A DNA stretch of 64,000 bases, from NCBI GenBank assembly GCA_016718405.1, contig JADKDJ010000035.1, positions 39,972-103,971 on the forward strand. Reading direction: 5' to 3'. Shown piece by piece: positions 1-64,000 of this stretch. The translations under genes and the position numbers were made by a program. The notes under the pieces were generated by a model. That model did no database searches. It was not told the origin of the DNA and saw nothing but the letters and a program-made list of their open reading frames with translations. This DNA comes from Candidatus Rhodoferax odensensis. GTDB taxonomy: Bacteria; Pseudomonadota; Gammaproteobacteria; Burkholderiales; Burkholderiaceae_C. The number at the start of each line of letters is the position of its first letter. Within the stretch, counting starts at the first letter, position 1.

Positions 1-434
1 CGGCCAATGAAGCCCACCCGCTCCTGAATCGCGCGCAGCACGACGCCGACCGTGGCGGCAATGATGGCGTAGCCCAGAATGCTGCCAAGCTTCGAACTCG
101 CCACGCGCAGCCCGTCGCGCACCGTCGGCACGCCCCCGTCAAAACGAATCATCGCAGCACCAACCAGGGCGGCGTTGAAAAAGAAGATCACGAAGTACAG
201 GCTGACATAGAACAGGAAACCCACGAAGTAGGTGGCCATCGACACGGCCGAACCCCCTCGGTCCGACAAGCCGTCGATCGCACCCAGCCCCAACAGCGGC
301 AACGCGAAGGACGCCACCACAAGCAGGGCCGCGATGGCAGAGATCAGAGGAAACACCAGCAGTTGCTGGTCTTGCTTGAGTACGGCCCAACTGGCCTTGA
401 CCAGATGCCAACTGCGAGATAGACGATCGAACAT
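1..434 (-). CDS. multi-pass membrane protein, N-terminal part (DUF6159-like); continues beyond the window edge
   Basis: ATG at 434..432 opens an unbroken minus-strand frame down to position 1 (MFDRLSRSWHLVKASWAVLKQDQQLLVFPLISAIAALLVV...). It has several hydrophobic helices. It is absent from the ORF track because the window edge truncates it. The family name is from memory only. Confidence 0.55.
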   Translation of the reverse strand, partial: MFDRLSRSWHLVKASWAVLKQDQQLLVFPLISAIAALLVVASFALPLLGLGAIDGLSDRGGSAVSMATYFVGFLFYVSLYFVIFFFNAALVGAAMIRFDGGVPTVRDGLRVASSKLGSILGYAIIAATVGVVLRAIQERVGFIG

Positions 435-659
435 GGCTTTCCCCAAGAATGTGGTGAATGGAAACGAAACCGCCGACGCCTTGGTACGGTCACCGACGCG
501 AATGATACGGCCAGAAGGTCCGCGCGCCGACGTGACGCAGGGCCACACGCACGTTCGACGCGGCTCGCCGGCGAGAAACGCTCCAGCAAGGCCGGTACAC
601 TTGCCTCAAGCCTCGTGGCAGGCCCCGCCAAGGCAAACCGAACTCAGCAGCTCGCAGCC

Positions 660-1115
660 ATGAACCTCGAAGTCGACGACCTCTCCCGCCCCGCCATCCA
701 CGCCTTGCTCAATGAACACCTGCAAAGCATGTACGAGCTGTCGCCGCCCGAGAGCGTGCACGCCCTGGACCTTGAGAAACTCCGCAAACCCGAGATCACG
801 TTCTGGAGCGCCTGGGAAGGCCCGCTGTTGCTTGGCTGCGGCGCGCTCAAGGAACTGGACCCAACCCATGGCGAGGTGAAGTCCATGCGAACGCCCAACG
901 CCCACCGTCGCCGGGGAGCCGGCCGCGCCATCCTTTCCCATGTGATCGGAGTCGCGAAGTCGCGCGCTTATGAACGGCTGAGCCTGGAAACCGGCACCCA
1001 GGCAGCCTTCAAACCGGCTCACCGGCTCTACGAGAGTTTTGGTTTCAGCTACTGCGGACCGTTCGGCGACTATATTGAGGACCCAAACAGCGCGTTCATG
1101 ACCCTGCGGCTGTAG
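660..1115 (+). CDS. GNAT family N-acetyltransferase
   Basis: ORF 615..1115. I chose the internal ATG at 660 (MNLEVDDLSR...). An acetyl-CoA-binding type segment (HRRRGAGRAILSHV) and a C-terminal YESFGF match the GNAT fold. Confidence 0.85.
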   Translation: MNLEVDDLSRPAIHALLNEHLQSMYELSPPESVHALDLEKLRKPEITFWSAWEGPLLLGCGALKELDPTHGEVKSMRTPNAHRRRGAGRAILSHVIGVAKSRAYERLSLETGTQAAFKPAHRLYESFGFSYCGPFGDYIEDPNSAFMTLRL

Positions 1116-1342
1116 GCCAACGCGGCAGGGCACCTTGCCCGATATCAACCGCGCAGGCTTGAGTCCACCTCTTGAATCCGGCCCGACCCGACCCAAGATG
1201 CAGGCCAGTCGAGTGCCTCAAAGGCGCAGGAACAGACGCTTCGTCCGGCCAAGTGTCCGGCCAAGTGGACCTGGCCGACACGAGGGGATACATTACGGCT
1301 AAACGGGTTGCCGCAAACCACACGTATAACGGGAGACAACAA

Positions 1343-1993
1343 GTGGAACTCTGGACACTCTGGACACACACGCTTGATGCGGCGCTGTCGCTGCTGGCCA
1401 CCCATTTTGGCTTTTCCCAGGCGCTGACGATCATCGCGCTGACCGTGATTGTTCGCGCCGCCTTGCTGCCCCTGTCGCTCACGTCGGCCTACCGCGTGCA
1501 GCGAAACAAAGAGGCTATGGAGCGCATCAAGCCCAAGGTGGCGGAACTTCGCGAGGCACTCCAAAACAATCCGCGTGAACTGGCGACGCGAACGATGGCC
1601 CTCTATCAAGAAAACGGCATTGTTTTGATCGACAGGCTTTCGATCCTGAACTTGTTCTCGCAAGGTGTGTTTGGCATTGGCTTGTTCCAGTCGCTCCACA
1701 AGACGGTGTTCCACTCAAAGTTTCTATGGATTGCTGACCTTGGCAAACCAGACCTGTGGCTGACGGTGCTGGTCACCTCTCTCATGTTGGTAGGAATGGC
1801 CTTGATGCCGGGCGCCACGCACGACACCTCCATGCTCTTGATGCTGGCCATACCGGCGCTTGTGTCAGTCATTGCCGTGGCCGCGCTTCCGTCAGCGCTG
1901 GGCATTTACTGGGCCACGTCCAACGCAGTCACCGTGGTGCAGACGCTGGCCTTGCGTGCACTTCTCGCCAGACGCCGCAGCGTCGCGGCGTAA
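1343..1993 (+). CDS. short YidC/Oxa1-family membrane insertase paralog
   Basis: ORF 1172..1993. It shows the YidC core pattern (ALTIIALTVIVRAALLPLSL, QRNKEAMERIKPKVAELRE, MALYQENG, WIADLGKPD). The start is set at in-frame GTG 1343, 6 nt after GGGAGA, and is uncertain. Confidence 0.7.
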   Translation: MELWTLWTHTLDAALSLLATHFGFSQALTIIALTVIVRAALLPLSLTSAYRVQRNKEAMERIKPKVAELREALQNNPRELATRTMALYQENGIVLIDRLSILNLFSQGVFGIGLFQSLHKTVFHSKFLWIADLGKPDLWLTVLVTSLMLVGMALMPGATHDTSMLLMLAIPALVSVIAVAALPSALGIYWATSNAVTVVQTLALRALLARRRSVAA

Positions 1994-2041
1994 CCATTGG
2001 CCGCCCGCGTAGCACCGCACTTGTGCTGAGAGACCGCTGCC

Positions 2042-3301
2042 ATGACGCCGCCTCAACCCACTGGCTCCTCCACCAACCCGGAAGTGCTGCAGGCCATCGT
2101 CAAGGCTGGCGAGACCTATTCGATCATCGCCTCGCAAGACATCGTCGACGTGCGCGGCCTCAAGCTGTGGGCCAAGGGTCAACCGGTATCGGCGGCCTTG
2201 CAGCAGCGCCTGCTTGACCGCAAGTTGCAGCGTCCACTGGAGGCCTGCCTGGCGGTTGAGGACGGGGTGACTCTGTTTGGCCTGCACGATGATCTGCAGG
2301 CATTTCTGGGCAGCGACGCGCCGCTGGGCCTGGCGTTGCGACCCTGGGCGCCCGTGCTGTTTGCACAGGTCAAACAGTTGCCACTGCACTCGGTGGCACA
2401 ACTGCTATTGACCACGGCGCTGGCGACGCGGCCCGATACATTGCCTCACGCCGTGACGGCCATGGCGCTGGCCGGCGCCATGGCCAGCTCGCGAAACACC
2501 CTGGTCGACACCCGCCTGGCCATGCTGGGCGGATTGCTGCACGACATTGGCGAGGTCTACACCCAGCCGCAATACCTTGATTTTGTGGGTCCACTCGACC
2601 TGGTCGGGCACAAGCACCTGGTGGTGCACCCCCGACTGGCGCAAATGATGCTGAGCAGCATCACCGACTACCCCGAGGCACTGTGCCGCGCCATCGGCGA
2701 ACACCACGAGCGCCACGACGGCTCGGGCTACCCAGCACGGTTGACACAGCCCAGCTGCTCCAATTTAGGGTCCCTGCTGGCCGTTGTGGAGGCAACTGCC
2801 GGCATTTCGCGCAAAGCGCATGCACCACTGACCCGTGCCGGCTTTGCGCTACGGGTGGTGCCGGGCGAGTTCGACCCAACATGGGCCAGCTTTGTGTGCA
2901 ACCTCGCGCGTGGCGTGGAGGACCTGCCCGACAGTGACGCACAAGGGCAGGTTGGCCCGAGTTCGCCATTGGCCCAGATTGGCCAACGTATCGAGCAAAC
3001 CCACCAGCTGAAGGCAACGCTGCAGGGACAGGGCCGCGCTGGGCCGATACTGGAAATCGTGGAGACTGCGCTCGCGCGCCTGAACCGTTTGCAAGTCGCG
3101 TGGAATGCCCTGGGGTTCTGGGGCGTCGCGCCAGAGGAGCTCAGCGCGTCAGAGCGCTTCGAACTGGCCCTGGCAAACCGCGAACTGCAGCAGCGCCTAA
3201 GCCAGCTTCAACGCGAATGCCTGCTGCTGTCCGAGCGTCTAGGTCAACTCGAGAAGACTTGGATTGAGCCCCTGTGGCGCGGCGTGTTGCTTGAGCGTTG
3301 A
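2042..3301 (+). CDS. HD-GYP domain c-di-GMP phosphodiesterase-like protein
   Basis: 419-aa ORF with LLHDIGE and HHERHDGSGYP motifs. Confidence 0.85.
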   Translation: MTPPQPTGSSTNPEVLQAIVKAGETYSIIASQDIVDVRGLKLWAKGQPVSAALQQRLLDRKLQRPLEACLAVEDGVTLFGLHDDLQAFLGSDAPLGLALRPWAPVLFAQVKQLPLHSVAQLLLTTALATRPDTLPHAVTAMALAGAMASSRNTLVDTRLAMLGGLLHDIGEVYTQPQYLDFVGPLDLVGHKHLVVHPRLAQMMLSSITDYPEALCRAIGEHHERHDGSGYPARLTQPSCSNLGSLLAVVEATAGISRKAHAPLTRAGFALRVVPGEFDPTWASFVCNLARGVEDLPDSDAQGQVGPSSPLAQIGQRIEQTHQLKATLQGQGRAGPILEIVETALARLNRLQVAWNALGFWGVAPEELSASERFELALANRELQQRLSQLQRECLLLSERLGQLEKTWIEPLWRGVLLER

Positions 3302-3364
3302 GGACTGGCCAAGCCGTGCCGCAGCATGGCACGCAACGTGGCACGCCCGGGGACCAACGCTTGC

Positions 3365-3580
3365 TCAGTAGTGCGGCGGCAACTCGTCGCGCAAATTGCG
3401 CCCAACGCCGTCGCCGCCCGCCTGGGGCGCACGCGATTCGGCGACCTGGCCAATCAGCATGTCGATTTGTCGCTGCTGGCGCACGATGATCTGCTCAAGC
3501 TGGTCAACCAGATCCTCGGCAAAGCTGGCCTTGACTTCAAGATCGGTCAAGCGCTTGTTGATACTGTCGTGATCGGACAT
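3365..3580 (-). CDS. slyX: SlyX family protein
   Basis: 71-aa coiled-coil ORF (INKRLTDLEVKASFAEDLVDQLEQIIVRQQRQID) typical of SlyX. Confidence 0.8.
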   Translation of the reverse strand: MSDHDSINKRLTDLEVKASFAEDLVDQLEQIIVRQQRQIDMLIGQVAESRAPQAGGDGVGRNLRDELPPHY

Positions 3581-3587
3581 CGATTAT

Positions 3588-4835
3588 TCATCCGTGGTTG
3601 GCTGCGGCAAGTGCGTGACGACGGTGACGCCGAAAGTGGACCACCGCCAAACAAAGCGAAGCAAGCTGCAGCAGCGAGCAGAAGTAGAACGGCGCGCCAA
3701 TGCGCCAGTCCCCTTTAGGATAGTGCGACACCAGCGCCAGCAGGGGCGCCGCCAGCATCGGTGCCAACACCGCCATCAAACTGTTGAGCGAGCTCACGGC
3801 CCCCATGGTCTGGCCCTGGCTGCGGCTGTCCGCAGCGGATGAGATCAGGCTTTGCACCGAGGCAGTAACCGTGACGCCAAAGACGTTGCAGGCGATGATG
3901 GCAAACATCATCCAACCCTGCGTGGCCGCTCCCCACAGCGCATAGGACAGTGCCGACGAAACCAAGCCCATGATGGCCAGGCGCTGCGGCGAAAAGAACT
4001 TGAGCAAACGCCCGAGCAGAAAGCCCTGCACGGTGACCGAGACGATGCCGACCACGGCCAACGACCAGCCGTTCTCCATCGGCCCCCAGCCAAACTTGAA
4101 GGTGGTGTAGAGCACCCAACTGGTGTACAGGATGAATTGCGCCAAGCCGCTGAAGGCCACCACGCCCACCAGTGGCCCGACCCCTTTGAGTTGCGCCAGC
4201 GCGCGCAAGGCGGTGACCGGATGCGCCGCGCGCCAGGCAAAGGGCTTGCGCTGCGCCAGCGCCAGCGATTCCGGCAGCACAAAGTAGCCATAAAGCAGGT
4301 TCGCGATGGCCAGCGCGCCCGCCACGAAAAACGGCAGGTGCAGGTCGATGGCGCCGAGCAGCCCGCCCATCACCGGCCCGATGATGAAGCCCAGTCCCAT
4401 CATCGCACCCAGCAAACCAAATCGCTTGGCGCGCTGCTCGGGGGCGGTGATATCGGCCACATAGGCATTGGCAATCGCGGCGTTGGCCTGCATCGCGCCC
4501 GCCACCACCCGCACCGCCACAAGCACCCACAGGGCCGTGGCCATGGCAGTGCCAAAGAAGCTCACGCCAAGACCCAGAAAACCCAGCAGCAGCACGGGTC
4601 GGCGGCCGTGGTGGTCGGCCAGGGCACCCAGCAGCGGCGAGGCCAGGAAGTTGGCTATGCCAAAAGAAAACGCCACCACGCCGTACCAATAGGCCTGCTC
4701 CGACTGGGAACTGGAAAAGCTGCCGACCAGCGCTGGCAGCACCGGAATGATCAGCCCGATGGCGACCATGTCGATCAACACGGTCAGCATGATGAAGGGC
4801 ATCGCGGCTTCGCGCGAACGCAGAGTCTTGAGCAT
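3588..4835 (-). CDS. MFS transporter (TCR/Tet-like family)
   Basis: 415-aa ORF with about 12 hydrophobic helices. The MFS loop motif GALADHHGRRPVLL lies between TM2 and TM3. Confidence 0.9.
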   Translation of the reverse strand: MLKTLRSREAAMPFIMLTVLIDMVAIGLIIPVLPALVGSFSSSQSEQAYWYGVVAFSFGIANFLASPLLGALADHHGRRPVLLLGFLGLGVSFFGTAMATALWVLVAVRVVAGAMQANAAIANAYVADITAPEQRAKRFGLLGAMMGLGFIIGPVMGGLLGAIDLHLPFFVAGALAIANLLYGYFVLPESLALAQRKPFAWRAAHPVTALRALAQLKGVGPLVGVVAFSGLAQFILYTSWVLYTTFKFGWGPMENGWSLAVVGIVSVTVQGFLLGRLLKFFSPQRLAIMGLVSSALSYALWGAATQGWMMFAIIACNVFGVTVTASVQSLISSAADSRSQGQTMGAVSSLNSLMAVLAPMLAAPLLALVSHYPKGDWRIGAPFYFCSLLQLASLCLAVVHFRRHRRHALAAANHG

Positions 4836-4880
4836 CGGTGGTGTGCGCGAGTTGGTCAGCTCAGGTCGAACCGGTCGGCG

Positions 4881-6482
4881 CTACTGAACTGGCACCGCGT
4901 AGCCGCTCGAGTCCGTGAAAACGACCTGCCCGTCCGAATCTACCCGAAAGACTCCCGCTCGGTAGTCGCGACGCAGTGCGGCCACCAGTCGACCGAACGC
5001 TATGTCGACCGTGCCGGACACCGCCACGCCGACTTGTACGCTCGCGCTGCGACCCAGGGCGATTTGCTGGTCGAGTTCATCCAGCTCAGCCAGCGATCGT
5101 CCGTGAACCGCGGCGGTCTGCTCGCGCGACGCTTTGGCGCGCTCCAACACCCCCTTTGGATCGCCGGCCGCCGTCAGGTGTGCCACCAGTTTTTTCAGGC
5201 TGGCGTGCGCCGCGTCTTCCTTCTCAATGCGCTCCTGCAATGCCTTGCGCTTGGACTGCAGTACTGGGTTGGCGCCCATCACCACCCGGGTTACGCCGCT
5301 CGTGGCCGAACCCAGCAGCGGCACCTTCAGCAGCATCATGGCCGTCGCCACACCACCGATCAGGCGCCCACGCTGCGGTGATGCATCACCCACGATGATC
5401 TGGTTAAGCGACTGCAGCTCGCAGTCCAGCGCCATGTCACGAATCACGATGGTCGTGCCAGCGTGGATCTGCACCGCCTCGGCGAACCGTGCCGTCACCG
5501 ATCCGGCGGCGCACAGTCTGGCGCGCCCTACCACCCCGCCCGTCACGGTGATGTTGCCGCCAGCCTCCAGCACACCACCGTCAACCATGCCACCTACTTG
5601 GATGTCGCCCGTGGCCTGCACCATCATGCCGTGACCGACCTCACCGTCGACCTGCACGGTGCCGTCATAGTGGATGTTGCCGCTGGCCATGTTGACTTCC
5701 GGCACGCGCAAAACCGGCTCCACCATCACGCCGCACGGCACCCGCACCGGTTGTCCGGTCAGGCTTGCCTGCAACAAGTTGGGGTCATTGGCGGCGACTT
5801 CGGCACCGGCGAGCTGCGCCGTAAACGGCAAGTCCATACCCGCACGCGCCGGCAAAACCTTGCCGCGCACGCAGTAGCCGTCAACGCCAGCGGTGGCAGG
5901 CTTACGGCGCATCAAGGGTGCACCAGTCTTCACCACCACGATGGTGCCGCGCTCGCGGTAATCAATCAGCCCGTGTTCGTCAACCCTGGGGGTGCGGTCC
6001 TGCTGGACCGAAGTCAACTCCTCAAACTCCGCATCCTGCCCGTGCTCTGGCGGCAAACCGCGCGCCACCACAACGCCATTGCACGCGCCTTGCTCGCACA
6101 CCGAAGCGACAGCCGCGTAGTCGACACCCTGCGTCACACCGGCTGCGGCCAAAGCCCGCAGCACCGCCGCTGGCGTGGCAGCCTCGCCGCCACGAGCGGC
6201 GGCGATACTCAACGCGGCGCTCATGTCATCGGGCGCAATTTGTACCTGAAACGCTGCATCACAGCGCTGCGCGACCAGCAGCACAAACGGTTTTTGACTT
6301 GTGTGGGCGTCACGCGCCGCCTGGTCGATCGCCTCGGTATGCATCAGGCAGTTGCCGTACCCTTGCTCAAGCAGCCAAGCCAGCAGGGTCACGCTTTCCA
6401 GCGGCGCACGGTCCTGCACAACCTGGACGGTCAGAAAGACCTGGCCGTCGGCTTCATTCAAGGCAATCCCGGACAAGTCCAT
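4881..6482 (-). CDS. FapA/DUF342 family protein
   Basis: ORF 4881..6584. The likely start is ATG 6482 (MDLSGIALNE...). A glycine-rich beta-helix repeat region (GNIHYDGTVQVDGEVGHGMMVQATGDIQVGGMVDGGVLEAGGNITVTGGVVG) is characteristic of DUF342. Confidence 0.8.
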   Translation of the reverse strand: MDLSGIALNEADGQVFLTVQVVQDRAPLESVTLLAWLLEQGYGNCLMHTEAIDQAARDAHTSQKPFVLLVAQRCDAAFQVQIAPDDMSAALSIAAARGGEAATPAAVLRALAAAGVTQGVDYAAVASVCEQGACNGVVVARGLPPEHGQDAEFEELTSVQQDRTPRVDEHGLIDYRERGTIVVVKTGAPLMRRKPATAGVDGYCVRGKVLPARAGMDLPFTAQLAGAEVAANDPNLLQASLTGQPVRVPCGVMVEPVLRVPEVNMASGNIHYDGTVQVDGEVGHGMMVQATGDIQVGGMVDGGVLEAGGNITVTGGVVGRARLCAAGSVTARFAEAVQIHAGTTIVIRDMALDCELQSLNQIIVGDASPQRGRLIGGVATAMMLLKVPLLGSATSGVTRVVMGANPVLQSKRKALQERIEKEDAAHASLKKLVAHLTAAGDPKGVLERAKASREQTAAVHGRSLAELDELDQQIALGRSASVQVGVAVSGTVDIAFGRLVAALRRDYRAGVFRVDSDGQVVFTDSSGYAVPVQ

Positions 6483-6617
6483 GCGCACCGTCTCCGTCCA
6501 AACGCGTTTGCTACGATGTTTATAGCTTATAGCAGCGATTGCACCAAGCGCCCAGGCTGGATGTGGGAATGACGCAGACGCCAACTCAGACAGATTGGCA
6601 ATCTACCAGGCAGCACC

Positions 6618-7883
6618 TCACCTGAAAACCCAAAAAGCCGCAGCCGCTACCAGCGTGGGCGGCAGAGCTGCCACCAGCAATCCCAGCGGGTGAACGACGC
6701 CCTCATGGAAATGCGGACGCAGAATGGCAATGCCCGCTGGATTGGGCGCATTGGCGATGATGGTCAGGCCACCACCGGTCACTGCTCCGGCCACCAGCGC
6801 ATATTTGAAACTTTCACTCAAGCCCTCCACCAGCGAACCCAGGTAGGTCAATGCCGCGTTGTCGGTGAAAGCGGTCAGAACAATCGCGCCCACAAACACC
6901 ACATCGCTGCTCATGCGCATCAACAGCGGCTGCAGCCACCACTGCTGCTGACCGCCCAGCACCACCAGCCCGGCCAGGAAGAACGCCACCAGCAAGCCCT
7001 CTTTCAAAATCAGCCGGTCCTGGTGGTGTTCATAGGCGTGGGTGATGCCCAAGAAGAACAAGAACAGCCCCATGAAGATGGGCGGATGGTGCGCAAACAC
7101 GACCACCCCTACCAAGAACGCCAGGTGCACGGCCACCAGCGAGAAGGGAACCAGCGGCGTGGCAGTTTCAGCACCACCATGCAGGGGTAATGCCGCCAGC
7201 TCCTTGCGAAACACCACCGACACGCCCACCGCATTCACCACCACGGCAATGGCTGCCTTCCAGCCAAAGGTGACGGCCATGAAGGCGGTGTCCCAGCCCC
7301 ACTGCGCGGCCACCATCAGCACCGGCGGCGCGGCAAACGAGGTGAGCGTGCCGCCAATCGAGATATTCACAAACAGCGCGCCCAGGGTGGCGTACTTGAG
7401 TCGGGTGGAGAGGTTTCTGGCAAAGAAGCGGCCACCCAGAATCAGTGCAGCCAGTGTCATGGCGGCGGGCTCGGTGATAAACGATCCCATCAGCGGGACC
7501 AGCACCATCACCACCAGGTAATAGCCCAGGCTACCCTGCAGAGGCACGGCGCGCGCCAGCCATTGCACCAAGGCCAATGCCGCCTGCAAAATGGGCCGCG
7601 TGGCAGCAATCACCATCACCGCAAACACAAACATGGGCTCGGTGTAGTTGCGATTGTCGATGTAGTCCACTGCCGCCTGAGTACCCAGCATGGCCACCAT
7701 GGCAATGGCCAGCACCAACGCCCAGAAGCCAAACACCACCTCCACCTCGCCCAGCCAGTGCCACAGGCCGGCGTGGCGAGGCTGCAGGTGTGCCAGGTGC
7801 TCGAAGTATTTGGTCGAGAACGTGTGGACTATGGCCAGCGCAAACAAAAAGGCGCAAACCAGTTGAAACGAGGTCATGGACAC
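6618..7883 (-). CDS. putative Na+/H+ antiporter family membrane protein (Na_H_antiport_2-like)
   Basis: 421-aa polytopic ORF. The N-terminus (FALAIVHTFSTKYFEHLAH...LGEVEVVFGFWALVL) resembles that family as I remember it. It overlaps the upstream MscS gene by 10 nt. Confidence 0.65.
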   Translation of the reverse strand: MSMTSFQLVCAFLFALAIVHTFSTKYFEHLAHLQPRHAGLWHWLGEVEVVFGFWALVLAIAMVAMLGTQAAVDYIDNRNYTEPMFVFAVMVIAATRPILQAALALVQWLARAVPLQGSLGYYLVVMVLVPLMGSFITEPAAMTLAALILGGRFFARNLSTRLKYATLGALFVNISIGGTLTSFAAPPVLMVAAQWGWDTAFMAVTFGWKAAIAVVVNAVGVSVVFRKELAALPLHGGAETATPLVPFSLVAVHLAFLVGVVVFAHHPPIFMGLFLFFLGITHAYEHHQDRLILKEGLLVAFFLAGLVVLGGQQQWWLQPLLMRMSSDVVFVGAIVLTAFTDNAALTYLGSLVEGLSESFKYALVAGAVTGGGLTIIANAPNPAGIAILRPHFHEGVVHPLGLLVAALPPTLVAAAAFWVFR

Positions 7884-9538
7884 CGCACTTTATTTACAGG
7901 CTCATTCGTGGACTTGTCAGCGGGCGCGCGGAACCACTTGTCGGGTGGCACCAGCTTGGCTTGTTTGGGATCTTCAACATACTGTGGCGACATGATCTGC
8001 ACCCCGTAGGTGTTGAAGACATCCTGGATGCTGGCGTGCAGCGCACTGAGCAGCAAGGCGCGGGGCCGTGGTTCCGTGGGAGTGGCGTGGCACACCAGGC
8101 GGTATACCGGGTACCAGTCGTTCAACGCAGCCTGAAATACCTGCGGGGCGGTGTCCTTCGAGATGCCTTCGGTTCTGGTGGCCGCCTCGACCAGCATGGC
8201 GTGCACCTGGCGCCAGGGGGTGTCGTAGCCAATAGTGACCGTGGTGTCGAGCACAAAGCCTGCGCCCGGCACCGTGCGGGAATAGTTCGTGGTAGTGGCG
8301 CCCAGAATGCTGGCATTGGAGATGGTGATCTCTTCCCCCAGTCCGGTGCGGATGCGCGTAGTGAAGATGCCCATCTCGGTGACCGTGCCTTCATGCTCCG
8401 ACAGGCGCACGTATTCGCCTTTGCGAAAAACCCGTCCATAGGTCAGGATCAGCCCGCTGGCCGCCTGACCCACCAGGCTGGAGGCCCCCATGGAAAGCAT
8501 CAGGCCCACCAAAACCGACAGACCCTTGAAGGCTTCGGTGTCGGATCCCGGTAAATAGGGGTAAGCCATGGCCAATGCAAACAGCCACACTACCACCTTG
8601 GCAATGCGCCGCGTCGGAACGATCACATCTGCATCGAGCCAAGGCAACTGCAACATACCGCTGTGCGCCCTGGCGAAGAATTGCCCCAAAGCCTGAGTGA
8701 TCAAGAAGGCCAGGTAAAAGATCAACATCGCAGTCAGCAGTTCGGGCACAGCCGCTGTAGCCGCCGTGAGGACTGGCAGGGCCAGGCTCAATAGGTAGCT
8801 GTTGAGCGACTCCCCCCAGGCGCGCGTGTACGGAAATCCACGCAGCACAAAGCTCACCCACTCCAGGGTCAACAGCAATAGCATCACGCGGTACACCAAT
8901 GTCAGCGCCAGTTGAACGAGCCGGGCCATTCGATCCCGGCGCATCAGGGCCACGCCACCCACACGAAGTTTGGGCGTGTGCCGGTGCGACAGATCCACCA
9001 ACCGACTTGCCAGCGCTTGGCGGGCGTGAGCGGCCAGCCAGATCAGCACACCATACAAAGCGGTTCCCGCCAATGCCAGCGCCAGTGCACGGGTCAGTGC
9101 CTCCAGACTGCGGCTCTCCGCGCTTTCAACAATCACCAAGTTCAGGGCCGAGACAGCACGCCGTGCCGCCTGCTCCAGACTCTCTTCGCTGGCAGGATTC
9201 AGGTCCGCCGACGTGACCACGAAGCTGGTGGCGCCATTGATCTGAATCTCAATACCGAGGGGGCCGGTCTTCAGACTAACGAGGTGTGGGCCTGGCAACG
9301 CCAACTGGTCGTGGATGCGAGCGTGGGCGCGCGTAGCTCGGTCACGCGCCGACACCCCCAGCAGCGAACCACGAAAGCCAAAAACCGGCCGGCTGAAAAA
9401 GTTCAGCTTCTCAGCAGCCTGCGGCTGCACCAACACCGCCTTCGGGGCACCCGCAGCCGGTTCACCCGCGGTTTGCGCCCATGCCGCGGCACCTAGCTGA
9501 GCGAGAACGAAAGCAATGGCGACGAAGTGGTGACGCAT
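7874..9538 (-). CDS. mechanosensitive ion channel (MscS family) protein with signal peptide
   Basis: ORF 7874..9625. The start is set at ATG 9538 (MRHHFVAIAFVLAQLGAAAWA). The MscS beta-domain pattern is present (GEYVRLSEHEGTVTEMGIFTTRIRTGLGEEITISNASI). Confidence 0.85.
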   Translation of the reverse strand: MRHHFVAIAFVLAQLGAAAWAQTAGEPAAGAPKAVLVQPQAAEKLNFFSRPVFGFRGSLLGVSARDRATRAHARIHDQLALPGPHLVSLKTGPLGIEIQINGATSFVVTSADLNPASEESLEQAARRAVSALNLVIVESAESRSLEALTRALALALAGTALYGVLIWLAAHARQALASRLVDLSHRHTPKLRVGGVALMRRDRMARLVQLALTLVYRVMLLLLTLEWVSFVLRGFPYTRAWGESLNSYLLSLALPVLTAATAAVPELLTAMLIFYLAFLITQALGQFFARAHSGMLQLPWLDADVIVPTRRIAKVVVWLFALAMAYPYLPGSDTEAFKGLSVLVGLMLSMGASSLVGQAASGLILTYGRVFRKGEYVRLSEHEGTVTEMGIFTTRIRTGLGEEITISNASILGATTTNYSRTVPGAGFVLDTTVTIGYDTPWRQVHAMLVEAATRTEGISKDTAPQVFQAALNDWYPVYRLVCHATPTEPRPRALLLSALHASIQDVFNTYGVQIMSPQYVEDPKQAKLVPPDKWFRAPADKSTNEPVNKVRCP

Positions 9539-9649
9539 GCCAACATTGTTACCCAATCGACACAAGCGCATTTGGGCTGTGGGCAAGCCGCAACGGTCAA
9601 CAGTCTGCCCAGCATTCGCAATCAACCGCGGCCGCAGTGTGTCTGCGCA

Positions 9650-10603
9650 TCAGGCTCGCCCCGCCAAACGGCGCAGTCGGCTGGCGAGATCGCGCAGGGC
9701 CAGGCGCAGCGGCGCGGGCTCGACAACGGCGAAGTCAAATGGCAGGCGCGCCAGTTGCCGGGCGTACCAATCCAGATCATCAACCTGACTGTGCAGCAGC
9801 ACATCGTCACCCACCGGTTGAAACAGGCCAATCTCGTCAAACAAGGCGGCGCGTGCGTTGGCCAGATCGGTCTTGAGGCGCACGGTGACGGCATGCGCCC
9901 TGGGTAGACTGGCCAGCCCCAAAGCCAGTTGGCGCGCCGCGTCGAAGTTCTGGGGCGGCGTGAAAGTGGCCGACAGGGCCACCGCCGACTTAACCCGGTC
10001 GAGCCTGAATGAACGCAGGCCGGCGCGCAGGTGACAGTACCCCAATGCGTACCACTTGCCGTTGCGCCAGGCCAGGCCGTAACAATCAAACTCCCGATCA
10101 CTGTGCTCCTCCTTGGCAGAGCCATAACGCATCCTGACGCGCTGACGCGCGTGCGCGGCGCCGCTCAGGGTCAGCAGCGCTTCATGGGGCACCGAGGCTC
10201 CGGCACTCTGTACGTCCAACTGCACCGTGCTGGAAAGTGCCCGCAACTTGGCGCGAAGAGTCGCGGGCAGCACACGTTCGAGTTTCACCTGCGCGCTCTG
10301 GGCGCCAGCGCCGCTGGCGGCCACCGGAAACCGCCTGGCAAACAGCAGACCCAGGGACAAGGCCACCGCCTCGTCATCCGTGAACATCATCGGCGGCAGC
10401 TTGGAACCTGGCGTCAGCCGGTACGCACCATAACGACCCCGGTCCGATGCGATGGGGATGCCCAACGCCTGCAGCTTGCTGATGTAACGGCGCAGGGTGC
10501 GTCCATCCACCTCCAGCCGTAGCGCCAAGGCGGTGCCGCTCAGCTCGTCGCGGCTCTGCAGCAGCTCCAGCACGGTGAAGAGGCGGGTGGCGGGGGAAGA
10601 CAT
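9650..10603 (-). CDS. YafY-family transcriptional regulator (HTH + WYL domain)
   Basis: The N-terminal HTH (RLFTVLELLQSRDELSGTALALRLEVDGRTLRRYISKLQALGIPI) and a central WYL-type region (YGLAWRNGKWYALGYCHLRAGLRSFRLDRV) match this family. It is divergent from the LysE gene. Confidence 0.85.
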   Translation of the reverse strand: MSSPATRLFTVLELLQSRDELSGTALALRLEVDGRTLRRYISKLQALGIPIASDRGRYGAYRLTPGSKLPPMMFTDDEAVALSLGLLFARRFPVAASGAGAQSAQVKLERVLPATLRAKLRALSSTVQLDVQSAGASVPHEALLTLSGAAHARQRVRMRYGSAKEEHSDREFDCYGLAWRNGKWYALGYCHLRAGLRSFRLDRVKSAVALSATFTPPQNFDAARQLALGLASLPRAHAVTVRLKTDLANARAALFDEIGLFQPVGDDVLLHSQVDDLDWYARQLARLPFDFAVVEPAPLRLALRDLASRLRRLAGRA

Positions 10604-10705
10604 GCCTCGAGTTTAAGTCGATCCGATTTCAATTAGGGCAAATATTGTCCGCATTCGCTCTTACAGTTCGACGCAACCCTCCCATCGGGGAGACGAAAGG
10701 ACCGC

Positions 10706-11353
10706 ATGTTGAACCAGTTGTTGTTAAGCCAGACCAGTCACCTTTGGCTGTTTGCCCTGATGGTGCTTGGCATCATCGCCCTGCCCGGCATGGACATGGC
10801 CTATGTTGTGGCGAGCGCCATCACGGGTGGGCGCCGCCAGGGTTGGGCGGCGGTGGCCGGCATTGTGGCCGGTGGCCTGGTGCACGTGGCGATGGCCATG
10901 CTCGGACTCGGGCTGCTGCTCAAGCTCTACCCGGCCGCATTCAACACCTTGCTGGTAGCGGGCTCGCTCTACATCGCCTGGATCGGATGGTCCCTATGGC
11001 GCACTGCAGCGGCGTTGGGAGAGGTGGGTACCGTGCCACGGGTGACCGGCGCGCAGGCCTTCTGGCGCGGCGTGATGTCCTGCCTGATGAACCCAAAAGC
11101 CTATGTGTTCATGGTGGCGATCTTTCCGCAGTTTGTCAGACCGGAATACGGCCCACTGCCCACTCAGGCGGTGGCGATGGGTCTGATCATTGCAGCGACC
11201 CAGGTCACCGTCTATGGCGCTTTCGCCTGGGGCGCATGCAACGTGCGGCATTGGCTGCAACACAACCCAAAACGCCAGGTCGCGATTGGGCGGGCAGTGG
11301 GCCTCTTGCTGGTGCCGGCCGCACTGTGGACGCTATGGCACGGGTGGCGATGA
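10706..11353 (+). CDS. LysE family amino-acid translocator
   Basis: 215-aa ORF with six hydrophobic segments. The N-terminus is LysE-like (LPGMDMAYVVASAITGGRRQG). Confidence 0.8.
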   Translation: MLNQLLLSQTSHLWLFALMVLGIIALPGMDMAYVVASAITGGRRQGWAAVAGIVAGGLVHVAMAMLGLGLLLKLYPAAFNTLLVAGSLYIAWIGWSLWRTAAALGEVGTVPRVTGAQAFWRGVMSCLMNPKAYVFMVAIFPQFVRPEYGPLPTQAVAMGLIIAATQVTVYGAFAWGACNVRHWLQHNPKRQVAIGRAVGLLLVPAALWTLWHGWR

Positions 11354-11424
11354 ACACTCTGATAGCCACCCGCCCGGCACCACGACCCCTAGCTACAACC
11401 GCTTTTCTTTAGGAGACTCCCAAC

Positions 11425-11940
11425 ATGCCCTTGTTCGACGTTCCCGCCAGCCTTAGTACCACCTGGCCCGCCGGTGCCCGCGACTTTGACTTTCTGCAGG
11501 GCGAATGGCTCATTTCGCACCGCCGGCTGCGCGAGCGCCTGGTTGGATCAACGCATTGGCTTGAATTCGAGACACCCTTCGTCATGCAAGCCATATTGGG
11601 CGGTCTGGGCAATATTGACCAATGCCGCACCACTGAGGGCGCCTTCTACGAGGGAGTTTCCTTGCGCTTGTTCGACCTAGCCACGGGCACGTGGCATATC
11701 TACTGGATCGACAGCAACGGGGCACGACTCTGCCCACCGGTGGTGGGTGGGTTCAAAGGCTCATTGGGCAGTTTTCATGGCGAAGACACCCACCAGGGCC
11801 AGCCGGTGTTGGTCACTTTCCAGTGGAACCGCGAGGACGCCACCCGGCCAGTCTGGCAACAGGCCTTTTCGGCAGATGGCGGCAACTCCTGGGAAACCAA
11901 TTGGGTCATGCACTTTCGCCGACCCAGCGACGTGCCGTGA
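11425..11940 (+). CDS. conserved hypothetical protein (family not recognised with confidence)
   Basis: 171-aa ORF with coding-like composition, preceded by AGGAGA. I found no diagnostic motif. Confidence 0.6.
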   Translation: MPLFDVPASLSTTWPAGARDFDFLQGEWLISHRRLRERLVGSTHWLEFETPFVMQAILGGLGNIDQCRTTEGAFYEGVSLRLFDLATGTWHIYWIDSNGARLCPPVVGGFKGSLGSFHGEDTHQGQPVLVTFQWNREDATRPVWQQAFSADGGNSWETNWVMHFRRPSDVP

Positions 11941-11989
11941 CCGGCGGACACACGGAGACTCGAAGCGGGCGATCGCCCACCGCGGTCGC

Positions 11990-14014
11990 TTAGGGCCGTG
12001 CTTTGGCCGTCGCGCGCGGCGCGTTGGACTGGCCGGTGATTTCCCGAAAGAACGCGTCAGGCGAAGGCTTGCGTTGAAGAAATGCCTCCACCAGCTCGGC
12101 GGGGTGGCGCTGCCCGCCACTCTCCAGAATCAGCTTGCGGTAACGCGCGCCGACCTTGGTGTCCATCGCATTGGTGCCAAATGCCGAGCGCATGTCCAGC
12201 GCCATCACCTCGGACCACATGTAGCCGTAGTAGCCCGCCTGGTAACCGCCCATCACATGACCAAAGCCCGCTGGCACCAGCGTGCCCGCCTCGTGACCCA
12301 GCGGTGTCTTGCCTTCGAGCTCGATCCACTTCTGCATCGGGTCCACCGTGCCTGGCGTATGCAGTGCCATGTCCCATGCCGAGTAGAGGCGCTGGCGCGC
12401 GTACTGGATGCCCTTACCAAAGGCGCGCGAGGCATTCATGCGCTCGATCAGCTTGGGGTCGATTGGCTTGCAGCTCGCGCAGACCTTGGCGAACAAAGCC
12501 AGCGTCTCGGGGCGGCGCGACCATTCTTCAAACATCTGCGACGGCGCTTCCACGAAGTCACGCTTGACGCCGGTGCCGGCGTTGAGCACATAACGCGTGC
12601 GCGACAACACGCCGTGCAGAATGTGGCCAAACTCGTGGAACAGCGTTTCCAGCTCGTTCTGGTCGAAGCCGTCGCGGTTGAAGTTGGTTACCAACACCGA
12701 GATCGGCGTGCGCTGGGCCGCCAGTGACACGCCACGCACGCCAAACGCGGCAGCGTGTTTGTACTTACCGTCGCGCGGGAACAGGTCCAGGTAGAAGCTG
12801 GACAGGTATTTGCCGCTGCGCGTATCAAACACGTCATAACCGCGCACGTCCTGCTGCCACACCGGCAGATTCTTGTTGGGACGGAACTGCACACCATAAA
12901 GCGTGCTGGTGACCTTCATCATCCAGTCGATGGTGGGGTCGGTCGGAAACTGCGCCCGCACCTCGCTCTGGTCGACGCTGTAGCGCGCCTTTTTGAGGCG
13001 TTGCTGGAAGAACGCCACATCCCAGCGTTTGAGGACCGCGTCCTTCTCGCCCGTCAAGGTAGCCTTCTCGGCGCGCAACTCATCGAGTTCCTTGCGCTCC
13101 AACGCCTCGACCCGGCCCTGCACGTCGTCCAGAAAACGTGTCACAGCGCTCGACTTGCCGGCCATCTTGCGTTTGAGCGACCAATCGGCGTAGCTGGCGT
13201 CACCCATCAATTGCGCCAATTCAAGACGCAACTGAACGGCTTCCTTGAGCAGGTCCAAGTTGGCCTGCCCACCACGCTGCTGAAACGCCGTCCAGAACGC
13301 CTTGCGGGTGCTCTCAACCTGCACGTTGTTCATGATGGCGTCGTACTCGGGGTAGTCCAGCCCGAACAAATAGTTGCCCTGAGCATCCTTGGCGCGGTTG
13401 GTCAGTGCGGCGGGAAGCACACCCGTCAACACCGCCTCCGAAAAGGCGAGCTTGGTGCTCACGTCGCGCACGTTGCGTGAAAAGTCCTGCGACAGCTTGT
13501 CCAGCCGCTCAAAAATCACTTTAGCGCGGGTGCGCTTGTCGACGCTGAGGCTGACGCCGCGCTCCTCGAAGTCGTCCAGAATGCTCTGGCGAGCCATGGC
13601 GTCAATGGGATCGGTGGTGCGCAGCGCCTTGACGCGCTGAAACAAGGCGTCGCTCTGCAGGTACTCATTGGGCAGCGCCGACAACAGCAAATCACACGCT
13701 TCAGCGGCCTTGCGCACGTCGGCGTCGGGGCTGGTTTCCGATAGCAGGCCGACGGGGCCACCAATGTCCTGCAAACCGATATCGAGTTCGTTCCAGGCGC
13801 CCAGCACACTCTTGGCGTTAACTTTGTCCAGCGGCAAGGCTTTAAGCTTGTCGATGCGGGCACGCGCCTGGGCGATGCTCTGATCACACAGCTTGGGGAT
13901 TTCGGCAGCGCTGGGTTGCGCTATGGCGCCGCGTTGCGCCGTAAGCGCGTTGGCACTGGCAAGGGGAAGGACAAGCGCTGCGCAGGCAGCCAACACCGTG
14001 GTTTGAAGCTTCAT
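11990..14014 (-). CDS. M3 family zinc metallopeptidase (Dcp/oligopeptidase-like), secreted
   Basis: ORF 11990..14122. The start is set at ATG 14014 (MKLQTTVLAACAALVLPLASANA, a signal peptide). It has the HEFGH zinc motif and M3-type C-terminal conservation. Confidence 0.9.
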   Translation of the reverse strand: MKLQTTVLAACAALVLPLASANALTAQRGAIAQPSAAEIPKLCDQSIAQARARIDKLKALPLDKVNAKSVLGAWNELDIGLQDIGGPVGLLSETSPDADVRKAAEACDLLLSALPNEYLQSDALFQRVKALRTTDPIDAMARQSILDDFEERGVSLSVDKRTRAKVIFERLDKLSQDFSRNVRDVSTKLAFSEAVLTGVLPAALTNRAKDAQGNYLFGLDYPEYDAIMNNVQVESTRKAFWTAFQQRGGQANLDLLKEAVQLRLELAQLMGDASYADWSLKRKMAGKSSAVTRFLDDVQGRVEALERKELDELRAEKATLTGEKDAVLKRWDVAFFQQRLKKARYSVDQSEVRAQFPTDPTIDWMMKVTSTLYGVQFRPNKNLPVWQQDVRGYDVFDTRSGKYLSSFYLDLFPRDGKYKHAAAFGVRGVSLAAQRTPISVLVTNFNRDGFDQNELETLFHEFGHILHGVLSRTRYVLNAGTGVKRDFVEAPSQMFEEWSRRPETLALFAKVCASCKPIDPKLIERMNASRAFGKGIQYARQRLYSAWDMALHTPGTVDPMQKWIELEGKTPLGHEAGTLVPAGFGHVMGGYQAGYYGYMWSEVMALDMRSAFGTNAMDTKVGARYRKLILESGGQRHPAELVEAFLQRKPSPDAFFREITGQSNAPRATAKARP

Positions 14015-14144
14015 GGCAATCCTGAAATCGGGGGTAGGGATGGGATTGTTCGGACTGGGTCCGTCGTGCCCACGTGGGCCTTCTGGGCGCGTGAGGTGGA
14101 CGCGATTATAGGCAGGGCGCACAAAAAACTTCTGCGCGTGGCGG

Positions 14145-15647
14145 TCAATCCCGTTCGATCCCGCCCACCACGACGCCGCGCAAGAAGGCGACCACCGTCG
14201 AATCCACCCCGATAGCGTCCATCAGCTCGATCGCGCGCACCAGATCGCGCCTGGCGCCCAACTGGTTTTGCAGCGTCACGGCCTGCTGCTGCCAGGCAGC
14301 CGCCCAGGGCTTGTGCCACAACCCGCCCAAGGCCTCGATACCGTAGCGCAAGTGCTTCGCGAGAATGCGCACGCGGTGCTGCCCCAGGGTGTCTTCCTCG
14401 CCCCGGCTCTCGCGCATGGCCCCTCGCAGGCGTTGATGCAGCCGCCGCAGTCGGCGCCGCCCCCAACCGCGCAGGCGAGGGTCCGGTGGCAGCGTCGCCA
14501 CTTGCGGCTGAGCCAAGCCTTCCAGCCACTGAGTGGTCGCCAACAGGCAGGCACCCACGCTGGGCAGCGTGATGGCATGCCGCACCGACTGACGCTGTTG
14601 CCGGGCAGCGTGGGACACCAACCTCAGCATGGCCTGCCAGATCCGTTGGCGCGACGTGCTGCCGCGCACAAAGGCATCGGCCAGCGGCGGCAGCGTATCG
14701 GTCCGAGCCACGTCCAGGTCACGCAGTACGCCCAGGGCCTGACACAGCGGTCGCAACGCCATCCACGTAGGCGCATTGCTGGCGCCCAGAACCGGCTTGA
14801 ACAAGCGTTGCAGGCTCCTGAAGCGGCGCCAACCGACACGGGCCTGGTGCACGACCTCCGGGTCGTCCGAGTGCGCCAGCAGGTGCAGGTTGCTTACGAA
14901 CTGATCAAACGCCTCACCCAGGACACGCTGTGCCGCCTGCACCACGGCAAGATCCGGCGTCAAGCTCGGCGGCCGGGCGCGCCGTGGCGGCAGAGCGCCG
15001 TGCTGTGCCATGGCGTAGGCTCGCTCGGACTTGCTGACGCTGAGGGGCAACACCGCGACGTGCTGGGCAATCTGCCCCGCCAGCGCAAACAGCGCCTGTG
15101 GCGTGCCGGCAAGCAGCTCCAGTTCCAGTTCGCACAAGCGCAGGCGGTGCTTGCCGGCTGCAATGTGACCGCGGTCCAGTGCAACTTCGACCGCACTGCC
15201 ATCGCGCTGGCGCACCACCCAGCAGCTTCGCTCAAAGCTGGACTCGAAACAAGGCACGAGCTGGGCCAACAAGCGTCCGTCTGGGTCGATCTCGCGCCAG
15301 GGCGTAGCCTGCAACGCCAACAAGGACAAAACAGGGCCAGTCACCGGCGTCTCCCACTCGCCACGCTGGCTCAGGGCTGAGTCACCCGCACCCCCTACTT
15401 TGAGTGTCTGCAACCACTGCGGTGCATCTGCGCCACCCACGCGGCGCAGACGCAAGGCCACGCGTAGCTGGCGCAAGGTTTGCGCGGGCGTGTCGTAATA
15501 AACATTGTGCAGGTGCAAGGTGGTCACCTTGCGCCGCGCCAGAGCAGGCACACGCGACAACTGCTGGCGCAGCGCCGCTGAATCGGCGCCGGGCAATGCA
15601 AGCTTAAGCTCGACCTCTTGCGTGGGAAGGATGGACTGGGCGTTCAT
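14145..15647 (-). CDS. CYTH and CHAD domain-containing protein
   Basis: 500-aa ORF. The N-terminal CYTH start (QEVELKLAL) is followed by a long helical Arg/His-rich CHAD-type region. Confidence 0.8.
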   Translation of the reverse strand: MNAQSILPTQEVELKLALPGADSAALRQQLSRVPALARRKVTTLHLHNVYYDTPAQTLRQLRVALRLRRVGGADAPQWLQTLKVGGAGDSALSQRGEWETPVTGPVLSLLALQATPWREIDPDGRLLAQLVPCFESSFERSCWVVRQRDGSAVEVALDRGHIAAGKHRLRLCELELELLAGTPQALFALAGQIAQHVAVLPLSVSKSERAYAMAQHGALPPRRARPPSLTPDLAVVQAAQRVLGEAFDQFVSNLHLLAHSDDPEVVHQARVGWRRFRSLQRLFKPVLGASNAPTWMALRPLCQALGVLRDLDVARTDTLPPLADAFVRGSTSRQRIWQAMLRLVSHAARQQRQSVRHAITLPSVGACLLATTQWLEGLAQPQVATLPPDPRLRGWGRRRLRRLHQRLRGAMRESRGEEDTLGQHRVRILAKHLRYGIEALGGLWHKPWAAAWQQQAVTLQNQLGARRDLVRAIELMDAIGVDSTVVAFLRGVVVGGIERD

Positions 15648-15848
15648 GGTGCTGCCTGCAGGCGCCGCTGAGGAAACGCAGCTTTGCGCAACCCCGACCG
15701 GCGCGCACCATCATAGCGGTCACGGGTTGCAATTGTCCCAGCGCATTTATCCCGACGCAGTTCGCCGCTTTCATCACGGCCATCAGCAACACCTTCACGC
15801 CAACCCAGCTCCGGAGGCGGCGCTGGCCGCAGTCAAGCAGGTCAAGAC

Positions 15849-16110
15849 TCACTCGTAATGCGTCCACATGCGCAGCACGCGAACGGTCTTCTCCTTCTTG
15901 AACACCGCTTACACCAGTTGACGCTGGATGTTGATTCGCCGCGAATCGGCGCCATCCAAGTCCCCAACCAATTTCTAATAGGGTGGGGGAACCTGAAACG
16001 GATCATGGGCGATCAACTCCAGAAGCTCTTGGGCCTTGGGTTTCAAACCGGCGGCCCTGGCGCGAGCCGGTCTGCATTGCCGGAGCAACTTGAGGCCGCC
16101 GCACTGCCAC
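15849..16110 (-). pseudogene. YoeB/Txe-like toxin relic with two in-frame nonsense codons and no cognate antitoxin
   Basis: Minus-strand translation reads AAGLKPKAQELLELIAHDPFQVPPPY*KLVGDLDGADSRRINIQRQLV*AVFKKEKTVRVLRMWTHYE*. This matches the ...PPPYEKLVGDL.G.YSRRINIQHRLVY.V....VKVLRMWTHYE toxin family. A TAG at 15975..15977 and a TAA at 15909..15911 interrupt it. The N-terminal part is degenerate. Confidence 0.65.
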
Positions 16111-16133
16111 TACGGAAGGCACGCGATGACCGC

Positions 16134-16154
16134 GATACGGTAAAATGCCGTATC
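16134..16154. promoter_or_regulatory. inverted repeat GATACGG-N7-CCGTATC, candidate TacA operator
   Basis: A perfect 7-bp inverted repeat ends 7 nt before the TacA ATG, next to an A7 run. Autoregulatory operators are usual for type II TA modules. Confidence 0.4.
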
Positions 16155-16160
16155 AAAAAA

Positions 16161-16442
16161 ATGGAGCGTCCCATGACCGCCACCGCCCGATTTGATCTCA
16201 AGCTTGACGCCAGCGACAAGGACATCTTCCTGCGCGCCGCAACGCTGGTGGGCACGTCCATGGCCGGATTTGTTCGCGCGGCAGCCAAGGAGAAGGCCTT
16301 GGCACTGCTGGACGAGCAGTCAAGGGTCACCCTTTCTCAACGTGACTTCGCTGCGTTCAGCGCGGCCATCAATAACGCATTTGCACCGAATCCCGCGCTC
16401 AAGGGCGCCCTGGCAGCGGCCAAGCGGGTCAAACGTGTTTGA
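16161..16442 (+). CDS. tacA: DUF1778 (TacA-type) antitoxin
   Basis: In-frame ATG 16161 within ORF 15858..16442. The sequence RFDLKLDASDKDIFLRAATLVGTSMAGFVRAAAKEKALALL is typical of DUF1778 RHH antitoxins. Confidence 0.85.
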   Translation: MERPMTATARFDLKLDASDKDIFLRAATLVGTSMAGFVRAAAKEKALALLDEQSRVTLSQRDFAAFSAAINNAFAPNPALKGALAAAKRVKRV

Positions 16443-16917
16443 AGAACATGCGCTGAACGCCTCGCTGCATGACCGCGCAGGCTTCTGCTGCGGTGTGCCA
16501 GAGCTTGACGACTACCTACACCGCTACGCGCTGCAACACACGCGCAAAGGCGTCACGACGGTGCATGTTCTGGTGAACTCGAAAGCCCCGCACGTGATCC
16601 TGGGCTACTACAGCCTGAGCGCGGCGCAGGTCGATGTGACGCAATTGAACGAGCGCGACCAGAAGAAGTTGCCGCGCTACCCGGTGCCCTGCTTTCGCAT
16701 GGGCCGCCTGGCCTGCCACGCCGATCAGCGCGGACGCGGCTTAGGCAAGATACTGATCGGCTGCGCCGTGGAGCGCTGTCTGCAGGCACGCAAACAAGTC
16801 GCCGCCTTCGCACTGATTGTGGATGCCAAGGGCATTGAGGCCAAGCGCTTCTATCTACACTACGGCTTCACCGCCTGCGCCGATTCGCCGATGACACTGT
16901 ACCTGCCGTTGGGGTGA
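16435..16917 (+). CDS. tacT: GNAT-family acetyltransferase toxin (TacT-type)
   Basis: GTG 16435 overlaps the TacA stop (16440..16442). The sequences LSAAQVDVTQL..KLPRYPVPCFRMGRLACHADQRGRGLGKILI and FYLHYGF are typical of TacT toxins. Confidence 0.85.
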   Translation: MFEEHALNASLHDRAGFCCGVPELDDYLHRYALQHTRKGVTTVHVLVNSKAPHVILGYYSLSAAQVDVTQLNERDQKKLPRYPVPCFRMGRLACHADQRGRGLGKILIGCAVERCLQARKQVAAFALIVDAKGIEAKRFYLHYGFTACADSPMTLYLPLG

Positions 16918-17226
16918 ATCCACGGCAACGCGGGCACTGAGGATCTGCCCCTTTCTCGCGCAGACTGGGCTACACACGAAGCAGATATATGGCGACAGCA
17001 AGTGCCCCGACACAGAGTGGAGTTGCGGCGATGGGAAAACCGACTGCCAGGAGTCGCCGCTGCACCAGCAAGGACCAGACACCGCCGCTAAAGCAGGCCG
17101 CATGGATCGCGTCGAACACGATCCCGACTGTGCAATCCGTCGGGTCGCCAAGCAACCCCCACGATGGAATCCATGCGACCCGAAGGTGTGTGCATCGCAG
17201 TCTGTTTGCGCCAACTGCTACGCCTA

Positions 17227-20103
17227 TCAGTGTCTGCCACCGACCACCTCCCTCGCAATCGCCACCGCGCAATACTTCAACTCCGGTATCTTCCCAAACG
17301 GGTCCAGCGCCGCGTTGGTCAGCAGGTTGGCTGCTGCTTCCCGGTAGGCAAAGGGCATGAAGACGGTGCCTTTGGGGGTGCCGTCGTCGCGGCGCAGTTG
17401 CACGCTGATTTCGCCGCGGCGTGAGCTCAGGCGCACGGTGTCGCCGGGCTGCAGGCCCAGGCGGGCCAGCTCCGTTCCGTGGATGGAAGCCGTGGCCACG
17501 GGCTCGAGCGCGTCCAGCACCACCGAGCGGCGCGTCATGCTGCCGGTGTGCCAGTGTTCGAGCTGGCGCCCGGTGATCAGCACCAGCGGGTAGTCGGCGT
17601 CGGGCAGTTCGTTGGCCGTGATCAGCGTGGTGGGCACCAGGTGCGCGCGGCCGTCGCTGGTGTGGAAGTGATCGGTAAACACGGTGGGATGGCCGGGGTC
17701 GCTTGTGTTCAGACAGGGGTAGGTCACACTGCCTTCGCGCTGCAGGCGCTCCCAGGTGATGCCACCAATAGCCGCGTGCATGGCCTGGCGCATTTCCTCA
17801 AACACCTGGGCCACGCCCTGGTGTTCGCCCTCGTAGCCGCACGCGAGCGGGCGTATCCCGGCCTGCGTCGACTGAGCGGCGTCGGGATGGGCGCAGCCGA
17901 CGCGCTGCGCGATCTGCTGAATGATCCACAAGTCCGGCCGCGCGTCACCCGGCGGCTCGATCGCCTGGCGGCCAAGCTGCACCATGCGGTCGGTGTTGCT
18001 GACGCTGCCGGTCTTCTCGGGCCAGGCGCTCGCCGGGAGCACCACGTCGGCAGCCCAAGCGGTTTCGGTCATGAAAATGTCCTGTACGACCAGGTGCGAC
18101 AGCGACGACAAGGCCGCCCGTGCGTGGTTCAGGTTGGGGTCGCTCATGGCCGGGTTTTCGCCCATGATGACCATGCCGCGCACCTTGTGCCGGTCGCTCT
18201 CGGGGGCCAGCGCCTTGTGCATGATCTCGACCACGGTGTAGCCGGGTTTGGCGTCCAGCGGCGTGCCCCAGAACTGTTCGAACCACTGGTGTGCGGCCGC
18301 GTTGTCCACGCGCTGGTAGTTGGGGAACATCATGGGGATCAGGCCCGCGTCGCTGGCACCTTGCACGTTGTTCTGGCCACGCAAGGGGTGCAGACCGGAG
18401 CCGGGCTTGCCGATCTGCCCGCACACCATGCACAGGGCAATCAAGGCGCGTACGTTGTCGGTACCGTGCACGTGCTGGCTGATGCCCATGCCCCAGAAGA
18501 TCATGGCCGACTTGGCCTTGGCATAGGCGCGCGCCACTTCGCGAATGGTCTCGGCCGCGATGCCACACACCGGCGCCATGGCCTCGGGGCAGAAGGCTTG
18601 CACGCCAGCTTGGATGGCCTCGAAGTTGGAGACGCGCCGCTTGATGAAGTCCTGATCGGCCAGGCCTTCTTCCAGCACGGTGTAGATCATGGCGTTGACC
18701 AGCGCTACATCGGTGTCGGCGCGGAACTGCAGCTTGCGCCAGGCGTGGCGCGACAGGTCGGTGCCGCGCGGATCGGCCACCACCAGTTTCAGGCCACGCT
18801 TGACCGCGTTCTTGATCCAGGTGGCCGCCACGGGATGGTTGCCCGCCGTGTTGGAGCCAATCACCAGCGCCAGCTCGGCGTGCTCGACATCGGTGACCTG
18901 GTTGCTGACGGCGCCGCTGCCCAGCCCTTCGAGCAAGGCTGCCACGCTGGAGGCGTGGCACAGGCGGGTGCAGTGGTCCACGTTGTTGCTGCCAAAGCCG
19001 GTGCGCACCAGCTTCTGGAACAGATAGGCTTCCTCGTTGCTGCCTTTGGCGGAACCAAAGCCCGCCAGCGCTTTGGGGCCGTGTGCGTCGCGCAACTGCA
19101 CCAAACCGCGGGCCGCGAAGTCCAGCGCCTCGTCCCAGGTGGCCGGGCGGAACACGCTGGCCCAGTCCTCGGGTGAACGGGTCACGTTCACGTCCTTGGG
19201 CACATCGGCTCGCCGAATCAGCGGCTGGGTCAGCCGGTGCGCATGGTGCACGTAGTCAAAGCCAAAGCGCCCTTTGACGCACAAGCGGCCCTGGTTGGCC
19301 GGGCCATCACGGCCCAGCACACCGACGATTCTGTCGTCCTTGACCTGGTAAGTCAGCAGGCAGCCGACACCGCAGAAGGGGCAGACCGAGTCGACGGCAC
19401 GTAAAGACATGGATTGCCGCGCTTCGCTCGCAATGACGGCGGTGGCAGGAACCTTGGCGCTCAGTGCGCCCGTGGGGCAGGCCTGCACACATTCACCGCA
19501 GGCCACGCAACTGCTGGTGCCCATGGCGTCGTCCAGGTCAAACACAATCTGGCTGTGCGCGCCACGCCGGGCGTAGCCAATCACATCGTTGACCTGCAGC
19601 TCGCGGCAGGCACGCACGCAACGGGTGCACTGGATACAGGCGTCCAGGTTGACGGCCATCGCCGGGTGCGACAGGTCGGCCTTGGGTTGGGCCCGCGTCA
19701 TTGCGCGCAGGGCAGGACGAACGCGCACCTGCGAACGGGCGAGCCAGTCGCTGAGCTCGCCATACGGACGCTCTGTGGTGGATTCCGAATCAGGTTCGGG
19801 ATGACAAGCGTCTGGCAAGTCCGACAGCAGCAGCTCCAGCACCATGTTCTGGCTCTTGAGTGCACGCTCGCTGTGGGTCTGCACCTCCATGCCGGGTGTG
19901 ACAGCGCGGCAGCAACTGGGGGCCAGGGTGCGTTCGCCCGCCACCTCCACCACACAGGCGCGGCAGTTGCCCTCAGCGCTCAGGCCATCCCTGTAGCAAA
20001 GGTGAGGGATTGCCACGCCATGGCGCTGCGCCGCCTTGAGGATGCTCTCACCCGGTTCGGCCTGAACGTCGGTGCCGTTCAGCTTGAAATCGACGGCGCC
20101 CAT
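17227..20103 (-). CDS. fdsA: NAD-dependent formate dehydrogenase alpha subunit (Mo/W-bis-PGD; N-terminal 2Fe-2S and 4Fe-4S domains)
   Basis: ORF 17227..20178. The start is set at ATG 20103 (MGAVDFKLNGTDVQAEPGESIL). It has NuoG-like Cys clusters and a molybdopterin oxidoreductase core. The start abuts the stop of the upstream gene. Confidence 0.9.
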   Translation of the reverse strand: MGAVDFKLNGTDVQAEPGESILKAAQRHGVAIPHLCYRDGLSAEGNCRACVVEVAGERTLAPSCCRAVTPGMEVQTHSERALKSQNMVLELLLSDLPDACHPEPDSESTTERPYGELSDWLARSQVRVRPALRAMTRAQPKADLSHPAMAVNLDACIQCTRCVRACRELQVNDVIGYARRGAHSQIVFDLDDAMGTSSCVACGECVQACPTGALSAKVPATAVIASEARQSMSLRAVDSVCPFCGVGCLLTYQVKDDRIVGVLGRDGPANQGRLCVKGRFGFDYVHHAHRLTQPLIRRADVPKDVNVTRSPEDWASVFRPATWDEALDFAARGLVQLRDAHGPKALAGFGSAKGSNEEAYLFQKLVRTGFGSNNVDHCTRLCHASSVAALLEGLGSGAVSNQVTDVEHAELALVIGSNTAGNHPVAATWIKNAVKRGLKLVVADPRGTDLSRHAWRKLQFRADTDVALVNAMIYTVLEEGLADQDFIKRRVSNFEAIQAGVQAFCPEAMAPVCGIAAETIREVARAYAKAKSAMIFWGMGISQHVHGTDNVRALIALCMVCGQIGKPGSGLHPLRGQNNVQGASDAGLIPMMFPNYQRVDNAAAHQWFEQFWGTPLDAKPGYTVVEIMHKALAPESDRHKVRGMVIMGENPAMSDPNLNHARAALSSLSHLVVQDIFMTETAWAADVVLPASAWPEKTGSVSNTDRMVQLGRQAIEPPGDARPDLWIIQQIAQRVGCAHPDAAQSTQAGIRPLACGYEGEHQGVAQVFEEMRQAMHAAIGGITWERLQREGSVTYPCLNTSDPGHPTVFTDHFHTSDGRAHLVPTTLITANELPDADYPLVLITGRQLEHWHTGSMTRRSVVLDALEPVATASIHGTELARLGLQPGDTVRLSSRRGEISVQLRRDDGTPKGTVFMPFAYREAAANLLTNAALDPFGKIPELKYCAVAIAREVVGGRH

Positions 20104-20104
20104 G

Positions 20105-21832
20105 TCAGCCCCCGATCTCATGAGCAAAGTACTGCTGCACGCAGCGCAGGGGATTCGGCGCGGCCTGGCCCAGACCACAGATCGACGCGTCCACCATCAC
20201 CGCACTCAGGTCGTTAAGGGTCGGTAGGTCCCACACCGGGGCTTCCATCAGCGCAGCCGCCTTGACCGTACCAACGCGACACGGCGTGCACTGGCCGCAG
20301 CTCTCGTCGGCAAAGAAGCGCGTGGCGTTCAACGCGGCATCCCGCGCGCGGTCGTGTTGGCTGAGCACCACCACCGCCGCCGAACCGATAAAGCAGCCGT
20401 GCGGCTGCAAGGTGTCAAAGTCCAGCGGAACATTGGCCAGGCTCGCGGGCAGAATGCCACCCGAGGCGCCACCGGGCAGGTAGGCATAAAGACTGTGGCC
20501 ATCCGCCATGCCGCCGCAGTATTCGTCGATCAGCTCTCGCAGCGTGATTCCGGCCGGCGCCAGCTTGACACCGGGCTGGCGGACACGCCCGCTGACGCTG
20601 AAACTGCGCAGCCCCGTGCGGCCATGACGGCCAAATCCGGTGAACCAAGTTGGGCCTTTTTCCAGGATGTCGCGCACCCAATGCAGGGTCTCCAGGTTGT
20701 GTTCCAGCGTCGGGCGGCCAAACAGGCCGGCCTGCGCGATGTAGGGCGGGCGCAGGCGTGGCTGGCCGCGTTTGCCTTCGATGCTCTCGATCATGGCCGA
20801 CTCTTCACCACACACATAGGCGCCCGCGCCACGGCGCAGCTCGATCTGCGGCAGGGGGCAAGGCGGGTCGGCCTGCAGGGCAGCGAGCTCGCGCTGCAGC
20901 ATGCGCCGCAGTGCATGGTATTCATCGCGCAGGTAGATGTAGCAGCGCTCGGTGCCCGCCAATTGCGCGGCGATCAGCATGCCTTCCAGAAAACGGTGCG
21001 GATCGCGCTCCAGGTAGTAGCGGTCCTTGAAAGTGCCGGGCTCGCCCTCGTCGATGTTGACGGCCATGTAACGCGGGCCGGGCTGCTCGCGCACAATGCG
21101 CCACTTGCGCGCCGCCGGGAAACCGGCACCGCCCAGGCCGCGCAGGCCCGAGTCTTCCAGCGCGCGAAAGATGTCCTCGGGGTCCTCCTCGCTGTTGACA
21201 ATGGCCGCCGCCGTGCCATAACCACCGGCCTCGCGGTAGGCGCGATATGCTACAAAATCAGGAGCTAACTCATCAATATCCGCTTTGCCTGTAGCACTAT
21301 TTAACGCTTCAAGCACGCTGGTTTCGGTAGTCTGGACCAAGGCTCGATGCCCCAGCAGTGCGGCGGGCGCCTGCTCGCAGCGGCCGATGCACGGCGCGTC
21401 GACCACGCGCACATTGGGGCCCAGCACCGCCAGCAGGCGCGCTTTCAGGGCTTGCGCGCCAGCCATGGCACAGCTTTGGCTCTGGCAAACACGCAGGGTG
21501 ACGGTGGGTGGCGTTTGGTCATCCTTCAGCACCTCAAAGTGGTGGTAGAAGCTGGCCACCTCAAACACCTCCGCCATAGGTAAGCCGGTCATGCTGGCCA
21601 GTGCCACCAAGTGGCGCTCAAACAGACCACCAAAATGGTCGTTGAGAAGATGAAGCTGCTCAATCAGCAGGTCGCGCCGATAGCCCTCGGGCGGCCTGAC
21701 ACCCACCAGGGTGGACACCTCCAGCAGCGCATCGCCCTCAGGCTGCCTGCCTTTGAGGTGCGCCACGGCGCGCTGCGCGGGCGTCTCGGGGCGGATTGGC
21801 ACGATGGGGATGGACTTCAGTGTTGGATTCAT
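20105..21832 (-). CDS. fdsB: formate dehydrogenase diaphorase subunit, fused NuoE-like (gamma) + NuoF-like (beta)
   Basis: ORF 20105..21997. The start is set at ATG 21832 (MNPTLKS). The N-terminal 2Fe-2S thioredoxin-like part (CQSQSCAMAG...CIGRCEQAP) is followed by an NADH/FMN part (GAGFPAARKW, GEPGTFKDR) and the 4Fe-4S motif ESCGQCTPCR. Confidence 0.9.
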   Translation of the reverse strand: MNPTLKSIPIVPIRPETPAQRAVAHLKGRQPEGDALLEVSTLVGVRPPEGYRRDLLIEQLHLLNDHFGGLFERHLVALASMTGLPMAEVFEVASFYHHFEVLKDDQTPPTVTLRVCQSQSCAMAGAQALKARLLAVLGPNVRVVDAPCIGRCEQAPAALLGHRALVQTTETSVLEALNSATGKADIDELAPDFVAYRAYREAGGYGTAAAIVNSEEDPEDIFRALEDSGLRGLGGAGFPAARKWRIVREQPGPRYMAVNIDEGEPGTFKDRYYLERDPHRFLEGMLIAAQLAGTERCYIYLRDEYHALRRMLQRELAALQADPPCPLPQIELRRGAGAYVCGEESAMIESIEGKRGQPRLRPPYIAQAGLFGRPTLEHNLETLHWVRDILEKGPTWFTGFGRHGRTGLRSFSVSGRVRQPGVKLAPAGITLRELIDEYCGGMADGHSLYAYLPGGASGGILPASLANVPLDFDTLQPHGCFIGSAAVVVLSQHDRARDAALNATRFFADESCGQCTPCRVGTVKAAALMEAPVWDLPTLNDLSAVMVDASICGLGQAAPNPLRCVQQYFAHEIGG

Positions 21833-22119
21833 GGCATGCACGGCGCGTTGGGTGAACCACTCAAGCTTACTACCGCGCGATGCGGTTTTCCGCACTCGGG
21901 GGTCACTTCGCAGCGAACAACCGCGTCGCTGCACGGCAGGACCGCGTGAGCAGCGCCGCCCCCACGCGGGCAAGTGCAAGAGTGGCACTCTCCACACCGT
22001 TCACAATGCCAACAACTACCTGCATTTGCACGCCAGGCCATGTGACGTCAGGTCCCACGCAACGGACTTTGGCGCGCGGATGGCGCACCGGTGAACCACT
22101 TACTTCAGGAGACAGCCCC

Positions 22120-22710
22120 ATGAGCAAGCAAGTTGAGTTCTACTTCGATGTCGGCAGCCCCTACACATATCTGGCCTACCACCAGTTGCCGAAGATCGCC
22201 GCCAAGCGAGCCGCCACCATCGTCTGGCGCCCGATGCTGCTCGGCGGCGTGTTCCAGGCCACGGGCAACCACAGTCCCATGGAGATACCAGCCAAGGGAC
22301 GCTACTCGCTGATCGATCTGCAGCGCTGGGCCCAGCACTTCGGGGTGCCGATGACGATGAACCCACACTTTCCGATCAACACCCTGACGCTGATGCGGGG
22401 CGCGGTGGCCATGCAAGGGCGCAGCGAGGCGGAGTTTCAGCGCTACCTGGCCGCGATCTTTGCGGCGATGTTCGAGCGACCCCGCAACCTGGGTCAAGCC
22501 GAGGAAGTGACCGCGGTGTTGCACGAAAACGGCTTCGATCCCGTGCAGTTCCAGCGCCTGGTCAGCGACCCGGCCGTGAAGGAGCAGTTGAAGCGCAACA
22601 CCGAGGAAGCCGTGGCACGCGGTGTGTTTGGCGCCCCCACCTTCTTCGTGGGTGAGCAGATGTTCTGGGGCCAGGACCGGCTGGCTTTTGTTGAGCAGGC
22701 GTTAACCTAA
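22120..22710 (+). CDS. 2-hydroxychromene-2-carboxylate isomerase family (DsbA-like) protein
   Basis: ATG 22120 lies in frame within ORF 21880..22710. The sequences MSKQVEFYFDVGSPYTYLAY and GVFGAPTFFVGEQMFWGQDRL are typical of this family. Confidence 0.85.
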   Translation: MSKQVEFYFDVGSPYTYLAYHQLPKIAAKRAATIVWRPMLLGGVFQATGNHSPMEIPAKGRYSLIDLQRWAQHFGVPMTMNPHFPINTLTLMRGAVAMQGRSEAEFQRYLAAIFAAMFERPRNLGQAEEVTAVLHENGFDPVQFQRLVSDPAVKEQLKRNTEEAVARGVFGAPTFFVGEQMFWGQDRLAFVEQALT

Positions 22711-22814
22711 ATGGCACTTCCATAACGTGTTTACCCAAGAGATTCCAGTTTGGTGGCAGATCGATAGGGCTGGATCGGAAGCAACAGAGAGCAGGCGCCA
22801 ATTGGTGGGCGCGG

Positions 22815-22906
22815 GGAGCAGGCTGCCTGGGTGTTCTGCTCCGTGTCCCCCGCCCGCCACGCGGGCTCCTCCTTGACCTGCGCAGAACACCCAGGCAGCC
22901 TGCTCC
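22815..22906. repeat. palindromic element A: perfect 25-bp inverted repeat around a 42-nt core
   Basis: GGAGCAGGCTGCCTGGGTGTTCTGC (22815..22839) is the exact reverse complement of 22882..22906. The core has its own GCCCGC/GCGGGC hairpin. Confidence 0.9.
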
Positions 22907-22937
22907 GGAAATTGCGTGGTTTGGCTCTAAACAGTTG

Positions 22938-22975
22938 GGGTCAGAGCACATTTGCTGCGCAAAGTGGTCTGACCC
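22938..22975. repeat. 12-bp imperfect inverted repeat hairpin
   Basis: GGGTCAGAGCAC (22938..22949) pairs with GTGGTCTGACCC (22964..22975), 11 of 12 complementary. Confidence 0.7.
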
Positions 22976-23005
22976 GCAAGGTTTCACCAAAGCAGCCCTT
23001 CGCAA

Positions 23006-23095
23006 CAGCAGGGTGGGGGCACACGCCATAGTGAGGTCAAGGAGGAGCCCGCAGGGCGGGGGACACGAACGGCGGCGTGTGCTCCCACCCTGCTG
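23006..23095. repeat. palindromic element B: 19-bp inverted repeat (1 mismatch) enclosing the element-A core in opposite orientation
   Basis: CAGCAGGGTGGGGGCACAC (23006..23024) pairs with GTGTGCTCCCACCCTGCTG (23077..23095). The inner GGTCAAGGAGGAGCCCGCAGGGCGGGGGACACG (23035..23067) is close to the reverse complement of 22842..22878. Confidence 0.85.
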
Positions 23096-23190
23096 CGGGT
23101 CCAGCACAATGGCTCCGCACAAAGGCCTCTACAAGCTCAAAGGAAACAAAGTTATCCTTAAGCAAGTGTCAATTGCGTCAACCTGAGACA

Positions 23191-23270
23191 TTGCGGGACA
23201 GACCAAAGTGACATGCGTTCTCGGCTCCCGCCGATTCCGGGGCAGTGCACTTTGCTCTGTCCTCAACTGA
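23191..23270. repeat. REP-like element copy 1 (TTGCGGGACAGACC ... GCTCTGTCCTCAACTGA), long-loop variant
   Basis: It shares its termini with the two copies at 50241..50335. It lies just downstream of the apbC stop. Confidence 0.75.
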
Positions 23271-23292
23271 TCATCTCAACGCCAGCGCGCGA

Positions 23293-24384
23293 TCAGGTGT
23301 CCTTGGAAATCTTGATCGACGGAAACTTGGACGAGAAGTCCTTGTTCTTGGCCGCGATCGACACCGCCACCTGGCGCGCCACCGCCTTGTAGATGCCGGC
23401 AATCTCGCCGTCGGGATCGGCCACCACGGTGGGCTTGCCGCTATCGGCCTGCAGGCGGATCTCAATGTTCAGCGGCAACGCGCCGAGGTAGTCCATGCCG
23501 TACTCCGCGGCCATCTTCTTGCCGCCGTCGGCGCCAAAAATGTGCTCAACGTGGCCGCAGTTGCTGCACACGTGCACCGCCATGTTTTCCACCACGCCCA
23601 AAATCGGCACGCCCACCTTTTCGAACATCTTGATGCCCTTGCGTGCGTCCAGCAGGGCAATGTCTTGCGGCGTCGTCACGATCACGGCACCCGTCATCGG
23701 CACGCGTTGGGACAGCGTCAACTGAATGTCACCCGTGCCTGGTGGCATGTCCACAATCAGATAGTCCAGTTCCCGCCAATTGGTCTGGCGCAGCAACTGC
23801 TCCAGCGCCTGGGTGGCCATCGGGCCGCGCCAGATCATCGCTTCGTCCTGCGCCACCAGGAAACCGATGGACATCAGTTGCACGCCGTAGTTTTCCAGCG
23901 CTTCCATGGTTTTGCCGTCTTCGCTCTCGGGTTTGCCATCCACCCCCATCATCATCGGGATGCTGGGGCCGTAGATGTCGGCATCCAGCAAGCCAACACT
24001 GGCGCCCTCGGCCGCCAGCGCCAGGGCCAGATTAACGGCGGTGGTGCTCTTGCCGACGCCGCCCTTGCCAGACGCCACCGCCACGATGTTCTTCACGCCC
24101 GGCAGCAATTGCACGCCACGCTGCACGGCGTGCGGCACGATCTTCACGTTCAGGTTGACGGAGACGTTTTCCACCCCCGCCACGCCCTTGGTTGCGGTCA
24201 CCAGCGCCTTGCGAAAGCCCGCAATCTGGCTCTTGGCCGGGTAGCCCAGTTCCACATCAAAGGCCACATCGGCGTCAGTAATCGAGAGATTCTTGACGGA
24301 CTTGGAGGACACGAAATCGCGCCCGGTGTTGGGATCGACGACGCTCTTGAGCGCGTCCAGAACTGCTTGTTCGGTGATGGCCAT
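23293..24384 (-). CDS. apbC: iron-sulfur cluster carrier protein ApbC/Mrp
   Basis: ORF 23293..24456. The start is set at ATG 24384, after AAGGAG. It has an N-terminal MIP18/DUF59-like part, the Walker A motif GKGGVGKSTTAVNLA, and a CxxC (CSNCGH). Confidence 0.92.
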   Translation of the reverse strand: MAITEQAVLDALKSVVDPNTGRDFVSSKSVKNLSITDADVAFDVELGYPAKSQIAGFRKALVTATKGVAGVENVSVNLNVKIVPHAVQRGVQLLPGVKNIVAVASGKGGVGKSTTAVNLALALAAEGASVGLLDADIYGPSIPMMMGVDGKPESEDGKTMEALENYGVQLMSIGFLVAQDEAMIWRGPMATQALEQLLRQTNWRELDYLIVDMPPGTGDIQLTLSQRVPMTGAVIVTTPQDIALLDARKGIKMFEKVGVPILGVVENMAVHVCSNCGHVEHIFGADGGKKMAAEYGMDYLGALPLNIEIRLQADSGKPTVVADPDGEIAGIYKAVARQVAVSIAAKNKDFSSKFPSIKISKDT

Positions 24385-24558
24385 TGGTTGCTCCTTAGCC
24401 CAGTAGTCTAGCGAACGGCGTTTTGCCCACAGATTCATTGGGTGTATCCCAGGCACCGCGCCACAGGTGTTGCACCGCGCCCATACCCAGACCGGTTTGG
24501 CGCCGGTTCAGCGCAGTTTTTCGTCGTGCCAGCCCGGTTCCGGGCCGATAATCATTCC

Positions 24559-25848
24559 ATGTCTGAACCCAGTCCCAAAACGAACAAGGCCGGACTGCTG
24601 CTCACTGGTGGCGGCGCCCGCGCCGCTTACCAAGTGGGGGTGCTCGAAGCGATTGCCAACATCCGCAAGGAGTGCGGCGCCATCGACGAGCCCAACCCCT
24701 TCCCCATCATCACCGGCACCTCGGCGGGCGCCATCAACGCCGCCGCCGTGGCGTGTGGGGCTGACAACTTCGACGCCACGGTGCGTACGGTGGTGGGGGT
24801 GTGGCGCAATTTCCACGCGCACCAGGTGTATCGGGCCGATTCCATCGGCATGCTGCGCTCGGGCGCCAGTTGGATGACGCTGCTCTCAATTGGCTGGCTG
24901 CTGGCCAAATGGCGGCGCATCAAGCCGCGCTCGCTGCTGGACAACGCACCTCTGCTGGACTTGCTGCAGGATTTGGTGCCGCTGGCGCGCATCCCTGACT
25001 TGATTGAGTGTGGCCACATTCACGCGCTGGCCATTACTGCTTCGAGCTACAGCTCGGGCGACCACGTCACTTTTTTCGACGGCGCGCCAAGCGTCATGCC
25101 CTGGGTGCGCACGCAGCGCTTGGCCATACGCGACCGCATCACGCACCAGCATCTGCTGGCGTCCTCGGCAATTCCGTTCGTGTTCCCGGCCAAAGCCTTG
25201 CCCATCGATGGCCACGACCAGTATTTTGGTGACGGCTCGATGCGCCAGTCCGCCCCGGTTGCGGCCGCAATTCACCTGGGCGCGGAGCGCATTTTGGTGG
25301 TGGGCGCCGGGCGCATGCACGAACCCAAGAATGAAGCGCACCTGAACACCACCAACACGTACCCGTCACTGGCGCAGATCGCCGGCCATGCCCTGTCCAA
25401 CATCTTTTTGGACGCGCTGGCGGTCGATATTGAGCGCGTCAAGCGCATCAACCAGACTATTTCGCTGGTGCCGGCCGAGATGCGCGCGGCCAGCGCCCTC
25501 AAGCCGGTGGAACTGCTGGTGATCTCACCCACCCAGCGCTTGGACGGCATTGCCGCCAAACACGTGGGCGACCTGCCTGGCCCAGTGCGCACCATGCTCG
25601 GCGGCGTGGGGGTATCCTCCAAGAAGGCCGACGTCAAAGGCGCCGCGCTGGCCAGCTACCTGTTGTTCGAGGAAGGCTACACGCGCGAATTGATGGCGCT
25701 GGGCTACGGCGACGCGATGAACAAGAAGGGCGAGATCTGCGCCTTTTTTGGTTGGACCGACCCAGGCGTGGCGGCATCGGGGCCGGACGATCCGGCCTAC
25801 TGCAAGTTGTTCGTGGATCGCCGCCGCGACCCACTGCGGCTGAGGTAA
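24559..25848 (+). CDS. patatin-like phospholipase family protein
   Basis: ORF 24442..25848. The start is set at ATG 24559. It has the oxyanion GGGARAAYQVG, the nucleophile elbow GTSAGAINAA, and the catalytic DGS. Confidence 0.88.
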   Translation: MSEPSPKTNKAGLLLTGGGARAAYQVGVLEAIANIRKECGAIDEPNPFPIITGTSAGAINAAAVACGADNFDATVRTVVGVWRNFHAHQVYRADSIGMLRSGASWMTLLSIGWLLAKWRRIKPRSLLDNAPLLDLLQDLVPLARIPDLIECGHIHALAITASSYSSGDHVTFFDGAPSVMPWVRTQRLAIRDRITHQHLLASSAIPFVFPAKALPIDGHDQYFGDGSMRQSAPVAAAIHLGAERILVVGAGRMHEPKNEAHLNTTNTYPSLAQIAGHALSNIFLDALAVDIERVKRINQTISLVPAEMRAASALKPVELLVISPTQRLDGIAAKHVGDLPGPVRTMLGGVGVSSKKADVKGAALASYLLFEEGYTRELMALGYGDAMNKKGEICAFFGWTDPGVAASGPDDPAYCKLFVDRRRDPLRLR

Positions 25849-25852
25849 GCAC

Positions 25853-27196
25853 GTGTCCGACCCGGACTTCAAATCCGACCCCCGCTGGTTCAAGCAGTTG
25901 TTCGAGTCGTCGCCCGACCCGACCTGGATCATCGACAACAACCAGTTCATCGAATGCAACCAGGCGGCCATTTCAGCCCTGGGCTATGCCAGCCGCGACG
26001 CGCTGCTCAACGTCCACCCCTCGGCGCTCTCGCCCTTGCGTCAACCCGACGGCGAGGACTCATACACCAAGGCCGAGCGCATGATGACCCTGGCCAAGCA
26101 ACAGGGTTTGCACCGCTTTGAATGGTTGCACCGCAAGGCCGACGGCACCGATTTCCTGGCCGAAGTAACCCTGTCGGTCATCGGACTGAGCGACCGTACA
26201 CTCATCCATTGTGTCTGGCGCGACATCACCGAACGCAAGCGCGTAGAAGAACAGGTGCAGCGGCAAAACGAGCTGCTACGCGCCGTGATCGAGAATTTTC
26301 CCGGCGCCATCTCGGTGGTGGACGCGGACCTGCGACTATTGACATGCAATCGGCAGTTTGGCCGCCTGCTCGACTTGCCGGATTGGCTGCTTCAGAAGCC
26401 CGGCGTCGGCTTTGGTGACGTCGTCCTCTACAACGCGCAGCGGGGCGACTACGGCCTCGGAGACCCCGAGCAGCAAGCGGCCGCACTGGTGGAGCGCGCC
26501 CGCAGCTTTCAAGCACACAAGTTTGAGCGTGTTCGCCCCAACGGCACGGTGCTGGAGATTCGCGGCGAACCCATGCCCGGTGGCGGCTTCGTCACCACCT
26601 ACCTGGACATCACCGCGCGCAAGCAAGCCGAGCAAGAAATCCACCAGTTGGCCTTTCACGACGCACTCACCAAGCTGCCAAATCGCCGTCTGCTCAACGA
26701 CCGGCTGAGCCAGGCGATGGCCACCAGCAGACGAAGCGGGGGCTTTTGCGCGCTGATGTTTCTCGATCTGGACAATTTCAAGCCGCTCAATGACACCCAT
26801 GGTCACGAGGTTGGCGATTTGCTGCTGGTTGAGGCTGCCAATCGCTTGAAGCGTTGCGTTCGCGAAGTGGACACCGTCTCGCGCTTCGGCGGCGACGAGT
26901 TCGTGGTGCTGTTGAGCGATTTGCCGGCCGACCGTACGGCATCGACCAAGCAGGCCCGGGTGATTGCTGAAAAGATCCGCGTCGCCATGGCCTTGCCCTA
27001 CCAGCTGACCCGCGAGCACGAAGGGCAAGCCGACACCATCATTGAGCACCATTGCACGGTCAGCATCGGCGTGACTGTCTTCGTCAACCAGGAGGCCAGC
27101 CATGACGACCTCCTCAAGTGGGCCGACATGGCCATGTACGAAGCCAAGCAAGCCGGGCGCGATACCGTGTGTTTTCACGGCTCAAGTGCCGGATAA
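25853..27196 (+). CDS. PAS/PAS-GGDEF diguanylate cyclase
   Basis: The GTG start lies 4 nt after the patatin stop. It has two PAS-like regions, then LDLDNFKPLNDTHGHEVGD, the I-site REVD, and RFGGDEF. Confidence 0.9.
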   Translation: MSDPDFKSDPRWFKQLFESSPDPTWIIDNNQFIECNQAAISALGYASRDALLNVHPSALSPLRQPDGEDSYTKAERMMTLAKQQGLHRFEWLHRKADGTDFLAEVTLSVIGLSDRTLIHCVWRDITERKRVEEQVQRQNELLRAVIENFPGAISVVDADLRLLTCNRQFGRLLDLPDWLLQKPGVGFGDVVLYNAQRGDYGLGDPEQQAAALVERARSFQAHKFERVRPNGTVLEIRGEPMPGGGFVTTYLDITARKQAEQEIHQLAFHDALTKLPNRRLLNDRLSQAMATSRRSGGFCALMFLDLDNFKPLNDTHGHEVGDLLLVEAANRLKRCVREVDTVSRFGGDEFVVLLSDLPADRTASTKQARVIAEKIRVAMALPYQLTREHEGQADTIIEHHCTVSIGVTVFVNQEASHDDLLKWADMAMYEAKQAGRDTVCFHGSSAG

Positions 27197-27302
27197 TCCC
27201 GCCGTGGGGCGGGTGGAGGCAACGGGCGCCATGTTTTGCTGAACTGCCCGCCGCGGGTTGAGGAGACTAAAATTGAACGCTCCTCCTGATAAGCCTGCCC
27301 TC

Positions 27303-29438
27303 ATGTCCCGCCAACTCTTCGTCACCACCGCCCTGCCCTACGCCAACGGCAACTTCCACATCGGCCACATCATGGAGTACATCCAGGCCGATACCTGGGT
27401 GCGGCACCAGCGCATGCAGGGCAGCACGGTGCATTTTGTCTGCGCCGACGACGCCCACGGCGCACCGATCATGATCGCGGCCGAAAAGGCCGGCAAGACA
27501 CCGCAGCAGTTCGTGGCCGATATCGCCGCCGGGCGCAAACCCTACCTGGACGGCTTTCACATCAGCTTTGACAACTGGCATTCGACCGATGGCCCCGAAA
27601 ATCACGAACTGGCGCAGGACATCTACCGCGCCCTCAGGGCCAATGGGCTGATCAGCACGCGCACCATCGAGCAGTTTTACGACCCGCAGAAGGCCATGTT
27701 CCTGCCGGACCGTTTCATCAAGGGCGAATGCCCCAAGTGCGGTACGCAGGACCAGTACGGTGACAACTGCGAATCGTGCGGTGCGGTCTACAGCCCGACC
27801 GACCTGAAGAACCCCTACTCGGCCCTGTCGGGTGCCACCCCGGAGCTACGCAAATCGGAGCACTACTTCTTCAAGCTGTCCGACCCGCGCTGCGTGGCCT
27901 TTCTGGAGGGCTGGACCGCCGACGGCAACCACCTGCAAACCGAGGTCTACAACAAGATCAAGGAATGGCTGGTCCCGAAGGAAGACGGCCAGCGCGACCT
28001 GGGCGACTGGGACATCAGCCGCGACGCGCCCTACTTCGGTATCGAAATCCCCGACGCCCCCGGCAAGTATTTCTACGTCTGGCTGGACGCGCCGATTGGC
28101 TACCTGGCTTCGCTGAAAAACCTGTTCACCAAGAACCACGGGGCCACTGAAGGCGCCAAAGCGTTCGACAGCTTCCTGGCCGACCCGGCGACCGAACAGG
28201 TGCACTTCATTGGCAAGGACATCATCACCTTTCACACGCTGTTCTGGCCGGCCATGCTGCATTTCAGCGGCCGCAAGACGCCCAACGTGGTGCATGTGCA
28301 CGGCTTTTTGACCATCAACAGCGGCGAGAAGATGAGCAAGAGCCGCGGCACCGGGCTGGACCCCCTGAAGTACCTCGCCCTGGGTATGAACCCCGAGTGG
28401 CTGCGTTACTACCTGGCGACCAAGCTCAATGCCCGCAATGAAGATGTGGAGTTCAGCCCGGAAGACTTCATGGCCCGGGTCAACTCGGACCTGGTGGGCA
28501 AGTTCATCAACATTGCCTCACGCGCGGCGGGCTTCATTGCCAAACGCTTCGACGGCAAGTTGGGCGGCACCTCCGCGCACGGCGCTGGGGTGTTGGACAT
28601 CCTGCGTCAGCAGCGAGACTCGATCCGCGACGCGTTCGAGGCGCGCGAGTTCGCCCGCGCCCTGCGCGAGACCATGTTGCTGGCCGACCGCGTCAACGAG
28701 TACGTGGACCAGAACAAACCATGGGAACTGGCCAAGCAGGCCGGCATGGACGCACACCTGCAGGATGTCTGCACGGTGTGCATCGAGGCGTTTCGGCTGC
28801 TCACGATCTATCTCAAGCCGGTGTTGCCGGCGCTGGCGCAGCAGGTGGAAAGCTTCCTGAAAATCGAGCCGCTACGCTGGAGCGACGCCGACCAGAGCCT
28901 GGGCGCGGGCCACGTCATCGGCAACTACCAGCACCTGATGCAGCGCGTCGACGCCAAGCAGCTCGAAGCCTTGTTTGAGCCACCTGCGGACGCCACGCCA
29001 GCCCCTGCAGGCAACGCAGCTGCGGCGCCGCCGGCCGAGGTGCCACCTGGGGCCGCACCGGGTGGCGAGGCCATCGCCGCCACCATTGGCATTGACGACT
29101 TCGCCAAAATCGACCTGCGCATTGCGCGCATCGTGCACTGCGAAGCCGTGCCAGGCTCCACCAAGCTGCTGCGCCTGACGCTCGACGTCGGCGAGGACCA
29201 CGCCAACGGCAGCCCCAAGACCCGCAATGTGTTCAGCGGCATTGCGTCGAGCTACCAGCCGCAAGACCTGATCGGTAAGTACACCGTGCTGGTGGCCAAC
29301 CTGGCGCCGCGAAAAATGAAGTTCGGTGTATCCGAAGGCATGGTGCTGGCTGCCAGCCACGGCGACGAGAAGGCCAATCCGGGCATTTATGTACTGGAGC
29401 CGAGCCCCGGCGCGCAACCCGGCATGCGTGTGAAGTAG
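27303..29438 (+). CDS. metG: methionine--tRNA ligase
   Basis: ORF 27258..29438. The start is set at ATG 27303 ([22 protein letters not shown]). It has KMSKS, a zinc knuckle (CPKCG...CESCG) and a C-terminal tRNA-binding domain. Confidence 0.95.
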
Positions 29439-29718
29439 ATGTCGCGCGGGATGCCCCGACACGAAACCCAAGAACTGTAAGGGTTTGTATCCGTCAGGCG
29501 TAAACTACGCACCTGCATGCCTGCATCGCAACCCGTCCTCTCCCTGTTGACCAAGAAGCGTTTGTTCATCACACGCATGCGCCACTGTGGGCCTCCCCAG
29601 ACGATTTGAACCCTGCTCGTTCATTTCGTTGGTGGAGCCCTCATGAATCAATCTTGCCCAGCTAGTCATCTCCCTCTTGTTGTACCCGGACCTGCCGCCA
29701 TAGAGCGGGCTTAGCGCC

Positions 29719-31719
29719 ATGGTCCTGCTGATACTGGCGTCGAGCATCCTGCTGATCGGCGCCGGGCTTTGCCTGTTGCCGACACGCAATGCGGCGCGCG
29801 CCCGCGTCGCCATCGCTTCCCAAGTGCTGGCCACGGCGCTGGTGCTGGCGGTTGCGCTTCCGGTTCTTTTTGGTGCGCCCGAATTGAGCGCCAAACTGCC
29901 ATGGGCGTACCCGGTGGGCATATTTCGCATGCGTCTGGACGCGCTGGGCGCGTTCTTCCTGGTCTGGTCGCTGCCGATGACTTTGCTGGGCAGCCTCTAC
30001 GCCGTGGGCTACATGCGCCCCCACTTCAAAGGGCCACGCCACCTGGGCGTGCACTTTGCCCTGCTCAACCTGACTTCCATCTCTTTTGTATTGGTCTACA
30101 CCGGCGAGCACGCATTGATTTTTCTGCTCGGGTGGGAGGTGGCGGCGCTGGCCGCCTGGCTGTTGGTGATCTGGGACTACACCAACCAGAAGGTGCGCTT
30201 TGCGGGCTTCAACTACCTGGTCTCCACGCACATCGGTCTGATCTTTCTGGTGGCGGCGGTGATGATTCTCTACACCCATGCGGGCACTTGGTACCTTGGC
30301 GACTTTGGCGTCTGGCTGCACGCCAACCCAGGTCCCTTGCGCAATGCGATTTTTCTGCTGCTGGTGACCAGTTTCGGCCTCAAGTCCGCCTTCTTCCCCT
30401 TTCATTCGTGGTTGCCGCGCGCCCACGCAGCGGCACCGGCACACGTCTCCGCTCTCATGTCGGGCGTGATCCACAAGGCGGGCTTGTATGCGCTGGTGCG
30501 TTTCGTATTGCTGATCGGTCGGCCCGATGAATGGATGGGCTGGTTCCTGATTGGCTTCTCGGTCTGTTCCGCCCTGATCGGCGGCCTCTACACGGTGGGC
30601 CAGCGCGATCTGAAGCGGCTGCTGGGCTACTCGTCCACCGAAAACGTAGGCATTGCCGGCATCGGCCTGGGCGTGGGTTGCCTGGGGCTGACCTGGGGTC
30701 TGCCAACTTTGGCCGCACTCGGCTTTGCCGGCGGCCTGCTGCACATCCTGAACCATGCGTTTTTCAAGTGCCAGCTCTTCTATGCCGCGGGTGCGGTCTA
30801 CCAGACCACGCACACGGTGGACATGGAGCGCCTGGGCGGGCTGTCGCGCCTGATGCCCTGGACGGGCGTGTTTTTTCTCATCGGCGGTGTGGCGATCTCC
30901 GCCTTGCCGCCGCTCAACGGCTTCGCCAGCGAGTTCGTGATCTATTCCAGCCTGTTTGACAAGGGCTCATTCGACATCTGGGCCAAGCTCAGTCTGTGCG
31001 CCGTGGCCGCTGCGCTGGCTTTTGTGGGGGCGGTCTCGGCGCTGAGCATCACGCGTGCCTTTGGCGTCGTCTTCATGGGCGCGCCGCGCGACCCGACGCT
31101 ACCCGACGCCCACGAAGTCAATCGCTGGATGCTGCTGCCGATGGGCCTGCATGCCGTGGGCAGCGTGGTGCTGGGCGTGGTCCCGGCAGCGGGCTTTGCG
31201 CTGGTGTCCGGACCGGTTGCGCTGCTGCTGGGCGTGGCACCCAGCACGCCCAATGCCACCCTTGAACGTATCAGCGCGAGCTTGTCACGCATCGGGGCCA
31301 TCTCGGCCGTGCTGCTGGCTGGTGTACTGCTGGTGCTCTGGTGGCGCTCGCGGGTCCCGCTACGGCCTGCCCAAAGCGGTCCCACCTGGGGCTGCGGTTA
31401 CGGCAACATCAACACCCGCATGCAGTACACCGGCGCCAGTTTCTCCAACGACTTTTCGCGTCGCTTTCGCTCGGTGATGGTGTTGTTGCAGCGCAAGAAG
31501 GCGCCGCTTGGCTATTTCCCCGAGGACAGCTACGTCATTACCGATTGCGTGGACGCCGTCGAACGACGGCTCTATGCGGTCATTGGCCATGGTGACGAGT
31601 CGGCGACCCGCATCTCGAACAATCTGCACGAGGACGACCCGCGTTTTGCCTTCGCCGCCGCGCTGGTCGCCTTGCTGGTCATTGCCACGCTGGTGCGATT
31701 GGCAGGGGGCCCCCTGTGA
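29719..31719 (+). CDS. module 1: NuoL/HyfB(HycC)-like proton-conducting antiporter subunit
   Basis: 666-aa polytopic ORF. It has the signature FHSWLPRAHAAAPAHVSALMSGVIHKAG and a HyfB-type C-terminal extension (WGCGY...). Confidence 0.88.
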   Translation: MVLLILASSILLIGAGLCLLPTRNAARARVAIASQVLATALVLAVALPVLFGAPELSAKLPWAYPVGIFRMRLDALGAFFLVWSLPMTLLGSLYAVGYMRPHFKGPRHLGVHFALLNLTSISFVLVYTGEHALIFLLGWEVAALAAWLLVIWDYTNQKVRFAGFNYLVSTHIGLIFLVAAVMILYTHAGTWYLGDFGVWLHANPGPLRNAIFLLLVTSFGLKSAFFPFHSWLPRAHAAAPAHVSALMSGVIHKAGLYALVRFVLLIGRPDEWMGWFLIGFSVCSALIGGLYTVGQRDLKRLLGYSSTENVGIAGIGLGVGCLGLTWGLPTLAALGFAGGLLHILNHAFFKCQLFYAAGAVYQTTHTVDMERLGGLSRLMPWTGVFFLIGGVAISALPPLNGFASEFVIYSSLFDKGSFDIWAKLSLCAVAAALAFVGAVSALSITRAFGVVFMGAPRDPTLPDAHEVNRWMLLPMGLHAVGSVVLGVVPAAGFALVSGPVALLLGVAPSTPNATLERISASLSRIGAISAVLLAGVLLVLWWRSRVPLRPAQSGPTWGCGYGNINTRMQYTGASFSNDFSRRFRSVMVLLQRKKAPLGYFPEDSYVITDCVDAVERRLYAVIGHGDESATRISNNLHEDDPRFAFAAALVALLVIATLVRLAGGPL

Positions 31720-32639
31720 TGCCAACGCTGTTGACGCTGGTCCACGTTGCGCTGGTGCTGTGCATGCCGATTGCGCTGGTTGGCATCGTCAACCGCACCA
31801 AATCGTGGTGGGCCGGCCGCAAGGGTCCACGCTTGCTGCAATCGGCCCATGACCTGCGCCGGCTGCTGGGCAAGCGGCCTGTCTACAGCCACACTGCTGG
31901 GCGCTTGTTTGGCGCGGGCGCCTACATCACCCTGCTGGCCGGCTTGCTGGCGGCGAGCATGGTGCCGATACTAGGCGGCTTTGCGCCGCTGCAGTTCGAG
32001 CATGACTTCATCGTCGTGGCCTACGCCCTGGGGCTTGGCCGCATCGTGCTGATGCTGTCGGCGATGGACGTTGGCAGCGCGTTCGAGGGCATGGGCGCGG
32101 CGCGCGAGGCGTCTTTCACCGCATTTGTCGAGCCCGCCCTGTTTCTGCTGATCGGTACCGCCAGCGTGGCTACCGGCCACACCAGCTTCGCCAGTCTGCT
32201 GGGCGGTCTGCACGCGGCCCCCGGCTTCGGCTGGTTGGTGGCACCCGCCGTCGTCGCACTGCTCATCTTGCTGCAGGCCGAAGCCGCCCGCGTGCCGGTG
32301 GATGACCCTATGACCCACCTTGAACTCACCATGATCCACGAGGTCATGATTCTCGACCACAGCGGGCCGGAGCTGGCAGCGATGCAGTACGCGGCAGCGC
32401 TGAAGATGAGCCTGTACGCGGGCCTGATTAGCACCCTGCTCAACCCGCTGGACCCGTTCGCGGCACCGCTCGCCAGCCTGGCCATGACGCTGCTGCTAAC
32501 GAGCGGCGTGGCCGTCGCCGTCGGCTGCGTGGAGTCCCTGACGGCGCGCCTGCCGATGCGCTGGGTGCCACCTTACCTGCTGGTGGCGTCGGTGGCGGCC
32601 CTGATGTGTTGGTTACTGGTCGGCACGCTGACGCCATGA
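31716..32639 (+). CDS. module 1: NuoH/HyfC(HycD)-like membrane subunit
   Basis: 307-aa ORF. A GTGA/ATG overlap joins it to the upstream stop. The sequence EAARVPVDDPMTHLELTMIHEVMILDHSGPELA is typical of the HycD/NuoH family. Confidence 0.85.
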   Translation: MMPTLLTLVHVALVLCMPIALVGIVNRTKSWWAGRKGPRLLQSAHDLRRLLGKRPVYSHTAGRLFGAGAYITLLAGLLAASMVPILGGFAPLQFEHDFIVVAYALGLGRIVLMLSAMDVGSAFEGMGAAREASFTAFVEPALFLLIGTASVATGHTSFASLLGGLHAAPGFGWLVAPAVVALLILLQAEAARVPVDDPMTHLELTMIHEVMILDHSGPELAAMQYAAALKMSLYAGLISTLLNPLDPFAAPLASLAMTLLLTSGVAVAVGCVESLTARLPMRWVPPYLLVASVAALMCWLLVGTLTP

Positions 32640-33259
32640 CTCTCGCCATGACACCCCCGCTGAGTCTGTTTCTGGCGGCTTGCGTGCTGCCGGTTTTCTT
32701 CGCCAGGATTCGCGCCGTGCCGCTGTGGCTGGCGGTGCAGGCGCTGGCGCTGGCCTGGATCACGCTGGCGCAGCATGGCGAACTGTCCCTGCACTCACTG
32801 ACCGCTGCTGTGGAAATCGTGGCCGTGCGTGGCTGGCTGGCGCCTGCTCTGCTATGGCGAACGCTGGCAGCGCACCCATTGGCGCGCACTGACCTTATGC
32901 CGTCCAATCTGTTTGCCTGGGGCGCGGCCGTCACGGTCATCATTCTGGCCCTTGAATTCGGCATCGGCGCAAGCGTCGATGCGGGCGCATTGACGCTGGG
33001 CGCGGTCAGCGTCAGTGTCAGCGTGGCCTTGCTCATCCTGGCCACCAACGCTGCCGCGCCCGCGCAGTTGCTGGCCCTGCTGTTTATGGAAAACGCACTG
33101 GCCCTGTTCGAATCCACCATGCCAACGCCATGGCCATGGCCCGTGCACGGCGCCTTGAGCGCGGTCTATCTGCTCACGGTTGCCGTTGGCAACTGGCTGG
33201 CGGCCAGCGATAAGTCGCTGGGGACCGTGGTCGCCGAAGAAGCGAGGGACAACGCATGA
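32636..33259 (+). CDS. module 1: HyfE-like (NuoK-related) small membrane subunit
   Basis: ATG 32636 forms an ATGA overlap with the upstream stop. It has the FMENALALFES motif and four or five TM helices. Confidence 0.8.
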   Translation: MTLAMTPPLSLFLAACVLPVFFARIRAVPLWLAVQALALAWITLAQHGELSLHSLTAAVEIVAVRGWLAPALLWRTLAAHPLARTDLMPSNLFAWGAAVTVIILALEFGIGASVDAGALTLGAVSVSVSVALLILATNAAAPAQLLALLFMENALALFESTMPTPWPWPVHGALSAVYLLTVAVGNWLAASDKSLGTVVAEEARDNA

Positions 33260-34770
33260 GCGCCGCGCCGGGCCGCCCCAAGCAAGCTCGCACCGCGGCC
33301 CGTAAGGGCGAAGCTACCCCCGCGACCACGGTAAGACTGGCGGACGCCAGGCTGGCTGCGCCGACAGCGACCAGCGATTCAGCGCACCCGCGCAAATGGG
33401 TGGCGCCGGCCCTGGTGGTGGTGGCCCTGCTGGTCTGGCTGGCGGCGCTGGCGCTTTTCATCACGACGCCGCTCAGCGAATTGCCGCGCTACTTCCTGCA
33501 ACGCTATTTCGTGCTGGATGCCACCTCGCTGCTGTTTGTGTTGCTGATCAACACGGTGTTTCTGGGCATTGCGGTCTATCTGTATTCCCGTGAACGATCG
33601 TCGCGCCTGCTGGCGCAGGACATATTGCCGCGTGCCCTGTTGTCGCTGATGTTCATGCTGATCATGAATCTGGGCGTGTTGTCCAACAACCTGGTGGTGC
33701 TGTGGGCCCTGATCGAGGCCAGCACGCTGTGCGCCGCGCCGCTGGTGGCGCGCGGGGATGCCGCCAACCCGCGACAAGTGGCCTGGCGCTACATGCTGTA
33801 CTCGGCGATGTCGCTGGCCATCACCTTCCTGGGTTTTCTGTGTCTGACCGAATCGGCTCACCTGCGTGGCGTCGCGATCAGTTTCCAGGTCGATCAATTG
33901 GGCTCGGCTCTGTCGGCCTCGCCCGATCGCTGGCAGCGGCTGGGCTTGGCGCTGATGCTGTTCGGGCTGGGCAGCAAGCTGGGACTGGCGCCGCTTTACG
34001 GCTGGCTGCCAGAAACCTACGAGACTGCGCCCACCAGCACCAGCGCCTTGTTGGCGGCGGTGCAGTTCAACATCAGCGTGGTCGCGGTGTTTCGGGTGCT
34101 GCAAGTGTTCCGGGGCCAGGACGGCGGCTTTGTGTCGCAAGAGCTGCTGGTGATGGGCTGCCTGTCCCTGATCGTGGCCGCCATTCAGGTCATGGCGGCG
34201 CGCAATTACAAACGGCTGATCGCCTACGCCTGCGTCAGTTCATCCGGGGTGATCGCGATTGGCCTGTCGGTTGGCAAGGCCGCCACCTACGGGGTGGTGC
34301 TGTATGTGGTCAGCAACGCGTTTGTCAAGGCACTGCTGTTTCTGTCGGCGGGCCGCCTGCGCTCGGTCTACGGCACCAACCAGACCGCCGCGCTGACCGG
34401 TGTGATCAAGGTGCTGCCCTTCTCTGGATTGCTGTTCGCGGTGGGTATCTTCGCCCTGCTGGGCTTTCCGCCATTTGCCAGCTTTCTGGCCGAAATGCTG
34501 ATCCTCTCGGGCATTGTGCAGGCTGGCAACCTGATGGCCTTTGCCCTGTTGTGCAGCATGCTGACCATCATCTTCGTGGCCACCGGTCGCACCGTGTTCC
34601 CGATGCTGTGGGGCGCCAGCGAGCAACCCCGCGCGCCGCATCAGGAGTCGATCCTGACCATCCTGCCCAAGCTTGGATTTGTTGGCGTATTGGTGATGCT
34701 GGGCGCCTACACGCCAGAGCGAGTGAGTCGCCTGCTGGTCGTGGTGGCCGAGTCGATCGGGGGGCGATGA
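33256..34770 (+). CDS. module 1: NuoN/NuoM / HyfF-like antiporter subunit
   Basis: 504-aa ORF with an ATGA overlap at 33256. It has the sequence LGLAPLYGWLPETYETAPTSTSALLAAV. The Ala/Arg-rich N-terminal 45 aa make the start uncertain. Confidence 0.82.
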   Translation: MSAAPGRPKQARTAARKGEATPATTVRLADARLAAPTATSDSAHPRKWVAPALVVVALLVWLAALALFITTPLSELPRYFLQRYFVLDATSLLFVLLINTVFLGIAVYLYSRERSSRLLAQDILPRALLSLMFMLIMNLGVLSNNLVVLWALIEASTLCAAPLVARGDAANPRQVAWRYMLYSAMSLAITFLGFLCLTESAHLRGVAISFQVDQLGSALSASPDRWQRLGLALMLFGLGSKLGLAPLYGWLPETYETAPTSTSALLAAVQFNISVVAVFRVLQVFRGQDGGFVSQELLVMGCLSLIVAAIQVMAARNYKRLIAYACVSSSGVIAIGLSVGKAATYGVVLYVVSNAFVKALLFLSAGRLRSVYGTNQTAALTGVIKVLPFSGLLFAVGIFALLGFPPFASFLAEMLILSGIVQAGNLMAFALLCSMLTIIFVATGRTVFPMLWGASEQPRAPHQESILTILPKLGFVGVLVMLGAYTPERVSRLLVVVAESIGGR

Positions 34771-36251
34771 TGGAGATACGCGAGCCCGTCCTGGTGCTGC
34801 CCCTGCGCGAACTTGCCGTGCTGGATATGCCAGCGCTGGCGCAACGCTGCGCCGAACAATTGCAAGCGGGTGCACGGCTGGTGACCCTTTTTGGTCGGCC
34901 CGACGCCGAGGCGAGTTGGGTCGCCACTGCCATCCTGCAAGGCCCGGACGGTGAATTGACTGCCCTGCGGGCCGAGTTCCAGAGCGGTACAAGCTACCCC
35001 GGGCTGACACCACGCTTTGCGCAGGCCCAGATCCTTGAACGCGAGTTGTGGGAGCAAACCGGTATCACGCCACTTGGTCACCCCTGGCTCAAGCCGGTGC
35101 GGTTTGAGGGCACACGCCAGCAGCAGATGGCGGACTACCCCTTCTTCAAGGTGCGTGGGCAGGAGGTGCATGAGGTGGGCGTGGGCCCGATTCACGCCAG
35201 CGTGATCGAGCCGGGGCACTTTCGCTTCATGTGCCTGGGCGAGCGGGTCTACCACCTTGAAATCCAGCTGGGCTACCAGCATCGCGGCATCGAGCCGATG
35301 CTGCTACGACGCGCACCCCTGACCTTGGCCAGCACGGTGGAGTCCATCTGCGGTGACGCCTGCATCGCCTACGCGTGGGCGTATTGCTCAGCCATGGAAG
35401 CACTCGGCGATACCCCGATCCCGGCCGAGATCGAGCTGATACGCGGTGTGGCATTGGAACTCGAACGTATTGCCATGCACTTGGCCGCCCTGGGCGGCTT
35501 GGCCACCGACATTGCCTTCCTGCAAGGCGGTGCCAGCTATGGCCGCCTGCGCACCGCCATCATCAACGCCAGCATGCGGGTGTGTGGCAGCCGCTTCGGG
35601 CGTGGCTGGTTGTGCCCGGGCGGAGTCCGATTTGGCTTGACCGATGCACTGCGCCAGGATCTGGCTCAGACGCTGGGCGCGTTTGCCAGGGACATTGCCG
35701 AGGTCAACGCGTTGATGTTAGGTGCGCGCAGCGTGCAGGCGCGCTTTCAGGGTATCGGCAAGGTCAGCACGCAGGCTGCGCGGGACCTGGGCCTGGTAGG
35801 TCTGGTGGCGCGCGCCAGCGGCGTGGCACTCGATACGCGCAGCAGCCTGCCGGGCTTGCTGCACCAGCACTGGCCAATCTCCAGCCTGACCGAAAGCACG
35901 GGCGATTGCTGGGCGCGCATGCAACTGCGCATGCGCGAGATCGACACGTCCCTGACCTGGCTTGTGAACGTGCTTGGCGACCACGCGTTGGACCTGCGCG
36001 CCCAGCCGGTGCGGGTCAACCCGGCGCTGCGCCCAGACGCCTTGTGCGTGTCCCTGCGAGAGGGCACGCGCGGACCTGTGTTGCACGTGGCGGAAACCAC
36101 TGGGCAAGGCACGCTGCGGCACTACAAGGTGCAAGACCCGTCCCTGCAGAACTGGTTTGGCCTGGCGCTCGCGGTACGCGACAACGGCATTTCGGACTTT
36201 CCCATCTGCAACAAGAGCTTTGACCTCTCCTATTGCGGCAACGACCTGTAG
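34767..36251 (+). CDS. module 1: NuoC-NuoD/HycE-like large subunit without canonical NiFe CxxC pairs
   Basis: ATG 34767 (ATGA overlap) lies in the frame of ORF 33702..36251. It has GVGPIHASVIEPGHFRF and HLEIQLGYQHRGIE. At the L1 position it has ESICGDACIAY, and its C-terminus is FPICNKSFDLSYCGNDL. Confidence 0.85.
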   Translation: MMEIREPVLVLPLRELAVLDMPALAQRCAEQLQAGARLVTLFGRPDAEASWVATAILQGPDGELTALRAEFQSGTSYPGLTPRFAQAQILERELWEQTGITPLGHPWLKPVRFEGTRQQQMADYPFFKVRGQEVHEVGVGPIHASVIEPGHFRFMCLGERVYHLEIQLGYQHRGIEPMLLRRAPLTLASTVESICGDACIAYAWAYCSAMEALGDTPIPAEIELIRGVALELERIAMHLAALGGLATDIAFLQGGASYGRLRTAIINASMRVCGSRFGRGWLCPGGVRFGLTDALRQDLAQTLGAFARDIAEVNALMLGARSVQARFQGIGKVSTQAARDLGLVGLVARASGVALDTRSSLPGLLHQHWPISSLTESTGDCWARMQLRMREIDTSLTWLVNVLGDHALDLRAQPVRVNPALRPDALCVSLREGTRGPVLHVAETTGQGTLRHYKVQDPSLQNWFGLALAVRDNGISDFPICNKSFDLSYCGNDL

Positions 36252-36259
36252 GCCCTCCC

Positions 36260-37009
36260 ATGTTGAAATCCATCGCTGTACGGGTGTCACAAGGCACGCA
36301 ATACATCCCGGACCCGCGCAAGGCAAATCCGGTCGGGTTTCGCGGCAAACCCGTCATCGCAGATGCCGCGTGCGAGCCCTCTTGCGAGGCCTGCGTGACG
36401 ACCTGTCCGACCGGTGCCATCACACTCGATCCGGTTCAGATCGATCTGGGTCGCTGCACACTTTGCATGGATTGCGAGAGCGTCTGCCCCAGCGCCAAGT
36501 TCTCGTTCTCCAATGACTTCAGGCTGGCCAGCGCCGAGCGGGCCGGTCTGGTGCTGACGGCGACGCGACGCAACGTGGACCCGGTCGAAGTGTCGCAGGC
36601 GCTGCGCCAGCGCTTTGGCCGCTCGCTCAAATTACGCTCGGTGTCGGCCGGTGGCTGCAATGGCTGCGAGCTGGAGGTGAATGCCCTGGCCAACGTCAAC
36701 TTCGACATCGGCCGCTACGGCATCGACATCGTTGCCTCGCCACGGCACGCCGACGGTCTCGTGCTAACCGGCCCGATCACCCGCAACATGACCGAAGCCT
36801 TGCAGATTTGCTGGGATGCGATGCCCGCGCCCAAGCTGGTGATTGCGGTGGGCGCCTGCGCCATATCGGGCGGCCTGTTTGCGCACCAGGATGCCGTGGA
36901 TCGAGGCTTCCTGGAGCGCGTCAAACCAAGCTTGTATGTGCCCGGCTGCCCGCCCCATCCGCTGACCTTTGTCTGCGGGGTGCTTGATCTGCTGGGTATT
37001 CCGAGCTGA
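36260..37009 (+). CDS. module 1: fusion of 2x[4Fe-4S] ferredoxin (HycF/NuoI-like) with NuoB/HycG-like small subunit
   Basis: ATG 36260. The ferredoxin part has CEPSCEACVTTCP and CTLCMDCESVCP. The NuoB-like part has GGCNGCELE, GACAISGG and PGCPP. Confidence 0.85.
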   Translation: MLKSIAVRVSQGTQYIPDPRKANPVGFRGKPVIADAACEPSCEACVTTCPTGAITLDPVQIDLGRCTLCMDCESVCPSAKFSFSNDFRLASAERAGLVLTATRRNVDPVEVSQALRQRFGRSLKLRSVSAGGCNGCELEVNALANVNFDIGRYGIDIVASPRHADGLVLTGPITRNMTEALQICWDAMPAPKLVIAVGACAISGGLFAHQDAVDRGFLERVKPSLYVPGCPPHPLTFVCGVLDLLGIPS

Positions 37010-37056
37010 CGGGCACGACTGTGGACCGACGCACGGGATGAGACCGCAGCCACGGG

Positions 37057-38232
37057 TCAAGGCGCCAAGGGGTTGGAGAAACGACGCCAACTTATGCAGC
37101 GCACCCCTTCACGGGTATAGCTCTCATTGCCACCGTGAATGAGCCAGGGCTCGGGCGTTGGCTCAGTGACAAAGCGGGCGGCGCGTTGCCCGGCGCGCAC
37201 CAGGTCCGGCGTGATGGTCTGGCCGGACTTGATCTCGACACACTGCAAGCCCTGCGCGCTCTCGAACACCAGGTCAGCCTCCAGCCCGTTGTTGTCGCGC
37301 CAGAAGTAGAGGTCCGCCGGCAAGCCGCGATTGTCTCGGAACTTGCGAAACTCGCCGACAACCCAGGTTTCAAACAAGGCGCCGCGCATCGGGTGCAGCG
37401 CCAGCAGTGGCTCCTCGCGGATGCCCAACAGCCACGCGGCCAAACCGGTGTCGGTGAAATACAGTTTGGGTGTCTTGACCAGGCGCTTGCCAAAATTGCG
37501 GTGATACGGCTGCAGCAGGAACACCAGTTCGCTCGACTGCAGCACCGACAGCCAATGGCGCGCCGTGGTGTGACTCACGCCGGCGTCCGTGGCAAGCGAC
37601 ACCAGATTGAGCAGCGTGCCGGTTCGGGCGGCGCACAGGCGCACGAACCGCGCAAAGGTGGACAAATCCTGGACGCGCAGCAGTTGGCGCACGTCGCGTT
37701 CGACATAGGTCGCCACATAGCTGGAGAACCAGTCCATTGCCTCGATCGGTGAACGCTCCACCTGCCACAGGCTGGGGTACGAACCCAGCCACAAATGGGT
37801 ATACAAGTCTCGCTGCACTGCCGGGCCTAACTCGGACATCGCCAATGGCAGCAGCCTGGTGAGCCCAACGCGACCAGCCAGGGATTGCGTGACACCGGCC
37901 ATCAGGCCAAACTGTTGCGACCCGCTCAGGACGAAGCGCCCTGGCCTGCGGTCGGCATCGACCATGCCTTGCAGTAGAGAAAACAGCTCGGGCCAGCGCT
38001 GCGCCTCGTCGAAGATGGCGCCCTGGTCGAAGCGCTGCAGAAACCCCCTCGGATCGGTCTGCGCAAAACCAAGTTCCACCGGGTCTTCCAGCGACACATA
38101 GGTCTTGTCGGCAAAGACTTCGCGCACCAGCGTGGTCTTGCCGGACTGTCGCGGCCCCGTCACCGCCAAGACGGGGAACTGGCGCGCCAGGCGCAGCAAG
38201 GTAGCAGATAAGTCTCTGGGGAAGATATTCAT
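37057..38232 (-). CDS. AAA-family ATPase with DUF4143-type C-terminal domain
   Basis: ORF 37057..38256. The likely start is ATG 38232 (MNIFPRDLSATLLRLARQFPVLAVTGPRQSGKTTL). It has Walker A and Walker B-like (IFDEAQ) motifs. The upstream region is very AT-rich. Confidence 0.85.
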   Translation of the reverse strand: MNIFPRDLSATLLRLARQFPVLAVTGPRQSGKTTLVREVFADKTYVSLEDPVELGFAQTDPRGFLQRFDQGAIFDEAQRWPELFSLLQGMVDADRRPGRFVLSGSQQFGLMAGVTQSLAGRVGLTRLLPLAMSELGPAVQRDLYTHLWLGSYPSLWQVERSPIEAMDWFSSYVATYVERDVRQLLRVQDLSTFARFVRLCAARTGTLLNLVSLATDAGVSHTTARHWLSVLQSSELVFLLQPYHRNFGKRLVKTPKLYFTDTGLAAWLLGIREEPLLALHPMRGALFETWVVGEFRKFRDNRGLPADLYFWRDNNGLEADLVFESAQGLQCVEIKSGQTITPDLVRAGQRAARFVTEPTPEPWLIHGGNESYTREGVRCISWRRFSNPLAP

Positions 38233-38327
38233 ACAATTTGCATATATAAAATTCATATTGTATAGAAATCAGTCTTGAAGTCCATCCCGAGTGGCGGCTT
38301 CAAGTCGGGGCGGTCGCGCCCGCTGGT

Positions 38328-38840
38328 TCAGGCTCGCCGGCGCACCGCGCTCAGGATGCCGCGCAGAATCTCCAGCGGTGGCGGCGGGCAGCCCGACACC
38401 AGCACATCCACCGGGATCACATTGGCCACCGCGCCACAACTGGCGTAACTCTCGCCAAAAATGCCGCCATCACAACCACAGTCGCCCACCGCCACCACCA
38501 GCTTGGGAGAAGGCGTGGCGTCATAGGTACGCTTGAGCGCTTCTTCCATGTGGCGCGACACCGGCCCGGTCACCAGCAGCAGATCGGCATGGCGCGGACT
38601 GGCGACAAACTTGAGGCCCAGCCCCTCAATGTTGTAGTAGGGATTGGTCAACGCGTGAATCTCCAGTTCACAGCCATTGCAGGAGCCGGCATCCACCATG
38701 CGAATCGCCAGCGCCTGGCCCAGAATCTCCAACAATTCGCGCCCGATCGCCTGCGCCTGCGCGCGCTGGTTCTCGTCGAATGCGGGCGGCGCCTCCGTGC
38801 GAATTCCGTTGACCGCGATCTGGCGAATGATCTTCCACAT
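38328..38840 (-). CDS. module 2: NuoB/HycG-like small subunit
   Basis: ATG 38840 (ATGA overlap with the large-subunit stop) lies within ORF 38328..38948. It has GSCNGCELE, GDCGCDGG and SGCPPPP. Confidence 0.85.
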   Translation of the reverse strand: MWKIIRQIAVNGIRTEAPPAFDENQRAQAQAIGRELLEILGQALAIRMVDAGSCNGCELEIHALTNPYYNIEGLGLKFVASPRHADLLLVTGPVSRHMEEALKRTYDATPSPKLVVAVGDCGCDGGIFGESYASCGAVANVIPVDVLVSGCPPPPLEILRGILSAVRRRA

Positions 38841-40372
38841 CAGAGGTCGTGCCCCGAGTAACTGAGGTTGAAGGACTTGTTGATCAACGGAAAGTCCGGC
38901 ACGATGTTGCCAATCACCGCGTGCTCCAGCACCGGCCAGTTTTGCCACGAGGGGTCATGGCAGTGGCAGCGGCGGATTCGTTGTGGCTGCCCTGCATCGG
39001 CCAGCTCCAGCGCCACCAACACTTCGCCGCGCCAGCCCTCGACCCAACCGGCACCAAACGCGGCTGGCGGTGGCAGCGGCACAGCAGTGTGAACCGGCCC
39101 GGGCGTCAAACTCTCCAGAAGCGTCTGCATCAGGCGCAAGGACTCGGCCAACTCCTCGAACCGGACGATCACGCGGGCCGCCACATCACCGCCACGGTGC
39201 GTCACCATACGCGCCTGCAAGCGGTCATAAGGCGGCACGGCATGGTCGCAGCGCACGTCCCAAGCTTGCCCGCTGGCGCGCCCGGCCAGGCCGGTCAGAC
39301 CAAGTTGCGCCGCCAGGCCCGGCATGACCCGCCCGGTTGTCAAAAAGCGGTCCTGCAGACCCGCGTGCTCGTCGTAGATGACCCTCAGCGCCTGCACCTC
39401 GCGAGCGATGGCTTCGCCATGCTGGCGCAGTTGATCGACCTGCGCCGTATCAATATCGCTAGCCACGCCACCTGGGACGATGCGGTCCATCATCAGACGG
39501 TGCCCAAACACCTGGCCCGACCGGCGCAGCCAGTCTTCGCGCAGGCGCGAGAACTGCGCCAGACCAAAAGCGAATGCGGCGTCGTTGCCGAGGGCACCGA
39601 GGTCAGCCAGGTGGGCTGCCACGCGTTCGCGCTCCAACATCAGCGCGCGCAGCTCCGCCGCGCGGGCCGGCACCTCGACACCGCAGGCGGACTCCAGCGC
39701 CATGCAATAGGCCCAGGCATAGGCCACGGTGGAGTCGCCCGACACACGGCCCGCCAAACGGTGAGCCTGCAAGGGGTCGAGCTGCGTGAAGCGCCGCTCA
39801 ATCCCCTTGTGGGTGTAGCCCAGGTGTTGCTCCAGCCGCAGCACCTTCTCGCCCACCACCGAGAAGCGGAAATGCCCCGGCTCGATGATGCCCGCGTGCA
39901 CCGGACCCACCGCGATTTCATGCACGCCGTCGCCTTGCACCCGCACAAAGGGATAGCCACCGGGCGGCGTCCCCGCCGCCCAATTGCATGCCTCGTCAAG
40001 CAAGGGCGGCCGCGCGCCAAGCCACAAACCATGGTCGAGCCAAGGCCGACTGTCCAGGCTGGACGCGGCCTGCAGCCCATTTAGGTCCGCCAAGGCCCGC
40101 TGCATGCGGCTAGCGGCCGGAAATATGCCAGCCAGGTCGGGATAGACCCGTTCGGGGGGGCTAAGCACCAGCTCCAGCCAGAGCAAGCCTTCCAGCACGG
40201 CATAGGCCACCGATACCGCCACCCGATCCGCCGCGGTCACCCCCCACACCGCTACCAGTCGCCCGCCACCCTGGCGCACCGCCATGGCTGTGCTCAGCCA
40301 TTGGTCGGCGCTGACAAGGCCACGCCAGATTGGCGCCGCGCCGGGCAGACGTTGCAGGTCCAGGTCCATCAT
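38840..40372 (-). CDS. module 2: NuoC-NuoD/HycE-like large subunit with no cysteines at the NiFe-ligand positions
   Basis: ATG 40372 (ATGA overlap). It has AVGPVHAGIIEPGHFRF and LEQHLGYTHKGIE. At the L1 position it has GRVSGDSTVAY (39725..39745), and its C-terminus is FPLINKSFNLSYSGHDL. Confidence 0.85.
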   Translation of the reverse strand: MMDLDLQRLPGAAPIWRGLVSADQWLSTAMAVRQGGGRLVAVWGVTAADRVAVSVAYAVLEGLLWLELVLSPPERVYPDLAGIFPAASRMQRALADLNGLQAASSLDSRPWLDHGLWLGARPPLLDEACNWAAGTPPGGYPFVRVQGDGVHEIAVGPVHAGIIEPGHFRFSVVGEKVLRLEQHLGYTHKGIERRFTQLDPLQAHRLAGRVSGDSTVAYAWAYCMALESACGVEVPARAAELRALMLERERVAAHLADLGALGNDAAFAFGLAQFSRLREDWLRRSGQVFGHRLMMDRIVPGGVASDIDTAQVDQLRQHGEAIAREVQALRVIYDEHAGLQDRFLTTGRVMPGLAAQLGLTGLAGRASGQAWDVRCDHAVPPYDRLQARMVTHRGGDVAARVIVRFEELAESLRLMQTLLESLTPGPVHTAVPLPPPAAFGAGWVEGWRGEVLVALELADAGQPQRIRRCHCHDPSWQNWPVLEHAVIGNIVPDFPLINKSFNLSYSGHDL

Positions 40373-42270
40373 CGCCCGACGCCCCCCAACATGCCAGCGG
40401 CCTGAACGTACCATTGGTTCAAGTAAGGCGGAATGAACAGGCCCAGCACCAACCCCAGACCAAGATGAACGAACACCGGTAGCAAGGCCGGTGGATGCGC
40501 CAGCGGTTTGAGCGAGGTTTCGCCAAACACCATCGGCAACACGCGCACCAGCACCGAGGCAAAGGCCAGACCCAGCGCGAAGAACAGGAATGGCGCGGCC
40601 CAGGGCTGCTCGCGCATGGCGGTGGTCAAAATCAAAAACTCGCTGGCAAACACGCCAAAAGGCGGCATGCCCAGGATTGCCATGACGCCCAGCATCATTC
40701 CCCAGCCCACTCTCGGGTTGACCTTGATTAGACCGCGAATTTCACTCATCACCTGGGTCCCGGCCTTCTGCGCCGCATGCCCGACGGTGAAGAAGATGGC
40801 CGACTTGATCAACGAGTGCACCGTCATGTGCAACAGCCCCGCAAAGTTGGCCACCGGCCCGCCCATTCCAAAAGCAAACATGATCAGACCCATGTGTTCG
40901 ATCGACGAGTACGAAAACATGCGCTTGACGTCCTTCTGGCGCGACAGGAAAAAGGCCGCCACCACCAGCGACAGTAGGCCAAAACCCATCATCAATTGCC
41001 CAGCCAGTGGCCGCTGCAAGGCGCCATCGGTCAACACCTTGCAGCGCAGCAGCGCGTACATCGCCACATTGAGCAGCAGACCCGACAGCACGGCGGACAC
41101 CGGCGTAGGCCCTTCGGCATGCGCGTCGGGCAGCCAGCTGTGCAGCGGCACCATGCCGACCTTGGTGCCGTAGCCGATAAACAGGAAAGCAAACGCCAGC
41201 GTGATGATGTGCGGATCGAGCTGGGATTTGACCGCATCCAGATTCGTCCACAGCAGCGCGCCGCCTTCGGGGCCCACCACCTTTTCCGCCGCCATGTAAA
41301 GCAAAATGGTGCCGAACAGGGCCAGGGCGATGCCAACACCGCACAGAATGAAGTACTTCCAGGCCGCCTCCAGGCTGGCCGGTGTGCGGTAGACACTAAC
41401 CAGCAGCACGGTGGTGAGCGTCGCTGCCTCCATCGCGACCCACAGAATACCCAGGTTGTTCGTGGTCAGGCCCAGCAGCATGGTGCAACTGAACAACTGG
41501 TACATGCCGTGGTACAGGCGCATGCGCGGCGGAGTCATCTTGCCGTGGTCTTGCTCAACACGCATGTAGGGCCGCGAGAAAATGGCCGTGGTGAGGCCGA
41601 CAAACGCTGTCAAGGTGACCATGAAGACGTTCAGCGGGTCAATAAAGAGGCTGTCGAACTGCTCGCGAATCTGGAACATGAAGACGCCCCGAATCAGCAC
41701 ACCGACCAGCACGTCGAGCGCAACACCAAACTCCACAATCATTGGCATGCCATTGGTGACGGTGGTGGCCGCAAAAATCAAGCCGTTTTCCATCGACAAA
41801 AAGCCGATCACCTGCGGCACCGCCTTGGACCGGGTGATCATCATCAGGAAGGACAGCAGCACGCAGGCCAACGCGATGCCCAGCGAGCCACCGGCCATCG
41901 AACTGGACAAGCGAGAGATGGGCAGCGCCAGGCTGAACGAGAAGATCACCAGCCCAATCCCGACCAGCATGGTGGTTGGGATGTTGATCAGGGTCTCCAC
42001 ATCCCAGCGCACGTTCAATCGACGAACGACCACGTGCAGCAGCCACGGAATCAACATGACTTTGAGCACCAGCGTCAAGGCCGCCGACACGTAGAGTTCA
42101 TTCTGGTGCGTGACGTAGCCAAGCAGCACGGAGGCAATCACCAGCGCCAGGCCCTGCAGCATGAACAGGTTGATCAGCGACACAATGCGTCGCTGCGAGA
42201 TCATGGCGAAGGACAGCAACAGGATCACGGTGGCGCACAGGTTGATCAATTGCGGGATGTACTTCATCAC
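40369..42270 (-). CDS. module 2: fused HyfE-like + NuoN/HyfF-like membrane subunit
   Basis: 633-aa ORF. The N-terminal ~215 aa are HyfE-like (FLSMENGLIFAATT). The rest is antiporter-like (VPLHSWLPDAHAEGPTPVSAVLSGLLLNVA). A GTG/ATG start overlaps the upstream stop. Confidence 0.85.
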   Translation of the reverse strand: MMKYIPQLINLCATVILLLSFAMISQRRIVSLINLFMLQGLALVIASVLLGYVTHQNELYVSAALTLVLKVMLIPWLLHVVVRRLNVRWDVETLINIPTTMLVGIGLVIFSFSLALPISRLSSSMAGGSLGIALACVLLSFLMMITRSKAVPQVIGFLSMENGLIFAATTVTNGMPMIVEFGVALDVLVGVLIRGVFMFQIREQFDSLFIDPLNVFMVTLTAFVGLTTAIFSRPYMRVEQDHGKMTPPRMRLYHGMYQLFSCTMLLGLTTNNLGILWVAMEAATLTTVLLVSVYRTPASLEAAWKYFILCGVGIALALFGTILLYMAAEKVVGPEGGALLWTNLDAVKSQLDPHIITLAFAFLFIGYGTKVGMVPLHSWLPDAHAEGPTPVSAVLSGLLLNVAMYALLRCKVLTDGALQRPLAGQLMMGFGLLSLVVAAFFLSRQKDVKRMFSYSSIEHMGLIMFAFGMGGPVANFAGLLHMTVHSLIKSAIFFTVGHAAQKAGTQVMSEIRGLIKVNPRVGWGMMLGVMAILGMPPFGVFASEFLILTTAMREQPWAAPFLFFALGLAFASVLVRVLPMVFGETSLKPLAHPPALLPVFVHLGLGLVLGLFIPPYLNQWYVQAAGMLGGVGR

Positions 42271-43217
42271 CCCACCCCCAGCAAGATGTTCACCAGCAAG
42301 CCAATCACCGCCAGCAGGAACGCGGTAGCCAAAAACTCGGGCACGCGGAAGATCCGCATCTTGGCGCTGAAGGTTTCAACCAGCGCCAGCAACATGCCCC
42401 CAATGGCGAGCTTTCCTACCAGCGCCGGCAAGGCCATGATCAGCGCCAAGGGCGCATCCGCCTCGGCCACGCCCCACGGGAAAAACAGCGCCAGGCCGAT
42501 GCACGAGTAGGCAAATAGCTTGAGGCTGGCGGCCCACTCCAGCAACGCCAGATGGCGCCCGGAGTATTCCAGAATCAGCGCCTCGTGAATCATCGTGAGT
42601 TCCAGGTGCGTTTCCGGGTTGTCCACCGGGACACGAGCGTTTTCCGCCAACGACACCATGGTGAAGGCCACGCCCGCCACCAGCAGGCTGGGGTAAATTG
42701 CCAGCTCCCTGTGCGCAAGCGTCTCGACAATGGTGGTCAACGAGGTGGACTTTGAAATCATGGATGCGCAAAACAGCACCATCAGCAACGCGGGCTCCGC
42801 CAGAAACCCCACCAGCATGTCGCGGCGCGCGCCCAGGCCGCCAAAGGCGGTGCCGATGTCCATCGCCGCCAGGGAAGCAAAGACACGGGCCAGTGCAAAC
42901 AGACCGACCAGGGCAATCGCGTCCGCCGCGGGGGACAGCGGCAGGTCGGTCGATAGCGTGGGCACAATGGCGCACGCCAGCACCATGCAGCCAAAGCTGA
43001 TGTAGGGAACCATCCGAAACAGGGACGAAGCCTGCTCGGCCACCACCGATTCCTTGTGAAACAGCTTGCGCAATACCCGATAGGGCTGCAACAGGCCCGG
43101 CGCCGACTTGTTCTGCAAGCGGGCGCGCCACTGGTTGACCCAGCCCGTCAGCAGCGGTGCCAGCAGCAGCGCCGCCACAATCGCCATCAGTTGCGAGAAC
43201 AGGCCCAGAAGACTCAT
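42267..43217 (-). CDS. module 2: NuoH/HyfC(HycD)-like membrane subunit
   Basis: ATG 43217 (ATGA overlap) lies within ORF 42267..43358. It has ENARVPVDNPETHLELTMIHEALILEYSGRHLA. Confidence 0.85.
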   Translation of the reverse strand: MSLLGLFSQLMAIVAALLLAPLLTGWVNQWRARLQNKSAPGLLQPYRVLRKLFHKESVVAEQASSLFRMVPYISFGCMVLACAIVPTLSTDLPLSPAADAIALVGLFALARVFASLAAMDIGTAFGGLGARRDMLVGFLAEPALLMVLFCASMISKSTSLTTIVETLAHRELAIYPSLLVAGVAFTMVSLAENARVPVDNPETHLELTMIHEALILEYSGRHLALLEWAASLKLFAYSCIGLALFFPWGVAEADAPLALIMALPALVGKLAIGGMLLALVETFSAKMRIFRVPEFLATAFLLAVIGLLVNILLGVG

Positions 43218-45238
43218 TGCTGGACCACCAGCAAGACCACGATCAGGGTCACGAAGCTGTACAACAAATAGACCGCGATGCGGCCCCGCTGCAAGCGGCC
43301 AACCAGGCGCGACAGACGCTCGACAAAAGCCGCCACCGGCAGGTACAGCGCCCGCCACATCGGGTCCTCGACGGTGACGCGGTAAGCCGGGTCGGTATCG
43401 AAAGGGCTCGGCAACTCACGCGTCATGCGAAACATCGGCTCGAAGATCTGGCGTATCGGTTGGCCAAAGCCCTCCGCGCTATCCTGCATGCGGGGGGTCT
43501 GCAGCGCAAAGCCGCAATCCCAGGGCGGCGCGCGCCGCGTGCGCCCGTGGTAGAACCGGCGCACCAGAAAATAGGCCAGTGCGAAGCTGGCCAGCACACC
43601 CAACAGGAAAATGACGGGCGCGTAGCTGGCGCGCTCGGCATTCACCGGCACCAGCAACCAGTCGGCGGTCGTCAAGGATTGCGGCAGCGCGTCGGAAACC
43701 AGCAGGCGCGTGACCGGTCGAATCAAGGCAATGACCTGGTTAGGCAACAGCCCCAACACCACGCAACCGGCCGCCAGCCAGAGCATACCCACGCGTTCCC
43801 AGAACCCGGCGTCATGGGCTCGGGTCAGCTTCTCCTCGCGCGGCTGCCCCAGGAAGATGACCCCAAAGTACTTGACCATGGTGTAGCCCGACAGCGCCGC
43901 AATCAACGCGATCAGGGCCGCCACCACCGGTACCAGCATGTTCAAAAAAGAACTTGGCAAACCCGTGGTGAACAGAAAGCTCTGCAGCAGCAACCACTCC
44001 GCCACAAAACCGCCGAGCGGTGGCAAGCCGGCACAGGCCAAAGCGCCAATCAGCGTTGGCCAGGCGACCCAGGGCATGTAGCGGATCAGGCCTCCGAGCT
44101 TGCCCAGGCTGCGCTCGCCGGTGGCATGCAAAACCGAGCCGGTGCTGCAAAAAAGCAGGCTCTTGAACACACCGTGGCTGAGCGCATGGTAGAGCGACGC
44201 CGTCAGCGCCAAGGCCGCCGGACCGGTCATGCCGTAGGCCGAGAACAACAGGGCCAGCCCGAAGCCGGCACACATCAGCCCGATGTTCTCGATCGACGAA
44301 TAGGCCAGCAAACGTTTCATCTCGACCTGCACCGTGGAGAACACCACGCCGAACAGCGCAGTGGCCAGACCCAAGGTCATCAACAGCACGCCCCACCACC
44401 AAATGCGCGTCTGCAACAGGTCGAACGAGATGCGCAGCAAGCCATACAGGGCAATCTTCAGCATCACGCCACTCATCAGCGCAGAGAAAGGCGATGGCGC
44501 CGCCGGATGCGCCTCGGGCAGCCAAGCGTGCAAGGGCACAATGCCGGCCTTGGCACCGAAGCCGAACACCGCCAGCACAAAGGCGACCGAACCCCAGAAC
44601 GGCGACAGGTGCTGCGCACGCATGTTGGCAAAGGTGTAGTCGCCCGTGTTGGCCTGAAGCACCCCGAAGCACAGCAGGATGCCCAGCGCGCCAATGTGGG
44701 CCACCAGCATGTACAGGTAGGCCGCGTTGCGGATTTCGGGAATGCGGTGGTTCGCCATCACCAAGAAAAAAGAAGACAGCGCCATGGTCTCCCAGACGAC
44801 CATGAACACATACGCGTCATCGGCCATCACCACCATGGCGATGCTGGCCAGGAATACGTGGTACTCCAGGCAGATCAGGCCGGGTGGCGTGCCCTCGCCC
44901 TTGCGAAAGTAGCCCGCCGCAAACGCCGACACGCCCGTCGATACCCCGCCGATGAGCAGCAGGAAGAAGGCCGACAGGCCATCCAGACGCAGATGGAAAG
45001 GCAACTGCGGCAGGCCGATGGGCAGCACCGCAACCTCGGGCGTCCCCAGCGCCGCGTTGAAGGCCACCACGAGCAGGACCAGCGAGCACAACGCGCTCAG
45101 GGGGAACAGCACGGTGGCGATCAGCCGCAGCCGCCACAAAGCCACCACGCCGTCGCAGCCTATCAGCAACCAGGCCACAACCACCACCAACACCCAGTCG
45201 AGATGCACCCAGCCGGACGGCATCACCAAGGCGCTCAT
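43214..45238 (-). CDS. module 2: NuoL/HyfB(HycC)-like proton-conducting antiporter subunit
   Basis: 674-aa ORF. It has VPLHAWLPEAHPAAPSPFSALMSGVMLKIA and a HyfB-type C-terminal extension (PPWDCGF...). Confidence 0.88.
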   Translation of the reverse strand: MSALVMPSGWVHLDWVLVVVVAWLLIGCDGVVALWRLRLIATVLFPLSALCSLVLLVVAFNAALGTPEVAVLPIGLPQLPFHLRLDGLSAFFLLLIGGVSTGVSAFAAGYFRKGEGTPPGLICLEYHVFLASIAMVVMADDAYVFMVVWETMALSSFFLVMANHRIPEIRNAAYLYMLVAHIGALGILLCFGVLQANTGDYTFANMRAQHLSPFWGSVAFVLAVFGFGAKAGIVPLHAWLPEAHPAAPSPFSALMSGVMLKIALYGLLRISFDLLQTRIWWWGVLLMTLGLATALFGVVFSTVQVEMKRLLAYSSIENIGLMCAGFGLALLFSAYGMTGPAALALTASLYHALSHGVFKSLLFCSTGSVLHATGERSLGKLGGLIRYMPWVAWPTLIGALACAGLPPLGGFVAEWLLLQSFLFTTGLPSSFLNMLVPVVAALIALIAALSGYTMVKYFGVIFLGQPREEKLTRAHDAGFWERVGMLWLAAGCVVLGLLPNQVIALIRPVTRLLVSDALPQSLTTADWLLVPVNAERASYAPVIFLLGVLASFALAYFLVRRFYHGRTRRAPPWDCGFALQTPRMQDSAEGFGQPIRQIFEPMFRMTRELPSPFDTDPAYRVTVEDPMWRALYLPVAAFVERLSRLVGRLQRGRIAVYLLYSFVTLIVVLLVVQQ

Positions 45239-45360
45239 TCGCCTACACCCACAACAACGACCAGCACAGTCAACGACATGGCAACATCATGTTACAGGCC
45301 CCGCCTGGCGTCAATTGTCTCCACCATGCAGGTTGTGGCTACCGCGCACAACCGTTGGCG

Positions 45361-46155
45361 TCACCGTACCAGTTCGGGGGCAAACAGGCTCAGCCCGTCG
45401 CGCACTTGCTCCAGCGACAGACCGGCCAGCGCGACCCTGCGGGTCAGGCGCATCGGTCGAGCCGTCTGCAAGCGCGGCATCACCAACAAGACGCACAGCT
45501 CGGCCTCATCACCGCGCATCAGACGTTTGTGCGCAAGCACGCCTTGCCAAACCGAATCGTGTGGATCAACCTGCGGCAACAGGGTGACGCAGATGGTCCG
45601 CCTGTCGCAAAGAAAGACCGCGGCACTGAATGGCTCTGAAGTGGGGTCCACACTCAACTCGCCCCCGTCGAACAAGGGGTCCGCCTTTAGGATACGGTGC
45701 AGCATTTCCGCCAGGCTATAACGCATGGTCTCGGCGGGCAACAACCGCAGGGGTTCTGGGTGCCGCGTAAGCCCCCCCAAGCCAAGCAAGGCGTCGCAGC
45801 CGTCGTAACGCTCACAGGAGAGCCCCCAGTCCGGCTCCGTCTCACACGCTGCCATCACCTGTTTGGTGTCTTCGGCTACATAGCAAACAGCGTCGAGCCA
45901 CTCCATGGCTCGCTCAAAAACCCGGCTCATGTCGAATGCCTCGGGAAACTGCCGAATGAAGGGTAGCGGGTCGATCGCGCCGGCCGTGCTGTGCATCAGC
46001 GGTGATGCCAGATGCACCCGCTGCCCGTCGCGCCAAATCACGGCGCAAACATGCCCGTTTGTTGAGCCGGGCGGGCGGAATCTGACGAGCTTGAGCGCGC
46101 GCCGACCGGAAGGCGAGTCAGGCGTCTGGGTCGTTGCTCGCGGGCGCAGCGCCAT
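45361..46155 (-). CDS. hypothetical protein, no recognisable family; first gene upstream of module 2
   Basis: 264-aa ORF with coding-like composition, co-directional with its neighbours. It lies 19 nt after the OmpA-like gene and 122 nt before the HyfB-like gene. The start is uncertain. Confidence 0.55.
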   Translation of the reverse strand: MALRPRATTQTPDSPSGRRALKLVRFRPPGSTNGHVCAVIWRDGQRVHLASPLMHSTAGAIDPLPFIRQFPEAFDMSRVFERAMEWLDAVCYVAEDTKQVMAACETEPDWGLSCERYDGCDALLGLGGLTRHPEPLRLLPAETMRYSLAEMLHRILKADPLFDGGELSVDPTSEPFSAAVFLCDRRTICVTLLPQVDPHDSVWQGVLAHKRLMRGDEAELCVLLVMPRLQTARPMRLTRRVALAGLSLEQVRDGLSLFAPELVR

Positions 46156-46173
46156 CGGTTCCCCAGTGTCGCG

Positions 46174-46722
46174 TCAACGTGTCTTGTAGTTCAAATCAGC
46201 ACGGCGATTCTTGGACCAGGACTCTTCGTCGTGACCAAGCCCCACGGGCTTCTCCTTGCCAAAACTGATGGCTTCCATGCGCTTGTCGGACACTCCCAGC
46301 AACTTGAGTGACTGCAATGCCGCCTCGGCACGCTTTTGTCCCAACGCCAGGTTGTACTCGCGGCCGCCACGCTCATCGGCGTGGCCCTCCAGCCGCAGAT
46401 TGGCGGTCTGGTGACTGAGCATGTATTTGCCGTGATTGTCCAGAATGGCGGCATCCGACGCATGGACAACATAGCTGTCGAAGTCGAAGTGCACACTTCT
46501 TGCGGCCAATGGCGACTTCGGATCATCCAGGGGGTGAACCACCACTGCGGCCACGGTGGATTTGGCCGCTGGCTGCGTACCACCGGTCGCAGCACCAGCG
46601 CCGGAACCTGCTGCCGCCCCAGATGCGGAAGATGCGGTTGAGGACAACGGAGTCGGGCTGCTGCAACCCGCTGCTACCAATGCCAATGCGATGACGGCGC
46701 CAGCGAGGAATTTCGAATTCAT
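46174..46722 (-). CDS. OmpA-family (Pal-like) lipoprotein
   Basis: ORF 46174..46800. The start is set at ATG 46722, after AAAGGAAC. It has a lipobox (LVAAGCSS), a low-complexity linker and an OmpA C-terminal domain (LEGHADERGGREYNLALGQKRAEA). Confidence 0.88.
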   Translation of the reverse strand: MNSKFLAGAVIALALVAAGCSSPTPLSSTASSASGAAAGSGAGAATGGTQPAAKSTVAAVVVHPLDDPKSPLAARSVHFDFDSYVVHASDAAILDNHGKYMLSHQTANLRLEGHADERGGREYNLALGQKRAEAALQSLKLLGVSDKRMEAISFGKEKPVGLGHDEESWSKNRRADLNYKTR

Positions 46723-46819
46723 GATGGGTTCCTTTGAGATGTTACGGGAGTGCCCGCCCCTCTGATTTCCTTGGTGGGCGATCGCGATGCGAAGCTTCAT
46801 TTTTATTTACCTTGTGTTT

Positions 46820-46845
46820 AATTGCAATTGCAATTCAATTAACAT
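46820..46845 (+). promoter_or_regulatory. AT-rich (G)CAATT-repeat element, copy S1 (AATTGCAATTGCAATTCAATTAACAT)
   Basis: It matches copy S2 at 48735..48760 at 23 of 26 positions, in the same orientation. It contains the palindrome AATTGCAATT. It lies 98 nt upstream of the OmpA-like start. AT-rich similarity extends about 20 nt further 5'. Confidence 0.6.
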
Positions 46846-46903
46846 GCTCGGTGTTTTGTGATGTGACTTCGGGGGGCGCGCCGACCCCCGTGGCAGGCCA
46901 TTT

Positions 46904-47648
46904 CTAGAGCGAACTGTTGGCGCGGCGCTCCAGAACACGCAAGATGCGTTGGAACTCGGGTCTGAGTTGAACTTGTGCCTCGGCAGCGTGGCGCTTCAAG
47001 CTCCAACTCAGACTCATCCCACGCGCCGATATCGGCACTCCCTTGCCTGCGAAAACAACACAATTGTCTCGTTCGTTGACATCGACCGGAACGGCATTTC
47101 CGTGAAACGACTGCTCGATCCGCGCAACGAAGGTGGCGTGCGCCGGGTGTCCGGCGTCCAGATTCACTGCCAACACGCTGCGTTCACGCATCGCCCGCCA
47201 GCAGTCCTTGTAAAAACTCTGCGAGCAAAGCTGCGCGGCCAATCCATGCTGCGCATAGCCGTCAACCAGGATGACATCAAACTGAGGCCCGACGTCGGGA
47301 ACAAAGTCGATTGCATCGGCGCAGACCACTCGCAAGCGCTCATCGTCATCGGGAATCGAAAATTGGCGCCTGACCGCAATCACATGGGGATTGATCTCGA
47401 CCACCGTCATGCGGGTCGCGGGCAGGTGCCGATGGCAAAATCTTGACAATAGAGCCGCCTCCCAAACCGACCATCAGGATGTGTACCGGGTTTGGGATGG
47501 TCAGAAGAAATCCCATCATCGTTTTGGTGTAGGCCACTTCCAGGTCGAATGGCCGCGCGGGACACATCATGCTTTGCACCTCATCAATGCTGAAATGCAA
47601 AGTCCGATGCTCGCCATCGTCGCTGATAAAGGGAAGGCAGTGCAGCAT
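46904..47648 (-). pseudogene. SpeE-like (spermidine synthase fold) SAM-dependent transferase, frameshifted paralog
   Basis: Two overlapping ORFs (47346..47648 and 46904..47449) together align to the intact paralog 47817..48554. The frame switches right after GLGGGS, near 47437..47445 (AAGATTTTGCC on the coding strand). Deleting 1 nt there restores ...SIVKFCHRHLPATRMTVVEINPHV. Confidence 0.7.
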
Positions 47649-47816
47649 GGGTTTGGAGTGATCACTCGTTGGGCACTATCGCGCAGGCGCAAGGCGCCAC
47701 CCATGTGACAGCCAGCACGACGGAGCCCGCCACACAGGGGCCGGGGCAAGGGCCGGCAAATATCACCCCAAGACACTTCGCAACCCAGCGTTGACTTGAC
47801 CGAATGGTCATGTCCA

Positions 47817-48554
47817 TTAAGCCTCGCTGAACGAAGCCGTCTGCAACAGATTGCTGTCGCCAAAGGTGGCACGGAACAATTCAATACTGTCGCGCAAATC
47901 AGCTGCCGAAAGTGCATGACCCTTCCCGGCAAAAACAATCACGTTGCCTTCCCGATTGGCCAAGACTTCTGCGAGGTTACCGTTGAATGATCGATCTATT
48001 CGCTCGATGAATGTCTCGTAGAAGTGATGGGTCTCATGAAGGTTGACAGCCATAACGCCGTGGTCGCTCAAAACCCTGCTACAGCCGTCGTAAAAATCCT
48101 GGGAACACAATTGCGGTGGCTGCCCGCGGTGATCAAAACCGTCAACCAACAACACATCCACATCACATTCTGCGTGACGTACAAAGTCGGCGCCGTCCGC
48201 CTCGATCACTTTGAAACGCTCGTCATCGTCGGGCACCAGGAACTCTCTTCGCAATGCGATGACATGAGGGTTGATTTCCACTGCTGTTATCCGTGCTTCT
48301 GGCAGATTCCGATAGCAATACTTCGCCAGACTCCCGCCCCCCAAGCCGATCATCACAATGTGGCGCGGCCGAGGGTTCAGAACCAGGAAGCCCATCATTG
48401 TCTTGGTGTAATCAACATCCAATTGGTCCGGTTGAGCAACCCGCATCCTGCTCTGCAGTTGATCAATGGAAAAGTGCAACGACTTGCAACCCCCTTCGTA
48501 AAAGGCAAACGGAATTGGGTGTTTCGGAATTTTTGTATCGACGTGTTCTGACAT
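47817..48554 (-). CDS. SpeE-like (spermidine synthase fold) SAM-dependent transferase
   Basis: ORF 47817..48641 (TTG start). I prefer the ATG at 48554 (MSEHVDTK...) by comparison with the paralog N-terminus. It has IVMIGLGGGSLAKY, AVEINPHVI, LLVDGFD and MAVNL. Confidence 0.8.
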   Translation of the reverse strand: MSEHVDTKIPKHPIPFAFYEGGCKSLHFSIDQLQSRMRVAQPDQLDVDYTKTMMGFLVLNPRPRHIVMIGLGGGSLAKYCYRNLPEARITAVEINPHVIALRREFLVPDDDERFKVIEADGADFVRHAECDVDVLLVDGFDHRGQPPQLCSQDFYDGCSRVLSDHGVMAVNLHETHHFYETFIERIDRSFNGNLAEVLANREGNVIVFAGKGHALSAADLRDSIELFRATFGDSNLLQTASFSEA

Positions 48555-48734
48555 CGGCAAGAGGATCGCTTTATTGAAAGGTGCCACCCTGCGCTTGTTC
48601 CGGTTCAAGGCTCTCGCGGGAGGTCTCGTAAACAATAACAATGCCTTCGAAGAGTTGTGACACGGCGAATTCGCTCACGCACGACAGGAAGCGCATTTTT
48701 AGTGGCTTAGACACATTTTATTAACTTTTTAGTC

Positions 48735-48760
48735 AATTGCAATTACAATTTGATTAACAT
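48735..48760 (+). promoter_or_regulatory. AT-rich (G)CAATT-repeat element, copy S2 (AATTGCAATTACAATTTGATTAACAT), candidate RHH operator
   Basis: It ends 13 nt before the RHH gene ATG (48774), just before the CTGGAG ribosome-binding site, in the divergent intergenic region shared with the SpeE-like gene. Confidence 0.6.
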
Positions 48761-48773
48761 ACTGGAGCCCTCC

Positions 48774-48971
48774 ATGGAACTGAAGACCGCGCGCCTGACC
48801 GTCTTGATAGACCCTGCCAAGAAGCATGCCTTCGAGCAACTGTGCGGCCGCCAGGACATGACCCCCTCGCAGATCGTGCGCAAACTCATCCGGGACTACC
48901 TCGTGCTTCACGGGGAAGAGTTCATCCCCAGCGGTTTGGCCAAGAAGACCGGCCGCACACCGCGCAAGTAG
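48774..48971 (+). CDS. ribbon-helix-helix (CopG-like) DNA-binding protein
   Basis: ATG 48774 lies within ORF 48750..48971. The sequence RLTVLIDPAKKHAFEQLCGRQDMTPSQIVRKLIRDYL fits a beta-strand followed by two helices, the RHH pattern. Confidence 0.75.
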   Translation: MELKTARLTVLIDPAKKHAFEQLCGRQDMTPSQIVRKLIRDYLVLHGEEFIPSGLAKKTGRTPRK

Positions 48972-49108
48972 GCTCCAACTCAGGCTCGTACGGCGCGCGG
49001 ACATCACAGCCAAGGCCAGAATGGTCACGCCCCTTGGTACAAGCGGGGAGCGGAGACGCGGATCAGAGAAGTTGGGTAGCCGCTAAAATGCTCGCCAAAG
49101 GCCCATTC

Positions 49109-49315
49109 ATGAACATCTTTTACCGCCCCAAATACCAATCCGACGCCACCCAGTTTCTGGAGCAGCTCAAAGCCAGCAATCCCGAACTGGAAGCCAGCCA
49201 GCGCCAGGGGCGCGAGTTGCTGTGGGACAAAAAAGTGGATCGCCAGATCTGGAGCGAATACCGTGAGGCGCAGGTTGCGCAGCGGCCCTACGTCTACCAG
49301 ACCGAGCCAAGCTGA
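49109..49315 (+). CDS. DUF3460 family protein
   Basis: ATG 49109 lies in frame within ORF 48842..49315. The sequence MNIFYRPKYQSDATQFLEQLKASNPELEASQRQGRELLWDK matches the DUF3460 pattern as I remember it. Confidence 0.7.
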   Translation: MNIFYRPKYQSDATQFLEQLKASNPELEASQRQGRELLWDKKVDRQIWSEYREAQVAQRPYVYQTEPS

Positions 49316-49375
49316 GCGGCAAGGGCGGCGCAGGCCATGCTCAATGCACGCAGGCCGCTATTATTTCAATAGCAT

Positions 49376-50236
49376 ATGATGACCAGCCTGGCTGACCGCA
49401 CAAGCCTGGGCGACGCGCCTATGGCGCATCGGGCCGACATGCCCGAGGTGATCGATCACGTCGCCGTGGCACGACTCTATGGCGAGCCGCTGTTCGCCAT
49501 GCCCCAGGACCTGTACATCCCGCCCGATGCACTGGAAGTCTTTCTGGAGGCCTTCGAAGGTCCGCTGGACCTGCTGCTGTACCTGATCCGCAAGCAGAAT
49601 TTCAACATCCTCGACATCCCGATGGCGGCGGTAACCCGCCAGTACCTGATCTACGTGGACGAGATTCGTGGCCGCAACCTGGAGCTGGCCGCCGAGTACC
49701 TGCTGATGGCAGCGATGCTGATCGAGATCAAGTCGCGCATGCTGCTGCCACCCAAAAAGGTAGCCCAAGGCCAGGAGCCGGAAGATCCGCGCGCCGAGCT
49801 GGTGCGCCGCCTGCTGGAGTACGAGCAAATCAAGCTGGCGGCGGCACGTCTGAACATGGTGCCTCAGCTCGGGCGCGACTTTCTCAAGGCGGAAGTCTTC
49901 ATCGAACAGGCGCTGCAACCTCGTTTTGCCGACGTCAATATCGTTGACCTGCAAGACGCCTGGCGCGACATCCTCAGGCGCGCCAAGCTGGTCCAGCACC
50001 ACCACATCACCCGCGAAGAGCTGTCGGTGCGCGAGCACATGAGCCTGGTGCTGAAGAAGCTGCAAGGCCGGCGCTTTGTCGAGTTCGAAGACCTGTTCGA
50101 CCCAGCCAGCGGTGCACCCGTGCTGGTGGTCACCTTCATCGCCTTGCTGGAGCTGGCCAAAGAGACCCTGATCGAAATCACCCAGGCCGAGGTCTATGCC
50201 CCGATCTATGTCCGGCTGGCCTATTCCCCTTCCTGA
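49376..50236 (+). CDS. scpA: segregation and condensation protein A
   Basis: It has FEGPLDLLLYLIRKQNFNILDIPMAAVTRQYL and a C-terminal winged-helix region. The start may be one of several N-terminal ATGs. Confidence 0.88.
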   Translation: MMTSLADRTSLGDAPMAHRADMPEVIDHVAVARLYGEPLFAMPQDLYIPPDALEVFLEAFEGPLDLLLYLIRKQNFNILDIPMAAVTRQYLIYVDEIRGRNLELAAEYLLMAAMLIEIKSRMLLPPKKVAQGQEPEDPRAELVRRLLEYEQIKLAAARLNMVPQLGRDFLKAEVFIEQALQPRFADVNIVDLQDAWRDILRRAKLVQHHHITREELSVREHMSLVLKKLQGRRFVEFEDLFDPASGAPVLVVTFIALLELAKETLIEITQAEVYAPIYVRLAYSPS

Positions 50237-50240
50237 TACC

Positions 50241-50335
50241 TTGCGGGACAGACCGGAGCGAAGCGTAGCTCTGTCCTCAACTGATCAAGGGTGTTCTTGC
50301 GGGACAGCCCGAAGCGAAGCTCTGTCCTCAACTGA
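50241..50335. repeat. REP-like element copies 2 and 3 in tandem (50241..50284 and 50297..50335)
   Basis: TTGCGGGACAGACCGGAGCGAAGCGTAGCTCTGTCCTCAACTGA is followed by TTGCGGGACAGCCCGAAGCGAAGCTCTGTCCTCAACTGA. The GGGACAG/CTGTCC stems can form hairpins. They lie between scpA and nadB. Confidence 0.85.
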
Positions 50336-50351
50336 CTAGAAAGAACCGGCG

Positions 50352-51944
50352 ATGCCCCATCAATTTGACGTGCTGATTGTTGGCAGCGGCTTGGCAGGCC
50401 TCAGCGCCGCCCTGCTGCTCGGCGCCACGCAGCGTGTGGCGGTCATCACCAAGCGCGCGGTGCACGAAGGCTCCAGCGGCTGGGCGCAGGGCGGCATTGC
50501 CGCGGTCTGGAACAAGGACGACAGCTTTCAGGCCCACGTGGACGACACCCTGGTGGCCGGCGCAGGTCTGTGCGATCTGGCCGCCACCCGCTTCGTGGTG
50601 GAACAGGCGCCGCAGGCGATTGCCTGGCTGCAGCAAATGGGCGTGCCGTTCTCCGAGGAAGACGGCCACCTGCACCTGACGCGCGAAGGCGGCCACAGCG
50701 CGCGGCGCATCGTGCACGTGACCGACGCCACCGGTGCCGCCGTGCAGCGCACCCTGATCGAGCGCGTGCGCCAGACGCCCAGCATCACCCTGTTCGAGAA
50801 CCACACCCTGGTGGACCTGATCACCAGCGACAAGCTGGCCGCGCACAGCGCGCCCGGCAGCGCCACCGTGGGCGCCAACCGCTGCCTGGGCCTGTATGCG
50901 CTGGACGAGGCAACTGACGAGGTGCTCACCTTCCAGGCGCCCAACACCATCCTGGCCACCGGCGGCGCGGGCAAGGTCTACCTGTACACCACCAACCCCG
51001 ACACCGCCACCGGCGACGGCATTGCCGCCGCCTGGCGCGCCGGCTGCCGGGTCGAGAACATGGAGTTCATCCAGTTCCACCCGACCTGCCTGTACCACCC
51101 GCACGCCAAGTCCTTTTTGATCAGCGAAGCGGTGCGCGGCGAGGGTGGCCGTTTGCTGCTGCCCGATGGCACGCGTTTCATGCCGCAGCACGATGCACGC
51201 GCCGAGCTGGCACCGCGCGATGTCGTGGCGCGTGCGATCGACTTCGAGATGAAGAAGGGCGGCCTCGATTGCGTCTACCTGGACATTTCGCACCAGCCGC
51301 TGGCCTTTCTGCAGGAGCACTTTCCCAACATTTATGCGCGCTGCCTGGAGCTGGGCATCGACATCAGCAAACAACCCATTCCCGTGGTGCCCGCGGCACA
51401 CTACACCTGCGGCGGCGTGCTGGTCGATCTGGCCGGGCGCACCGACGTGGCCGGCCTGTACGCGATTGGCGAGACCGCCTGCAGCGGCCTGCACGGCGCC
51501 AACCGGCTGGCCAGCAACTCGCTGGTGGAATGCATGGTGTTTGCGCGCGCCGCCAGCCAGGCCATCACCGAGTCGGCGCGCCCACCGGCGGTGCCGCTGC
51601 CAAATTGGGACGACAGCCGCGTCACCGACTCGGATGAATGCGTGGTGATCTCACACAACTGGGACGAGCTGCGCCGCTTCATGTGGGACTATGTGGGCAT
51701 TGTGCGCACCAACAAACGCCTGGAGCGCGCGGCGCACCGCATTGCGCTGCTGCAAGGCGAGATTCAGGAGTTCTATGCGCACTTTCACGTCACGCGCGAC
51801 TTGCTGGAACTGCGCAACCTGGTGCAGGTGGCCGACCTGATCGTGCGCAGCGCACAGGCACGCCACGAGAGCCGTGGCCTGCACTTCAGCCGCGACTACC
51901 CGCAGCTGGAAGACTCGGTGCACCCGACCATTCTCACACCCTGA
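50352..51944 (+). CDS. nadB: L-aspartate oxidase
   Basis: 530-aa ORF. It has the FAD-binding N-terminus [12 protein letters not shown], and the sequences HPTCLYHP and [21 protein letters not shown]. Confidence 0.93.
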
Positions 51945-53818
51945 TTCAGCGGGCCGGGCTGCCACTGCGCGCCCAGCCAGCCGCGCAGGCTGTTGAAGAA
52001 GGCGATCGCCTGGGCTTGGTGCAGGTCCGTGAGCGTCAGCACCGCCTCGGCAATCTCGCCGCGCGCCAGCAGTTCCGCCCGGTAGGTGCCGGCCAACAAA
52101 CCACAATGAAGCGCCGGCGTGAGCCAGCGGCCGCCCAGCTTGAGCGCGACGTTGCCGCGGGTGAACTCGGTCAATTCGCCCCGCTCGTTGACCAACAGCG
52201 TATCGAACACGCCCGACGCCGCCACCAAACGCGTGTCGTAGTGCTGGCGCCGAGTGGTTTTGTGCACCACGAACTCTTGCGCCAGCCCGGAGCTCTCCAA
52301 AGGGCAATCGCTGAGATTGAAGAGCACCGGTTCCGGCGTCGGCATCAAGTCGGCCACCCGCGCCGCTGACTGCCCCGCCGCCGAACAGGTCAAGCGCACC
52401 CGGTAGACACCCCGCGCGCGGCCCGGCACCACGGCCTGCAAGGCGGCAAAGACTTCGTGCGGCTGCCAGTCAAAACCGAAGTAGGCGGCGCTGCCAGCCA
52501 TCCGCGCCAGGTGCCGATCCAGCAGCCAGTAAACCCCGTCCTCCAGGCGCAACGTTTCCAGCAGATCAAAGTCGGACCCAGCGCGCTGCAGGACGCGGGT
52601 CTTGGCCGCCAACTCGCGCCACTCGGCGGCTGGCTCGGCATAAAAGGTAATGGCACTGCCCACGCCATAGCGCGCGCGCCAGCGCGGCGCGGCCAAGCGT
52701 TTGATGGCGACCCTGTCTCGCTCCAGGGCAACGGTGCGAATCGGCACATTGAAAGTGGCCGCACCGCCGGGTCGCACCAACCCCACGGCGCCACAGTAGA
52801 CACCGCGCGGCTCGGGTTCCAGTTCACGAATCCAGTGCATGGCGCGGGCTTTGGGCGCCCCGGTGACCGAGCCACACGGAAACAGCGCCGCAAACAACTC
52901 GGGCAAACCCACGCCGGGCCGGGTGCGCGCTGTGACGGTGGAGGTCATCTGCCACACGGTGGGCAGCGCCTGCACCTCGAACAAGCCCGACACCTGCACA
53001 CTGCCGGGCAGCGCAATGCGGCCCATGTCGTTGCGCAACAGGTCCACGATCATCACATTCTCGGCCTGTTCCTTGGCGCTGCCGCGCAGGTCGGCACAGG
53101 CCTGGGCGTCCAGCGAGGCATCCGCATGGCGTGGCGCGGTGCCCTTCATGGGCTGGCAGGTCAGCCGCCCCTCACTGCCATCCGGGCGCCAGTCGAAGAA
53201 CAACTCCGGCGAGAGGCTCAGCACCTGCTGATCGCCCCAATCCAGCCAGGCCTGGTAGCCACCCGGCTGGGCCGCGCGCAGGCGCTCGAACCAGGCGGCG
53301 ATGTCGCGCACCTCGGCCAGCGGCCAGTCTGCCTGCAGCGCCTCGGTCAGGTTGACCTGGTAACACTCGCCCTCCAGCATGGCCTGGCGCGCGCGCTCCA
53401 CGCTGTCGGCATAGTCTGCGTAAGACCGGCCAAGCTGCCACTCTCCAATGGCTGGTCGCGGCGCAGCTGGGCTGGCGACAGCGCACGCGGGTGGCGGCGG
53501 TTGAGACGGTTGTTGCGGCCACGGCCCAGCATCCATGCGCTCAAACACGGCAAAACGAGCCAGCGGCCAAGCGGGGCGCGGTCTTTGGGTAACGAGTGCC
53601 GGATCAAATGCGCCCGCCGCCTCGTACGCCAACTCACCCACGCACCAGCGTCCGGCCTGCGCATGCGCCTGCACCTGGCGCAGCAAAGCACGCACCTCGT
53701 CGTGCTGCCAGGCCGTCAGGACCTGCAGCGGGTTCTGAAATCGAGCTTGCCAGCGTGGGGCGCCTGGGCTGGCGGGATCGGGGGGGGCGCAGGCGGGGAA
53801 ATCGATGAAGGCGCGCAA
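51896..53818 (-). CDS. pabB: bifunctional aminodeoxychorismate synthase component I / class IV aminotransferase (ADC lyase-like)
   Basis: ORF 51896..53920. The chorismate-binding core has [15 protein letters not shown] and [10 protein letters not shown] PabC-like C-terminal domain follows. The start is tentatively TTG 53818 (MRAFIDFP). The 3' end overlaps convergent nadB by 49 nt. Confidence 0.85.
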
Positions 53819-53852
53819 AACGGCGCTCCGGGCGGAATGAAACGAGCCCGCA

Positions 53853-54677
53853 TTATCCCTGGCCGGTTTGCCCGGACTGCGGCCGACCCAGCATGAGGAC
53901 GGTGGTATAGCGAACCACAATGCGCTCGTCCGTTGCCAAGGCGTCGAAGATCACGCGCACACCTGCCGCCACCCGTTGCCCAGGCGGCGACTCGCGTGTG
54001 GGCATGTACGAGCGCGAGAACACCAGGCCAAGCAAGCCGTCTTGGCTCAGCACATGTTCGTGCGGCCATTCAAACGTCTGGAGTCGACCTGCCCCGAAGA
54101 ACTGAGGAACGTTGCCACGGTCCTCGTGCGCCAGCAAGGCCGCCCGCTTCTCGCCACCGTACTCGGCGAAAACATCGTCCAGCGCCACGTGCAAGGGATC
54201 ACCCAACAAGCGGTCATTCCAGATCAGCGCCACCTGCCCGGCCGCGCGCAGGACACGCAGGCACTCCGCGCGGGCGCGCTCAACGTCGAACCAATGGAAG
54301 GCCTGGGCCGCGGTGATCAAGTCCACCGAGCCGTCCTGCAGCGGCATGGCCTCGGCGCTTCCCTCCACGCTGCGGTAACTCGGCTGGGATTGCAGGTCGT
54401 GGTCGCAAGCACCGCGCATGGCCGCATTGGGCTCCACCGCGATCACGCTGGCGCCGGTCTGCAACAGGCTGCGCGTCAGCAAGCCGGTACCGGCACCGAC
54501 ATCGGCCACGGTAGTCTCGGCACTCAGACCACATTCAGTCCTTAGCAGTTCAATCATGGCCCTCGGATAGTCCGGTCGCGAGGCCATGTAGTCCGCCACC
54601 TTGGGGCCAAAGATCTGGCCCACGCCACCAGTCGGTTCGTAAAGGTCGCGCAACGTTTTTGCTGACGGTAAGTTCAT
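53853..54677 (-). CDS. class I SAM-dependent methyltransferase
   Basis: 274-aa ORF. It has the SAM motif VADVGAGTGLLT and a later DLITAAQAFHWF. Confidence 0.85.
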   Translation of the reverse strand: MNLPSAKTLRDLYEPTGGVGQIFGPKVADYMASRPDYPRAMIELLRTECGLSAETTVADVGAGTGLLTRSLLQTGASVIAVEPNAAMRGACDHDLQSQPSYRSVEGSAEAMPLQDGSVDLITAAQAFHWFDVERARAECLRVLRAAGQVALIWNDRLLGDPLHVALDDVFAEYGGEKRAALLAHEDRGNVPQFFGAGRLQTFEWPHEHVLSQDGLLGLVFSRSYMPTRESPPGQRVAAGVRVIFDALATDERIVVRYTTVLMLGRPQSGQTGQG

Positions 54678-54742
54678 GAATGGTCTGCCGGGTTGGTGGT
54701 GCGCTGGCGCGGTCTGGTCACGGCACTGCGGCGCGCTTGTGA

Positions 54743-55150
54743 TCAGGACTCGCTTGCTTTCCTGGGCAACGCGTCGCCAAGGTCAACCCACGGCACGTGG
54801 GTGTCAAAGTACACATGCGCCTGGGGCTCTCGATCCAGCGCGTCCAAAAACAAGGCCCGCGCAATGTGGAGCTCGCCCGCCCAGCGCTCGGCCTTGAAGA
54901 ACATCGGGCTGCCGCAGACACCACAGAAACCGCGCGAGCCGCCCTCCTTGGCAACAAACCAACGCAGCGCCGACTGCGCATCCTGCACCGCCACCGCCGA
55001 CTCGGTGAACCCTGCCCAGGTGACAAACGGCGCCCCATGCGCCCGCTGGCAGCGTGTGCAGTGGCAATGGGCCACCCACTTCGAGGGCAGTTGGGCGGTG
55101 AATTGAACGGCGCCGCAGAGGCAACTGCCTTGGGAGGAGTGGTGGTTCAA
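54743..55150 (-). CDS. GFA (glutathione-dependent formaldehyde-activating/CENP-V) family protein
   Basis: It has the zinc-binding Cys pattern CLCGAV, HCHCTRCQ and FCGVCGSP. Confidence 0.85.
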   Translation of the reverse strand: MNHHSSQGSCLCGAVQFTAQLPSKWVAHCHCTRCQRAHGAPFVTWAGFTESAVAVQDAQSALRWFVAKEGGSRGFCGVCGSPMFFKAERWAGELHIARALFLDALDREPQAHVYFDTHVPWVDLGDALPRKASES

Positions 55151-55171
55151 GTTAGTCTCCTGTCTTGGCCA

Positions 55172-55543
55172 TCAATGACTCAGCGCATGGGCCAAACCAA
55201 GCCGGGTGGCTGCGGCCTGGAGGCGTTTGTCCATGGTCCACACCTGTGTGCCGGCGGTAAGCCGTGCCGCCGCGAGCAGATGCGCATCGACATAACCGAC
55301 ACCCACACCATACAGCGCTTGAGTGCTGATAAAGCTCAATACCTCGGCGTCAGTGGCCATGGTCACGACGGGCAGGTTTTGCAGGGCCTCCAACACAACG
55401 GCGCGCTGCTTGAGGCTGCCCAGCGCAAGCTCACCCACCACGAAAGGGTGCGACAACACCTGCCCATGATTGAGCCAGCGCACCAAGTCTTTGTTCCCTC
55501 GCTGCAGGTGATCGACCCAAACCGAGGTGTCGACCAAAATCAT
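55172..55543 (-). CDS. vapC: PIN-domain toxin VapC
   Basis: The N-terminus MILVDTSVWVDH and acidic residues at PIN positions fit VapC. An ATGA overlap joins it to the upstream antitoxin ORF. Confidence 0.88.
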   Translation of the reverse strand: MILVDTSVWVDHLQRGNKDLVRWLNHGQVLSHPFVVGELALGSLKQRAVVLEALQNLPVVTMATDAEVLSFISTQALYGVGVGYVDAHLLAAARLTAGTQVWTMDKRLQAAATRLGLAHALSH

Positions 55544-55728
55544 GTTTGAGCTCTGCGCCGAGGCGTGACTTCAAGGTCAGGCTCGGTGCCACCCAGCAAA
55601 GCCAGGCGTCGAGCGCTTTCACGCTCGATCAGCGCTAGCTTCGCGCACCAGGGCGGACTTCTTTCAGGCCGGTGATGAGTTGGGCTTTGGGCCAACAGTT
55701 GATCATCAAGGGCAAGCGTCGTTCGCAT
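55540..55728 (-). CDS. vapB: VapB (DUF2191-type) antitoxin, possibly degenerate in its central third
   Basis: It has the N-terminus MRTTLALDDQLLAQ and the C-terminus ALIERESARRLALLGGTEPDL. The central SPTHHRPERSPPWCAKL looks out of frame (see findings). Confidence 0.6.
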   Translation of the reverse strand: MRTTLALDDQLLAQSPTHHRPERSPPWCAKLALIERESARRLALLGGTEPDLEVTPRRRAQT

Positions 55729-55965
55729 CAGGAGCCTCCAGTCTTCGCGGTCAAGTAGGCATCGATACTAGCATCACTCAATGCCGTCTTTGATGCCAGC
55801 GAACAATACCCGAGCGGGTCGAATACGCGCTCCGCAGCCGCGTTGGACGATCACAGCAGGACGAGGCGGAATAAATCCATGCGTGTCGGGGCTGACGACA
55901 ATCGAGATGTTGTGAAAAAGGAAACAAGTGTAATATGCCACTGTCATATCAATCGGGAGCCAGTC

Positions 55966-56217
55966 ATGTCCGTCACCGCAAAACTATTCATGAGTGGGCG
56001 CAGCCAAGCCATTCGCTTGCCAGCCAAGCTGCGCATTGATGCCAAGGAAGTCCGCATCGAGCAAGTCGGCAACGCGCTATGGATTCAACCCGACACGTCG
56101 CCGCAACACGACCTCGCCGGCTGGCTCAAGACCTTCTACGCCACCAGCGATCCACTTCCCGACACCTACCTGGCTGATCGCCACGACGCGCCGCCCCAAA
56201 TTCGTGACTGGACCTGA
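55966..56217 (+). CDS. vapB: AbrB/SpoVT-type antitoxin VapB
   Basis: ATG 55966 follows GGGAG, within ORF 55843..56217. The sequence MSVTAKLFMSGRSQAIRLPAKLRIDAKEVRIEQVGNALWIQP matches this antitoxin type. An ATATG-N7-CATAT inverted repeat lies at 55933..55949 upstream. Confidence 0.85.
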   Translation: MSVTAKLFMSGRSQAIRLPAKLRIDAKEVRIEQVGNALWIQPDTSPQHDLAGWLKTFYATSDPLPDTYLADRHDAPPQIRDWT

Positions 56218-56225
56218 GCATCAGC

Positions 56226-56624
56226 ATGCGCCGCACCCTCGATACCAACATCTGCAGCTACATCTTGCGGCGCCACCCGCCCGCAATGATCGAGCGCTTC
56301 ACCGAGTTGAACCCCAGCCAGGTCTGGTTGTCCGCCATCGTGGCCGCCGAGTTGCGTTTCGGCGCCGCCAAGCTGGCATCGCCGCGGTTTTCCGCTGCGG
56401 TGGAAGCCTGGTTGGCTGGCTTTGAAGTGCGCCCCTGGCCGCTGGATGCGACGCAACACCACGCCAAAGTTCGGGCCAAGCTGGAGCGTGCCGGCAAGAC
56501 CATCGGCGGCATGGACTTGCTCATTGCCGCACACGCCATGGCGGAAGACTCGACAGTGGTCACCAACAATGCCCGCGAGTTTCTGCGCGTGCCCGGCTTG
56601 GCAGTGGAAGAGTGGGCACTGTGA
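56226..56624 (+). CDS. vapC: PIN-domain toxin VapC
   Basis: It has the N-terminus MRRTLDTNICSYILR, and the sequences MDLLIAAHAMAEDSTVVTNNAREF. Confidence 0.88.
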   Translation: MRRTLDTNICSYILRRHPPAMIERFTELNPSQVWLSAIVAAELRFGAAKLASPRFSAAVEAWLAGFEVRPWPLDATQHHAKVRAKLERAGKTIGGMDLLIAAHAMAEDSTVVTNNAREFLRVPGLAVEEWAL

Positions 56625-56967
56625 CGGCACCTGCGATGAAGCCAACGACGCGCCCAAGCGAGCCCATGGGTCTTTTCGCGGCATCCCCAGCAACTTGACC
56701 AACAGCGAAATTGCGCGTGAGCCTGATCGGCTGTAGCGGCGCATCCGACTTAACCAGCGACGGCGCGTCGATGGATGCTCTCGCGACGCGGCGCACGATT
56801 TGCATTGCGAACAGCACGATCAACAGGGAGCTGCGGCCTTGAAAACCCGAGCGGTATGGCACGACGATACTCTTCGCCGCAGGGCACGGAACTCCCCCAC
56901 CTCAGGTCTGCTAAGGGCCGACACTTTATGACAACAGCGACCACTCTGCTTGCACATAAAGCCCAAC

Positions 56968-57829
56968 ATGCTTCTTCGAAACAACTCGTTCAAACGGACG
57001 ATGCAAATCGTTCTGATCACATCGGCGCTGACGACCTCAACCCTTTTGATAGCGACCAACACCCAGGCGTAGCCCATGCAAACCGATCGCTGGGCACTCA
57101 AGCTGCGCAAGTGGTATCTGGACGGCGTCACGCCGGCGGGTGATGTGTGTATTGGTTACCAGGCGCAACTTCAAGCGGGTCCGCTGGCCACCGGTTACCG
57201 GGGCCTGTTGCTGCGCAGTGCACAGGGCGTGGTCGAAGACCACTCTGGCGGGCAGCGCCGGCCAGGCGTCGCGGCCCGGCACTGGTCGGAATGGTGATGA
57301 CGCATGGCAACCACTGGCCTGGCATGGCATCCCTGTGGGACGGCCCGGGGCGCATTCACTGGAACTGCGTGGCCCCCCCCGGCACGGCAGTCGGTTTGCG
57401 CTGGCGCTGCGGTGGATTGGGCCATGGTGGGTTATCTGGAGTGCATGGAACTGAGCCTGTCCACGCTACGGCTGCCTTTTCGTAGCCTGCGTTGGGGCCG
57501 CGCTATCCTGGCCGGCCATTCGCTGGTGTGGATCGATTGGGATGGGGGCCAAACCCTGAGCCGCGTTTGGCTCGACGGTGTTTTGGTGGACGCGCGTTTG
57601 GAAGGCCCAGGGCCGCAACGCATTGTGGCTGCCAACTGGACCCTCGAACTGCAAGAGCATGCCGTGTTGCGTGACCGCGAGTTGGGCATGGCACTGCCGG
57701 ACACGATCCGGCGCCAAGCCGGGGCCTTGGCCAATTCACATGAAGTGAAGTGGCTGGGGCACGCCAGCCTGCACGGCTTGGCTGCAGATCAGCCCACAGG
57801 ATGGGCCATTTTGAACGGGTGGAGTGGAA
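56968..57829 (+). pseudogene. secreted CrtC/AttH-like (hydratase/lipocalin fold) gene, disrupted
   Basis: A signal-peptide mini-ORF (MLLRNNSFKRTMQIVLITSALTTSTLLIATNTQA) ends at an in-frame TAG (57070..57072). The same frame continues MQTDRWALKLRKWYLDGVTPAGDVCIGY... to TGATGA at 57292..57297. Family-like sequence then appears in another frame (IHWNCVAPPGTAVGLRWRCGGLGHG) and returns to the first frame (GYLECMELSLSTLRLPF...). The family assignment is tentative. Confidence 0.45.
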
Positions 57830-59730
57830 ATGAAGAAGAAGACGATGCAGGCGCTGGCCTATGGCGTGTTGTGGGCGCTAGTGGCGCCGCTGCTGCTGTG
57901 GTGGTGGTGCCACCAGATCCCTATGGCCTTGCCAGCCTTGCACCTGCCGCTGGTGGGTGGCTTGTTGTTGGCGGCGGGCTTGACCATCTGGTTGGCCGGC
58001 GTTTCGCGCTTACGTTCTGAAGGCGGTGGTTTGCCGATGAACGCGTTTCCGCCACCGCGTCTTGCGGTTGGTGGCATCTACGGTCTGGTGCCGCATCCCA
58101 TCTACACCGGGTTTACCTTAGGCTGGAGCGGCTTCGCGTTGTGGGTGGGTGCTGCGCCTGCCCTGTGGCTGGGCACCCCGGTGCTGATAGCGGTCTGCCT
58201 GGCCTTGATATGGGGCTACGAGCGACCCGATCTGGCACGCCGCTTTGGCCCCCACAACAGCCCGCGCCCGTGGATTGGTTTCCGGCGGAGGGACACGACC
58301 TGGCGTTTTCAGAGCGCTTTGGCGCGATGCTGGCTGGCACCCTGCCCTGGCTTACCACGTATGCGTGGGTCAAGCAGATGGGCGCATATCCCGACGCGCT
58401 GGAGACCCGCATGGCCTGGGAGTGGCACATCCCCATCTTGGGCTGGACCACGCTGATCTATTCCAGCCCTTACCTGCTGGTGCCGCTTGCCTTGCTGTTG
58501 CAGCACGACCGACGCGCATGCGTAGCTTGCTGGTGCGCGCCTGGTTGTGCACCGGCGTGGCCACGCTGATCTACCTGACCCTACCGCTGACAGCAGCATT
58601 TCGGCCGCCCCAGCCAGGCCTGCTGGCACAGTGGATCGAGCTGGAACAAATGGCGGCCTGGCCAGCGGTAGCCTCGTGGCCCTCATTCCATGTGCTGTGG
58701 ACGCTGCTGGTCGCCCAAGCACTGGTCGGGCGCGCGCCGGCCTGGCTGCGTTACGGCTGGGCGGTGGCCGTGTCCGTCACCTGTTTGACCACTGGCATGC
58801 ATTCGGTGAGTGATGTGGCGGCGGCGCTGGTGTTGTGGTTGTGCTTGCGCAAGCCCGCCCAGCTCTGGAAGCGCACGCTCGCGCTCACCGAGTCATTGGC
58901 CAACGCCTGGCGCTGTTGGCGTCTGGGGCAAGTGCGCATCATCAGCCATGGCCTGTGGGCCGGTTTGGCCGGGGCTGCAGGCCTATTGGTGGTGCTGTCT
59001 GCAGCCGGGTCAGACATGGTAGCCCCCGCGCTGCTGGTCTTTGTGTGCGGGCTGCTCGGCGCCGCGTTGTGGGCGCAGGTGGTGGAAGGCTCTTCTGTCT
59101 TATCGCGGCCCTTTGGCTATTTTGCGCGCTGCTGGGCGGGCAGTGGGAGTAGGCCTGGTGGGGTGACGGCGACTGGACGCTGCTGGCAGGTGCCTTCCGG
59201 TGGCGGCGGCGCCCATGCAGGCGCTGGGGCGGCTGCGTTGCCTGGAGCAGGGCTGTTGTCATGGGCATCCGGTGGCCTGGGGCATCCGGGTGAACAACAT
59301 CCATTCACGTGTCACCGCCTTGGGCGCGCTGCGCGGCGTGCCGATTCATCCCACCCAGCTGTATTCCATTCTGGGCAACATCGTCAGCGGCATGTTGCTG
59401 GCCCGCATGTGGGCACTGGGCGTAAGCGCCACCGTGGTGGCCGGGCTGTACCTGATGTCGGCCGGGGTGCTGCGTTTTGTCGAAGAGGCCTACCGGGGCG
59501 AGCCACAGACACTGCGCACCGCCGGCCTGCCGCTGTACCAATGGCTGGCTTTGGCTTCTTTTCTGGGCGGCATGGCCGTGTGCGTGGTGCCTGCCGCGCC
59601 GGCCGCCGGATTCGCGATGCCCAGCATCGCCGGCTGGGGCTGGGCCGCATTGGTGGGCGTGGTCTGCGCCGCCGCCATGGGTGTGGACTTTCCCAAGGCG
59701 ACTTGGCGGTTCTCGCGCTTATCGGGGTGA
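57830..59730 (+). pseudogene. degraded ICMT-like methyltransferase / PAP2-like / Lgt-like (diacylglyceryl transferase fold) gene or gene fusion
   Basis: Recognisable sequence hops between frames. The ICMT-like part (GGIYGLVPHPIYTGFTLGW...GYERPDLARRFG) uses the frame of ORF 57824. The next part (FSERFGAMLAGTLPWLTTYAW...YLLVPLALLL) uses the frame of ORF 58141. The PAP2-like part (PSFHVLW...TTGMHSVSDVAAA) and the Lgt-like N-terminus (RPFGYF) use the frame of ORF 58245. The Lgt-like core (GRLRCLEQGCCHGHPVAWGIRV...IHPTQLYS) uses the frame of ORF 59200. A C5 run at 58249..58253 marks the first shift. Confidence 0.5.
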
Positions 59731-59742
59731 GTGATCGGGTCG

Positions 59743-60537
59743 TCAACCCAGCGGCGCGGCTTGCAGCCACGCCTTGAAATCAGCCGCCCGCTCCTGACTG
59801 ACGAACACCTCTTCGGCGCCGCCGGGCTCGATGGTCACCTTCAGTCGGCCCTTGCCCGCCGGGCTGTAGTGGCGCACCGCCTGCGCCGCCACCAGCAGTT
59901 GGCGGTTGATACGAAAGAAGCGACTGGGGTCAAGCTCGCCCTCCAACTCGCTCAAGGTCTGCTCGATCAGGTAGCGCACACCATCCATGGCCACCGCGTA
60001 GGTCAATTTGTCCAGTGACACCAGGTGCGAGAGCTGTGCCACCGGCACGGCATGAAACTGGGCCGATCCCTTGCGCCCCACCAGGCGCTGGCGCCACGGC
60101 CCGGCCGCCGCCGTGGAGGCGCGCGCCAGCCAGGGGCCCACGTCGCGCGCAAAACGCATCTGCAGGCGCTGCGCCTTGGCCAGCGCCTGTGCCAGGGTCT
60201 CGTCCGCAATGGGCTTGAGCAAGTAGTCCACCGTCAGCGCCGCAAACGCATCCAGCGCAAAGCGGTCGTAGGCGGTGGTGAAGATCACCGGCACCTGCAG
60301 CATGGCTGGTGGTGGCTCGCCACGAAACAACTCCAGCGATAAACCGTCCGCCAACTGGATGTCCAGCAGCAGGATGTCTGGTGCGACGTTCGAGGCCAAC
60401 CAGTCGGCCGTGCCGCGCACGCTGTCGGTGCAGGCCACCACGCGGGCCTGCGGCGCAACTCGCGCCAAGGCCTCGATCAGGCGCTGGCGCGCGGGCGGCT
60501 CGTCTTCGGCAATAAAGATCCGCAGCGCCTGCGTCAT
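59743..60537 (-). CDS. LytTR-family response regulator
   Basis: It has a REC domain (IFIAEDEPPARQRL...LLLDIQLADG) and a LytTR C-terminal domain. An ATGA overlap joins it to the kinase stop. Confidence 0.9.
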   Translation of the reverse strand: MTQALRIFIAEDEPPARQRLIEALARVAPQARVVACTDSVRGTADWLASNVAPDILLLDIQLADGLSLELFRGEPPPAMLQVPVIFTTAYDRFALDAFAALTVDYLLKPIADETLAQALAKAQRLQMRFARDVGPWLARASTAAAGPWRQRLVGRKGSAQFHAVPVAQLSHLVSLDKLTYAVAMDGVRYLIEQTLSELEGELDPSRFFRINRQLLVAAQAVRHYSPAGKGRLKVTIEPGGAEEVFVSQERAADFKAWLQAAPLG

Positions 60538-61628
60538 GGCCGCACCAGGGGTACTGTCACTTCAAAATGTGGGCCATCGGCGCGAACCTGCAAGGCGCGG
60601 CCCGTCACCAAGCGGCAGCGCTCGTCCAGGTTGGCCAGGCCCAGGCCGCTGCTGGGCAGGCTGCTCAGTCGCGGCCGGCGCACATTGCGCACAGTGATGG
60701 CGTCACCCGTCCACTGCAGGCTGACCACCAGCGGCGTTTCAGCCCCAAGCTGGTTGTGTTTGACGGCGTTCTCGATCAGCGTTTGCAGCGCCAGCGGCAC
60801 CACGCGCAGCTCGCCCGTCAGGGCTGCATCGTCCAGCTCGGGGCTCACTTCCAACTGCATCGCTTCACCAAAGCGCAGGGCCAGCAGCCGGTGGTAACGG
60901 CGCACAAAGGCCAGCTCGTCAGCCAAGGCAACCAGGTCTTGCTCGCGGCTGGCCAACACGTAGCGATAGACCTCGGCCAAGGCATCACAAAACTCGCGCC
61001 CACGCTGCGCATCGCTGCTGATCAAGTGGCCCAGGGTGTTGAGGCTGTTGAACAAAAAGTGCGGGTCTATCTGCGCCTTGAGCGCGCCCAGCTCAGACTG
61101 CACGCGTGCGCGCTCCAGCCGCTCCACCCGCATCAGATCGGACTCGCGTTCGCGGATCAAAAACATGGTCTCGTAAGCGTGGGTGACAAATAACACGCAG
61201 ATCACGTTGGCCAGCACCACCACTTGCAGGGCGGCACGGTCCACCGGCAGGCCAGCCCAGGCAAACCAGGCCAGCAAACCCAGCGCCGTGACGGGCGCCG
61301 TGTACAGCACATTGACTGTGACCAGCATCAGCAACTTGCGCAGCGGGTGGCTGAACCAATCGAAGTGCTGGCGCTGTTTGAGCAACAACCAGCGGTTGCC
61401 ACCCCAGATGGCCGCCGCCAGCGCCACAAAACCCACTTGCCCCACCCAGAACGTGCCTTGCGCCGGTGTGTAAGGGCCGTAGAGACCCGTTATCAGGGGA
61501 ATGGCCAGCCCAAAGCCGAGTGAGCCCAGGCCCATCAACCAACGGTCGTCAAAGCGCACCAGGCCGCCCGGTGCCAGCTCAGCGCGGGGGGCGGTCAACT
61601 TCAACCCAGCAGTGTCGGCGTTGGGCAT
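60534..61628 (-). CDS. LytS/YehU-type sensor histidine kinase
   Basis: ORF 60534..61733. The start is set at ATG 61628. It has an N-terminal TM region, the His_kinase motif QIDPHFLFNSLNTL, and an HATPase_c domain. Confidence 0.88.
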   Translation of the reverse strand: MPNADTAGLKLTAPRAELAPGGLVRFDDRWLMGLGSLGFGLAIPLITGLYGPYTPAQGTFWVGQVGFVALAAAIWGGNRWLLLKQRQHFDWFSHPLRKLLMLVTVNVLYTAPVTALGLLAWFAWAGLPVDRAALQVVVLANVICVLFVTHAYETMFLIRERESDLMRVERLERARVQSELGALKAQIDPHFLFNSLNTLGHLISSDAQRGREFCDALAEVYRYVLASREQDLVALADELAFVRRYHRLLALRFGEAMQLEVSPELDDAALTGELRVVPLALQTLIENAVKHNQLGAETPLVVSLQWTGDAITVRNVRRPRLSSLPSSGLGLANLDERCRLVTGRALQVRADGPHFEVTVPLVRP

Positions 61629-61731
61629 GCAAATGTCCGGCTTCGGTGGGTGGGCGCTTGCGCCGCGCGGGTGGCCGGCGGCACTATTGCCAACACCAAG
61701 CCAGCCCATCAACCCACCACAGGACTCCACC

Positions 61732-62136
61732 ATGGAACCCCTTCATTTTCATTATCCCGCCGTTCTTGCCGCAGCCCTGATCAGCTTTGTGATCGGCGGG
61801 CTGTGGTACTCGCCCATCCTGTTCTCCCAAGCCTGGATGAAGGCCTGCGGCATCACCGAGGCGCAAGCCAAGGCCATGAATGTGGCCAAGGTGTTTGGGC
61901 TGGCGCTGCTGGCCAACCTGGTGATGGCCTTCAACCTGGCGGCCTTTCTGGGCGCCAAGGCCACGCTGCAGTTTGGCCTGTTCGCCGGGCTGGCCACCGG
62001 CCTGGGATGGGTGGCCATGTCGCTGGGCGTGATCTACCTGTTTGAGCAGCGCCCTTTCAAGCTGTGGCTGATCAACAGCGGCTACCAGGTGGTGACGTAC
62101 ACGGTGATGGGGGGGATTTTGGGGGGTTGGAAGTGA
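61732..62136 (+). CDS. DUF1761 family membrane protein
   Basis: ATG 61732 lies within ORF 61501..62136. The sequence AVLAAALISFVIGGLWYSPILFSQAWMKACG matches DUF1761. Confidence 0.8.
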   Translation: MEPLHFHYPAVLAAALISFVIGGLWYSPILFSQAWMKACGITEAQAKAMNVAKVFGLALLANLVMAFNLAAFLGAKATLQFGLFAGLATGLGWVAMSLGVIYLFEQRPFKLWLINSGYQVVTYTVMGGILGGWK

Positions 62137-62146
62137 AGTGGAGATG

Positions 62147-62165
62147 CATAATGCGCAGTATTATG
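62147..62165. promoter_or_regulatory. inverted repeat CATAAT-N7-ATTATG, candidate Phd operator
   Basis: It lies in an AT-rich patch about 30 nt upstream of the antitoxin ATG (62194). Confidence 0.4.
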
Positions 62166-62193
62166 TACACTTCTCATCCAACTGGAGGCCATC

Positions 62194-62391
62194 ATGGCGT
62201 TCACTGCAAGCGATGTGGTTCCCCTCACTCTGGCGCGGGCAACCTTGTCCGAATTGGTTGAGCAGGTCAAGGCCGGTGCCGAAAAAATCATCACCAAGAA
62301 TGGCGAGAGCTATGTCGCCATCATCGACTCTCAACGGCTTGATTACTACCATCAGTTGGAGCGGGAACGCATCCACCTGCTGCTAGATTGA
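62194..62391 (+). CDS. Phd/YefM-family antitoxin, apparently truncated by a frameshift (tail continues in the +1 frame to 62497)
   Basis: The ORF MAFTASDVVPLTLARATLSELVEQVKAGAEKIITKNGESYVAIIDSQRLDYYHQLERERIHLLLD stops at 62389..62391. The expected continuation IDDAGKGLDDITSGKVKDARNTLAALKRRRAAKAQA is encoded from 62387 in the next frame. Confidence 0.7.
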   Translation: MAFTASDVVPLTLARATLSELVEQVKAGAEKIITKNGESYVAIIDSQRLDYYHQLERERIHLLLD

Positions 62392-62511
62392 CGATGCTGG
62401 CAAGGGTTTGGACGACATCACTTCTGGAAAGGTGAAGGACGCACGAAACACATTGGCCGCATTGAAGCGCCGCCGCGCTGCCAAGGCCCAAGCCTGAGCA
62501 ATGTCCGCACC

Positions 62512-62898
62512 GTGGCCCGCAAGCATCTCGTCAAACTTACCGCCAACTTCGAGCGCAATCTCGAAGAGGCTGAAGCGTTCTTACTTGCGGCAGATGCGCC
62601 GCAGGCATTTGATGCGCTGCTGGACTCACTCACCGACACCGTCATTCCGAACCTTGAGCGCTTTCCCGGCATGGGCCGGCTGTTCTTTGAGCGCCCCACC
62701 CGCTCGGTTGAAGCCAGCAACGGTATCGACGGTCTAAAACGCAAGCTCAAGGCGATTTCCAAGGATGGCGAAATACGCGAATACGTGATGTCGAATTACC
62801 TGCTCTTGTACGCACGCTTCGACGCCACCATTTACCTGCTGTCGATCCGGCACCATCGGCAACTGTCGTTTGATTTTCAGTCTCTGTGGGGGCGTTAG
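62512..62898 (+). CDS. parE: RelE/ParE-family toxin
   Basis: GTG start at 62512. The C-terminus IREYVMSNYLLLYARFDATIYLLSIRHHRQLSFD is typical of ParE-like toxins. Confidence 0.82.
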   Translation: MARKHLVKLTANFERNLEEAEAFLLAADAPQAFDALLDSLTDTVIPNLERFPGMGRLFFERPTRSVEASNGIDGLKRKLKAISKDGEIREYVMSNYLLLYARFDATIYLLSIRHHRQLSFDFQSLWGR

Positions 62899-63040
62899 CA
62901 ACCGGTCGACCGGTCTGGGCGCCAACACCTGCCCGTGGCGCACGCCCCGCCGCGCCGCGTGACTCGGCCGGCGTGATGTAATCGCCCTTTTCCCGGTCAC
63001 CGATCCGGCCCCCGAGCCGCCTGCATACCAAGGAGCTGCC

Positions 63041-63925
63041 ATGAGCACACCCGTTGACACCACCAGCGCCAGCCCCTACGGCACCTTGCCGCCCACCAGC
63101 ACGCCGGCGCTGCGCAAACCCATCAGCCTGCCGCGCCTGCTGGAGATGCGCGCCCGAGGCGAGAAGATCACCATGCTGACCGCCTACGACGCCACCTTTG
63201 CCGCCGTGGCAGACGCCGCCGGCGTGGACTGCCTTCTGGTGGGCGACTCGCTGGGCATGGTGTGCCAGGGCCTGGCCAGCACGGTCGGGGTGACCCTGCA
63301 AGACATGTGTTACCACGTGCAGAGCGTGGAGCGCGGCCTGCGCCGCTCCCAGGCCACGGCGTGGTTAATTGGCGACATGCCGTATGGCTCCTACCATGAG
63401 TCCAGGGAACAGGCGCTGCGCAGCGCCACCGCGCTAATGCAGGCCGGTGCCCACATGGTCAAGCTCGAAGGCGGTGGCTGGACCACCGAGACCGTGCGCT
63501 TCCTGGTCGAGCGCGGCATACCGGTTTGTGCGCACCTGGGCCTGACGCCGCAGACCGTACACTCGTTGGGCGGCTACCGAGTGCAAGGCAAATCGGTCGA
63601 GGCGGCAGCACTGCTCAAGTCACAAGCCCTCGCGCTGCAGGATGCGGGCGCGGCCTTGTTGGTGCTGGAGATGGTGCCGGCGGCGCTGGCGGCTGAGGTG
63701 ACCCAGGCACTGAAGCACTGCGCCACCATCGGCATTGGCGCGGGCAAGGACACAGCCGGTCAAGTGCTGGTGATGCACGACATGCTGGGCGTCAACCTGG
63801 GCAAGATGCCGCGCTTTGTGCGCAACTTCATGGCCGGCGCGGCCGGCGTGCGCGAGGCGATGCATGCCTATGTGCAGGCGGTCAAGACCGGCGAGTTCCC
63901 CGACAACAGCCAACACGCCTGGTAG
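63041..63925 (+). CDS. panB: 3-methyl-2-oxobutanoate hydroxymethyltransferase
   Basis: It has [28 protein letters not shown] and IGIGAG motifs. AAGGAG precedes the ATG. Confidence 0.93.
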
Positions 63926-63946
63926 ACGCTTCATCCCGACTGAATC

Positions 63947-64000
63947 ATGCTGATCGCTCACACCATTGCCGAGCTGCGCCACCACCTGGCGGGCTTCAGT
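63947..64000 (+). CDS. panC: pantoate--beta-alanine ligase, first 18 codons only (runs off the window)
   Basis: It reads MLIAHTIAELRHHLAGFS, lies directly after panB, and has a typical PanC N-terminus. Confidence 0.7.
   Translation, partial: MLIAHTIAELRHHLAGFS

Follow-up and report, generated by a model that had tools for sequence, protein, structure and literature searches.

Paired Ehr/Hyq-type operons without NiFe ligands, tail to tail in a Rhodoferax genome

Gene content of the two operons

Two intact operons of HyfB/C/E/F/G/I-like genes lie tail to tail in a Rhodoferax MAG, module 1 at 29719–37009 (+) and module 2 at 45238–38328 (−) of the 64 000 nt stretch of DNA analysed here (the window). 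Re-reading of the ORFs returned the gene layout and coordinates of the original prediction, including a lone ATPase gene between the modules, and its family assignments agree with Pfam, NCBIfam and PDB matches and, for M1_E, with a profile–profile comparison. The genes are as follows.

29719..31719 (+), module 1 HyfB/NuoL-like antiporter-like subunit, 666 aa (PF00361, E 9.5e-53)
31716..32639 (+), module 1 HyfC/HycD/NuoH-like subunit, 307 aa (PF00146, E 1.9e-22), GTGA overlap with the L gene
32636..33259 (+), module 1 HyfE-like subunit (M1_E), 207 aa (profile–profile match to HyfE)
33256..34770 (+), module 1 HyfF/NuoN-like antiporter-like subunit, 504 aa (PF00361, E 7.4e-39)
34767..36251 (+), module 1 NuoC-NuoD/HycE-like large subunit (M1_CD), 494 aa, without NiFe ligands (HycE 7z0s_E)
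36260..37009 (+), module 1 2x[4Fe-4S] ferredoxin (NuoI/HycF-like) fused to a NuoB/HycG-like small subunit (M1_B), 249 aa (PF01058 and Fer4 families)
37057–38256 (−), AAA_14+DUF4143 ATPase, sole gene between the modules
38328..38840 (−), module 2 NuoB/HycG/HyqI-like small subunit (M2_B), 170 aa, without ferredoxin domain (PF01058, E 3.5e-30)
38840..40372 (−), module 2 NuoC-NuoD/HycE/HyqG-like large subunit (M2_CD), 510 aa, without NiFe ligands (HycE 7z0s_E, E 6e-54)
40369..42270 (−), module 2 HyfE-HyfF fusion, 633 aa, product of a lineage-specific 226 nt deletion
42267..43217 (−), module 2 HyfC/HycD/NuoH-like subunit, 316 aa (PF00146, E 2.7e-35)
43214..45238 (−), module 2 HyfB/NuoL-like subunit, 674 aa (NCBIfam ‘hydrogenase 4 subunit B’, 911 bits, cut-off 667)

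Both operons are translationally coupled, with intact ORFs and overlapping stop and start codons. ATGA or GTGA overlaps had been claimed for every junction but one, and this is accurate for module 1 at 31716 (GTGA), 32636, 33256 and 34767 (all ATGA) and for module 2 at 43214 and 40369 (both ATGA). The junction at 42267 reads as GTGA, or as TGATG with an ATG start, while that at 38840 is a 1 nt TGATG overlap and not a 4 nt one. The gap of 8 nt claimed for the CD/NuoB junction of module 1, before the ferredoxin-fusion gene, was found. The ATPase gene is missing in the sister genome, L086.

The module 1 HyfB-like subunit scores 472 bits against ‘hydrogenase 4 subunit B’, under the cut-off that its module 2 counterpart exceeds. 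Likewise, ‘hydrogenase 4 subunit F’ is the top NCBIfam family for the module 1 HyfF-like subunit, at a score under its cut-off, and is matched by residues 198–630 of the module 2 fusion at 815 bits (cut-off 543). M1_E gave no match in the Pfam search, yet its alignment with HyfE (hhalign) has a probability of 97.5 % and an E value of 7e-12, with a MEN(G/A) motif common to both. In module 2, the HyfB-like subunit matches HycC (7z0s_C, E 8e-64) and the NuoH-like subunit matches HycD (7z0s_D, E 2.5e-44).

Active site, iron–sulfur clusters and pump residues

E. coli HycE is the top match of both large subunits by sequence (E 8e-41 for M1_CD among PDB sequences) and by fold. The fold matches to 7z0s_E (E 2.9e-23 and TMq 0.76 for M1_CD; E 3.9e-23 for M2_CD) are based on AlphaFold models whose confidence is poor exactly at the site-forming loop and tail, with pLDDT <50 at residues 109–174 and 471–494 of M1 and 137–189 and 476–510 of M2. 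In the alignment to 7z0s_E, the L1 motif RVCGICGFAH of HycE corresponds to RVSGDSTVAY in M2 and SICGDACIAY in M1, and the L2 motif DPCYSCTDR to NLSYSGHDL-stop and DLSYCGNDL-stop, respectively. None of the four NiFe cysteines is present in M2_CD. M1_CD is not cysteine-free: of the NiFe cysteines it retains the first only (C195, a residue without conservation among its family members), and of C195, C199, C481 and C490 near the site C481 alone is widely conserved. The replacement motifs are near-invariant, those of M2 among 120 homologues, and the C-terminal tail of M1_CD, CNKSFDLSYCGNDL, is conserved across that family. Additionally, both large subunits end directly after the L2 position and thus have no C-terminal processing extension. 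The absence of RxCGxCxxxH and DPCxxCxxR from both large subunits, as originally predicted, is borne out by this alignment and by family conservation; the canonical L1 and L2 CxxC pairs that the prediction named as contrary evidence appear in neither. Judged from the aligned sequences, neither module can hold a NiFe centre, which means that neither is a conventional hydrogenase.

The cysteines of the proximal [4Fe-4S] cluster are retained in both NuoB-like subunits, as had been claimed. Those of M1_B (C133/C136/C200/C230) align to the cysteines of MbhJ and HycG, as do all four of M2_B (C54/C57/C121/C151; E 4.5e-37 against MbhJ and 1.5e-33 against HycG). Residues 7–104 of M1_B match HycF/HyfH/NuoI-type families and contain two ferredoxin motifs (C38/42/45/49 and C66/69/72/76). 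Group-4-hydrogenase-like and complex-I-like proteins with the NiFe ligands gone and the NuoB cluster kept place both modules in the Ehr class, the assignment first proposed for them.

TM5 Glu, TM7 Lys and TM12 Lys are present in all four antiporter-like domains. TM8 Lys is found in both HyfB-like subunits, readable in the sequence of module 1 and conserved with the other three residues in the HycC alignment of module 2, and is replaced by Asn in both HyfF-like subunits. The NuoH-like subunits carry an acidic loop, VDxPxTHLEL, aligned to the HycD acidic loop DLAEAEQEL. Unlike complex I, where Nqo4 His38 and Tyr87 are quinone ligands, the large subunits have Ile and Gly at the aligned positions, the same as HycE. 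No substrate site is recognisable from the sequence of either module, and no electron path into the single cluster of module 2 is visible.

Lineages, relatives and selection

Module 1 and module 2 proteins are 27–45 % identical, and they fall into separate clades, one of module 1 and one of module 2 with Hyq, each with 100 % bootstrap support; NiFe-less sequences split from HycE/MbhL/Nqo4 in 98 % of bootstraps. DNA near-identity, named beforehand as evidence against functional divergence, is absent, similarity between the modules being confined to short patches. These comparisons support the original argument against a recent duplication, and the modules are ancient paralogues.

Module 1 represents a six-gene cassette with the ferredoxin domain fused to NuoB, found in many phyla (Myxococcota, Planctomycetota, Spirochaetota, Melainabacteria, Bacteroidota, Desulfobacterota and others). 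The fused gene, of ~245 aa, is present across 80 module-1-type loci, so that the ferredoxin difference between the modules, already pointed out in the original prediction, is a family trait. Both ferredoxin motifs are kept in most members; one cluster has been lost in the gut Melainabacteria version. Module 2 is a member of the proteobacterial hyfBCEFGI/Hyq clade, which includes Polaromonas, Cupriavidus, Variovorax and Rhizobium. A proposed check for co-occurrence across Burkholderiales found the two module types as neighbours in Variovorax, Piscinibacter and Methylibium as well, in tandem at loci L003, L007, L012 and L089 and convergent at L011, in L086 and in the window. The modules are best read as distinct machines, often kept side by side by Comamonadaceae, and the Rhodoferax pair is a further example of the already known Ehr/Hyq class and not a new kind.

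Among the relatives of module 2 with an experimental link, Rhizobium Hyq is the nearest. Its proteins are 45–57 % identical to five module 2 proteins over full-length matches (HyqG 48 % to M2_CD, HyqI 57 % to M2_B), and HyqE is 40 % identical to the E half of the fusion. The original statement that no substrate or role is established for Ehr was incomplete, as it overlooked reports that H2 recycling and H2 evolution in Azorhizobium depend on the Cys-less hyqRBCEFGI operon (PMC2650096, PMC2930871, PMC3357923). Deletion of hyqRBCEFGI together with hupSL raised nodule H2 evolution from ~0.3 to 27 µmol per g per h. The operon depends on NifA, and evolution of H2 through Hyq was reported at O2 concentrations of <1 µM (PMC2650096, PMC2930871, PMC3357923). 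Together with the shared clade, these data raise the possibility that at least module 2 is an ‘endo-hydrogenase’ that oxidises or forms H2 at a site without NiFe, coupled to the quinone pool, a link proposed for hyfBCEFGI/Hyq, and to proton translocation. However, besides the missing NiFe ligands, the three HyqG cysteines described by the Hyq authors as fully conserved (C258/C491/C497; C259/491/497 in Rhizobium) are G262/I497/L503 in M2_CD, and no NifA or sigma-54 motif lies upstream. The evidence for H2 is physiological and from one laboratory, without later enzyme purification, and a NiFe site is, in the words of the Hyq authors, ‘uncertain, if not unlikely’. An unconventional hydrogenase is a quite improbable identity for these modules.

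The E–F fusion of module 2 had been taken as an architectural difference between the modules. It is no family trait of module 2: module-2 relatives have separate E (~219 aa) and F (~484 aa) genes, as does L086, in which the junction is 226 nt longer, and Polaromonas JS666 E residues 7–214 and F residues 63–486 map onto the fusion. By these alignments, the fusion is a 226 nt deletion private to the window. The loss of ~62 HyfF residues, corresponding to two predicted helices, may impair module 2 of the window.

Ten of the 11 genes have dN/dS values of 0.07–0.14 in comparison with L086, much like MetG and ScpA; the exception, M1_H, has 0.37 at a dS of 0.02. Both modules are under purifying selection (dN/dS ~0.1). 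That one or both are hydrogenase remnants drifting to loss is very unlikely, despite the deletion, several 1 nt indels in module 2 of L086, the lack of the fused protein from a protein collection that holds its neighbour, and the description of Ehr in Geobacter KN400 as non-functional (PMC13194489). The reading frame is preserved across the deletion, the number of helices lost is even, the L086 indels may be assembly errors, the motifs are near-invariant in thousands of homologues, and Ehr subunits are abundant in formate-grown Geobacter (PMC7894505). Intact ORFs, low dN/dS and near-invariant L1/L2 replacement motifs indicate that both modules are functional rather than decaying.

Possible function and genomic context

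The best explanation, with about an even chance of being correct, is that the modules are two paralogous Ehr/Hyq complexes, minimal complex-I-like machines that would couple electron transfer through the NuoB cluster to ion movement. The membrane arm would comprise two antiporter-like pumps (HyfB-like and HyfF-like), the NuoH-like subunit and the HyfE subunit, and the small peripheral arm the fused NuoC-NuoD/HycE-like subunit and the NuoB-like subunit with one [4Fe-4S] cluster. In the most likely working scheme, this cluster would deliver electrons to, or take them from, a site where CD, NuoB and NuoH meet, putatively rebuilt from the invariant Ehr-specific residues (the L1 Gly-Asp and the NKSF(N/D)LSY tail). 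Conformational and electrostatic changes could then travel along the conserved EPGHFR loop and the acidic loop of NuoH as far as the antiporter lysine/glutamate chain, reversibly moving protons or cations across the membrane. Module 1, having its own entry wire in the fused ferredoxin domain, would be expected to have a soluble carrier of low potential, e.g. ferredoxin or flavodoxin, as its electron partner; module 2, without such a wire, is the beta-proteobacterial counterpart of hyfBCEFGI/Hyq. Since Riflemargulisbacteria have module-1-type complexes and are reported to lack quinone synthesis (PMC6349859), a quinone acceptor cannot be general. The Azorhizobium genetics, which suggest H2 as substrate of the module-2 relative, count against this explanation, as do the absence of a recognisable substrate site and of complex-I quinone ligands, the limit on a quinone acceptor, the lack of a visible electron path into module 2, the poor model confidence at the site and the E–F deletion.

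Run in reverse, the same anatomy could let aerobic Burkholderiales that have no fermentative low-potential reductant use the PMF to reduce ferredoxin or flavodoxin with electrons from quinol or some other mid-potential donor. Most of the hosts are aerobic or microaerophilic, a ferredoxin-like exit wire is present in module 1, and the Hyq relative is in the nif regulon, with slower diazotrophic growth after its loss. However, none of the window ORFs near the modules points to a ferredoxin, a flavodoxin, nitrogenase or another pathway that consumes ferredoxin, and many strict fermenters, in which reduced ferredoxin is already made in excess, carry module-1-type cassettes. Sequence does not reveal the direction of electron flow, and this reversal is distinctly unlikely.

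The gene neighbourhoods are also compatible with a cation/proton antiporter or ion-homeostasis device, redox-independent or only redox-gated, with the peripheral arm as sensor or scaffold. Around the 80 module-1-type loci no dehydrogenase partner is conserved, and the recurrent same-operon neighbours are an HTH_17+PTS-EIIA(Ntr-type) regulator (28 loci) and a SulP anion transporter (~10 loci). Universal stress protein genes adjoin the Variovorax and Rhizobium operons, Ehr is a candidate pH-homeostasis system in Methylacidiphilum (PMC6688271), and the cluster loss in gut Melainabacteria points the same way. Such a non-catalytic role is nevertheless unlikely, as the four NuoB cysteines and the rebuilt active-site motifs are strictly conserved, and both ferredoxin motifs are conserved in most members, to a degree beyond the needs of a scaffold.

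The following genes of the window bear on the context of the modules.

17227–20178 (−), FdhF/FdsA-type (FdhA-type) formate dehydrogenase alpha subunit (TIGR01591, 683.8 bits, cut-off 666)
45361..46155 (−), conserved 264 aa protein that accompanies module-2-type operons in Burkholderiales
46904..48641 (−), two spermidine-synthase-like genes (PF01564), the distal one (46904–47672) split over two frames
48774..48965 (+), RHH_9 ribbon-helix-helix regulator (PF19839, E 4.9e-22)

A scan of 62 window ORFs, covering the 11 module proteins, the ATPase gene and 50 others, gave no Hyp or HycI family member, in agreement with the claim that maturation genes and endopeptidase are absent. The accompanying claim that the window has no FdhF-type partner is incorrect, given the formate dehydrogenase gene; it lies 9.5 kb from the modules and is syntenic with Ehr in none of the examined loci. 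The 264 aa protein has no Pfam or NCBIfam match and is homologous to a 283 aa protein adjoining the Polaromonas JS666 operon (E 2e-27) and to two genes of the Variovorax locus. Homologues of the spermidine-synthase-like genes (PRK04457-type, 239 bits, under its cut-off) flank module-2-type operons in JS666, Cupriavidus, Variovorax, Piscinibacter and Methylibium. In other Burkholderiales, RHH_9 paralogues immediately precede the L gene of module-2-type operons and, next to module-1-type operons, lie upstream of the L gene in divergent orientation; the window holds one RHH_9 gene, ~3.5 kb from module 2.

Layout and subunits of the two modules

ORF listing and translation bear out the coordinates and the convergent two-module layout first proposed for this region.

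Features of module 1 (M1) and module 2 (M2), with Pfam and NCBIfam matches; single products are written M1_X or M2_X, and CD is the NuoC-NuoD/HycE-like large subunit
29719-37009, + strand: module 1, six genes (L, H, E, N/F, CD, ferredoxin-NuoB), from ORF listing and translation
45238-38328, - strand: module 2, five genes (L, H, E-F fusion, CD, NuoB), from ORF listing and translation
L genes: PF00361; 'hydrogenase 4 subunit B' at 911 bits in module 2 (above cut-off) and 472 bits in module 1 (below cut-off)
H genes: PF00146
F-type genes: PF00361; 'hydrogenase 4 subunit F' at 815 bits for module 2
Large subunits, both modules: PF00329 and PF00346
Small subunits, both modules: PF01058
M1_B (ferredoxin-NuoB) residues 7-104: additional Fer4 / HycF-HyfH-NuoI-like domain

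All intra-operon junctions but one had been read as ATGA or GTGA overlaps. The overlaps stand, as does the single exception, an 8-nt gap at the large-subunit/small-subunit junction of module 1; the junction at 38840, however, is a 1-nt TGATG overlap. One gene lies between the modules (37057-38256, - strand). Each module encodes homologues of the group-4 large and small subunits together with NuoH-like and antiporter-like subunits, and its membrane arm has only a HyfE-type small subunit and two antiporter-like subunits. M1_E gave no match in the Pfam scan, but profile-profile comparison identifies it as a HyfE homologue (97.5 %, E 7e-12). The ferredoxin domain is confined to module 1, as expected, and the cassette that carries it recurs across phyla. 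The source of the window is a Rhodoferax sp. MAG; M2_CD is 100 % identical to an NCBI Rhodoferax MAG protein from a 251-kb contig, and an exact protein look-up found it only on a 2.5-kb contig.

Against solved structures the large subunits match HycE best (E 6e-54 for module 2 and 8e-41 for module 1), with MbhL and Nqo4 as weaker matches. Other best matches to formate hydrogenlyase (FHL-1) are HycD (2.5e-44) and HycC (8e-64), and for both NuoB-like subunits MbhJ is narrowly first with HycG a close second. AlphaFold models of the large subunits (pLDDT 72 for M1 and 68 for M2) have the HycE chain 7z0s_E as first fold match (E ~3e-23, TMq 0.76 and 0.65), followed by E. coli NuoCD and then by MbhL and Nqo4, so that the group-4 likeness of the original prediction holds in structural alignment. 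The models confirm the fold, but they are unreliable at the site-forming loop and tail.

Metal site, cofactor ligands and known relatives

NiFe-binding motifs of group-4 hydrogenases, aligned to HycE (7z0s_E)
L1 (N-terminal): HycE, RVCGICGFAH; M2, RVSGDSTVAY; M1, SICGDACIAY
L2 (C-terminal): HycE, DPCYSCTDR; M2, NLSYSGHDL-stop; M1, DLSYCGNDL-stop

Alignment to HycE, MbhJ and HycG confirms that the NiFe motifs are lost and the NuoB cluster cysteines kept. The replacement motifs of module 2 are almost invariant among 120 module-2 homologues. L1 of M1 retains the first cysteine only, and its family has C, A or V at that position; the SYC cysteine likewise varies (C, S or A), and the cysteine of P(I/L)CNKSF, a motif that was itself among the scan patterns, is nearly universal. 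The cysteines of M1_CD were considered as a new family-level metal site and rejected, as C481 alone is broadly conserved and C195, C199 and C490 vary. The L2 position is the C-terminal end of both M1_CD and M2_CD, with no extension beyond it. In both large subunits, as in HycE, Ile and Gly stand where Nqo4 has its quinone ligands His38 and Tyr87.

All four cluster cysteines are present in both NuoB-like subunits (C54/57/121/151 of M2_B correspond to C55/58/122/152 of Rhizobium HyqI), and M1_B holds two complete ferredoxin motifs. TM5 Glu, TM7 Lys and TM12 Lys are found in all four antiporter-like domains. Both HyfB-like subunits also have TM8 Lys, a position taken by Asn in the F-type subunits, and the acidic loop is kept in the NuoH-like subunits. 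The membrane and FeS traits of a competent group 4 [NiFe]-hydrogenase are present: a four-Cys small subunit, a HycD/NuoH-like subunit and antiporter-like subunits. As first noted, no hyp maturation or HycI-type protease genes were found among the 62 window ORFs scanned with Pfam. The motif alignment and the retained NuoB cysteines support the reading that the modules are unable to bind NiFe yet keep the proximal cluster.

In the inferred mechanism, electron transfer through the NuoB cluster would be coupled to ion translocation in each complex, with a coupling site at the CD/NuoB/NuoH interface that may have been rebuilt around an invariant Gly-Asp and NKSF(N/D)LSY. Reverse electron flow and a redox-gated antiporter are rival readings. 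Under the coupled-transfer reading, module 1 would be wired to a soluble low-potential carrier via its fused NuoI-like domain, and module 2 would be Hyq-like.

Both modules are members of an already known class, Ehr/Hyq, which was recognised in 2005-2013, and are no new kind of system. In evolutionary terms, complexes of this class (Ehr, energy-converting hydrogenase related) stand on the line that links membrane hydrogenases with complex I. Both large subunits are without the NiFe-binding CxxC pairs, the trait by which Ehr is defined in PMC6349859 and PMC10284858. Likeness to the Ehr of Geobacter (ehrABCDLS), Melainabacteria/Margulisbacteria, Nitrospira and Methylacidiphilum lies in group-4-like subunits, lost NiFe cysteines and antiporter-like subunits, and for Geobacter and Nitrospira it is a likeness by class traits rather than by direct sequence alignment.

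Module 2 resembles Hyq, the 'endo-hydrogenase' of Azorhizobium caulinodans with rhizobial orthologues. The two have six structural proteins in common, encoded in the order B, C, E, F, G, I (E and F being fused in the window, with gene order otherwise as in Hyq), a short NuoB-like subunit without a ferredoxin domain, a large subunit with neither CxxC pair, and the L1 sequence GR(T/V)SGDSTVAY and tail NKSFN.SYSGHDL. Rhizobium Hyq and module 2 proteins are 45-57 % identical (HyqE, compared with the E half of the fusion, is at 40 %) and fall in a 100 % clade. There are also differences. The conserved C258, C491 and C497 of HyqG (PMC3357923) are G262, I497 and L503 in M2_CD and A246, C481 and L487 in M1_CD. 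Hyq opens with an XRE-type HyqR (HTH_3 in Rhizobium), whereas module 2 has an RHH_9 gene 3.5 kb away and no XRE-type hyqR, NifA or sigma-54 motif upstream of 45238. The Rhizobium Hyq locus is without the spermidine-synthase-like genes and 264-aa gene that are found with module 2.

The Ehr class had been described as having no established substrate or role, which leaves aside H2 studies of Azorhizobium Hyq by the Ludwig laboratory (PMC2650096, PMC2930871, PMC3357923). In these, hyqRBCEFGI is Cys-less and NifA-dependent, loss of hyq and hupSL unmasks nodule H2 evolution (27 vs 0.3 umol per g per h), H2 evolution depends on Hyq at <1 uM O2, and all HyqG are stated by the authors to have no CxxC motifs and three conserved cysteines. 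An unconventional hydrogenase is a rival reading; the beta-proteobacterial Hyq-like proteins are without even the three cysteines conserved in HyqG, for which the Hyq authors did not settle on a catalytic site.

Orthologues of module 2 are the hyfBCEFGI clusters of Cupriavidus metallidurans CH34 (Rmet_4666-4671), C. necator H16 (H16_A2196-2201) and Polaromonas sp. JS666, with large subunits 67-71 % identical to M2_CD. Their motifs do not differ from those of module 2, and RHH_9 and spermidine-synthase-like genes again lie nearby, but E and F, fused in the window, are two genes in these clusters. The cluster has been annotated in Cupriavidus for about two decades and was judged an 'incomplete' hyf operon unlikely to serve lithotrophy (PMC2864759). 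It is also found in C. campinensis and Variovorax, in addition to Polaromonas JS666.

E. coli formate hydrogenlyase (HycBCDEFG, PDB 7Z0S), compared along with hydrogenase-4 (Hyf), is the best solved-structure match for the subunits compared and shares the EPGHFR loop and the fused NuoC-NuoD architecture. Unlike it, the modules have neither NiFe ligands nor a processing peptide at the C-terminus, their operons encode no HycB or FdhF module, and hyp/hycI are absent nearby. The function of HycF is fused to NuoB in module 1 and absent from module 2, and the TM7 lysine of the modules is a leucine in HycC. The mycobacterial Rv0082-Rv0087 type, represented here by a Rhodococcus sp. WAY2 plasmid, is likewise NiFe-less, with tail NKSFNLSYAGNDL and the same six proteins, but its gene order opens with NuoB and it falls outside the M1 and M2 clades. 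Complex I has NuoA, NuoJ, NuoK, a separate NuoI and three antiporter-like subunits, an outfit that neither module has.

Divergence, selection and revised features of the window

Protein identity between the modules is 27-45 %, and their DNA has essentially no similarity. In a neighbour-joining tree, M1-type sequences form a clade with 100 % bootstrap, as do M2-type sequences with Rhizobium HyqG, and NiFe-less sequences split from HycE, MbhL and Nqo4 in 98 % of replicates. The view that these are diverged machines and not a recent duplication is upheld. The module-1 clade holds Melainabacteria, Spirochaetota and Lentisphaerae, in a tree built without Geobacter EhrL or the Marreiros 2013 set; sequences from these three groups are named Ehr in PMC6349859. 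Database searches returned at least several thousand relatives per large subunit, across many phyla. A genome scan with the module-1 large subunit gave 80 loci in Betaproteobacteria, Myxococcota, Planctomycetota, Spirochaetota, Melainabacteria (Gastranaerophilales), Bacteroidota/Ignavibacteria, Synergistota, Desulfobacterota, Elusimicrobiota and others, with the L-H-E-N-CD-(ferredoxin)NuoB cassette repeated throughout.

Positions 27606-53733 of the window have a collinear counterpart in a sister Rhodoferax MAG (GCA_016718155.1, locus L086). Against this MAG, dN/dS (Nei-Gojobori) is 0.07-0.14 in 10 of the 11 module genes, beside 0.09 for MetG and 0.10 for ScpA; the outlier is M1_H, at 0.37 with a dS of only 0.02. 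Relic status, the rival reading on which these ratios bear, is set against purifying selection on both modules. Two deeply diverged subtypes, the ferredoxin-wire subtype of module 1 and the Hyq-like subtype of module 2, are thus under selection in one genome and are therefore not redundant. The contribution of the window is this clear case of two diverged subtypes kept together. The dS against the sister MAG is 0.02-0.05 across M1_L to M1_N (29719-34770) and 0.13-0.39 for MetG, M1_B, module 2 and downstream genes, which suggests recent recombination or transfer over the 5' two-thirds of module 1.

The fused E/F gene had been taken as an architectural difference between the modules, which the relatives contradict: in these E (~219 aa) and F (~484 aa) are separate genes. 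The window is missing 226 nt of L086, a loss that takes away the last part of E, the spacer and ~62 residues (two predicted helices) from the start of F. The deletion site is at 41650-41660 in the - strand gene 40369-42270, leaving HyfE and HyfF fused in frame. Two exact searches of metagenome contigs with the E-F junction gave no match, and exact look-ups of the fused protein were empty in a 15-billion-protein collection that does hold the product of a neighbouring gene; with no independent match to the junction, the fusion is known from this assembly alone. 'Fused' E-F proteins elsewhere in the database are sporadic in homology searches and have other junctions. The fusion is a private deletion of uncertain consequence; the gene may carry a pseudogene annotation, or the junction may be an artefact of assembly.

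The AAA_14 + DUF4143 ATPase gene (37057-38256, - strand) is the only gene between the modules, as originally described, but it is absent in L086, where the operons lie 88 nt apart, and looks like a recent insertion. It is also carried on an independent 2.5-kb ENA contig (L001); an exact protein look-up gave no record.

The window had also been held to contain no FdhF-type partner. It does encode a 983-aa FdhA/FdsA-type molybdopterin formate dehydrogenase alpha subunit (17227-20178, - strand; TIGR01591, 683.8 bits, above cut-off) with an N-terminal 2Fe-2S/4Fe-4S NuoG-like region and a molybdopterin domain. The gene stands alone, with no FdsB/G-type genes visible beside it; its neighbours are a GNAT gene and a 304-aa ORF without a family, and DsbA, ApbC, patatin, GGDEF and MetG genes lie between it and module 1. 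A formate dehydrogenase screen found no match in the 80 module-1-type loci, and the gene tables of five module-2/Hyq loci list none. The nearby enzyme was accordingly rejected as a dedicated partner (0/80 and 0/5).

Gene neighbourhoods and candidate roles

Co-occurrence of the two modules extends beyond the window. In Piscinibacter (L003, L007), Methylibium (L012) and Variovorax sp. PBL-E5 plasmid 3 (L089) an M1-type operon stands next to an M2-type one in tandem; L011, L086 and the window show the same adjacency in convergent orientation. No module 2 was found within 9 kb at the module-1 loci L004, L005, L008 and L013, and no module 1 within 10 kb at the JS666 and C. campinensis loci. Cultured strains with the pair are Variovorax sp. 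PBL-E5 and Piscinibacter caeni MQ-18; genetically tractable Cupriavidus strains and Polaromonas JS666 carry module 2 alone. These cultured hosts are open to deletion, proteomics and purification work.

In Burkholderiales, RHH_9 regulator genes flank both operon types, and module 2 is accompanied by spermidine-synthase-like genes and by a gene for a 264-283-aa protein that fits no known family; in the window these accessory genes (the protein being 264 aa) are at 45361-48965. No sigma-54, FNR or NifA-UAS pattern or CTGCATG word upstream of both modules is conserved across relatives. L086 has no counterpart of a 3.8-kb block of the window (45316-49075) that comprises the gene for the 264-aa unknown protein, an OmpA-family gene, both spermidine-synthase-like genes and the RHH_9 gene. 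Of the spermidine-synthase-like pair, the second (46904-47672) is broken into two reading frames. An ApbC/Mrp Fe-S carrier gene lies near metG (23293-29438). The metG gene neighbours module 1 in L011 and L086 and a module-2-type operon in Polaromonas JS666, which probably reflects a conserved chromosomal neighbourhood and not functional linkage.

Of the 80 module-1-type loci, 28 have an HTH_17 + PTS-EIIA-2 (Ntr-type) regulator gene immediately next to L and in the same orientation (L019, L022, L047, L053 and 24 others, at ~4.2-5.0 kb), and the arrangement spans many non-proteobacterial phyla. In about 10 loci (L016/L017 and ~8 others) a SulP-family anion transporter gene comes ahead of this regulator gene or sits directly before L. 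No mention of this linkage was found in the Ehr/Hyq literature searched. No dehydrogenase partner recurs around these loci, and the FDH-NuoEF partner proposed for Margulisbacteria/Saganbacteria Ehr is not adjacent to the cassette in any of them. In Gastranaerophilales (L021, L043, L049; gene at ~11.4-12.2 kb) the NuoB-fused ferredoxin domain has cysteines for about one cluster, not two, the first motif being cut to C-x4-CP and the second without its final CP. Riflemargulisbacteria with Ehr are reported to be without quinone biosynthesis (PMC6349859). Taken together, the EIIA/SulP context, the lack of a dehydrogenase partner, the reduced ferredoxin and the quinone-less hosts are evidence against a universal quinone acceptor and keep an ion-homeostasis reading in play.

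It is rather improbable that the M1 and M2 pair, the RHH_9 regulators, the spermidine-synthase-like proteins and the 264-283-aa protein constitute a conserved two-engine Comamonadaceae island of coupled complexes. In such an island M1 would take electrons from a soluble low-potential carrier and M2 would exchange with the membrane pool, the chemistry at the Gly-Asp / NKSF.LSY site would involve neither H2 nor a classical quinone, and SulP/EIIA(Ntr) would point to an anion- or ion-linked substrate. The underlying observation of two such modules is real and was for the most part correctly read.

Elsewhere in the window, two PIN-domain genes and a ParE-family toxin gene (toxin-antitoxin modules; 55172-56624 and 62512-62898) and a WYL-domain regulator (9650-10603) are unrelated to the modules. 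Another NiFe-less complex-I-like gene set occupies 2.9-14.4 kb of L091, a locus on Burkholderia cenocepacia plasmid NZ_CP073671.1, with a 360-aa 'nickel-dependent hydrogenase large subunit' ending AGCAR. Around this set lie crcB and genes for a DUF190 protein and an inorganic diphosphatase, an arrangement that resembles a fluoride-response context.

Follow-up and report, generated by a model that had tools for sequence, protein, structure and literature searches.

Conserved and variable cysteines around the former [NiFe] site of a probable energy-converting hydrogenase-related (Ehr) complex

Introduction

A six-gene operon (module 1; 29719-37009, plus strand) in the 64-kb stretch of DNA analysed here (the window) raises the question of what a hydrogenase-like complex does after losing the residues that hold its metal. 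At the position of the L1 motif, its large subunit reads ESICGDACIAY, and its C-terminal end is FPICNKSFDLSYCGNDL. The motifs of catalytic group 4 [NiFe] enzymes, L1 (C-G-x-C-x3-H with both cysteines) and L2 (D-P-C-x-x-C near the C-terminus), are both absent. The original prediction noted four cysteines persisting near the ligand positions and proposed that they build another metal or cofactor site, or that the complex is an evolutionary intermediate. The latter idea is not new: it has already been put forward in print for Ehr and Hyq complexes (PMC4758237).

Ehr complexes, defined by missing Ni/Fe-binding residues and an unassigned function, have been described for Riflemargulisbacteria and Melainabacteria (PMC6349859). 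Their gene set comprises a NuoC-NuoD gene, a NuoI-NuoB gene, HyfB, HyfF, NuoH and HyfE, and both fusions were reported for the Ehr of Margulisbacteria and Firmicutes (PMC6349859, Supplementary Note 4). Our searches of the literature returned no experiments on any E1-type complex.

Results

Module 1 opens with the gene of a HyfB/NuoL-like antiporter-like membrane subunit (29719..31719; 666 aa; Pfam Proton_antipo_M, 9.5e-53), which scores 472 bits against NCBIfam 'hydrogenase 4 subunit B', below the cut-off of 667. It overlaps by 4 bases with the gene of a HyfC/HycD/NuoH-like membrane subunit (31716..32639; 307 aa; Pfam NADHdh, 1.9e-22). The following ORF (32606..33259) has no Pfam or NCBIfam match and is assigned to a HyfE-like small membrane subunit; translation probably begins at the ATG at 32636, with an ATGA overlap. 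The same slot holds a gene of 204-215 aa, likewise without a Pfam match, in three related loci (L001, L003 and L005), and ORFs of this size form a cluster represented in 62 loci. Next comes a HyfF/NuoM/N-like antiporter-like subunit (33256..34770; 504 aa; Proton_antipo_M, 7.4e-39), with 192 bits against NCBIfam 'hydrogenase 4 subunit F', again below the cut-off. The start of the large-subunit gene (34767..36251; 494 aa; Pfam Complex1_49kDa and Complex1_30kDa), a NuoC-NuoD/HycE-like fusion of the Ehr type, overlaps it by ATGA, and the gene of the small subunit (36260..37009; 249 aa) closes the operon. All six genes lie on the plus strand. Their order is kept in L001, L003 and L005, and the operon with its fused small subunit recurs at 66% and at 44% large-subunit identity. 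Variovorax and related Burkholderiales share it at about 67-69% identity, the host clade being that of aerobic Burkholderiales.

The ORF list, Pfam, NCBIfam and phmmer agree that the small subunit is a genuine NuoI/HycF-NuoB/HycG fusion, as originally predicted. Its HycF/MbhN/NuoI-like N-terminal domain (36260..36574; residues about 1-105) is of the 2x[4Fe-4S] type, contains CEPSCEACVTTCP and CTLCMDCESVCP, and matches MbhN (6cfw_N, 4.5e-11) and HycF (7z0s_F, 7.3e-9) in phmmer and the HyfH/HycF subfamilies of NCBIfam (about 2e-13). The NuoB/HycG/MbhJ-like C-terminal domain (36593..37009; Pfam Oxidored_q6, 2.4e-28) matches MbhJ (5.4e-29) and HycG (7.3e-29). The eight cysteines of the ferredoxin domain and the four ligands of the proximal [4Fe-4S] cluster (Cys133, 136, 200 and 230) are invariant in 120 homologues; with these 12 cysteines, the window's protein has every ligand of three [4Fe-4S] clusters. 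In 77 loci the fused gene adjoins the gene of the large subunit, and in 74 of them it is a single ORF. Across species, eight relatives have lost proximal-cluster ligands, and one ferredoxin cluster is missing from six loci of Melainabacteria/Gastranaerophilales type and from some others; the cysteines of the large subunit are retained in both groups. The other ferredoxin cluster is lost in no relative. Since the proximal or a ferredoxin cluster is missing in some relatives, an electron wire of three clusters is not the mechanism of the whole family.

Module 1 thus groups homologues of NuoB, NuoD (with NuoC) and NuoH with antiporter-like subunits, and carries both the NuoC-NuoD and the NuoI-NuoB fusion. 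Its large subunit is related to those of group 4 hydrogenases and lacks the Ni/Fe-coordinating residues. The same homologue search also returned, as distant matches, genuine NiFe relatives carrying ERICGVC...H and NKSFELCYSCTDR, and the large-subunit relatives cluster apart from NiFe sequences in a rough neighbour-joining tree that includes no published reference Ehr sequence. The GTDB species genomes contain at least 598 such loci, among them some of Melainabacteria, Lentisphaerae/Victivallales and Spirochaetota, which are also taxa of published Ehr. A Pfam scan of the 43 ORFs of the window revealed no hyp maturation or nickel genes. Module 1 is likely a six-gene Ehr complex and a candidate ion-coupled carrier of electrons to an acceptor via three [4Fe-4S] clusters. 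Judged by its sequence, it is neither a [NiFe] hydrogenase nor a canonical quinone-reducing complex I.

The large subunit matches E. coli HycE (7z0s_E) at 8.3e-41 in phmmer. Foldseek with its AlphaFold2 model (pLDDT 96.7) returned the same chain as the top match (TM 0.88) and E. coli NuoCD as the next, and the model shows a retained hydrogenase fold. We assigned the ligand positions from the HMMER alignment to HycE, which upholds the earlier view of a hydrogenase/complex I relative without the [NiFe] ligand set. Both N-terminal codons were where the original prediction had placed them (35349..35363, plus strand): Cys195 (TGC, 35349-35351) and Cys199 (TGC, 35361-35363) of the CGDAC motif. The description of the cysteines as displaced fits only three of the four. 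Cys195 sits exactly on the L1 Cys1 position, whereas Cys199 is offset by +1 from the L1 Cys2 position, now Ala198; the L1 His position is Tyr202. Both L2 cysteine positions are replaced, by Ser488 and Gly491, with other cysteines 1 and 7 residues away, as had been noted: Cys490 (TGC, 36234-36236) falls between the two former ligand positions and Cys481 (TGC, 36207-36209) precedes L2 Cys1 by 7 residues, the two forming C-NKSFDLSY-C (36207..36236, plus strand). Cys195 is therefore the one cysteine at the four canonical positions. A further cysteine, Cys156 (35232..35234, plus strand), had been overlooked.

Conservation was assessed in two samples, 120 close homologues and 84 species-level loci spanning at least 12 phyla, the latter with 38-46% overall identity and a mean column identity of 34% in the alignment. 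Position 195 is variable in both (A51/C42/V27 among the close homologues; A64/C12/S4/V2/G2 among the species-level loci). Position 199 reads S86/C22/A11/R1 in the former and is a cysteine in 0/84 of the latter. The C-terminal pair persists: Cys481 and Cys490 are each found in 120/120 close homologues, and in 80/84 and 72/84 species-level loci, respectively. Cys156 is invariant in the E1-type clade (120/120 and 84/84), and its position holds Val, Ala or Ser in the E2-type clade. Hence, the claim of persisting cysteines stands for the C-terminal pair and not for the N-terminal one; on the evidence of these alignments, the former is conserved far beyond chance and the latter is not.

A site in which Cys195, Cys199, Cys481 and Cys490 jointly ligate another metal or cofactor in place of NiFe had some appeal, since all four lie in or beside the former L1/L2 motifs, by homology lining the pocket that faces the proximal cluster, and all four co-occur in the window's protein and its nearest relatives (P0001-P0011). 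However, Cys195 and Cys199 occur together in just 20/120 close homologues. In the neighbour-joining tree, Cys199 is confined to the subclade nearest the window's protein, which shows it to be an apparent recent local gain, and Cys195 is scattered within clades that otherwise have Ala or Val. Because the N-terminal cysteines are missing from orthologues of 64-79% identity with the same operon, a functional four-cysteine site is very improbable; variability among orthologues had been named beforehand as the outcome that would refute it. As far as the alignments and tree allow, Cys195 and Cys199 are neutral, lineage-specific swaps among small residues, outside any site.

Could the clade-wide Cys481 and Cys490 instead form a new catalytic or metal site of E1-type Ehr, perhaps helped by His/Tyr202, Asp197 or Cys156? 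We envisage a thiol-based reductase by the proximal cluster, following the logic of MBS or ferredoxin:thioredoxin reductase, or a mononuclear Cys2-His(/Asp) metal site, and regard this reading as a serious though unlikely one. It is favoured by the conservation of the three cysteines over such distances, by the place of Cys490 between two former ligand positions, and by the near-invariance of Asp197, Ser488 (84/84), Tyr489, Gly491 (83/84) and Asp493. Replacements at both cysteines are polar (Asn, Ser, Ala), unlike the Ile/Val of the E2-type paralogue. On the other hand, one of the two is lost singly in 15/84 lineages, so the pair is not obligatory and an obligate dithiol or disulfide is unlikely. 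The AlphaFold2 model places them on separate helices (475-485 and 489-493) with a loop (486-488) between, and conserved buried cysteines may have a purely structural role. Moreover, the cysteines are kept where the proximal cluster is lost, which argues against thiol chemistry coupled to that cluster, not against a non-redox metal site.

If module 1 were a ferredoxin:quinone oxidoreductase, a minimal analogue of complex I/NDH-1, the cysteines would have no more than a structural role. NuoH-, NuoB-, NuoD- and NuoI-like parts are all present, the Asp aligned to Nqo4 Asp139 is retained (residue numbering by hand count), and the aerobic host clade fits this role, as does the ubiquinone reduction proposed for the Hyq relative (PMC3357923). 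Yet the quinone ligands of complex I are missing in the alignment (Nqo4 Tyr87 and His38 correspond to Gly196 and Ile147), and module 1 does not have counterparts of all three of NuoA, NuoJ and NuoK. In addition, the family is common in fermentative or quinone-poor lineages, e.g. Gastranaerophilales and Riflemargulisbacteria (PMC6349859). We consider this reading possible but doubtful.

Finally, module 1 might be a functional hydrogenase whose active site is non-canonical, a claim that has been made for the Hyq of Azorhizobium. Six-subunit Hyq has been tied genetically to H2 oxidation/evolution in A. caulinodans (PMC2650096, PMC3357923), and the module 1 large subunit conserves the hydrogenase-type GPIHAxxIEPGHFRF, nearly identical to HycE GPLHVTSDEPGHFRLF, as well as the Arg of the E-x-x-R-G motif. 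Nevertheless, its single cysteine at a NiFe ligand position is variable, and no hyp maturation genes turned up among the 43 scanned ORFs of the window. The Hyq authors themselves called the catalytic site of HyqG speculative, other authors judged action of Ehr on H2 unlikely, and Hyq is closer to module 2 (see below) than to module 1. A hydrogenase of this kind is thus scarcely credible.

The window also contains module 2 (38328..45238, minus strand), a paralogous five-gene Ehr/Hyq-like cluster identified with Pfam and NCBIfam. Its five products are a HyfB-like and a HycD-like subunit, a fused HyfE-HyfF protein, a large subunit and a NuoB-like subunit that lacks the ferredoxin domain. Its large subunit, 36% identical to that of module 1, has no cysteine at any ligand-related position.

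Discussion

Module 1 is probably a further member of the widespread and already named Ehr family, and its fused small subunit is a known trait of that family. Like the published Ehr (PMC6349859), it combines HyfB-, NuoH-, HyfE- and HyfF-like subunits with NuoC-NuoD and NuoI-NuoB and has lost the NiFe ligands; it differs in lying beside a second paralogous module in a genome of the aerobic Burkholderiales type, in having Tyr instead of His at 202, and in its local Cys195 and Cys199.

Formate hydrogenlyase/hydrogenase-4 of E. coli (HycE/HyfG, HycF/HyfH, HycG/HyfI; PDB 7z0s) provides the top sequence and structure match of the large subunit, and shares with module 1 the membrane order B, C, E, F, G, then H/I, and a chain of three [4Fe-4S] clusters. 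Module 1 lacks, however, the NiFe ligand set, the formate dehydrogenase and HyfA/D/J/R; its HycF- and HycG-like parts are fused, its first ferredoxin motif is Cx3CxxCxxxCP, and its NCBIfam scores are all far below the family cut-offs. By published description, the Hyq of A. caulinodans (HyqBCEFGI) is likewise a six-subunit core complex I-like enzyme of an aerobe, with a fused NuoC-NuoD large subunit of about 500 aa. Because HyqI has the four cysteines of a single N2-type cluster and no ferredoxin domain, whereas the small subunit of module 1 carries 12 ligand cysteines and a NuoI-like domain, Hyq resembles module 2 and not module 1.

A precedent for a hydrogenase-derived complex that has lost NiFe and uses another substrate is MBS. 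Among PDB entries, the halves of the fused small subunit match MbhJ and MbhN of Pyrococcus furiosus MBH (PDB 6cfw) best. MBH and MBS/Mbx (PDB 6cfw, 6u8y) consist of 13-14 subunits, include an Mrp-type sodium module and have separate NuoI-like and NuoB-like subunits, and MBH has all four cysteines. Complex I/NDH-1 (NuoB, C, D, H, I, L, M, N) resembles module 1 in its core fold, which is homologous, in its terminal N2-like cluster and in having antiporter-like subunits; module 1 has no N-module, NuoA/J/K set or Tyr87/His38 quinone ligands, and in place of the full NuoA, H, J, K, L, M, N core it has four membrane genes, the HyfE-like one without a Nuo family match.

In the mechanism that we propose, a soluble low-potential donor of the ferredoxin/flavodoxin type, or a docking oxidoreductase, would pass electrons into the NuoI-like domain and on to the proximal cluster. 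An acceptor would then be reduced in a remodelled pocket where the large, small and NuoH-like subunits meet, and this reduction would drive ion translocation via the antiporter-like subunits; alternatively, the entire process may run in reverse. No donor or acceptor gene is conserved beside the operon in the loci examined, and none of them contains homologues of FdsA or FdsBG. Given the ubiquinone-type betaproteobacterial host, the acceptor of module 1 may be a quinone, an assignment that we make only tentatively. As a general acceptor quinone is weakened, since the quinone ligands are absent and some lineages with the family reportedly lack quinone synthesis (PMC6349859). Acceptor chemistry on Cys481/Cys490 with His/Tyr202 is conceivable but rather unlikely, action on H2 is highly unlikely, and the remaining probability falls to another or a non-redox activity.

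Few members of the complex I superfamily that still lack a known substrate are as widespread as Ehr, and at least 598 species-level genomes have this type alone. For the window itself our result is mostly deflationary, the CxxxC being local noise and the fusion a family trait. At the same time, three conserved cysteines in or near the old active site offer a sharper target than the statement that the cysteines are missing, and the comparison also singles out the never-lost ferredoxin cluster and the lineages without a proximal cluster. The Ehr literature that we examined notes only the missing ligand cysteines and does not mention Cys156, Cys481 or Cys490. We give little weight to the idea that these three, with His/Tyr202 and Asp197, make up a new active site within the former NiFe pocket, a mononuclear metal or redox thiol centre that would account for Ehr activity. 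As some lineages have discarded the proximal cluster and kept the cysteines, the chemistry might not involve electron transfer, and the Ehr reaction could be an energy-coupled, non-redox one on a complex I scaffold. There are cultured, genetically tractable strains of Variovorax, and since Variovorax carries the operon, Ehr function would be directly testable there.

Organization and identity of module 1

Module 1 is a tight cluster of six genes on the + strand, encoding HyfB/NuoL-like (29719-31719), HyfC/NuoH-like (31716-32639), HyfE-like (32606-33259 as listed) and HyfF-like (33256-34770) proteins, the large subunit E1 (34767-36251, 494 aa) and the small subunit F1 (36260-37009, 249 aa). As listed, the HyfE-like ORF overlaps the preceding gene by 34 bases (32606-32639). 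The ATG at 32636 is the more likely start, because it would give an ATGA-type 4-base overlap as at the other module 1 junctions. Only 280 bp lie between metG and the operon in the window, and a promoter/terminator scan of 29300-38400 gave a result not above that of shuffled sequence.

We found that module 1 falls far under the cut-offs of all curated NCBIfam models (NuoD, HycE-type and hydrogenase-4 subunits). No hyp or nickel genes were found among the ORFs scanned in the 64-kb window, and we consider H2 a highly improbable acceptor. [quoted passage not shown] Judged by its sequence, module 1 is a further member of this known but uncharacterized family.

The large subunit and its cysteines

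An exact-sequence look-up of E1 returned no match, and its nearest database protein, which is metagenome-derived, is 98% identical. The original prediction placed cysteine codons at 35349 and 35361 and aligned E1 by hand to the hydrogenase subunit HycE; the codon positions are correct, and HMMER reproduced the alignment against E. coli HycE (PDB 7z0s_E, E = 8.3e-41). At L1, the N-terminal [NiFe] ligand motif, Cys195 takes the first ligand position and Ala198 the second, thus leaving Cys199 off by one residue, while Tyr202 (codon 35370-35372) stands at the histidine position. At the C-terminal motif L2 (the E1 C-terminus is FPICNKSFDLSYCGNDL), Ser488 and Gly491 occupy both ligand positions, Cys490 lies between them and Cys481 seven residues ahead of the first.

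The predicted fold of E1 (pLDDT 96.7, pTM 0.95) is structurally closest to HycE (TM 0.88), with the E. coli NuoCD fusion next. In this model helix 475-485 holds Cys481 and, after a three-residue loop, a short helix (489-493) holds Cys490; Cys199 and Tyr202 both belong to helix 196-213, with Cys195 at its N-cap. The hydrogenase-type motif GPIHAxxIEPGHFRF is conserved, as is the Arg of an E-x-x-R-G motif.

It had been proposed that Cys195, Cys199, Cys481 and Cys490 may form a single site. The 120 database homologues closest to E1 share 64-98% identity with it and belong mainly to Burkholderiales, for example Variovorax, Glaciimonas and Dechloromonas; among them, position 195 is Ala in 51, Cys in 42 and Val in 27, and position 199 is Ser in 86, Cys in 22, Ala in 11 and Arg in one. 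Both cysteines occur jointly in 20 of the 120, the ten nearest relatives among them. Cys156, Cys207, Cys381, Cys481 and Cys490 are each kept in 120/120. We also compared 150 sequences that each represent a 50%-identity cluster. A large clade retains SDFP[LI]C-NKSF[ND]LSYC-G.DL together with Cys156; a sister clade, which contains E2, the large subunit of module 2, has Ile/Val and Ser/Ala at those cysteine places; and a few distant matches, which carry ERICGVC..H and NKSFELCYSCTDR, are true hydrogenases.

When a single genome of each GTDB species was scanned, at least 598 loci emerged, the best 80 of which belong to Pseudomonadota, Spirochaetota, Bacteroidota, Melainabacteria, Planctomycetota, Verrucomicrobiota, Desulfobacterota, Acidobacteriota, Myxococcota, Omnitrophota and Chlamydiota, among others. 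In these best 80 plus four loci fetched earlier (84 in total), position 156 is always Cys, position 481 is Cys in 80 and Asn in four, position 490 is Cys in 72, Ser in six and Ala in five, and position 273 is Cys in 69. Position 195 is Ala in 64, Cys in 12, Ser in four, and Val and Gly in two each, and position 199 is Cys in none. Position 202 is His in 67 and Tyr in 16, position 488 is Ser in all 84, and position 491 is Gly in 83. A rough neighbor-joining tree places the gain of Cys199 only within the nearest subclade of the window's protein, with Cys195 nested in clades otherwise carrying Ala or Val. Given these counts and the tree, we interpret the Cys195/Cys199 pair as a local substitution among small residues. 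The observation behind the original prediction was confirmed and its interpretation partly supported: a four-cysteine site is not supported, as its N-terminal pair is not conserved in relatives, and the conservation of the C-terminal cysteines holds.

Cys481, Cys490 and Cys156 are a real clade signature. Either Cys481 or Cys490 is singly lost in 15/84 lineages, and the two are jointly lost in none; the pair is therefore not obligatory. Chemistry on the conserved cysteines of E1 seems to us possible but rather unlikely.

His is the usual residue at position 202 across the family, and Tyr202 characterizes two clades that are separate from each other, one in Burkholderiales and one in Melainabacteria. 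A compensatory pairing of His202 to Tyr with Ala195 to Cys was considered, as Tyr202 is present in 12/12 genome loci having Cys195. We rejected it, since it fails in reverse (Tyr202 stands alongside Ala or Val195 in loci L001, L010 and L011 and in many Variovorax sequences) and in the cluster representatives, five of which combine Cys195 with His202.

The fused small subunit

F1 consists of a two-cluster ferredoxin part (residues 13-96, matching MbhN at 4.5e-11 and HycF at 7.3e-9) followed by a NuoB-like part (residues 112-247, matching MbhJ at 5.4e-29 and HycG at 7.3e-29). These matches bear out the ferredoxin-NuoB fusion of the original prediction, which is also conserved in relatives: all 120 closest homologues are ~249 aa long with both domains, and the eight ferredoxin cysteines, Cx3C spacing included, and the four NuoB cysteines are invariant among them. 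The two domains are adjacent in 77 genome loci and form a single reading frame in 74 of these; the Cx3C/Cx2C spacing pattern occurs in 48/74 fused proteins. The Ehr fusion has already been described, along with the other subunits HyfB, HyfF, NuoH and HyfE (PMC6349859, Supplementary Note 4). We thus regard the NuoI-NuoB-type fusion as real, conserved, functional-looking and already known.

All ligands for three [4Fe-4S] clusters are present in F1, in the same arrangement as in FHL and MBH. In eight loci, with small-subunit genes just downstream of position ~11500, the proximal N2-like cluster has two to four of its ligands replaced (for example, C..C/C/C by S..E/E/W or D..C/D/N); these are of Bacteroidota type (L054, L071, L078, L082), Planctomycetota (L029, L035) and Verrucomicrobiota (L055, L063). 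The rest of the small subunit and large-subunit Cys156, Cys481 and Cys490 are still conserved there. One ferredoxin cluster (ligands Cys38/42/45) is lost in six Melainabacteria/Gastranaerophilales-type loci (L017, L021, L022, L027, L040, L041), in which the large-subunit cysteines persist too; the other (Cys49, 66, 69, 72) is retained in 74/74 fused proteins. Since cluster ligands are lost in these relatives, a simple three-cluster wire cannot be the universal mechanism of the E1-type family.

Module 2 and the pairing of the two modules

The paralogous Ehr/Hyq-like cluster, module 2 (38328-45238, - strand), comprises genes for a HyfB-like protein, a HycD-like protein, a HyfE-HyfF fusion (40369-42270), the large subunit E2 and a plain NuoB-like subunit, which carries the proximal-cluster ligands only, without a ferredoxin domain. 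None of the ligand-related positions of E2 is a cysteine (RVSGDSTVAY ... FPLINKSFNLSYSGHDL). Unlike those of module 1, the HyfB and HyfF parts exceed the NCBIfam "hydrogenase 4" cut-offs. E1 and E2 share 36% identity and are therefore old paralogues. Going by the published description of HyqI, which has just four cysteines, the Azorhizobium Hyq complex is similar to module 2. Hyq is tied genetically to H2 recycling (PMC2650096, PMC3357923), and its catalytic site is speculative in its authors' own words.

E1-type and E2-type modules also lie less than 10 kb apart in two Pseudomonadota and one Verrucomicrobia MAG (L001, 15212-21488; L011, 13290-15349; L064, 7537-9872). This recurrent neighborhood points to a functional connection of the paralogous complexes. 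An AAA_14/DUF4143 ATPase gene lies between the modules in the window (37057-38256, -); in L001 its place is taken by genes for TerC and a spermine-synthase-like protein plus one unannotated gene, and a spermine-synthase-like gene is also found in the window at 47817-48641.

Neighboring genes

Formate dehydrogenase (FDH)-Ehr supercomplexes have been proposed in the literature, and module 1 is preceded at a distance of 8-12 kb by genes for an FdsA-like molybdopterin formate dehydrogenase subunit whose N-terminus is NuoG-like (17227-20178, -) and a NuoE-NuoF fusion (20105-21997, -). Neither, however, has a homologue less than 10 kb from the operon at any other fetched locus, and we therefore rejected FDH as a conserved Ehr partner.

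A gene with HTH_17 and PTS_EIIA_2 domains (EIIA-Ntr-like) stands directly upstream of the hyfB-like gene in 33/84 loci (best 80 of at least 598 plus four), mainly of Spirochaetota, Bacteroidota, Planctomycetota and Verrucomicrobiota. The two genes are co-directional and often overlap (for example, L013, 4332-5009; L025, 4226-4936); the window has no such EIIA-like gene. Some Verrucomicrobia (L060, L079) have a third antiporter-like gene ahead of the EIIA-like gene; DabA-like or carbonic-anhydrase-like neighbors were sought in these two loci and none was found. Eight loci (for example, L014, 14269-16044) have a gene for a STAS-domain transporter of the SulP family near the operon.

Proposed function

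A low-potential soluble donor may deliver electrons into the NuoI-like domain of F1, from which they would pass to the proximal cluster and then to an acceptor in the remodeled pocket. This transfer would be coupled to ion movement via the two antiporter-like subunits, or the complex may run in the reverse direction. A quinone is a possible, though rather doubtful, acceptor: the host is an aerobe and module 1 includes a NuoH-like subunit, but the complex I quinone ligands are missing from E1 in the alignment (Nqo4 Tyr87 corresponds to Gly196 and His38 to Ile147), and some lineages that have the family are reported not to synthesize quinones (PMC6349859). What remains of interest is neither the CxxxC motif nor the fusion, but the conserved and unexplained Cys156/Cys481/Cys490 signature and the function of Ehr.

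Follow-up and report, generated by a model that had tools for sequence, protein, structure and literature searches.

An ordinary Hyq/Ehr gene cluster with a private hyqE–hyqF deletion in a Rhodoferax MAG

Introduction

A stretch of 64,000 nucleotides from Candidatus Rhodoferax odensensis (hereafter the window) carries an operon, module 2, whose products resemble parts of respiratory complex I and of hydrogenase-4. A sequence-only reading described it as a minimal five-gene respiratory-complex-like machine; the question is whether module 2 is a distinct reduced enzyme or a member of a known family. Module 2 is an ordinary copy of the widespread, already described hyfBCEFGI (Hyq, Ehr) cluster, derived from a Rhodoferax MAG. 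The joint best explanation is very probably this known cluster together with a private 221-bp deletion across E and F, as a lesion or an artefact.

Organization of module 2

The five genes of module 2 are all situated on the minus strand, with ATGA or TGATG overlaps at the junctions, and each subunit has profile and PDB matches.

43214..45238, minus strand: hyqB (hyfB-like), antiporter-type (NuoL-like) membrane subunit, 674 aa; GenBank MBK9238049.1
42267..43217, minus strand: hyqC (hyfC), NuoH-like membrane subunit, 316 aa; Pfam PF00146; GenBank MBK9238048.1
40369..42270, minus strand: fused hyqE'-'hyqF open reading frame, 632/633 aa; NCBIfam HyfE and HyfF matches
41647..42267, minus strand: HyqE part of the fused frame, residues 1–207
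40372..41646, minus strand: HyqF part of the fused frame, helix 3 onward
38840..40372, minus strand: hyqG, large subunit (NuoC::NuoD / HycE-like), 510 aa from MMDL; PF00346, PF00329, PF00374; GenBank MBK9238047.1
38328..38840, minus strand: hyqI, NuoB/HycG-like small subunit, 170 aa from MWKII; Pfam PF01058; GenBank MBK9238046.1

As read from these sequences, HyqB, HyqF, HyqE, HyqC, HyqG and HyqI constitute a six-subunit complex-I-like core, in which HyqB and HyqF are the two predicted antiporter-like proton-channel subunits. HyqB matches NCBIfam NF005086 'hydrogenase 4 subunit B' over its full length (911 bits) and possesses the family-invariant residues E150, K230, K359 and E414. HyqC starts at MSLLG, its gene overlapping hyqB by ATGA, and contains numerous invariant acidic residues. 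HyqE is a seven-helix HyfE-type subunit with invariant E160 and E179, and in HyqF, 33% of the columns reach 97% identity or more, E75, K164, K283 and E338 among them.

The 120-bp gap upstream of hyqB contains one weak promoter candidate.

45286..45314, minus strand: candidate sigma-70-like hexamers TTGACG-17-CATGAT

Sigma-70-like matches occur across the region at chance level, and a search for a NifA/sigma-54 signal at the module 2 locus found none.

Spread of the family and its neighbour genes

The hyfBCEFGI family was recovered in at least 600 genome stretches, and 80 loci were retained. All of these, which come from Beta-, Gamma- and Alphaproteobacteria, Acidobacteria and Nitrospirae, share the order B-C-E-F-G-I; the minimal design is the standard architecture of the family and not special to this locus. 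The same six-gene cluster without CxxC motifs has been published (PMC2650096, PMC3357923, PMC2864759, PMC7735108, PMC10284858, PMC7894505), with Azorhizobium, Cupriavidus, Acidithiobacillus, Nitrospira and Geobacter among the described hosts. The lost Ni-Fe cysteines, the missing ferredoxin-type gene and the single-cluster NuoB-like subunit are family-defining traits and not new. Every gene of module 2 has a dN/dS of 0.085–0.15 against the sister MAG. Conservation is highest in the membrane subunits, with HyqF 53–89% identical across phyla versus 42–69% for HyqG.

Upstream of hyqB, five further genes are situated.

45361..46155, minus strand: hypothetical protein, 264-aa open reading frame, called by GenBank as 211 aa at 45364..45996 (MBK9238050.1)
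46174..46800, minus strand: Pal-type OmpA-family lipoprotein; TIGR02802; MBK9238051.1
46907..47672, minus strand: another SpeE-like copy, which compared with the conspecific L087 is interrupted by one extra nucleotide near 47441
47820..48641, minus strand: SpeE-like gene (PF01564 / PRK04457), recurrent beside hyq clusters
48774..48956, plus strand: RHH_9 ribbon-helix-helix gene; Pfam PF19839, E=5e-22

The 264-aa and OmpA-like genes had been suggested as possible conserved neighbours, but they accompany hyq in close relatives only, and the wide recurrence belongs to the RHH_9 and SpeE-like genes. Family and profile searches with the 264-aa protein gave no matches, and its homologues lie near hyq only in the loci L001, L008 and L087. 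The Pal-type gene, found near hyq in a few loci, is local synteny outside the system. The RHH_9 gene adjoins hyqB in at least 19 loci and is likely a regulator. The neighbour survey found no electron-donor gene as a conserved hyq neighbour.

The large subunit without Ni-Fe ligands

HyqG aligns with E. coli HycE (PDB 7z0s_E) at E=6e-54, RVSGDSTVAY being paired with HycE RVCGICGFAH and SFNLSYSG with SLDPCYSC. From the alignment of both motifs, it follows that the L1 cysteines are replaced by Ser/Ser and the L2 cysteines by Ser/Gly.

39719..39751, minus strand: L1 relic GRVSGDSTVAY; Cys replaced by Ser211 and Ser214, around the family-invariant Gly212-Asp213
38843..38893, minus strand: L2 relic and HyqG C-terminus FPLINKSFNLSYSGHDL; Cys replaced by Ser504 and Gly507, without a C-terminal extension

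The sequence-only reading had seen both relics correctly: its L1 interval, 39725..39745, falls inside 39751..39719, and FPLINKSFNLSYSGHDL, with Ser and Gly at the L2 positions, is the real C-terminus, in agreement with the HycE alignment. Its 'cysteine-free large subunit' is apt for the Ni-Fe ligands, all of which are gone, but not for the protein, which still has six cysteines (129, 223, 230, 375, 469 and 471 in the 510-aa numbering), none at a ligand position.

Across the family, the four ligand positions are occupied by Ser, Ala or Gly, and G212 and D213 are present in 80/80 sequences. No HyqG cysteine is conserved family-wide; one Nitrospirae member has no cysteine and another has one. In the Rhodopseudomonas and Bradyrhizobium loci, RVSGDSTVAY is accompanied by a CNKSFNC cysteine pair, the spacing of which agrees with Cys-491 and Cys-497 of A. 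caulinodans HyqG (PMC3357923). In a representative search, Ehr-type and true CxxC-type proteins both carry the DFPL.NKSF...Y..DL/R C-terminus. By alignment, the complex I quinone ligands are changed in HyqG, with Nqo4 His38 (T. thermophilus numbering) replaced by Ile163 and Tyr87 by Gly212. At dozens of positions, HyqG has polar residues that do not vary between phyla, and many of these are common to true Ni-Fe relatives.

A single iron-sulphur site

HyqI contains the motifs GSCNGCELE (38687..38661), GDCGCDGG (38486..38463) and GCPP (38393..38382), forming one [4Fe-4S] site with the ligands C54, C57, C121 and C151, conserved in 76/76, 76/76, 76/76 and 75/76 sequences, respectively. The motif CxxCxxCxxxC(P) was not found in any frame of 38000..49200. 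In the whole window, it occurs at two sites only: 36455, in the ferredoxin::NuoB fusion of module 1, and 19509, in a formate-dehydrogenase-like open reading frame. An in-frame ferredoxin motif within the operon was found in 0/80 loci. Accordingly, the earlier view of a complex-I-like machine without Ni-Fe ligands or a HycF/NuoI-like 2x[4Fe-4S] gene, in which the NuoB-like cluster is the sole Fe-S site, holds: the operon neither contains nor adjoins a ferredoxin-type gene, and all three motifs and four cysteines of HyqI are kept. It was also right that donor and acceptor cannot be deduced here, as the locus does not reveal the redox partners.

Possible function of the intact complex

Tentatively, the intact complex may be a reversible pmf-coupled redox pump, in which the NuoB-like subunit itself is the docking site of a soluble electron partner. 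A low-potential one-electron carrier (ferredoxin or flavodoxin) would dock on HyqI at the usual place of NuoI. The single cluster would relay electrons, in either direction, between this carrier and a membrane acceptor located where HyqG, HyqI and HyqC meet, and this redox chemistry would be reversibly coupled to proton movement via HyqC, HyqE, HyqF and HyqB. If so, aerobes, diazotrophs and lithoautotrophs could use the pmf to produce low-potential reductant. The loss of the complex I quinone ligands and the lack of a conserved electron-donor gene nearby both count against such a pump.

The same lack of a conserved electron-input subunit or partner gene, together with the highest conservation in the membrane subunits (HyqF over HyqG), would suit a non-redox Mrp-like cation/proton transporter with a vestigial peripheral arm and a structural or regulatory [4Fe-4S] cluster. 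We consider this rather unlikely: the Mrp-specific subunits MrpB, E, F and G are absent, and the invariance across phyla of the four cluster ligands and of the polar HyqG residues shared with Ni-Fe relatives points to a catalytic or coupling site that still works.

For A. caulinodans Hyq, the evidence is genetic, and its authors interpret the complex as an H2:quinone oxidoreductase, an 'endo-hydrogenase' that would activate H2 at an unconventional active site other than Ni-Fe; this reading counts against the pump mechanism. The operon belongs to the NifA regulon, its deletion alters diazotrophic growth as well as the uptake and evolution of H2 (PMC2650096, PMC3357923), and the window cluster belongs to the same family. 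Such an activity is nevertheless improbable. The ligand positions hold Ser, Ala or Gly, HyqG lacks any family-wide cysteine, down to the nearly cysteine-free Nitrospirae members, and the complex I quinone ligands are absent. Furthermore, the At. ferrooxidans protein falls among the non-hydrogenases in HydDB and was undetected in H2-grown cells (PMC7735108), and the H2 phenotypes could be indirect, e.g., through reductant supply to nitrogenase.

The E–F fusion is a deletion allele

The given sequence does contain a 633-aa HyfE–HyfF frame, as had been reported, whereas module 1 keeps hyfE (32606..33259) and hyfF (33256..34770) as separate genes. The NCBIfam HyfE model (NF008556) matches residues 6–203, roughly the N-terminal 205 aa, at E=1e-21, under its curated cutoff, and residues 198–630 match HyfF model positions 55–484 of 484 with 815 bits.

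41623..41667, minus strand: deletion junction between REQFDSL and FIDPLNVF, located by blastn against L005, L087 and L088 and by alignment to the Polaromonas E and F pair

The sequence spanning the junction is REQFDSLFIDPLN. About 221 bp kept by relatives are gone, comprising the 3' tail and stop codon of hyqE, the start of hyqF and HyqF helices 1–2. E and F are two genes in the 70/70 other assessable loci, with 215–425 nt and a stop codon at the junction point. By blastn, the deletion is not found in L087 (conspecific MAG, 98.6% identical), L088 (contig, 99.1%) or L005 (sister MAG, 91–93%). The fused E–F protein was not found in a collection of 15 billion proteins, and a degenerate junction search of the JGI metagenomes gave no matches. 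In GenBank, MBK9238046 to MBK9238049 of the Rhodoferax sp. MAG are I, G, C and B; the fused frame has no protein accession, and the numbering leaves no slot between hyqC and hyqG. The five-gene form is thus a 221-bp deletion private to one assembly.

Loss of helices 1–2 should, as predicted from sequence, invert the remainder of HyqF in the membrane. With the positive-inside rule as the sole basis for HyqE topology, and helices read by eye, 10 Lys/Arg of the HyqE loops lie inside versus 2 outside, 7 are located in the loop joining HyqF helices 3 and 4, and the linker of about 15 residues at the join has no transmembrane segment. An automatic hydropathy scan divided the helices differently, and a profile comparison of HyqE with NuoK was not significant. 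HyqE would end on the cytoplasmic side and helix 3 of HyqF needs a periplasmic start; therefore, the fused chain would be topologically frustrated.

Rather than a designed five-subunit enzyme, the fusion most likely represents either a recent lesion that abolished function or a mistake in the assembly. In the same assembly, another gene is disrupted by 1 nt and scattered indels exist relative to the conspecific. Counting against a lesion or artefact, the join leaves hyqE in frame with hyqF, and the conserved columns show no excess of substitutions in the window. N-terminal helix loss is also tolerated in some complex I relatives, e.g., metazoan ND2. A real functional innovation, as first proposed, with HyqE tethered to a 12-helix HyqF in a five-polypeptide complex, is highly improbable: the frame is open and coupled by ATGA/TGATG on both sides, both halves keep all family-invariant residues and dN/dS is low, but such a fusion is missing from all 70 other loci, from three assemblies 91–99% identical to the window, from the JGI junction search and from the GenBank protein calls, and it would reverse HyqF helix 3.

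Comparison with known systems

Azorhizobium caulinodans hyqRBCEFGI (AZC_4360-4355) and its alphaproteobacterial orthologues have six structural genes in the order of module 2, their large subunits being about 45–48% identical to that of the window. Likewise, the A. caulinodans HyqG is a NuoC::NuoD fusion without both CxxC motifs, and HyqI has four cysteines and one N2-type cluster (PMC2650096, PMC3357923). Both systems are without HyfA, HyfD and HyfH, and a small regulator gene is often situated upstream. They differ in that E and F are fused by deletion in the window assembly, and the alphaproteobacterial CNKSFNC is INKSFNL in the window HyqG.

The same six-gene 'incomplete hyf' cluster exists in C. 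metallidurans (Rmet_4666-71), C. necator (H16_A2196-2201), At. ferrooxidans and Nitrospira, as noted in genome papers (PMC2864759, PMC7735108, bioRxiv 10.1101/144600). Subunit by subunit, the window shares 68–82% identity with a Cupriavidus locus (L003) and with Polaromonas JS666 (L001). Unlike in the window, hyfE and hyfF are separate in the Cupriavidus, At. ferrooxidans and Nitrospira clusters. The Ehr (energy-converting or Ech-hydrogenase-related) complexes, e.g., of Geobacter sulfurreducens (GSU0739-45, likened by description), Nitrospira and Margulisbacteria, are group 4 hydrogenase relatives without Ni-Fe ligands, with NuoL-like, HyfE-like, large and small subunits, and are placed beside group 4f (PMC7894505, PMC10284858, PMC6349859).

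In E. coli, HycE of FHL-1 (PDB 7Z0S) is the best solved-structure match to HyqG, and HyfB, C, E, F, G and I of hydrogenase-4 are homologous to the module 2 subunits. Unlike HyqG, HycE and HyfG possess four Ni-Fe cysteines and end in an extension that is cleaved off. Ferredoxin subunits (HycB/HycF or HyfA/HyfH), HyfD and a partner formate dehydrogenase are further components of FHL and Hyf. With the core of respiratory complex I (NuoB, CD, H, J/K, N, L), Hyq shares the module plan, the N2-type cluster and antiporter-like subunits with a conserved Glu/Lys pattern, but module 2 lacks NuoI, NuoE, F, G, A and M, and its quinone ligands are replaced. The best solved matches to the HyqF part are MbsH (E=4e-32) and MbhH (E=3e-29) of Pyrococcus MBS and MBH (PDB 6U8Y, 6CFW). 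As a hydrogenase relative with changed chemistry, Pyrococcus MBS provides a precedent. Unlike Hyq, both MBH and MBS retain a two-cluster subunit resembling NuoI, along with many subunits of the Mrp type.

Organization and family assignment of module 2

Module 2 is composed of five translationally coupled ORFs on the minus strand, running from 45238 down to 38328, with an ATGA/TGATG overlap at each junction.

Genes of the hyq operon (module 2), from hyqB to hyqI
674 aa, minus strand: HyfB-like antiporter subunit, HyqB (NCBIfam HyfB, 911 bits)
316 aa, minus strand: NuoH/HyfC-like subunit, HyqC (Pfam/NCBIfam)
632/633 aa, minus strand: long ORF, fused HyqE-HyqF (NCBIfam HyfE and HyfF matches)
510 aa, minus strand: NuoC::NuoD/HycE-like large subunit, HyqG (Pfam/NCBIfam)
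170 aa, minus strand: NuoB/HycG-like small subunit, HyqI (Pfam/NCBIfam)

The gene order B-C-E-F-G-I and the tight coupling are those of the hyfBCEFGI/Hyq/Ehr operons, with E and F as one ORF in the window. Only two antiporter-like genes are detected by Pfam, and HyfD is absent. The proteins correspond to GenBank MBK9238046 to MBK9238049 from a Rhodoferax sp. MAG. The sigma-54/NifA-type promoter pattern TGGCAC-N5-TTGC gives 129 matches against 134 expected, with none in the gap upstream of hyqB; the counts of a sigma-70 and terminator scan are likewise at chance, with a single weak -35/-10 pair upstream of hyqB.

At E ≤ 1e-10, the databases contain more than 8000 relatives of HyqG. Those nearest to it (67–82% identical, from Polaromonas, Cupriavidus, Hydrogenophaga and other Burkholderiales) all possess RVSGDSTVAY and NKSFNLSYSG[HQ]DL. 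A scan of species-representative genomes matched at least 600 stretches; 80 loci from Beta-, Gamma- and Alphaproteobacteria, Acidobacteria and Nitrospirae were retained, and the order B-C-E-F-G-I is present in all 80. The same arrangement is documented in the hyqRBCEFGI 'endo-hydrogenase' of Azorhizobium caulinodans, described as a six-subunit core of complex I, with a HyqG free of both CxxC motifs and a HyqI containing four Cys (PMC2650096, PMC3357923). Furthermore, hyfBCEFGI is known in Cupriavidus metallidurans and C. necator (PMC2864759), in Nitrospira (bioRxiv 10.1101/144600) and in Acidithiobacillus ferrooxidans, where it is a non-hydrogenase according to HydDB and went undetected during growth on H2 (PMC7735108). 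The loci of Rhodopseudomonas and Bradyrhizobium contain a CNKSFNC Cys pair with a spacing that fits Cys-491/Cys-497 of A. caulinodans HyqG, which ties the family of the window to Hyq. A search of 1.84 billion representative proteins, followed by alignment, recovers the C-terminal frame DFPL.NKSF..Y...D[LR] (DFPL.NKSF..SY.G.DL in its longer form) in 65 Ehr-type and 10 true CxxC...CxxC proteins; being common to both types, this frame fits the published placement of Ehr complexes adjoining group 4f hydrogenases (PMC10284858, PMC6349859, PMC7894505). Module 2 is a further copy of this already published hyfBCEFGI/Hyq/Ehr family. The earlier proposal of a minimal five-gene machine stands only in part: the sequence features on which it was built are real, but the striking ones are published family traits and the fusion is a deletion allele or an assembly error.

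Large and small subunits

The best solved relative of HyqG is E. coli HycE (7z0s_E, E = 6e-54). In the alignment, RVCGICGFAH of HycE lies opposite RVSGDSTVAY of HyqG, and SLDPCYSC opposite SFNLSYSG; hence, all four Ni-Fe cysteines are replaced in HyqG, by Ser211 and Ser214 in L1 and by Ser504 and Gly507 in L2 (the two CxxC ligand motifs; numbering of the 510-aa protein). The L1 relic GRVSGDSTVAY (39751..39719) and the C-terminal end FPLINKSFNLSYSGHDL (38893..38843) are both found as they had been noticed from the sequence. The subunit had also been called 'cysteine-free', which is correct for the ligand positions but not literally, six Cys being situated elsewhere. Among the 80 HyqG sequences, Ser occupies the former L1 positions in 70–75, Ser and Gly occupy those of L2 in 72 and 77, respectively, and Gly212 and Asp213 are kept in every one. 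HyqG has no family-wide conserved Cys, and the protein of one Nitrospirae member is entirely devoid of them.

In HyqI, the motifs GSCNGCELE, GDCGCDGG and GCPP are all present, as previously claimed. The residues C54, C57, C121 and C151 are invariant in 75–76 of 76 sequences and constitute the predicted site for one N2-type [4Fe-4S] cluster, in agreement with the published description of HyqI (PMC3357923). The reported lack of a ferredoxin subunit also bears up for the HycB, HycF, HyfA and HyfH types: window 38000..49200 is free of CxxCxxCxxxC motifs in all frames, and an in-frame motif is absent from the hyq operon in the 75 loci scanned.

The fused HyqE-HyqF reading frame

Residues 198–630 of the long ORF match positions 55–484 only of the HyfF model (815 bits, NCBIfam), and residues 6–203 match HyfE with a score under the curated cutoff of that model. 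Compared with the Polaromonas HyqE and HyqF pair, the chain follows HyqE up to ...FQIREQFDSL and then directly enters HyqF at ...FIDPLNVF, missing the end of HyqE (the last ~10 residues and the stop codon) as well as the start codon and ~65 residues of HyqF (helices 1–2). The junction reads CGACAGCCTCTTTATTGACC in the DNA and REQFDSLFIDPLN in the peptide. E and F form one ORF in the window because of a 221-bp deletion, and the ~221 bp are present in three related assemblies, namely a sister MAG (L005, 91–93% identical), a conspecific MAG with an intact 487-aa HyqF (L087, 98.6% identical) and a short-read contig with a complete 218-aa HyqE ending in DIHNLEKLKED* (L088, 99.1% identical). The six-gene state, with separate E and F, is found in conspecifics of the window, and at the corresponding point 70 of 70 other assessable loci have 215–425 nt that include a stop codon in frame with hyqE. 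A degenerate pattern of the fusion junction has no match in 241 million JGI metagenome records, and the exact fused protein is absent from a collection of 15 billion proteins. The neighbours of the fused ORF in the protein collection carry consecutive GenBank accessions, leaving no number free for it; the submitter's pipeline therefore made no protein call for this ORF. The window assembly contains other small indels as well as a 1-nt insertion that breaks a SpeE-like gene intact in L087.

Two short-read contigs of ENA sample ERZ27280341, both 99.7% identical to the window, end at window 41951 (L089) and start at window 40620 (L006). These breaks flank the hyqE-hyqF junction and would fit allele heterogeneity or a local assembly difficulty.

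The positive-inside rule predicts seven helices for HyqE, running from an external N-terminus to an internal C-terminus, with 10 Lys/Arg in the inner loops and 2 in the outer ones. Helix 3 of HyqF is predicted to begin outside, and the loop after it contains 7 Lys/Arg. This topology was read manually from the sequences; the automatic hydropathy scan missed the Glu-containing helix. In the fused chain, the cytoplasmic end of HyqE is joined to helix 3 via ~15 residues without a transmembrane segment, which would invert HyqF. No solved-structure relative of the HyqE part was found by sequence or by profile. The hhalign comparison with an E. coli NuoK sequence is not significant (E = 0.29), and NuoK homology of HyqE is consequently not claimed.

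The deletion is private to the window assembly and most plausibly a lesion or an assembly artefact; if real, it is recent. The single ORF runs on across the junction, but with HyqF predicted to be inverted and hyqE and hyqF undeleted in the closest assemblies, a functional, tolerated natural variant is extremely unlikely. The fused subunit does not merit an entry of its own as a new architecture, and the result is a correction for the module 2 locus.

Conservation across the family

Conservation is highest in HyqF, where 33% of the columns reach at least 97% identity; these conserved columns include the Glu and Lys expected for proton channels, as do those of HyqB. HyqE retains two membrane Glu across the family. 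For every module 2 gene, dN/dS against L005 is 0.085–0.15, and no excess of changes at conserved columns is seen in the window copy. Decay of the operon, considered in the sequence-only reading, has consequently left no long-term sign in dN/dS or conserved columns, except for the deletion.

Frameshifted, uncalled genes occur in both MAGs: hyqB and hyqF in L005 (4822..6844, 8498..9913), and hyqB and hyqE in L087 (7858..10001, 10951..11611). Shared decay was considered and rejected; because the broken genes differ between the assemblies, the frameshifts are judged to be sequencing or assembly indel noise.

Neighbouring genes

Genes of the window in the surroundings of module 2
17227..20178, minus strand: NAD-type (FdsA-like) formate dehydrogenase alpha subunit with molybdopterin, 2Fe-2S and 4Fe-4S domains
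20105..21997, minus strand: fused NuoE::NuoF-like protein, adjoining the formate dehydrogenase alpha gene
29719..37009, plus strand: module 1
37057..38256, minus strand: AAA_14/DUF4143 ATPase gene
46907..47672, minus strand: second SpeE-like copy, disrupted by a 1-nt insertion near 47441
47820..48641, minus strand: SpeE-like (PF01564/PRK04457-like) gene, recurrent hyq neighbour
48774..48956, plus strand: RHH_9 gene

The 264-aa protein and the OmpA/Pal-like gene, suggested earlier as neighbours whose conservation should be checked, are shared with only a few close relatives. The RHH_9 gene adjoins hyqB in at least 19 loci, and SpeE-like PF01564 genes are located near hyq in 13–14 loci, Acidobacteria included. 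In the 98.6% identical L087, the second SpeE-like copy is an intact 247-aa ORF, and its break into two frames in the window suggests indel noise in the window assembly or a pseudogene. The SpeE-like genes have GLGGGS at the site of the GGGDG motif of spermidine synthase SpeE. SpeE-like and small RHH_9 genes recur beside hyq clusters across Proteobacteria and Acidobacteria (L001, L003, L008, L009, L016, L017, L024, L029, L035, L039, L054, L055, L060 and L066), and no mention of this link was found in the Hyq/Ehr literature examined.

No redox-partner gene is a conserved hyq neighbour among the loci examined. Formate dehydrogenase was rejected as a partner, since the FdsA-like and NuoE::F-like genes (17227..21997) lie near hyq in no other locus. 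A standalone acylphosphatase-like gene is situated downstream of hyqI in five loci (L033, L043, L065, L073 and L084), and a P-type-ATPase-like ORF upstream of hyqB in nine, mostly gammaproteobacterial (L032, L038, L044, L058, L059, L061, L063, L070 and L071). The AAA_14/DUF4143 gene lies between modules 1 and 2 in both the window and L087; it is missing from that site in L005 and is hence an insertion/deletion polymorphism.

Module 1 is a second Ehr-like cluster (especially 34767..36251 and 36233..37009). In its small subunit, a 2x[4Fe-4S] HycF-like domain is part of the same polypeptide, and in its large subunit the Cys are displaced to sites next to the canonical ligand positions (ICGDACIAY; DFPICNKSFDLSYCGNDL). 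Acidobacteria and Cloacimonadota contain relatives with ...SYCG.DL. Modules 1 and 2 also occur as a pair in Methylibium (L009), Aquabacterium (L016) and Rhodoferax (L005, L087).

Proposed function and comparison with known systems

Judged from its conserved residues, module 2 encodes a complex-I-like core with intact predicted proton-channel residues and one conserved putative [4Fe-4S] site, devoid of Ni-Fe ligands and of a NuoI-type subunit. We tentatively propose a reversible, proton-coupled mechanism with ferredoxin or flavodoxin as the electron partner, which is possible although far from assured. With no NuoI, the N2-type cluster would be close to the exposed face of HyqI, where direct electron exchange with a soluble ferredoxin or flavodoxin could take place. 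Reversible coupling between proton translocation and the chemistry at the HyqG/HyqI/HyqC interface would allow aerobes, diazotrophs and lithoautotrophs to make low-potential reductant from the proton-motive force. Such a mechanism would account for the nif-linked phenotypes of A. caulinodans without H2 catalysis.

A broader proposal, more speculative and rather improbable as a whole, is that Hyq/Ehr complexes, module 2 included, are neither hydrogenases nor complex-I-type quinone reductases and form a distinct single-cluster enzyme class coupled to the proton-motive force. The partner would dock directly on the NuoB-like subunit, the chemistry would take place at the invariant Gly-Asp/Ser pocket replacing Ni-Fe, and the recurrent SpeE-like transferase and RHH_9 would belong to the same physiological system.

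With at least 600 genome matches and more than 8000 protein clusters, Hyq/Ehr is a very common complex-I core with a single Fe-S cluster, present in aerobes, diazotrophs and lithoautotrophs, and to our knowledge the family has no solved structure. The conservation map offers handles for tractable hosts such as Cupriavidus necator and Polaromonas JS666: Gly212-Asp213, the four HyqI Cys, the intact proton-channel residues, the lack of a family-wide HyqG Cys, and the recurrent SpeE-like and RHH_9 neighbours.

Compared with known systems, a non-redox, Mrp-like transporter appears unlikely. Module 2 does match MrpA/D-like domains, but only these, and the MrpB, C, E, F and G that such an antiporter requires are missing; in addition, Mrp antiporters have no peripheral redox arm, whereas module 2 has a NuoB/NuoCD arm with conserved cluster ligands. 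A true unconventional hydrogenase is very unlikely. The ligand motifs of group 4 [NiFe]-hydrogenases such as Hyf, FHL, Ech and MBH (L1 RxCGxCxxxH, L2 DPCxxCxxR) are not found in HyqG, nor is the NuoI/HycF-like 2x[4Fe-4S] subunit that connects proximal cluster and donor in that group found in module 2. Compared with complex I, the hyq operon lacks the NADH-input module NuoEFG together with NuoI. Moreover, in the 2fug_4 alignment, Ile163 and Gly212 of HyqG lie opposite His38 and Tyr87 of Nqo4, the quinone head-group ligands of the NuoD-like subunit of complex I, and these ligands are thus not conserved in HyqG.
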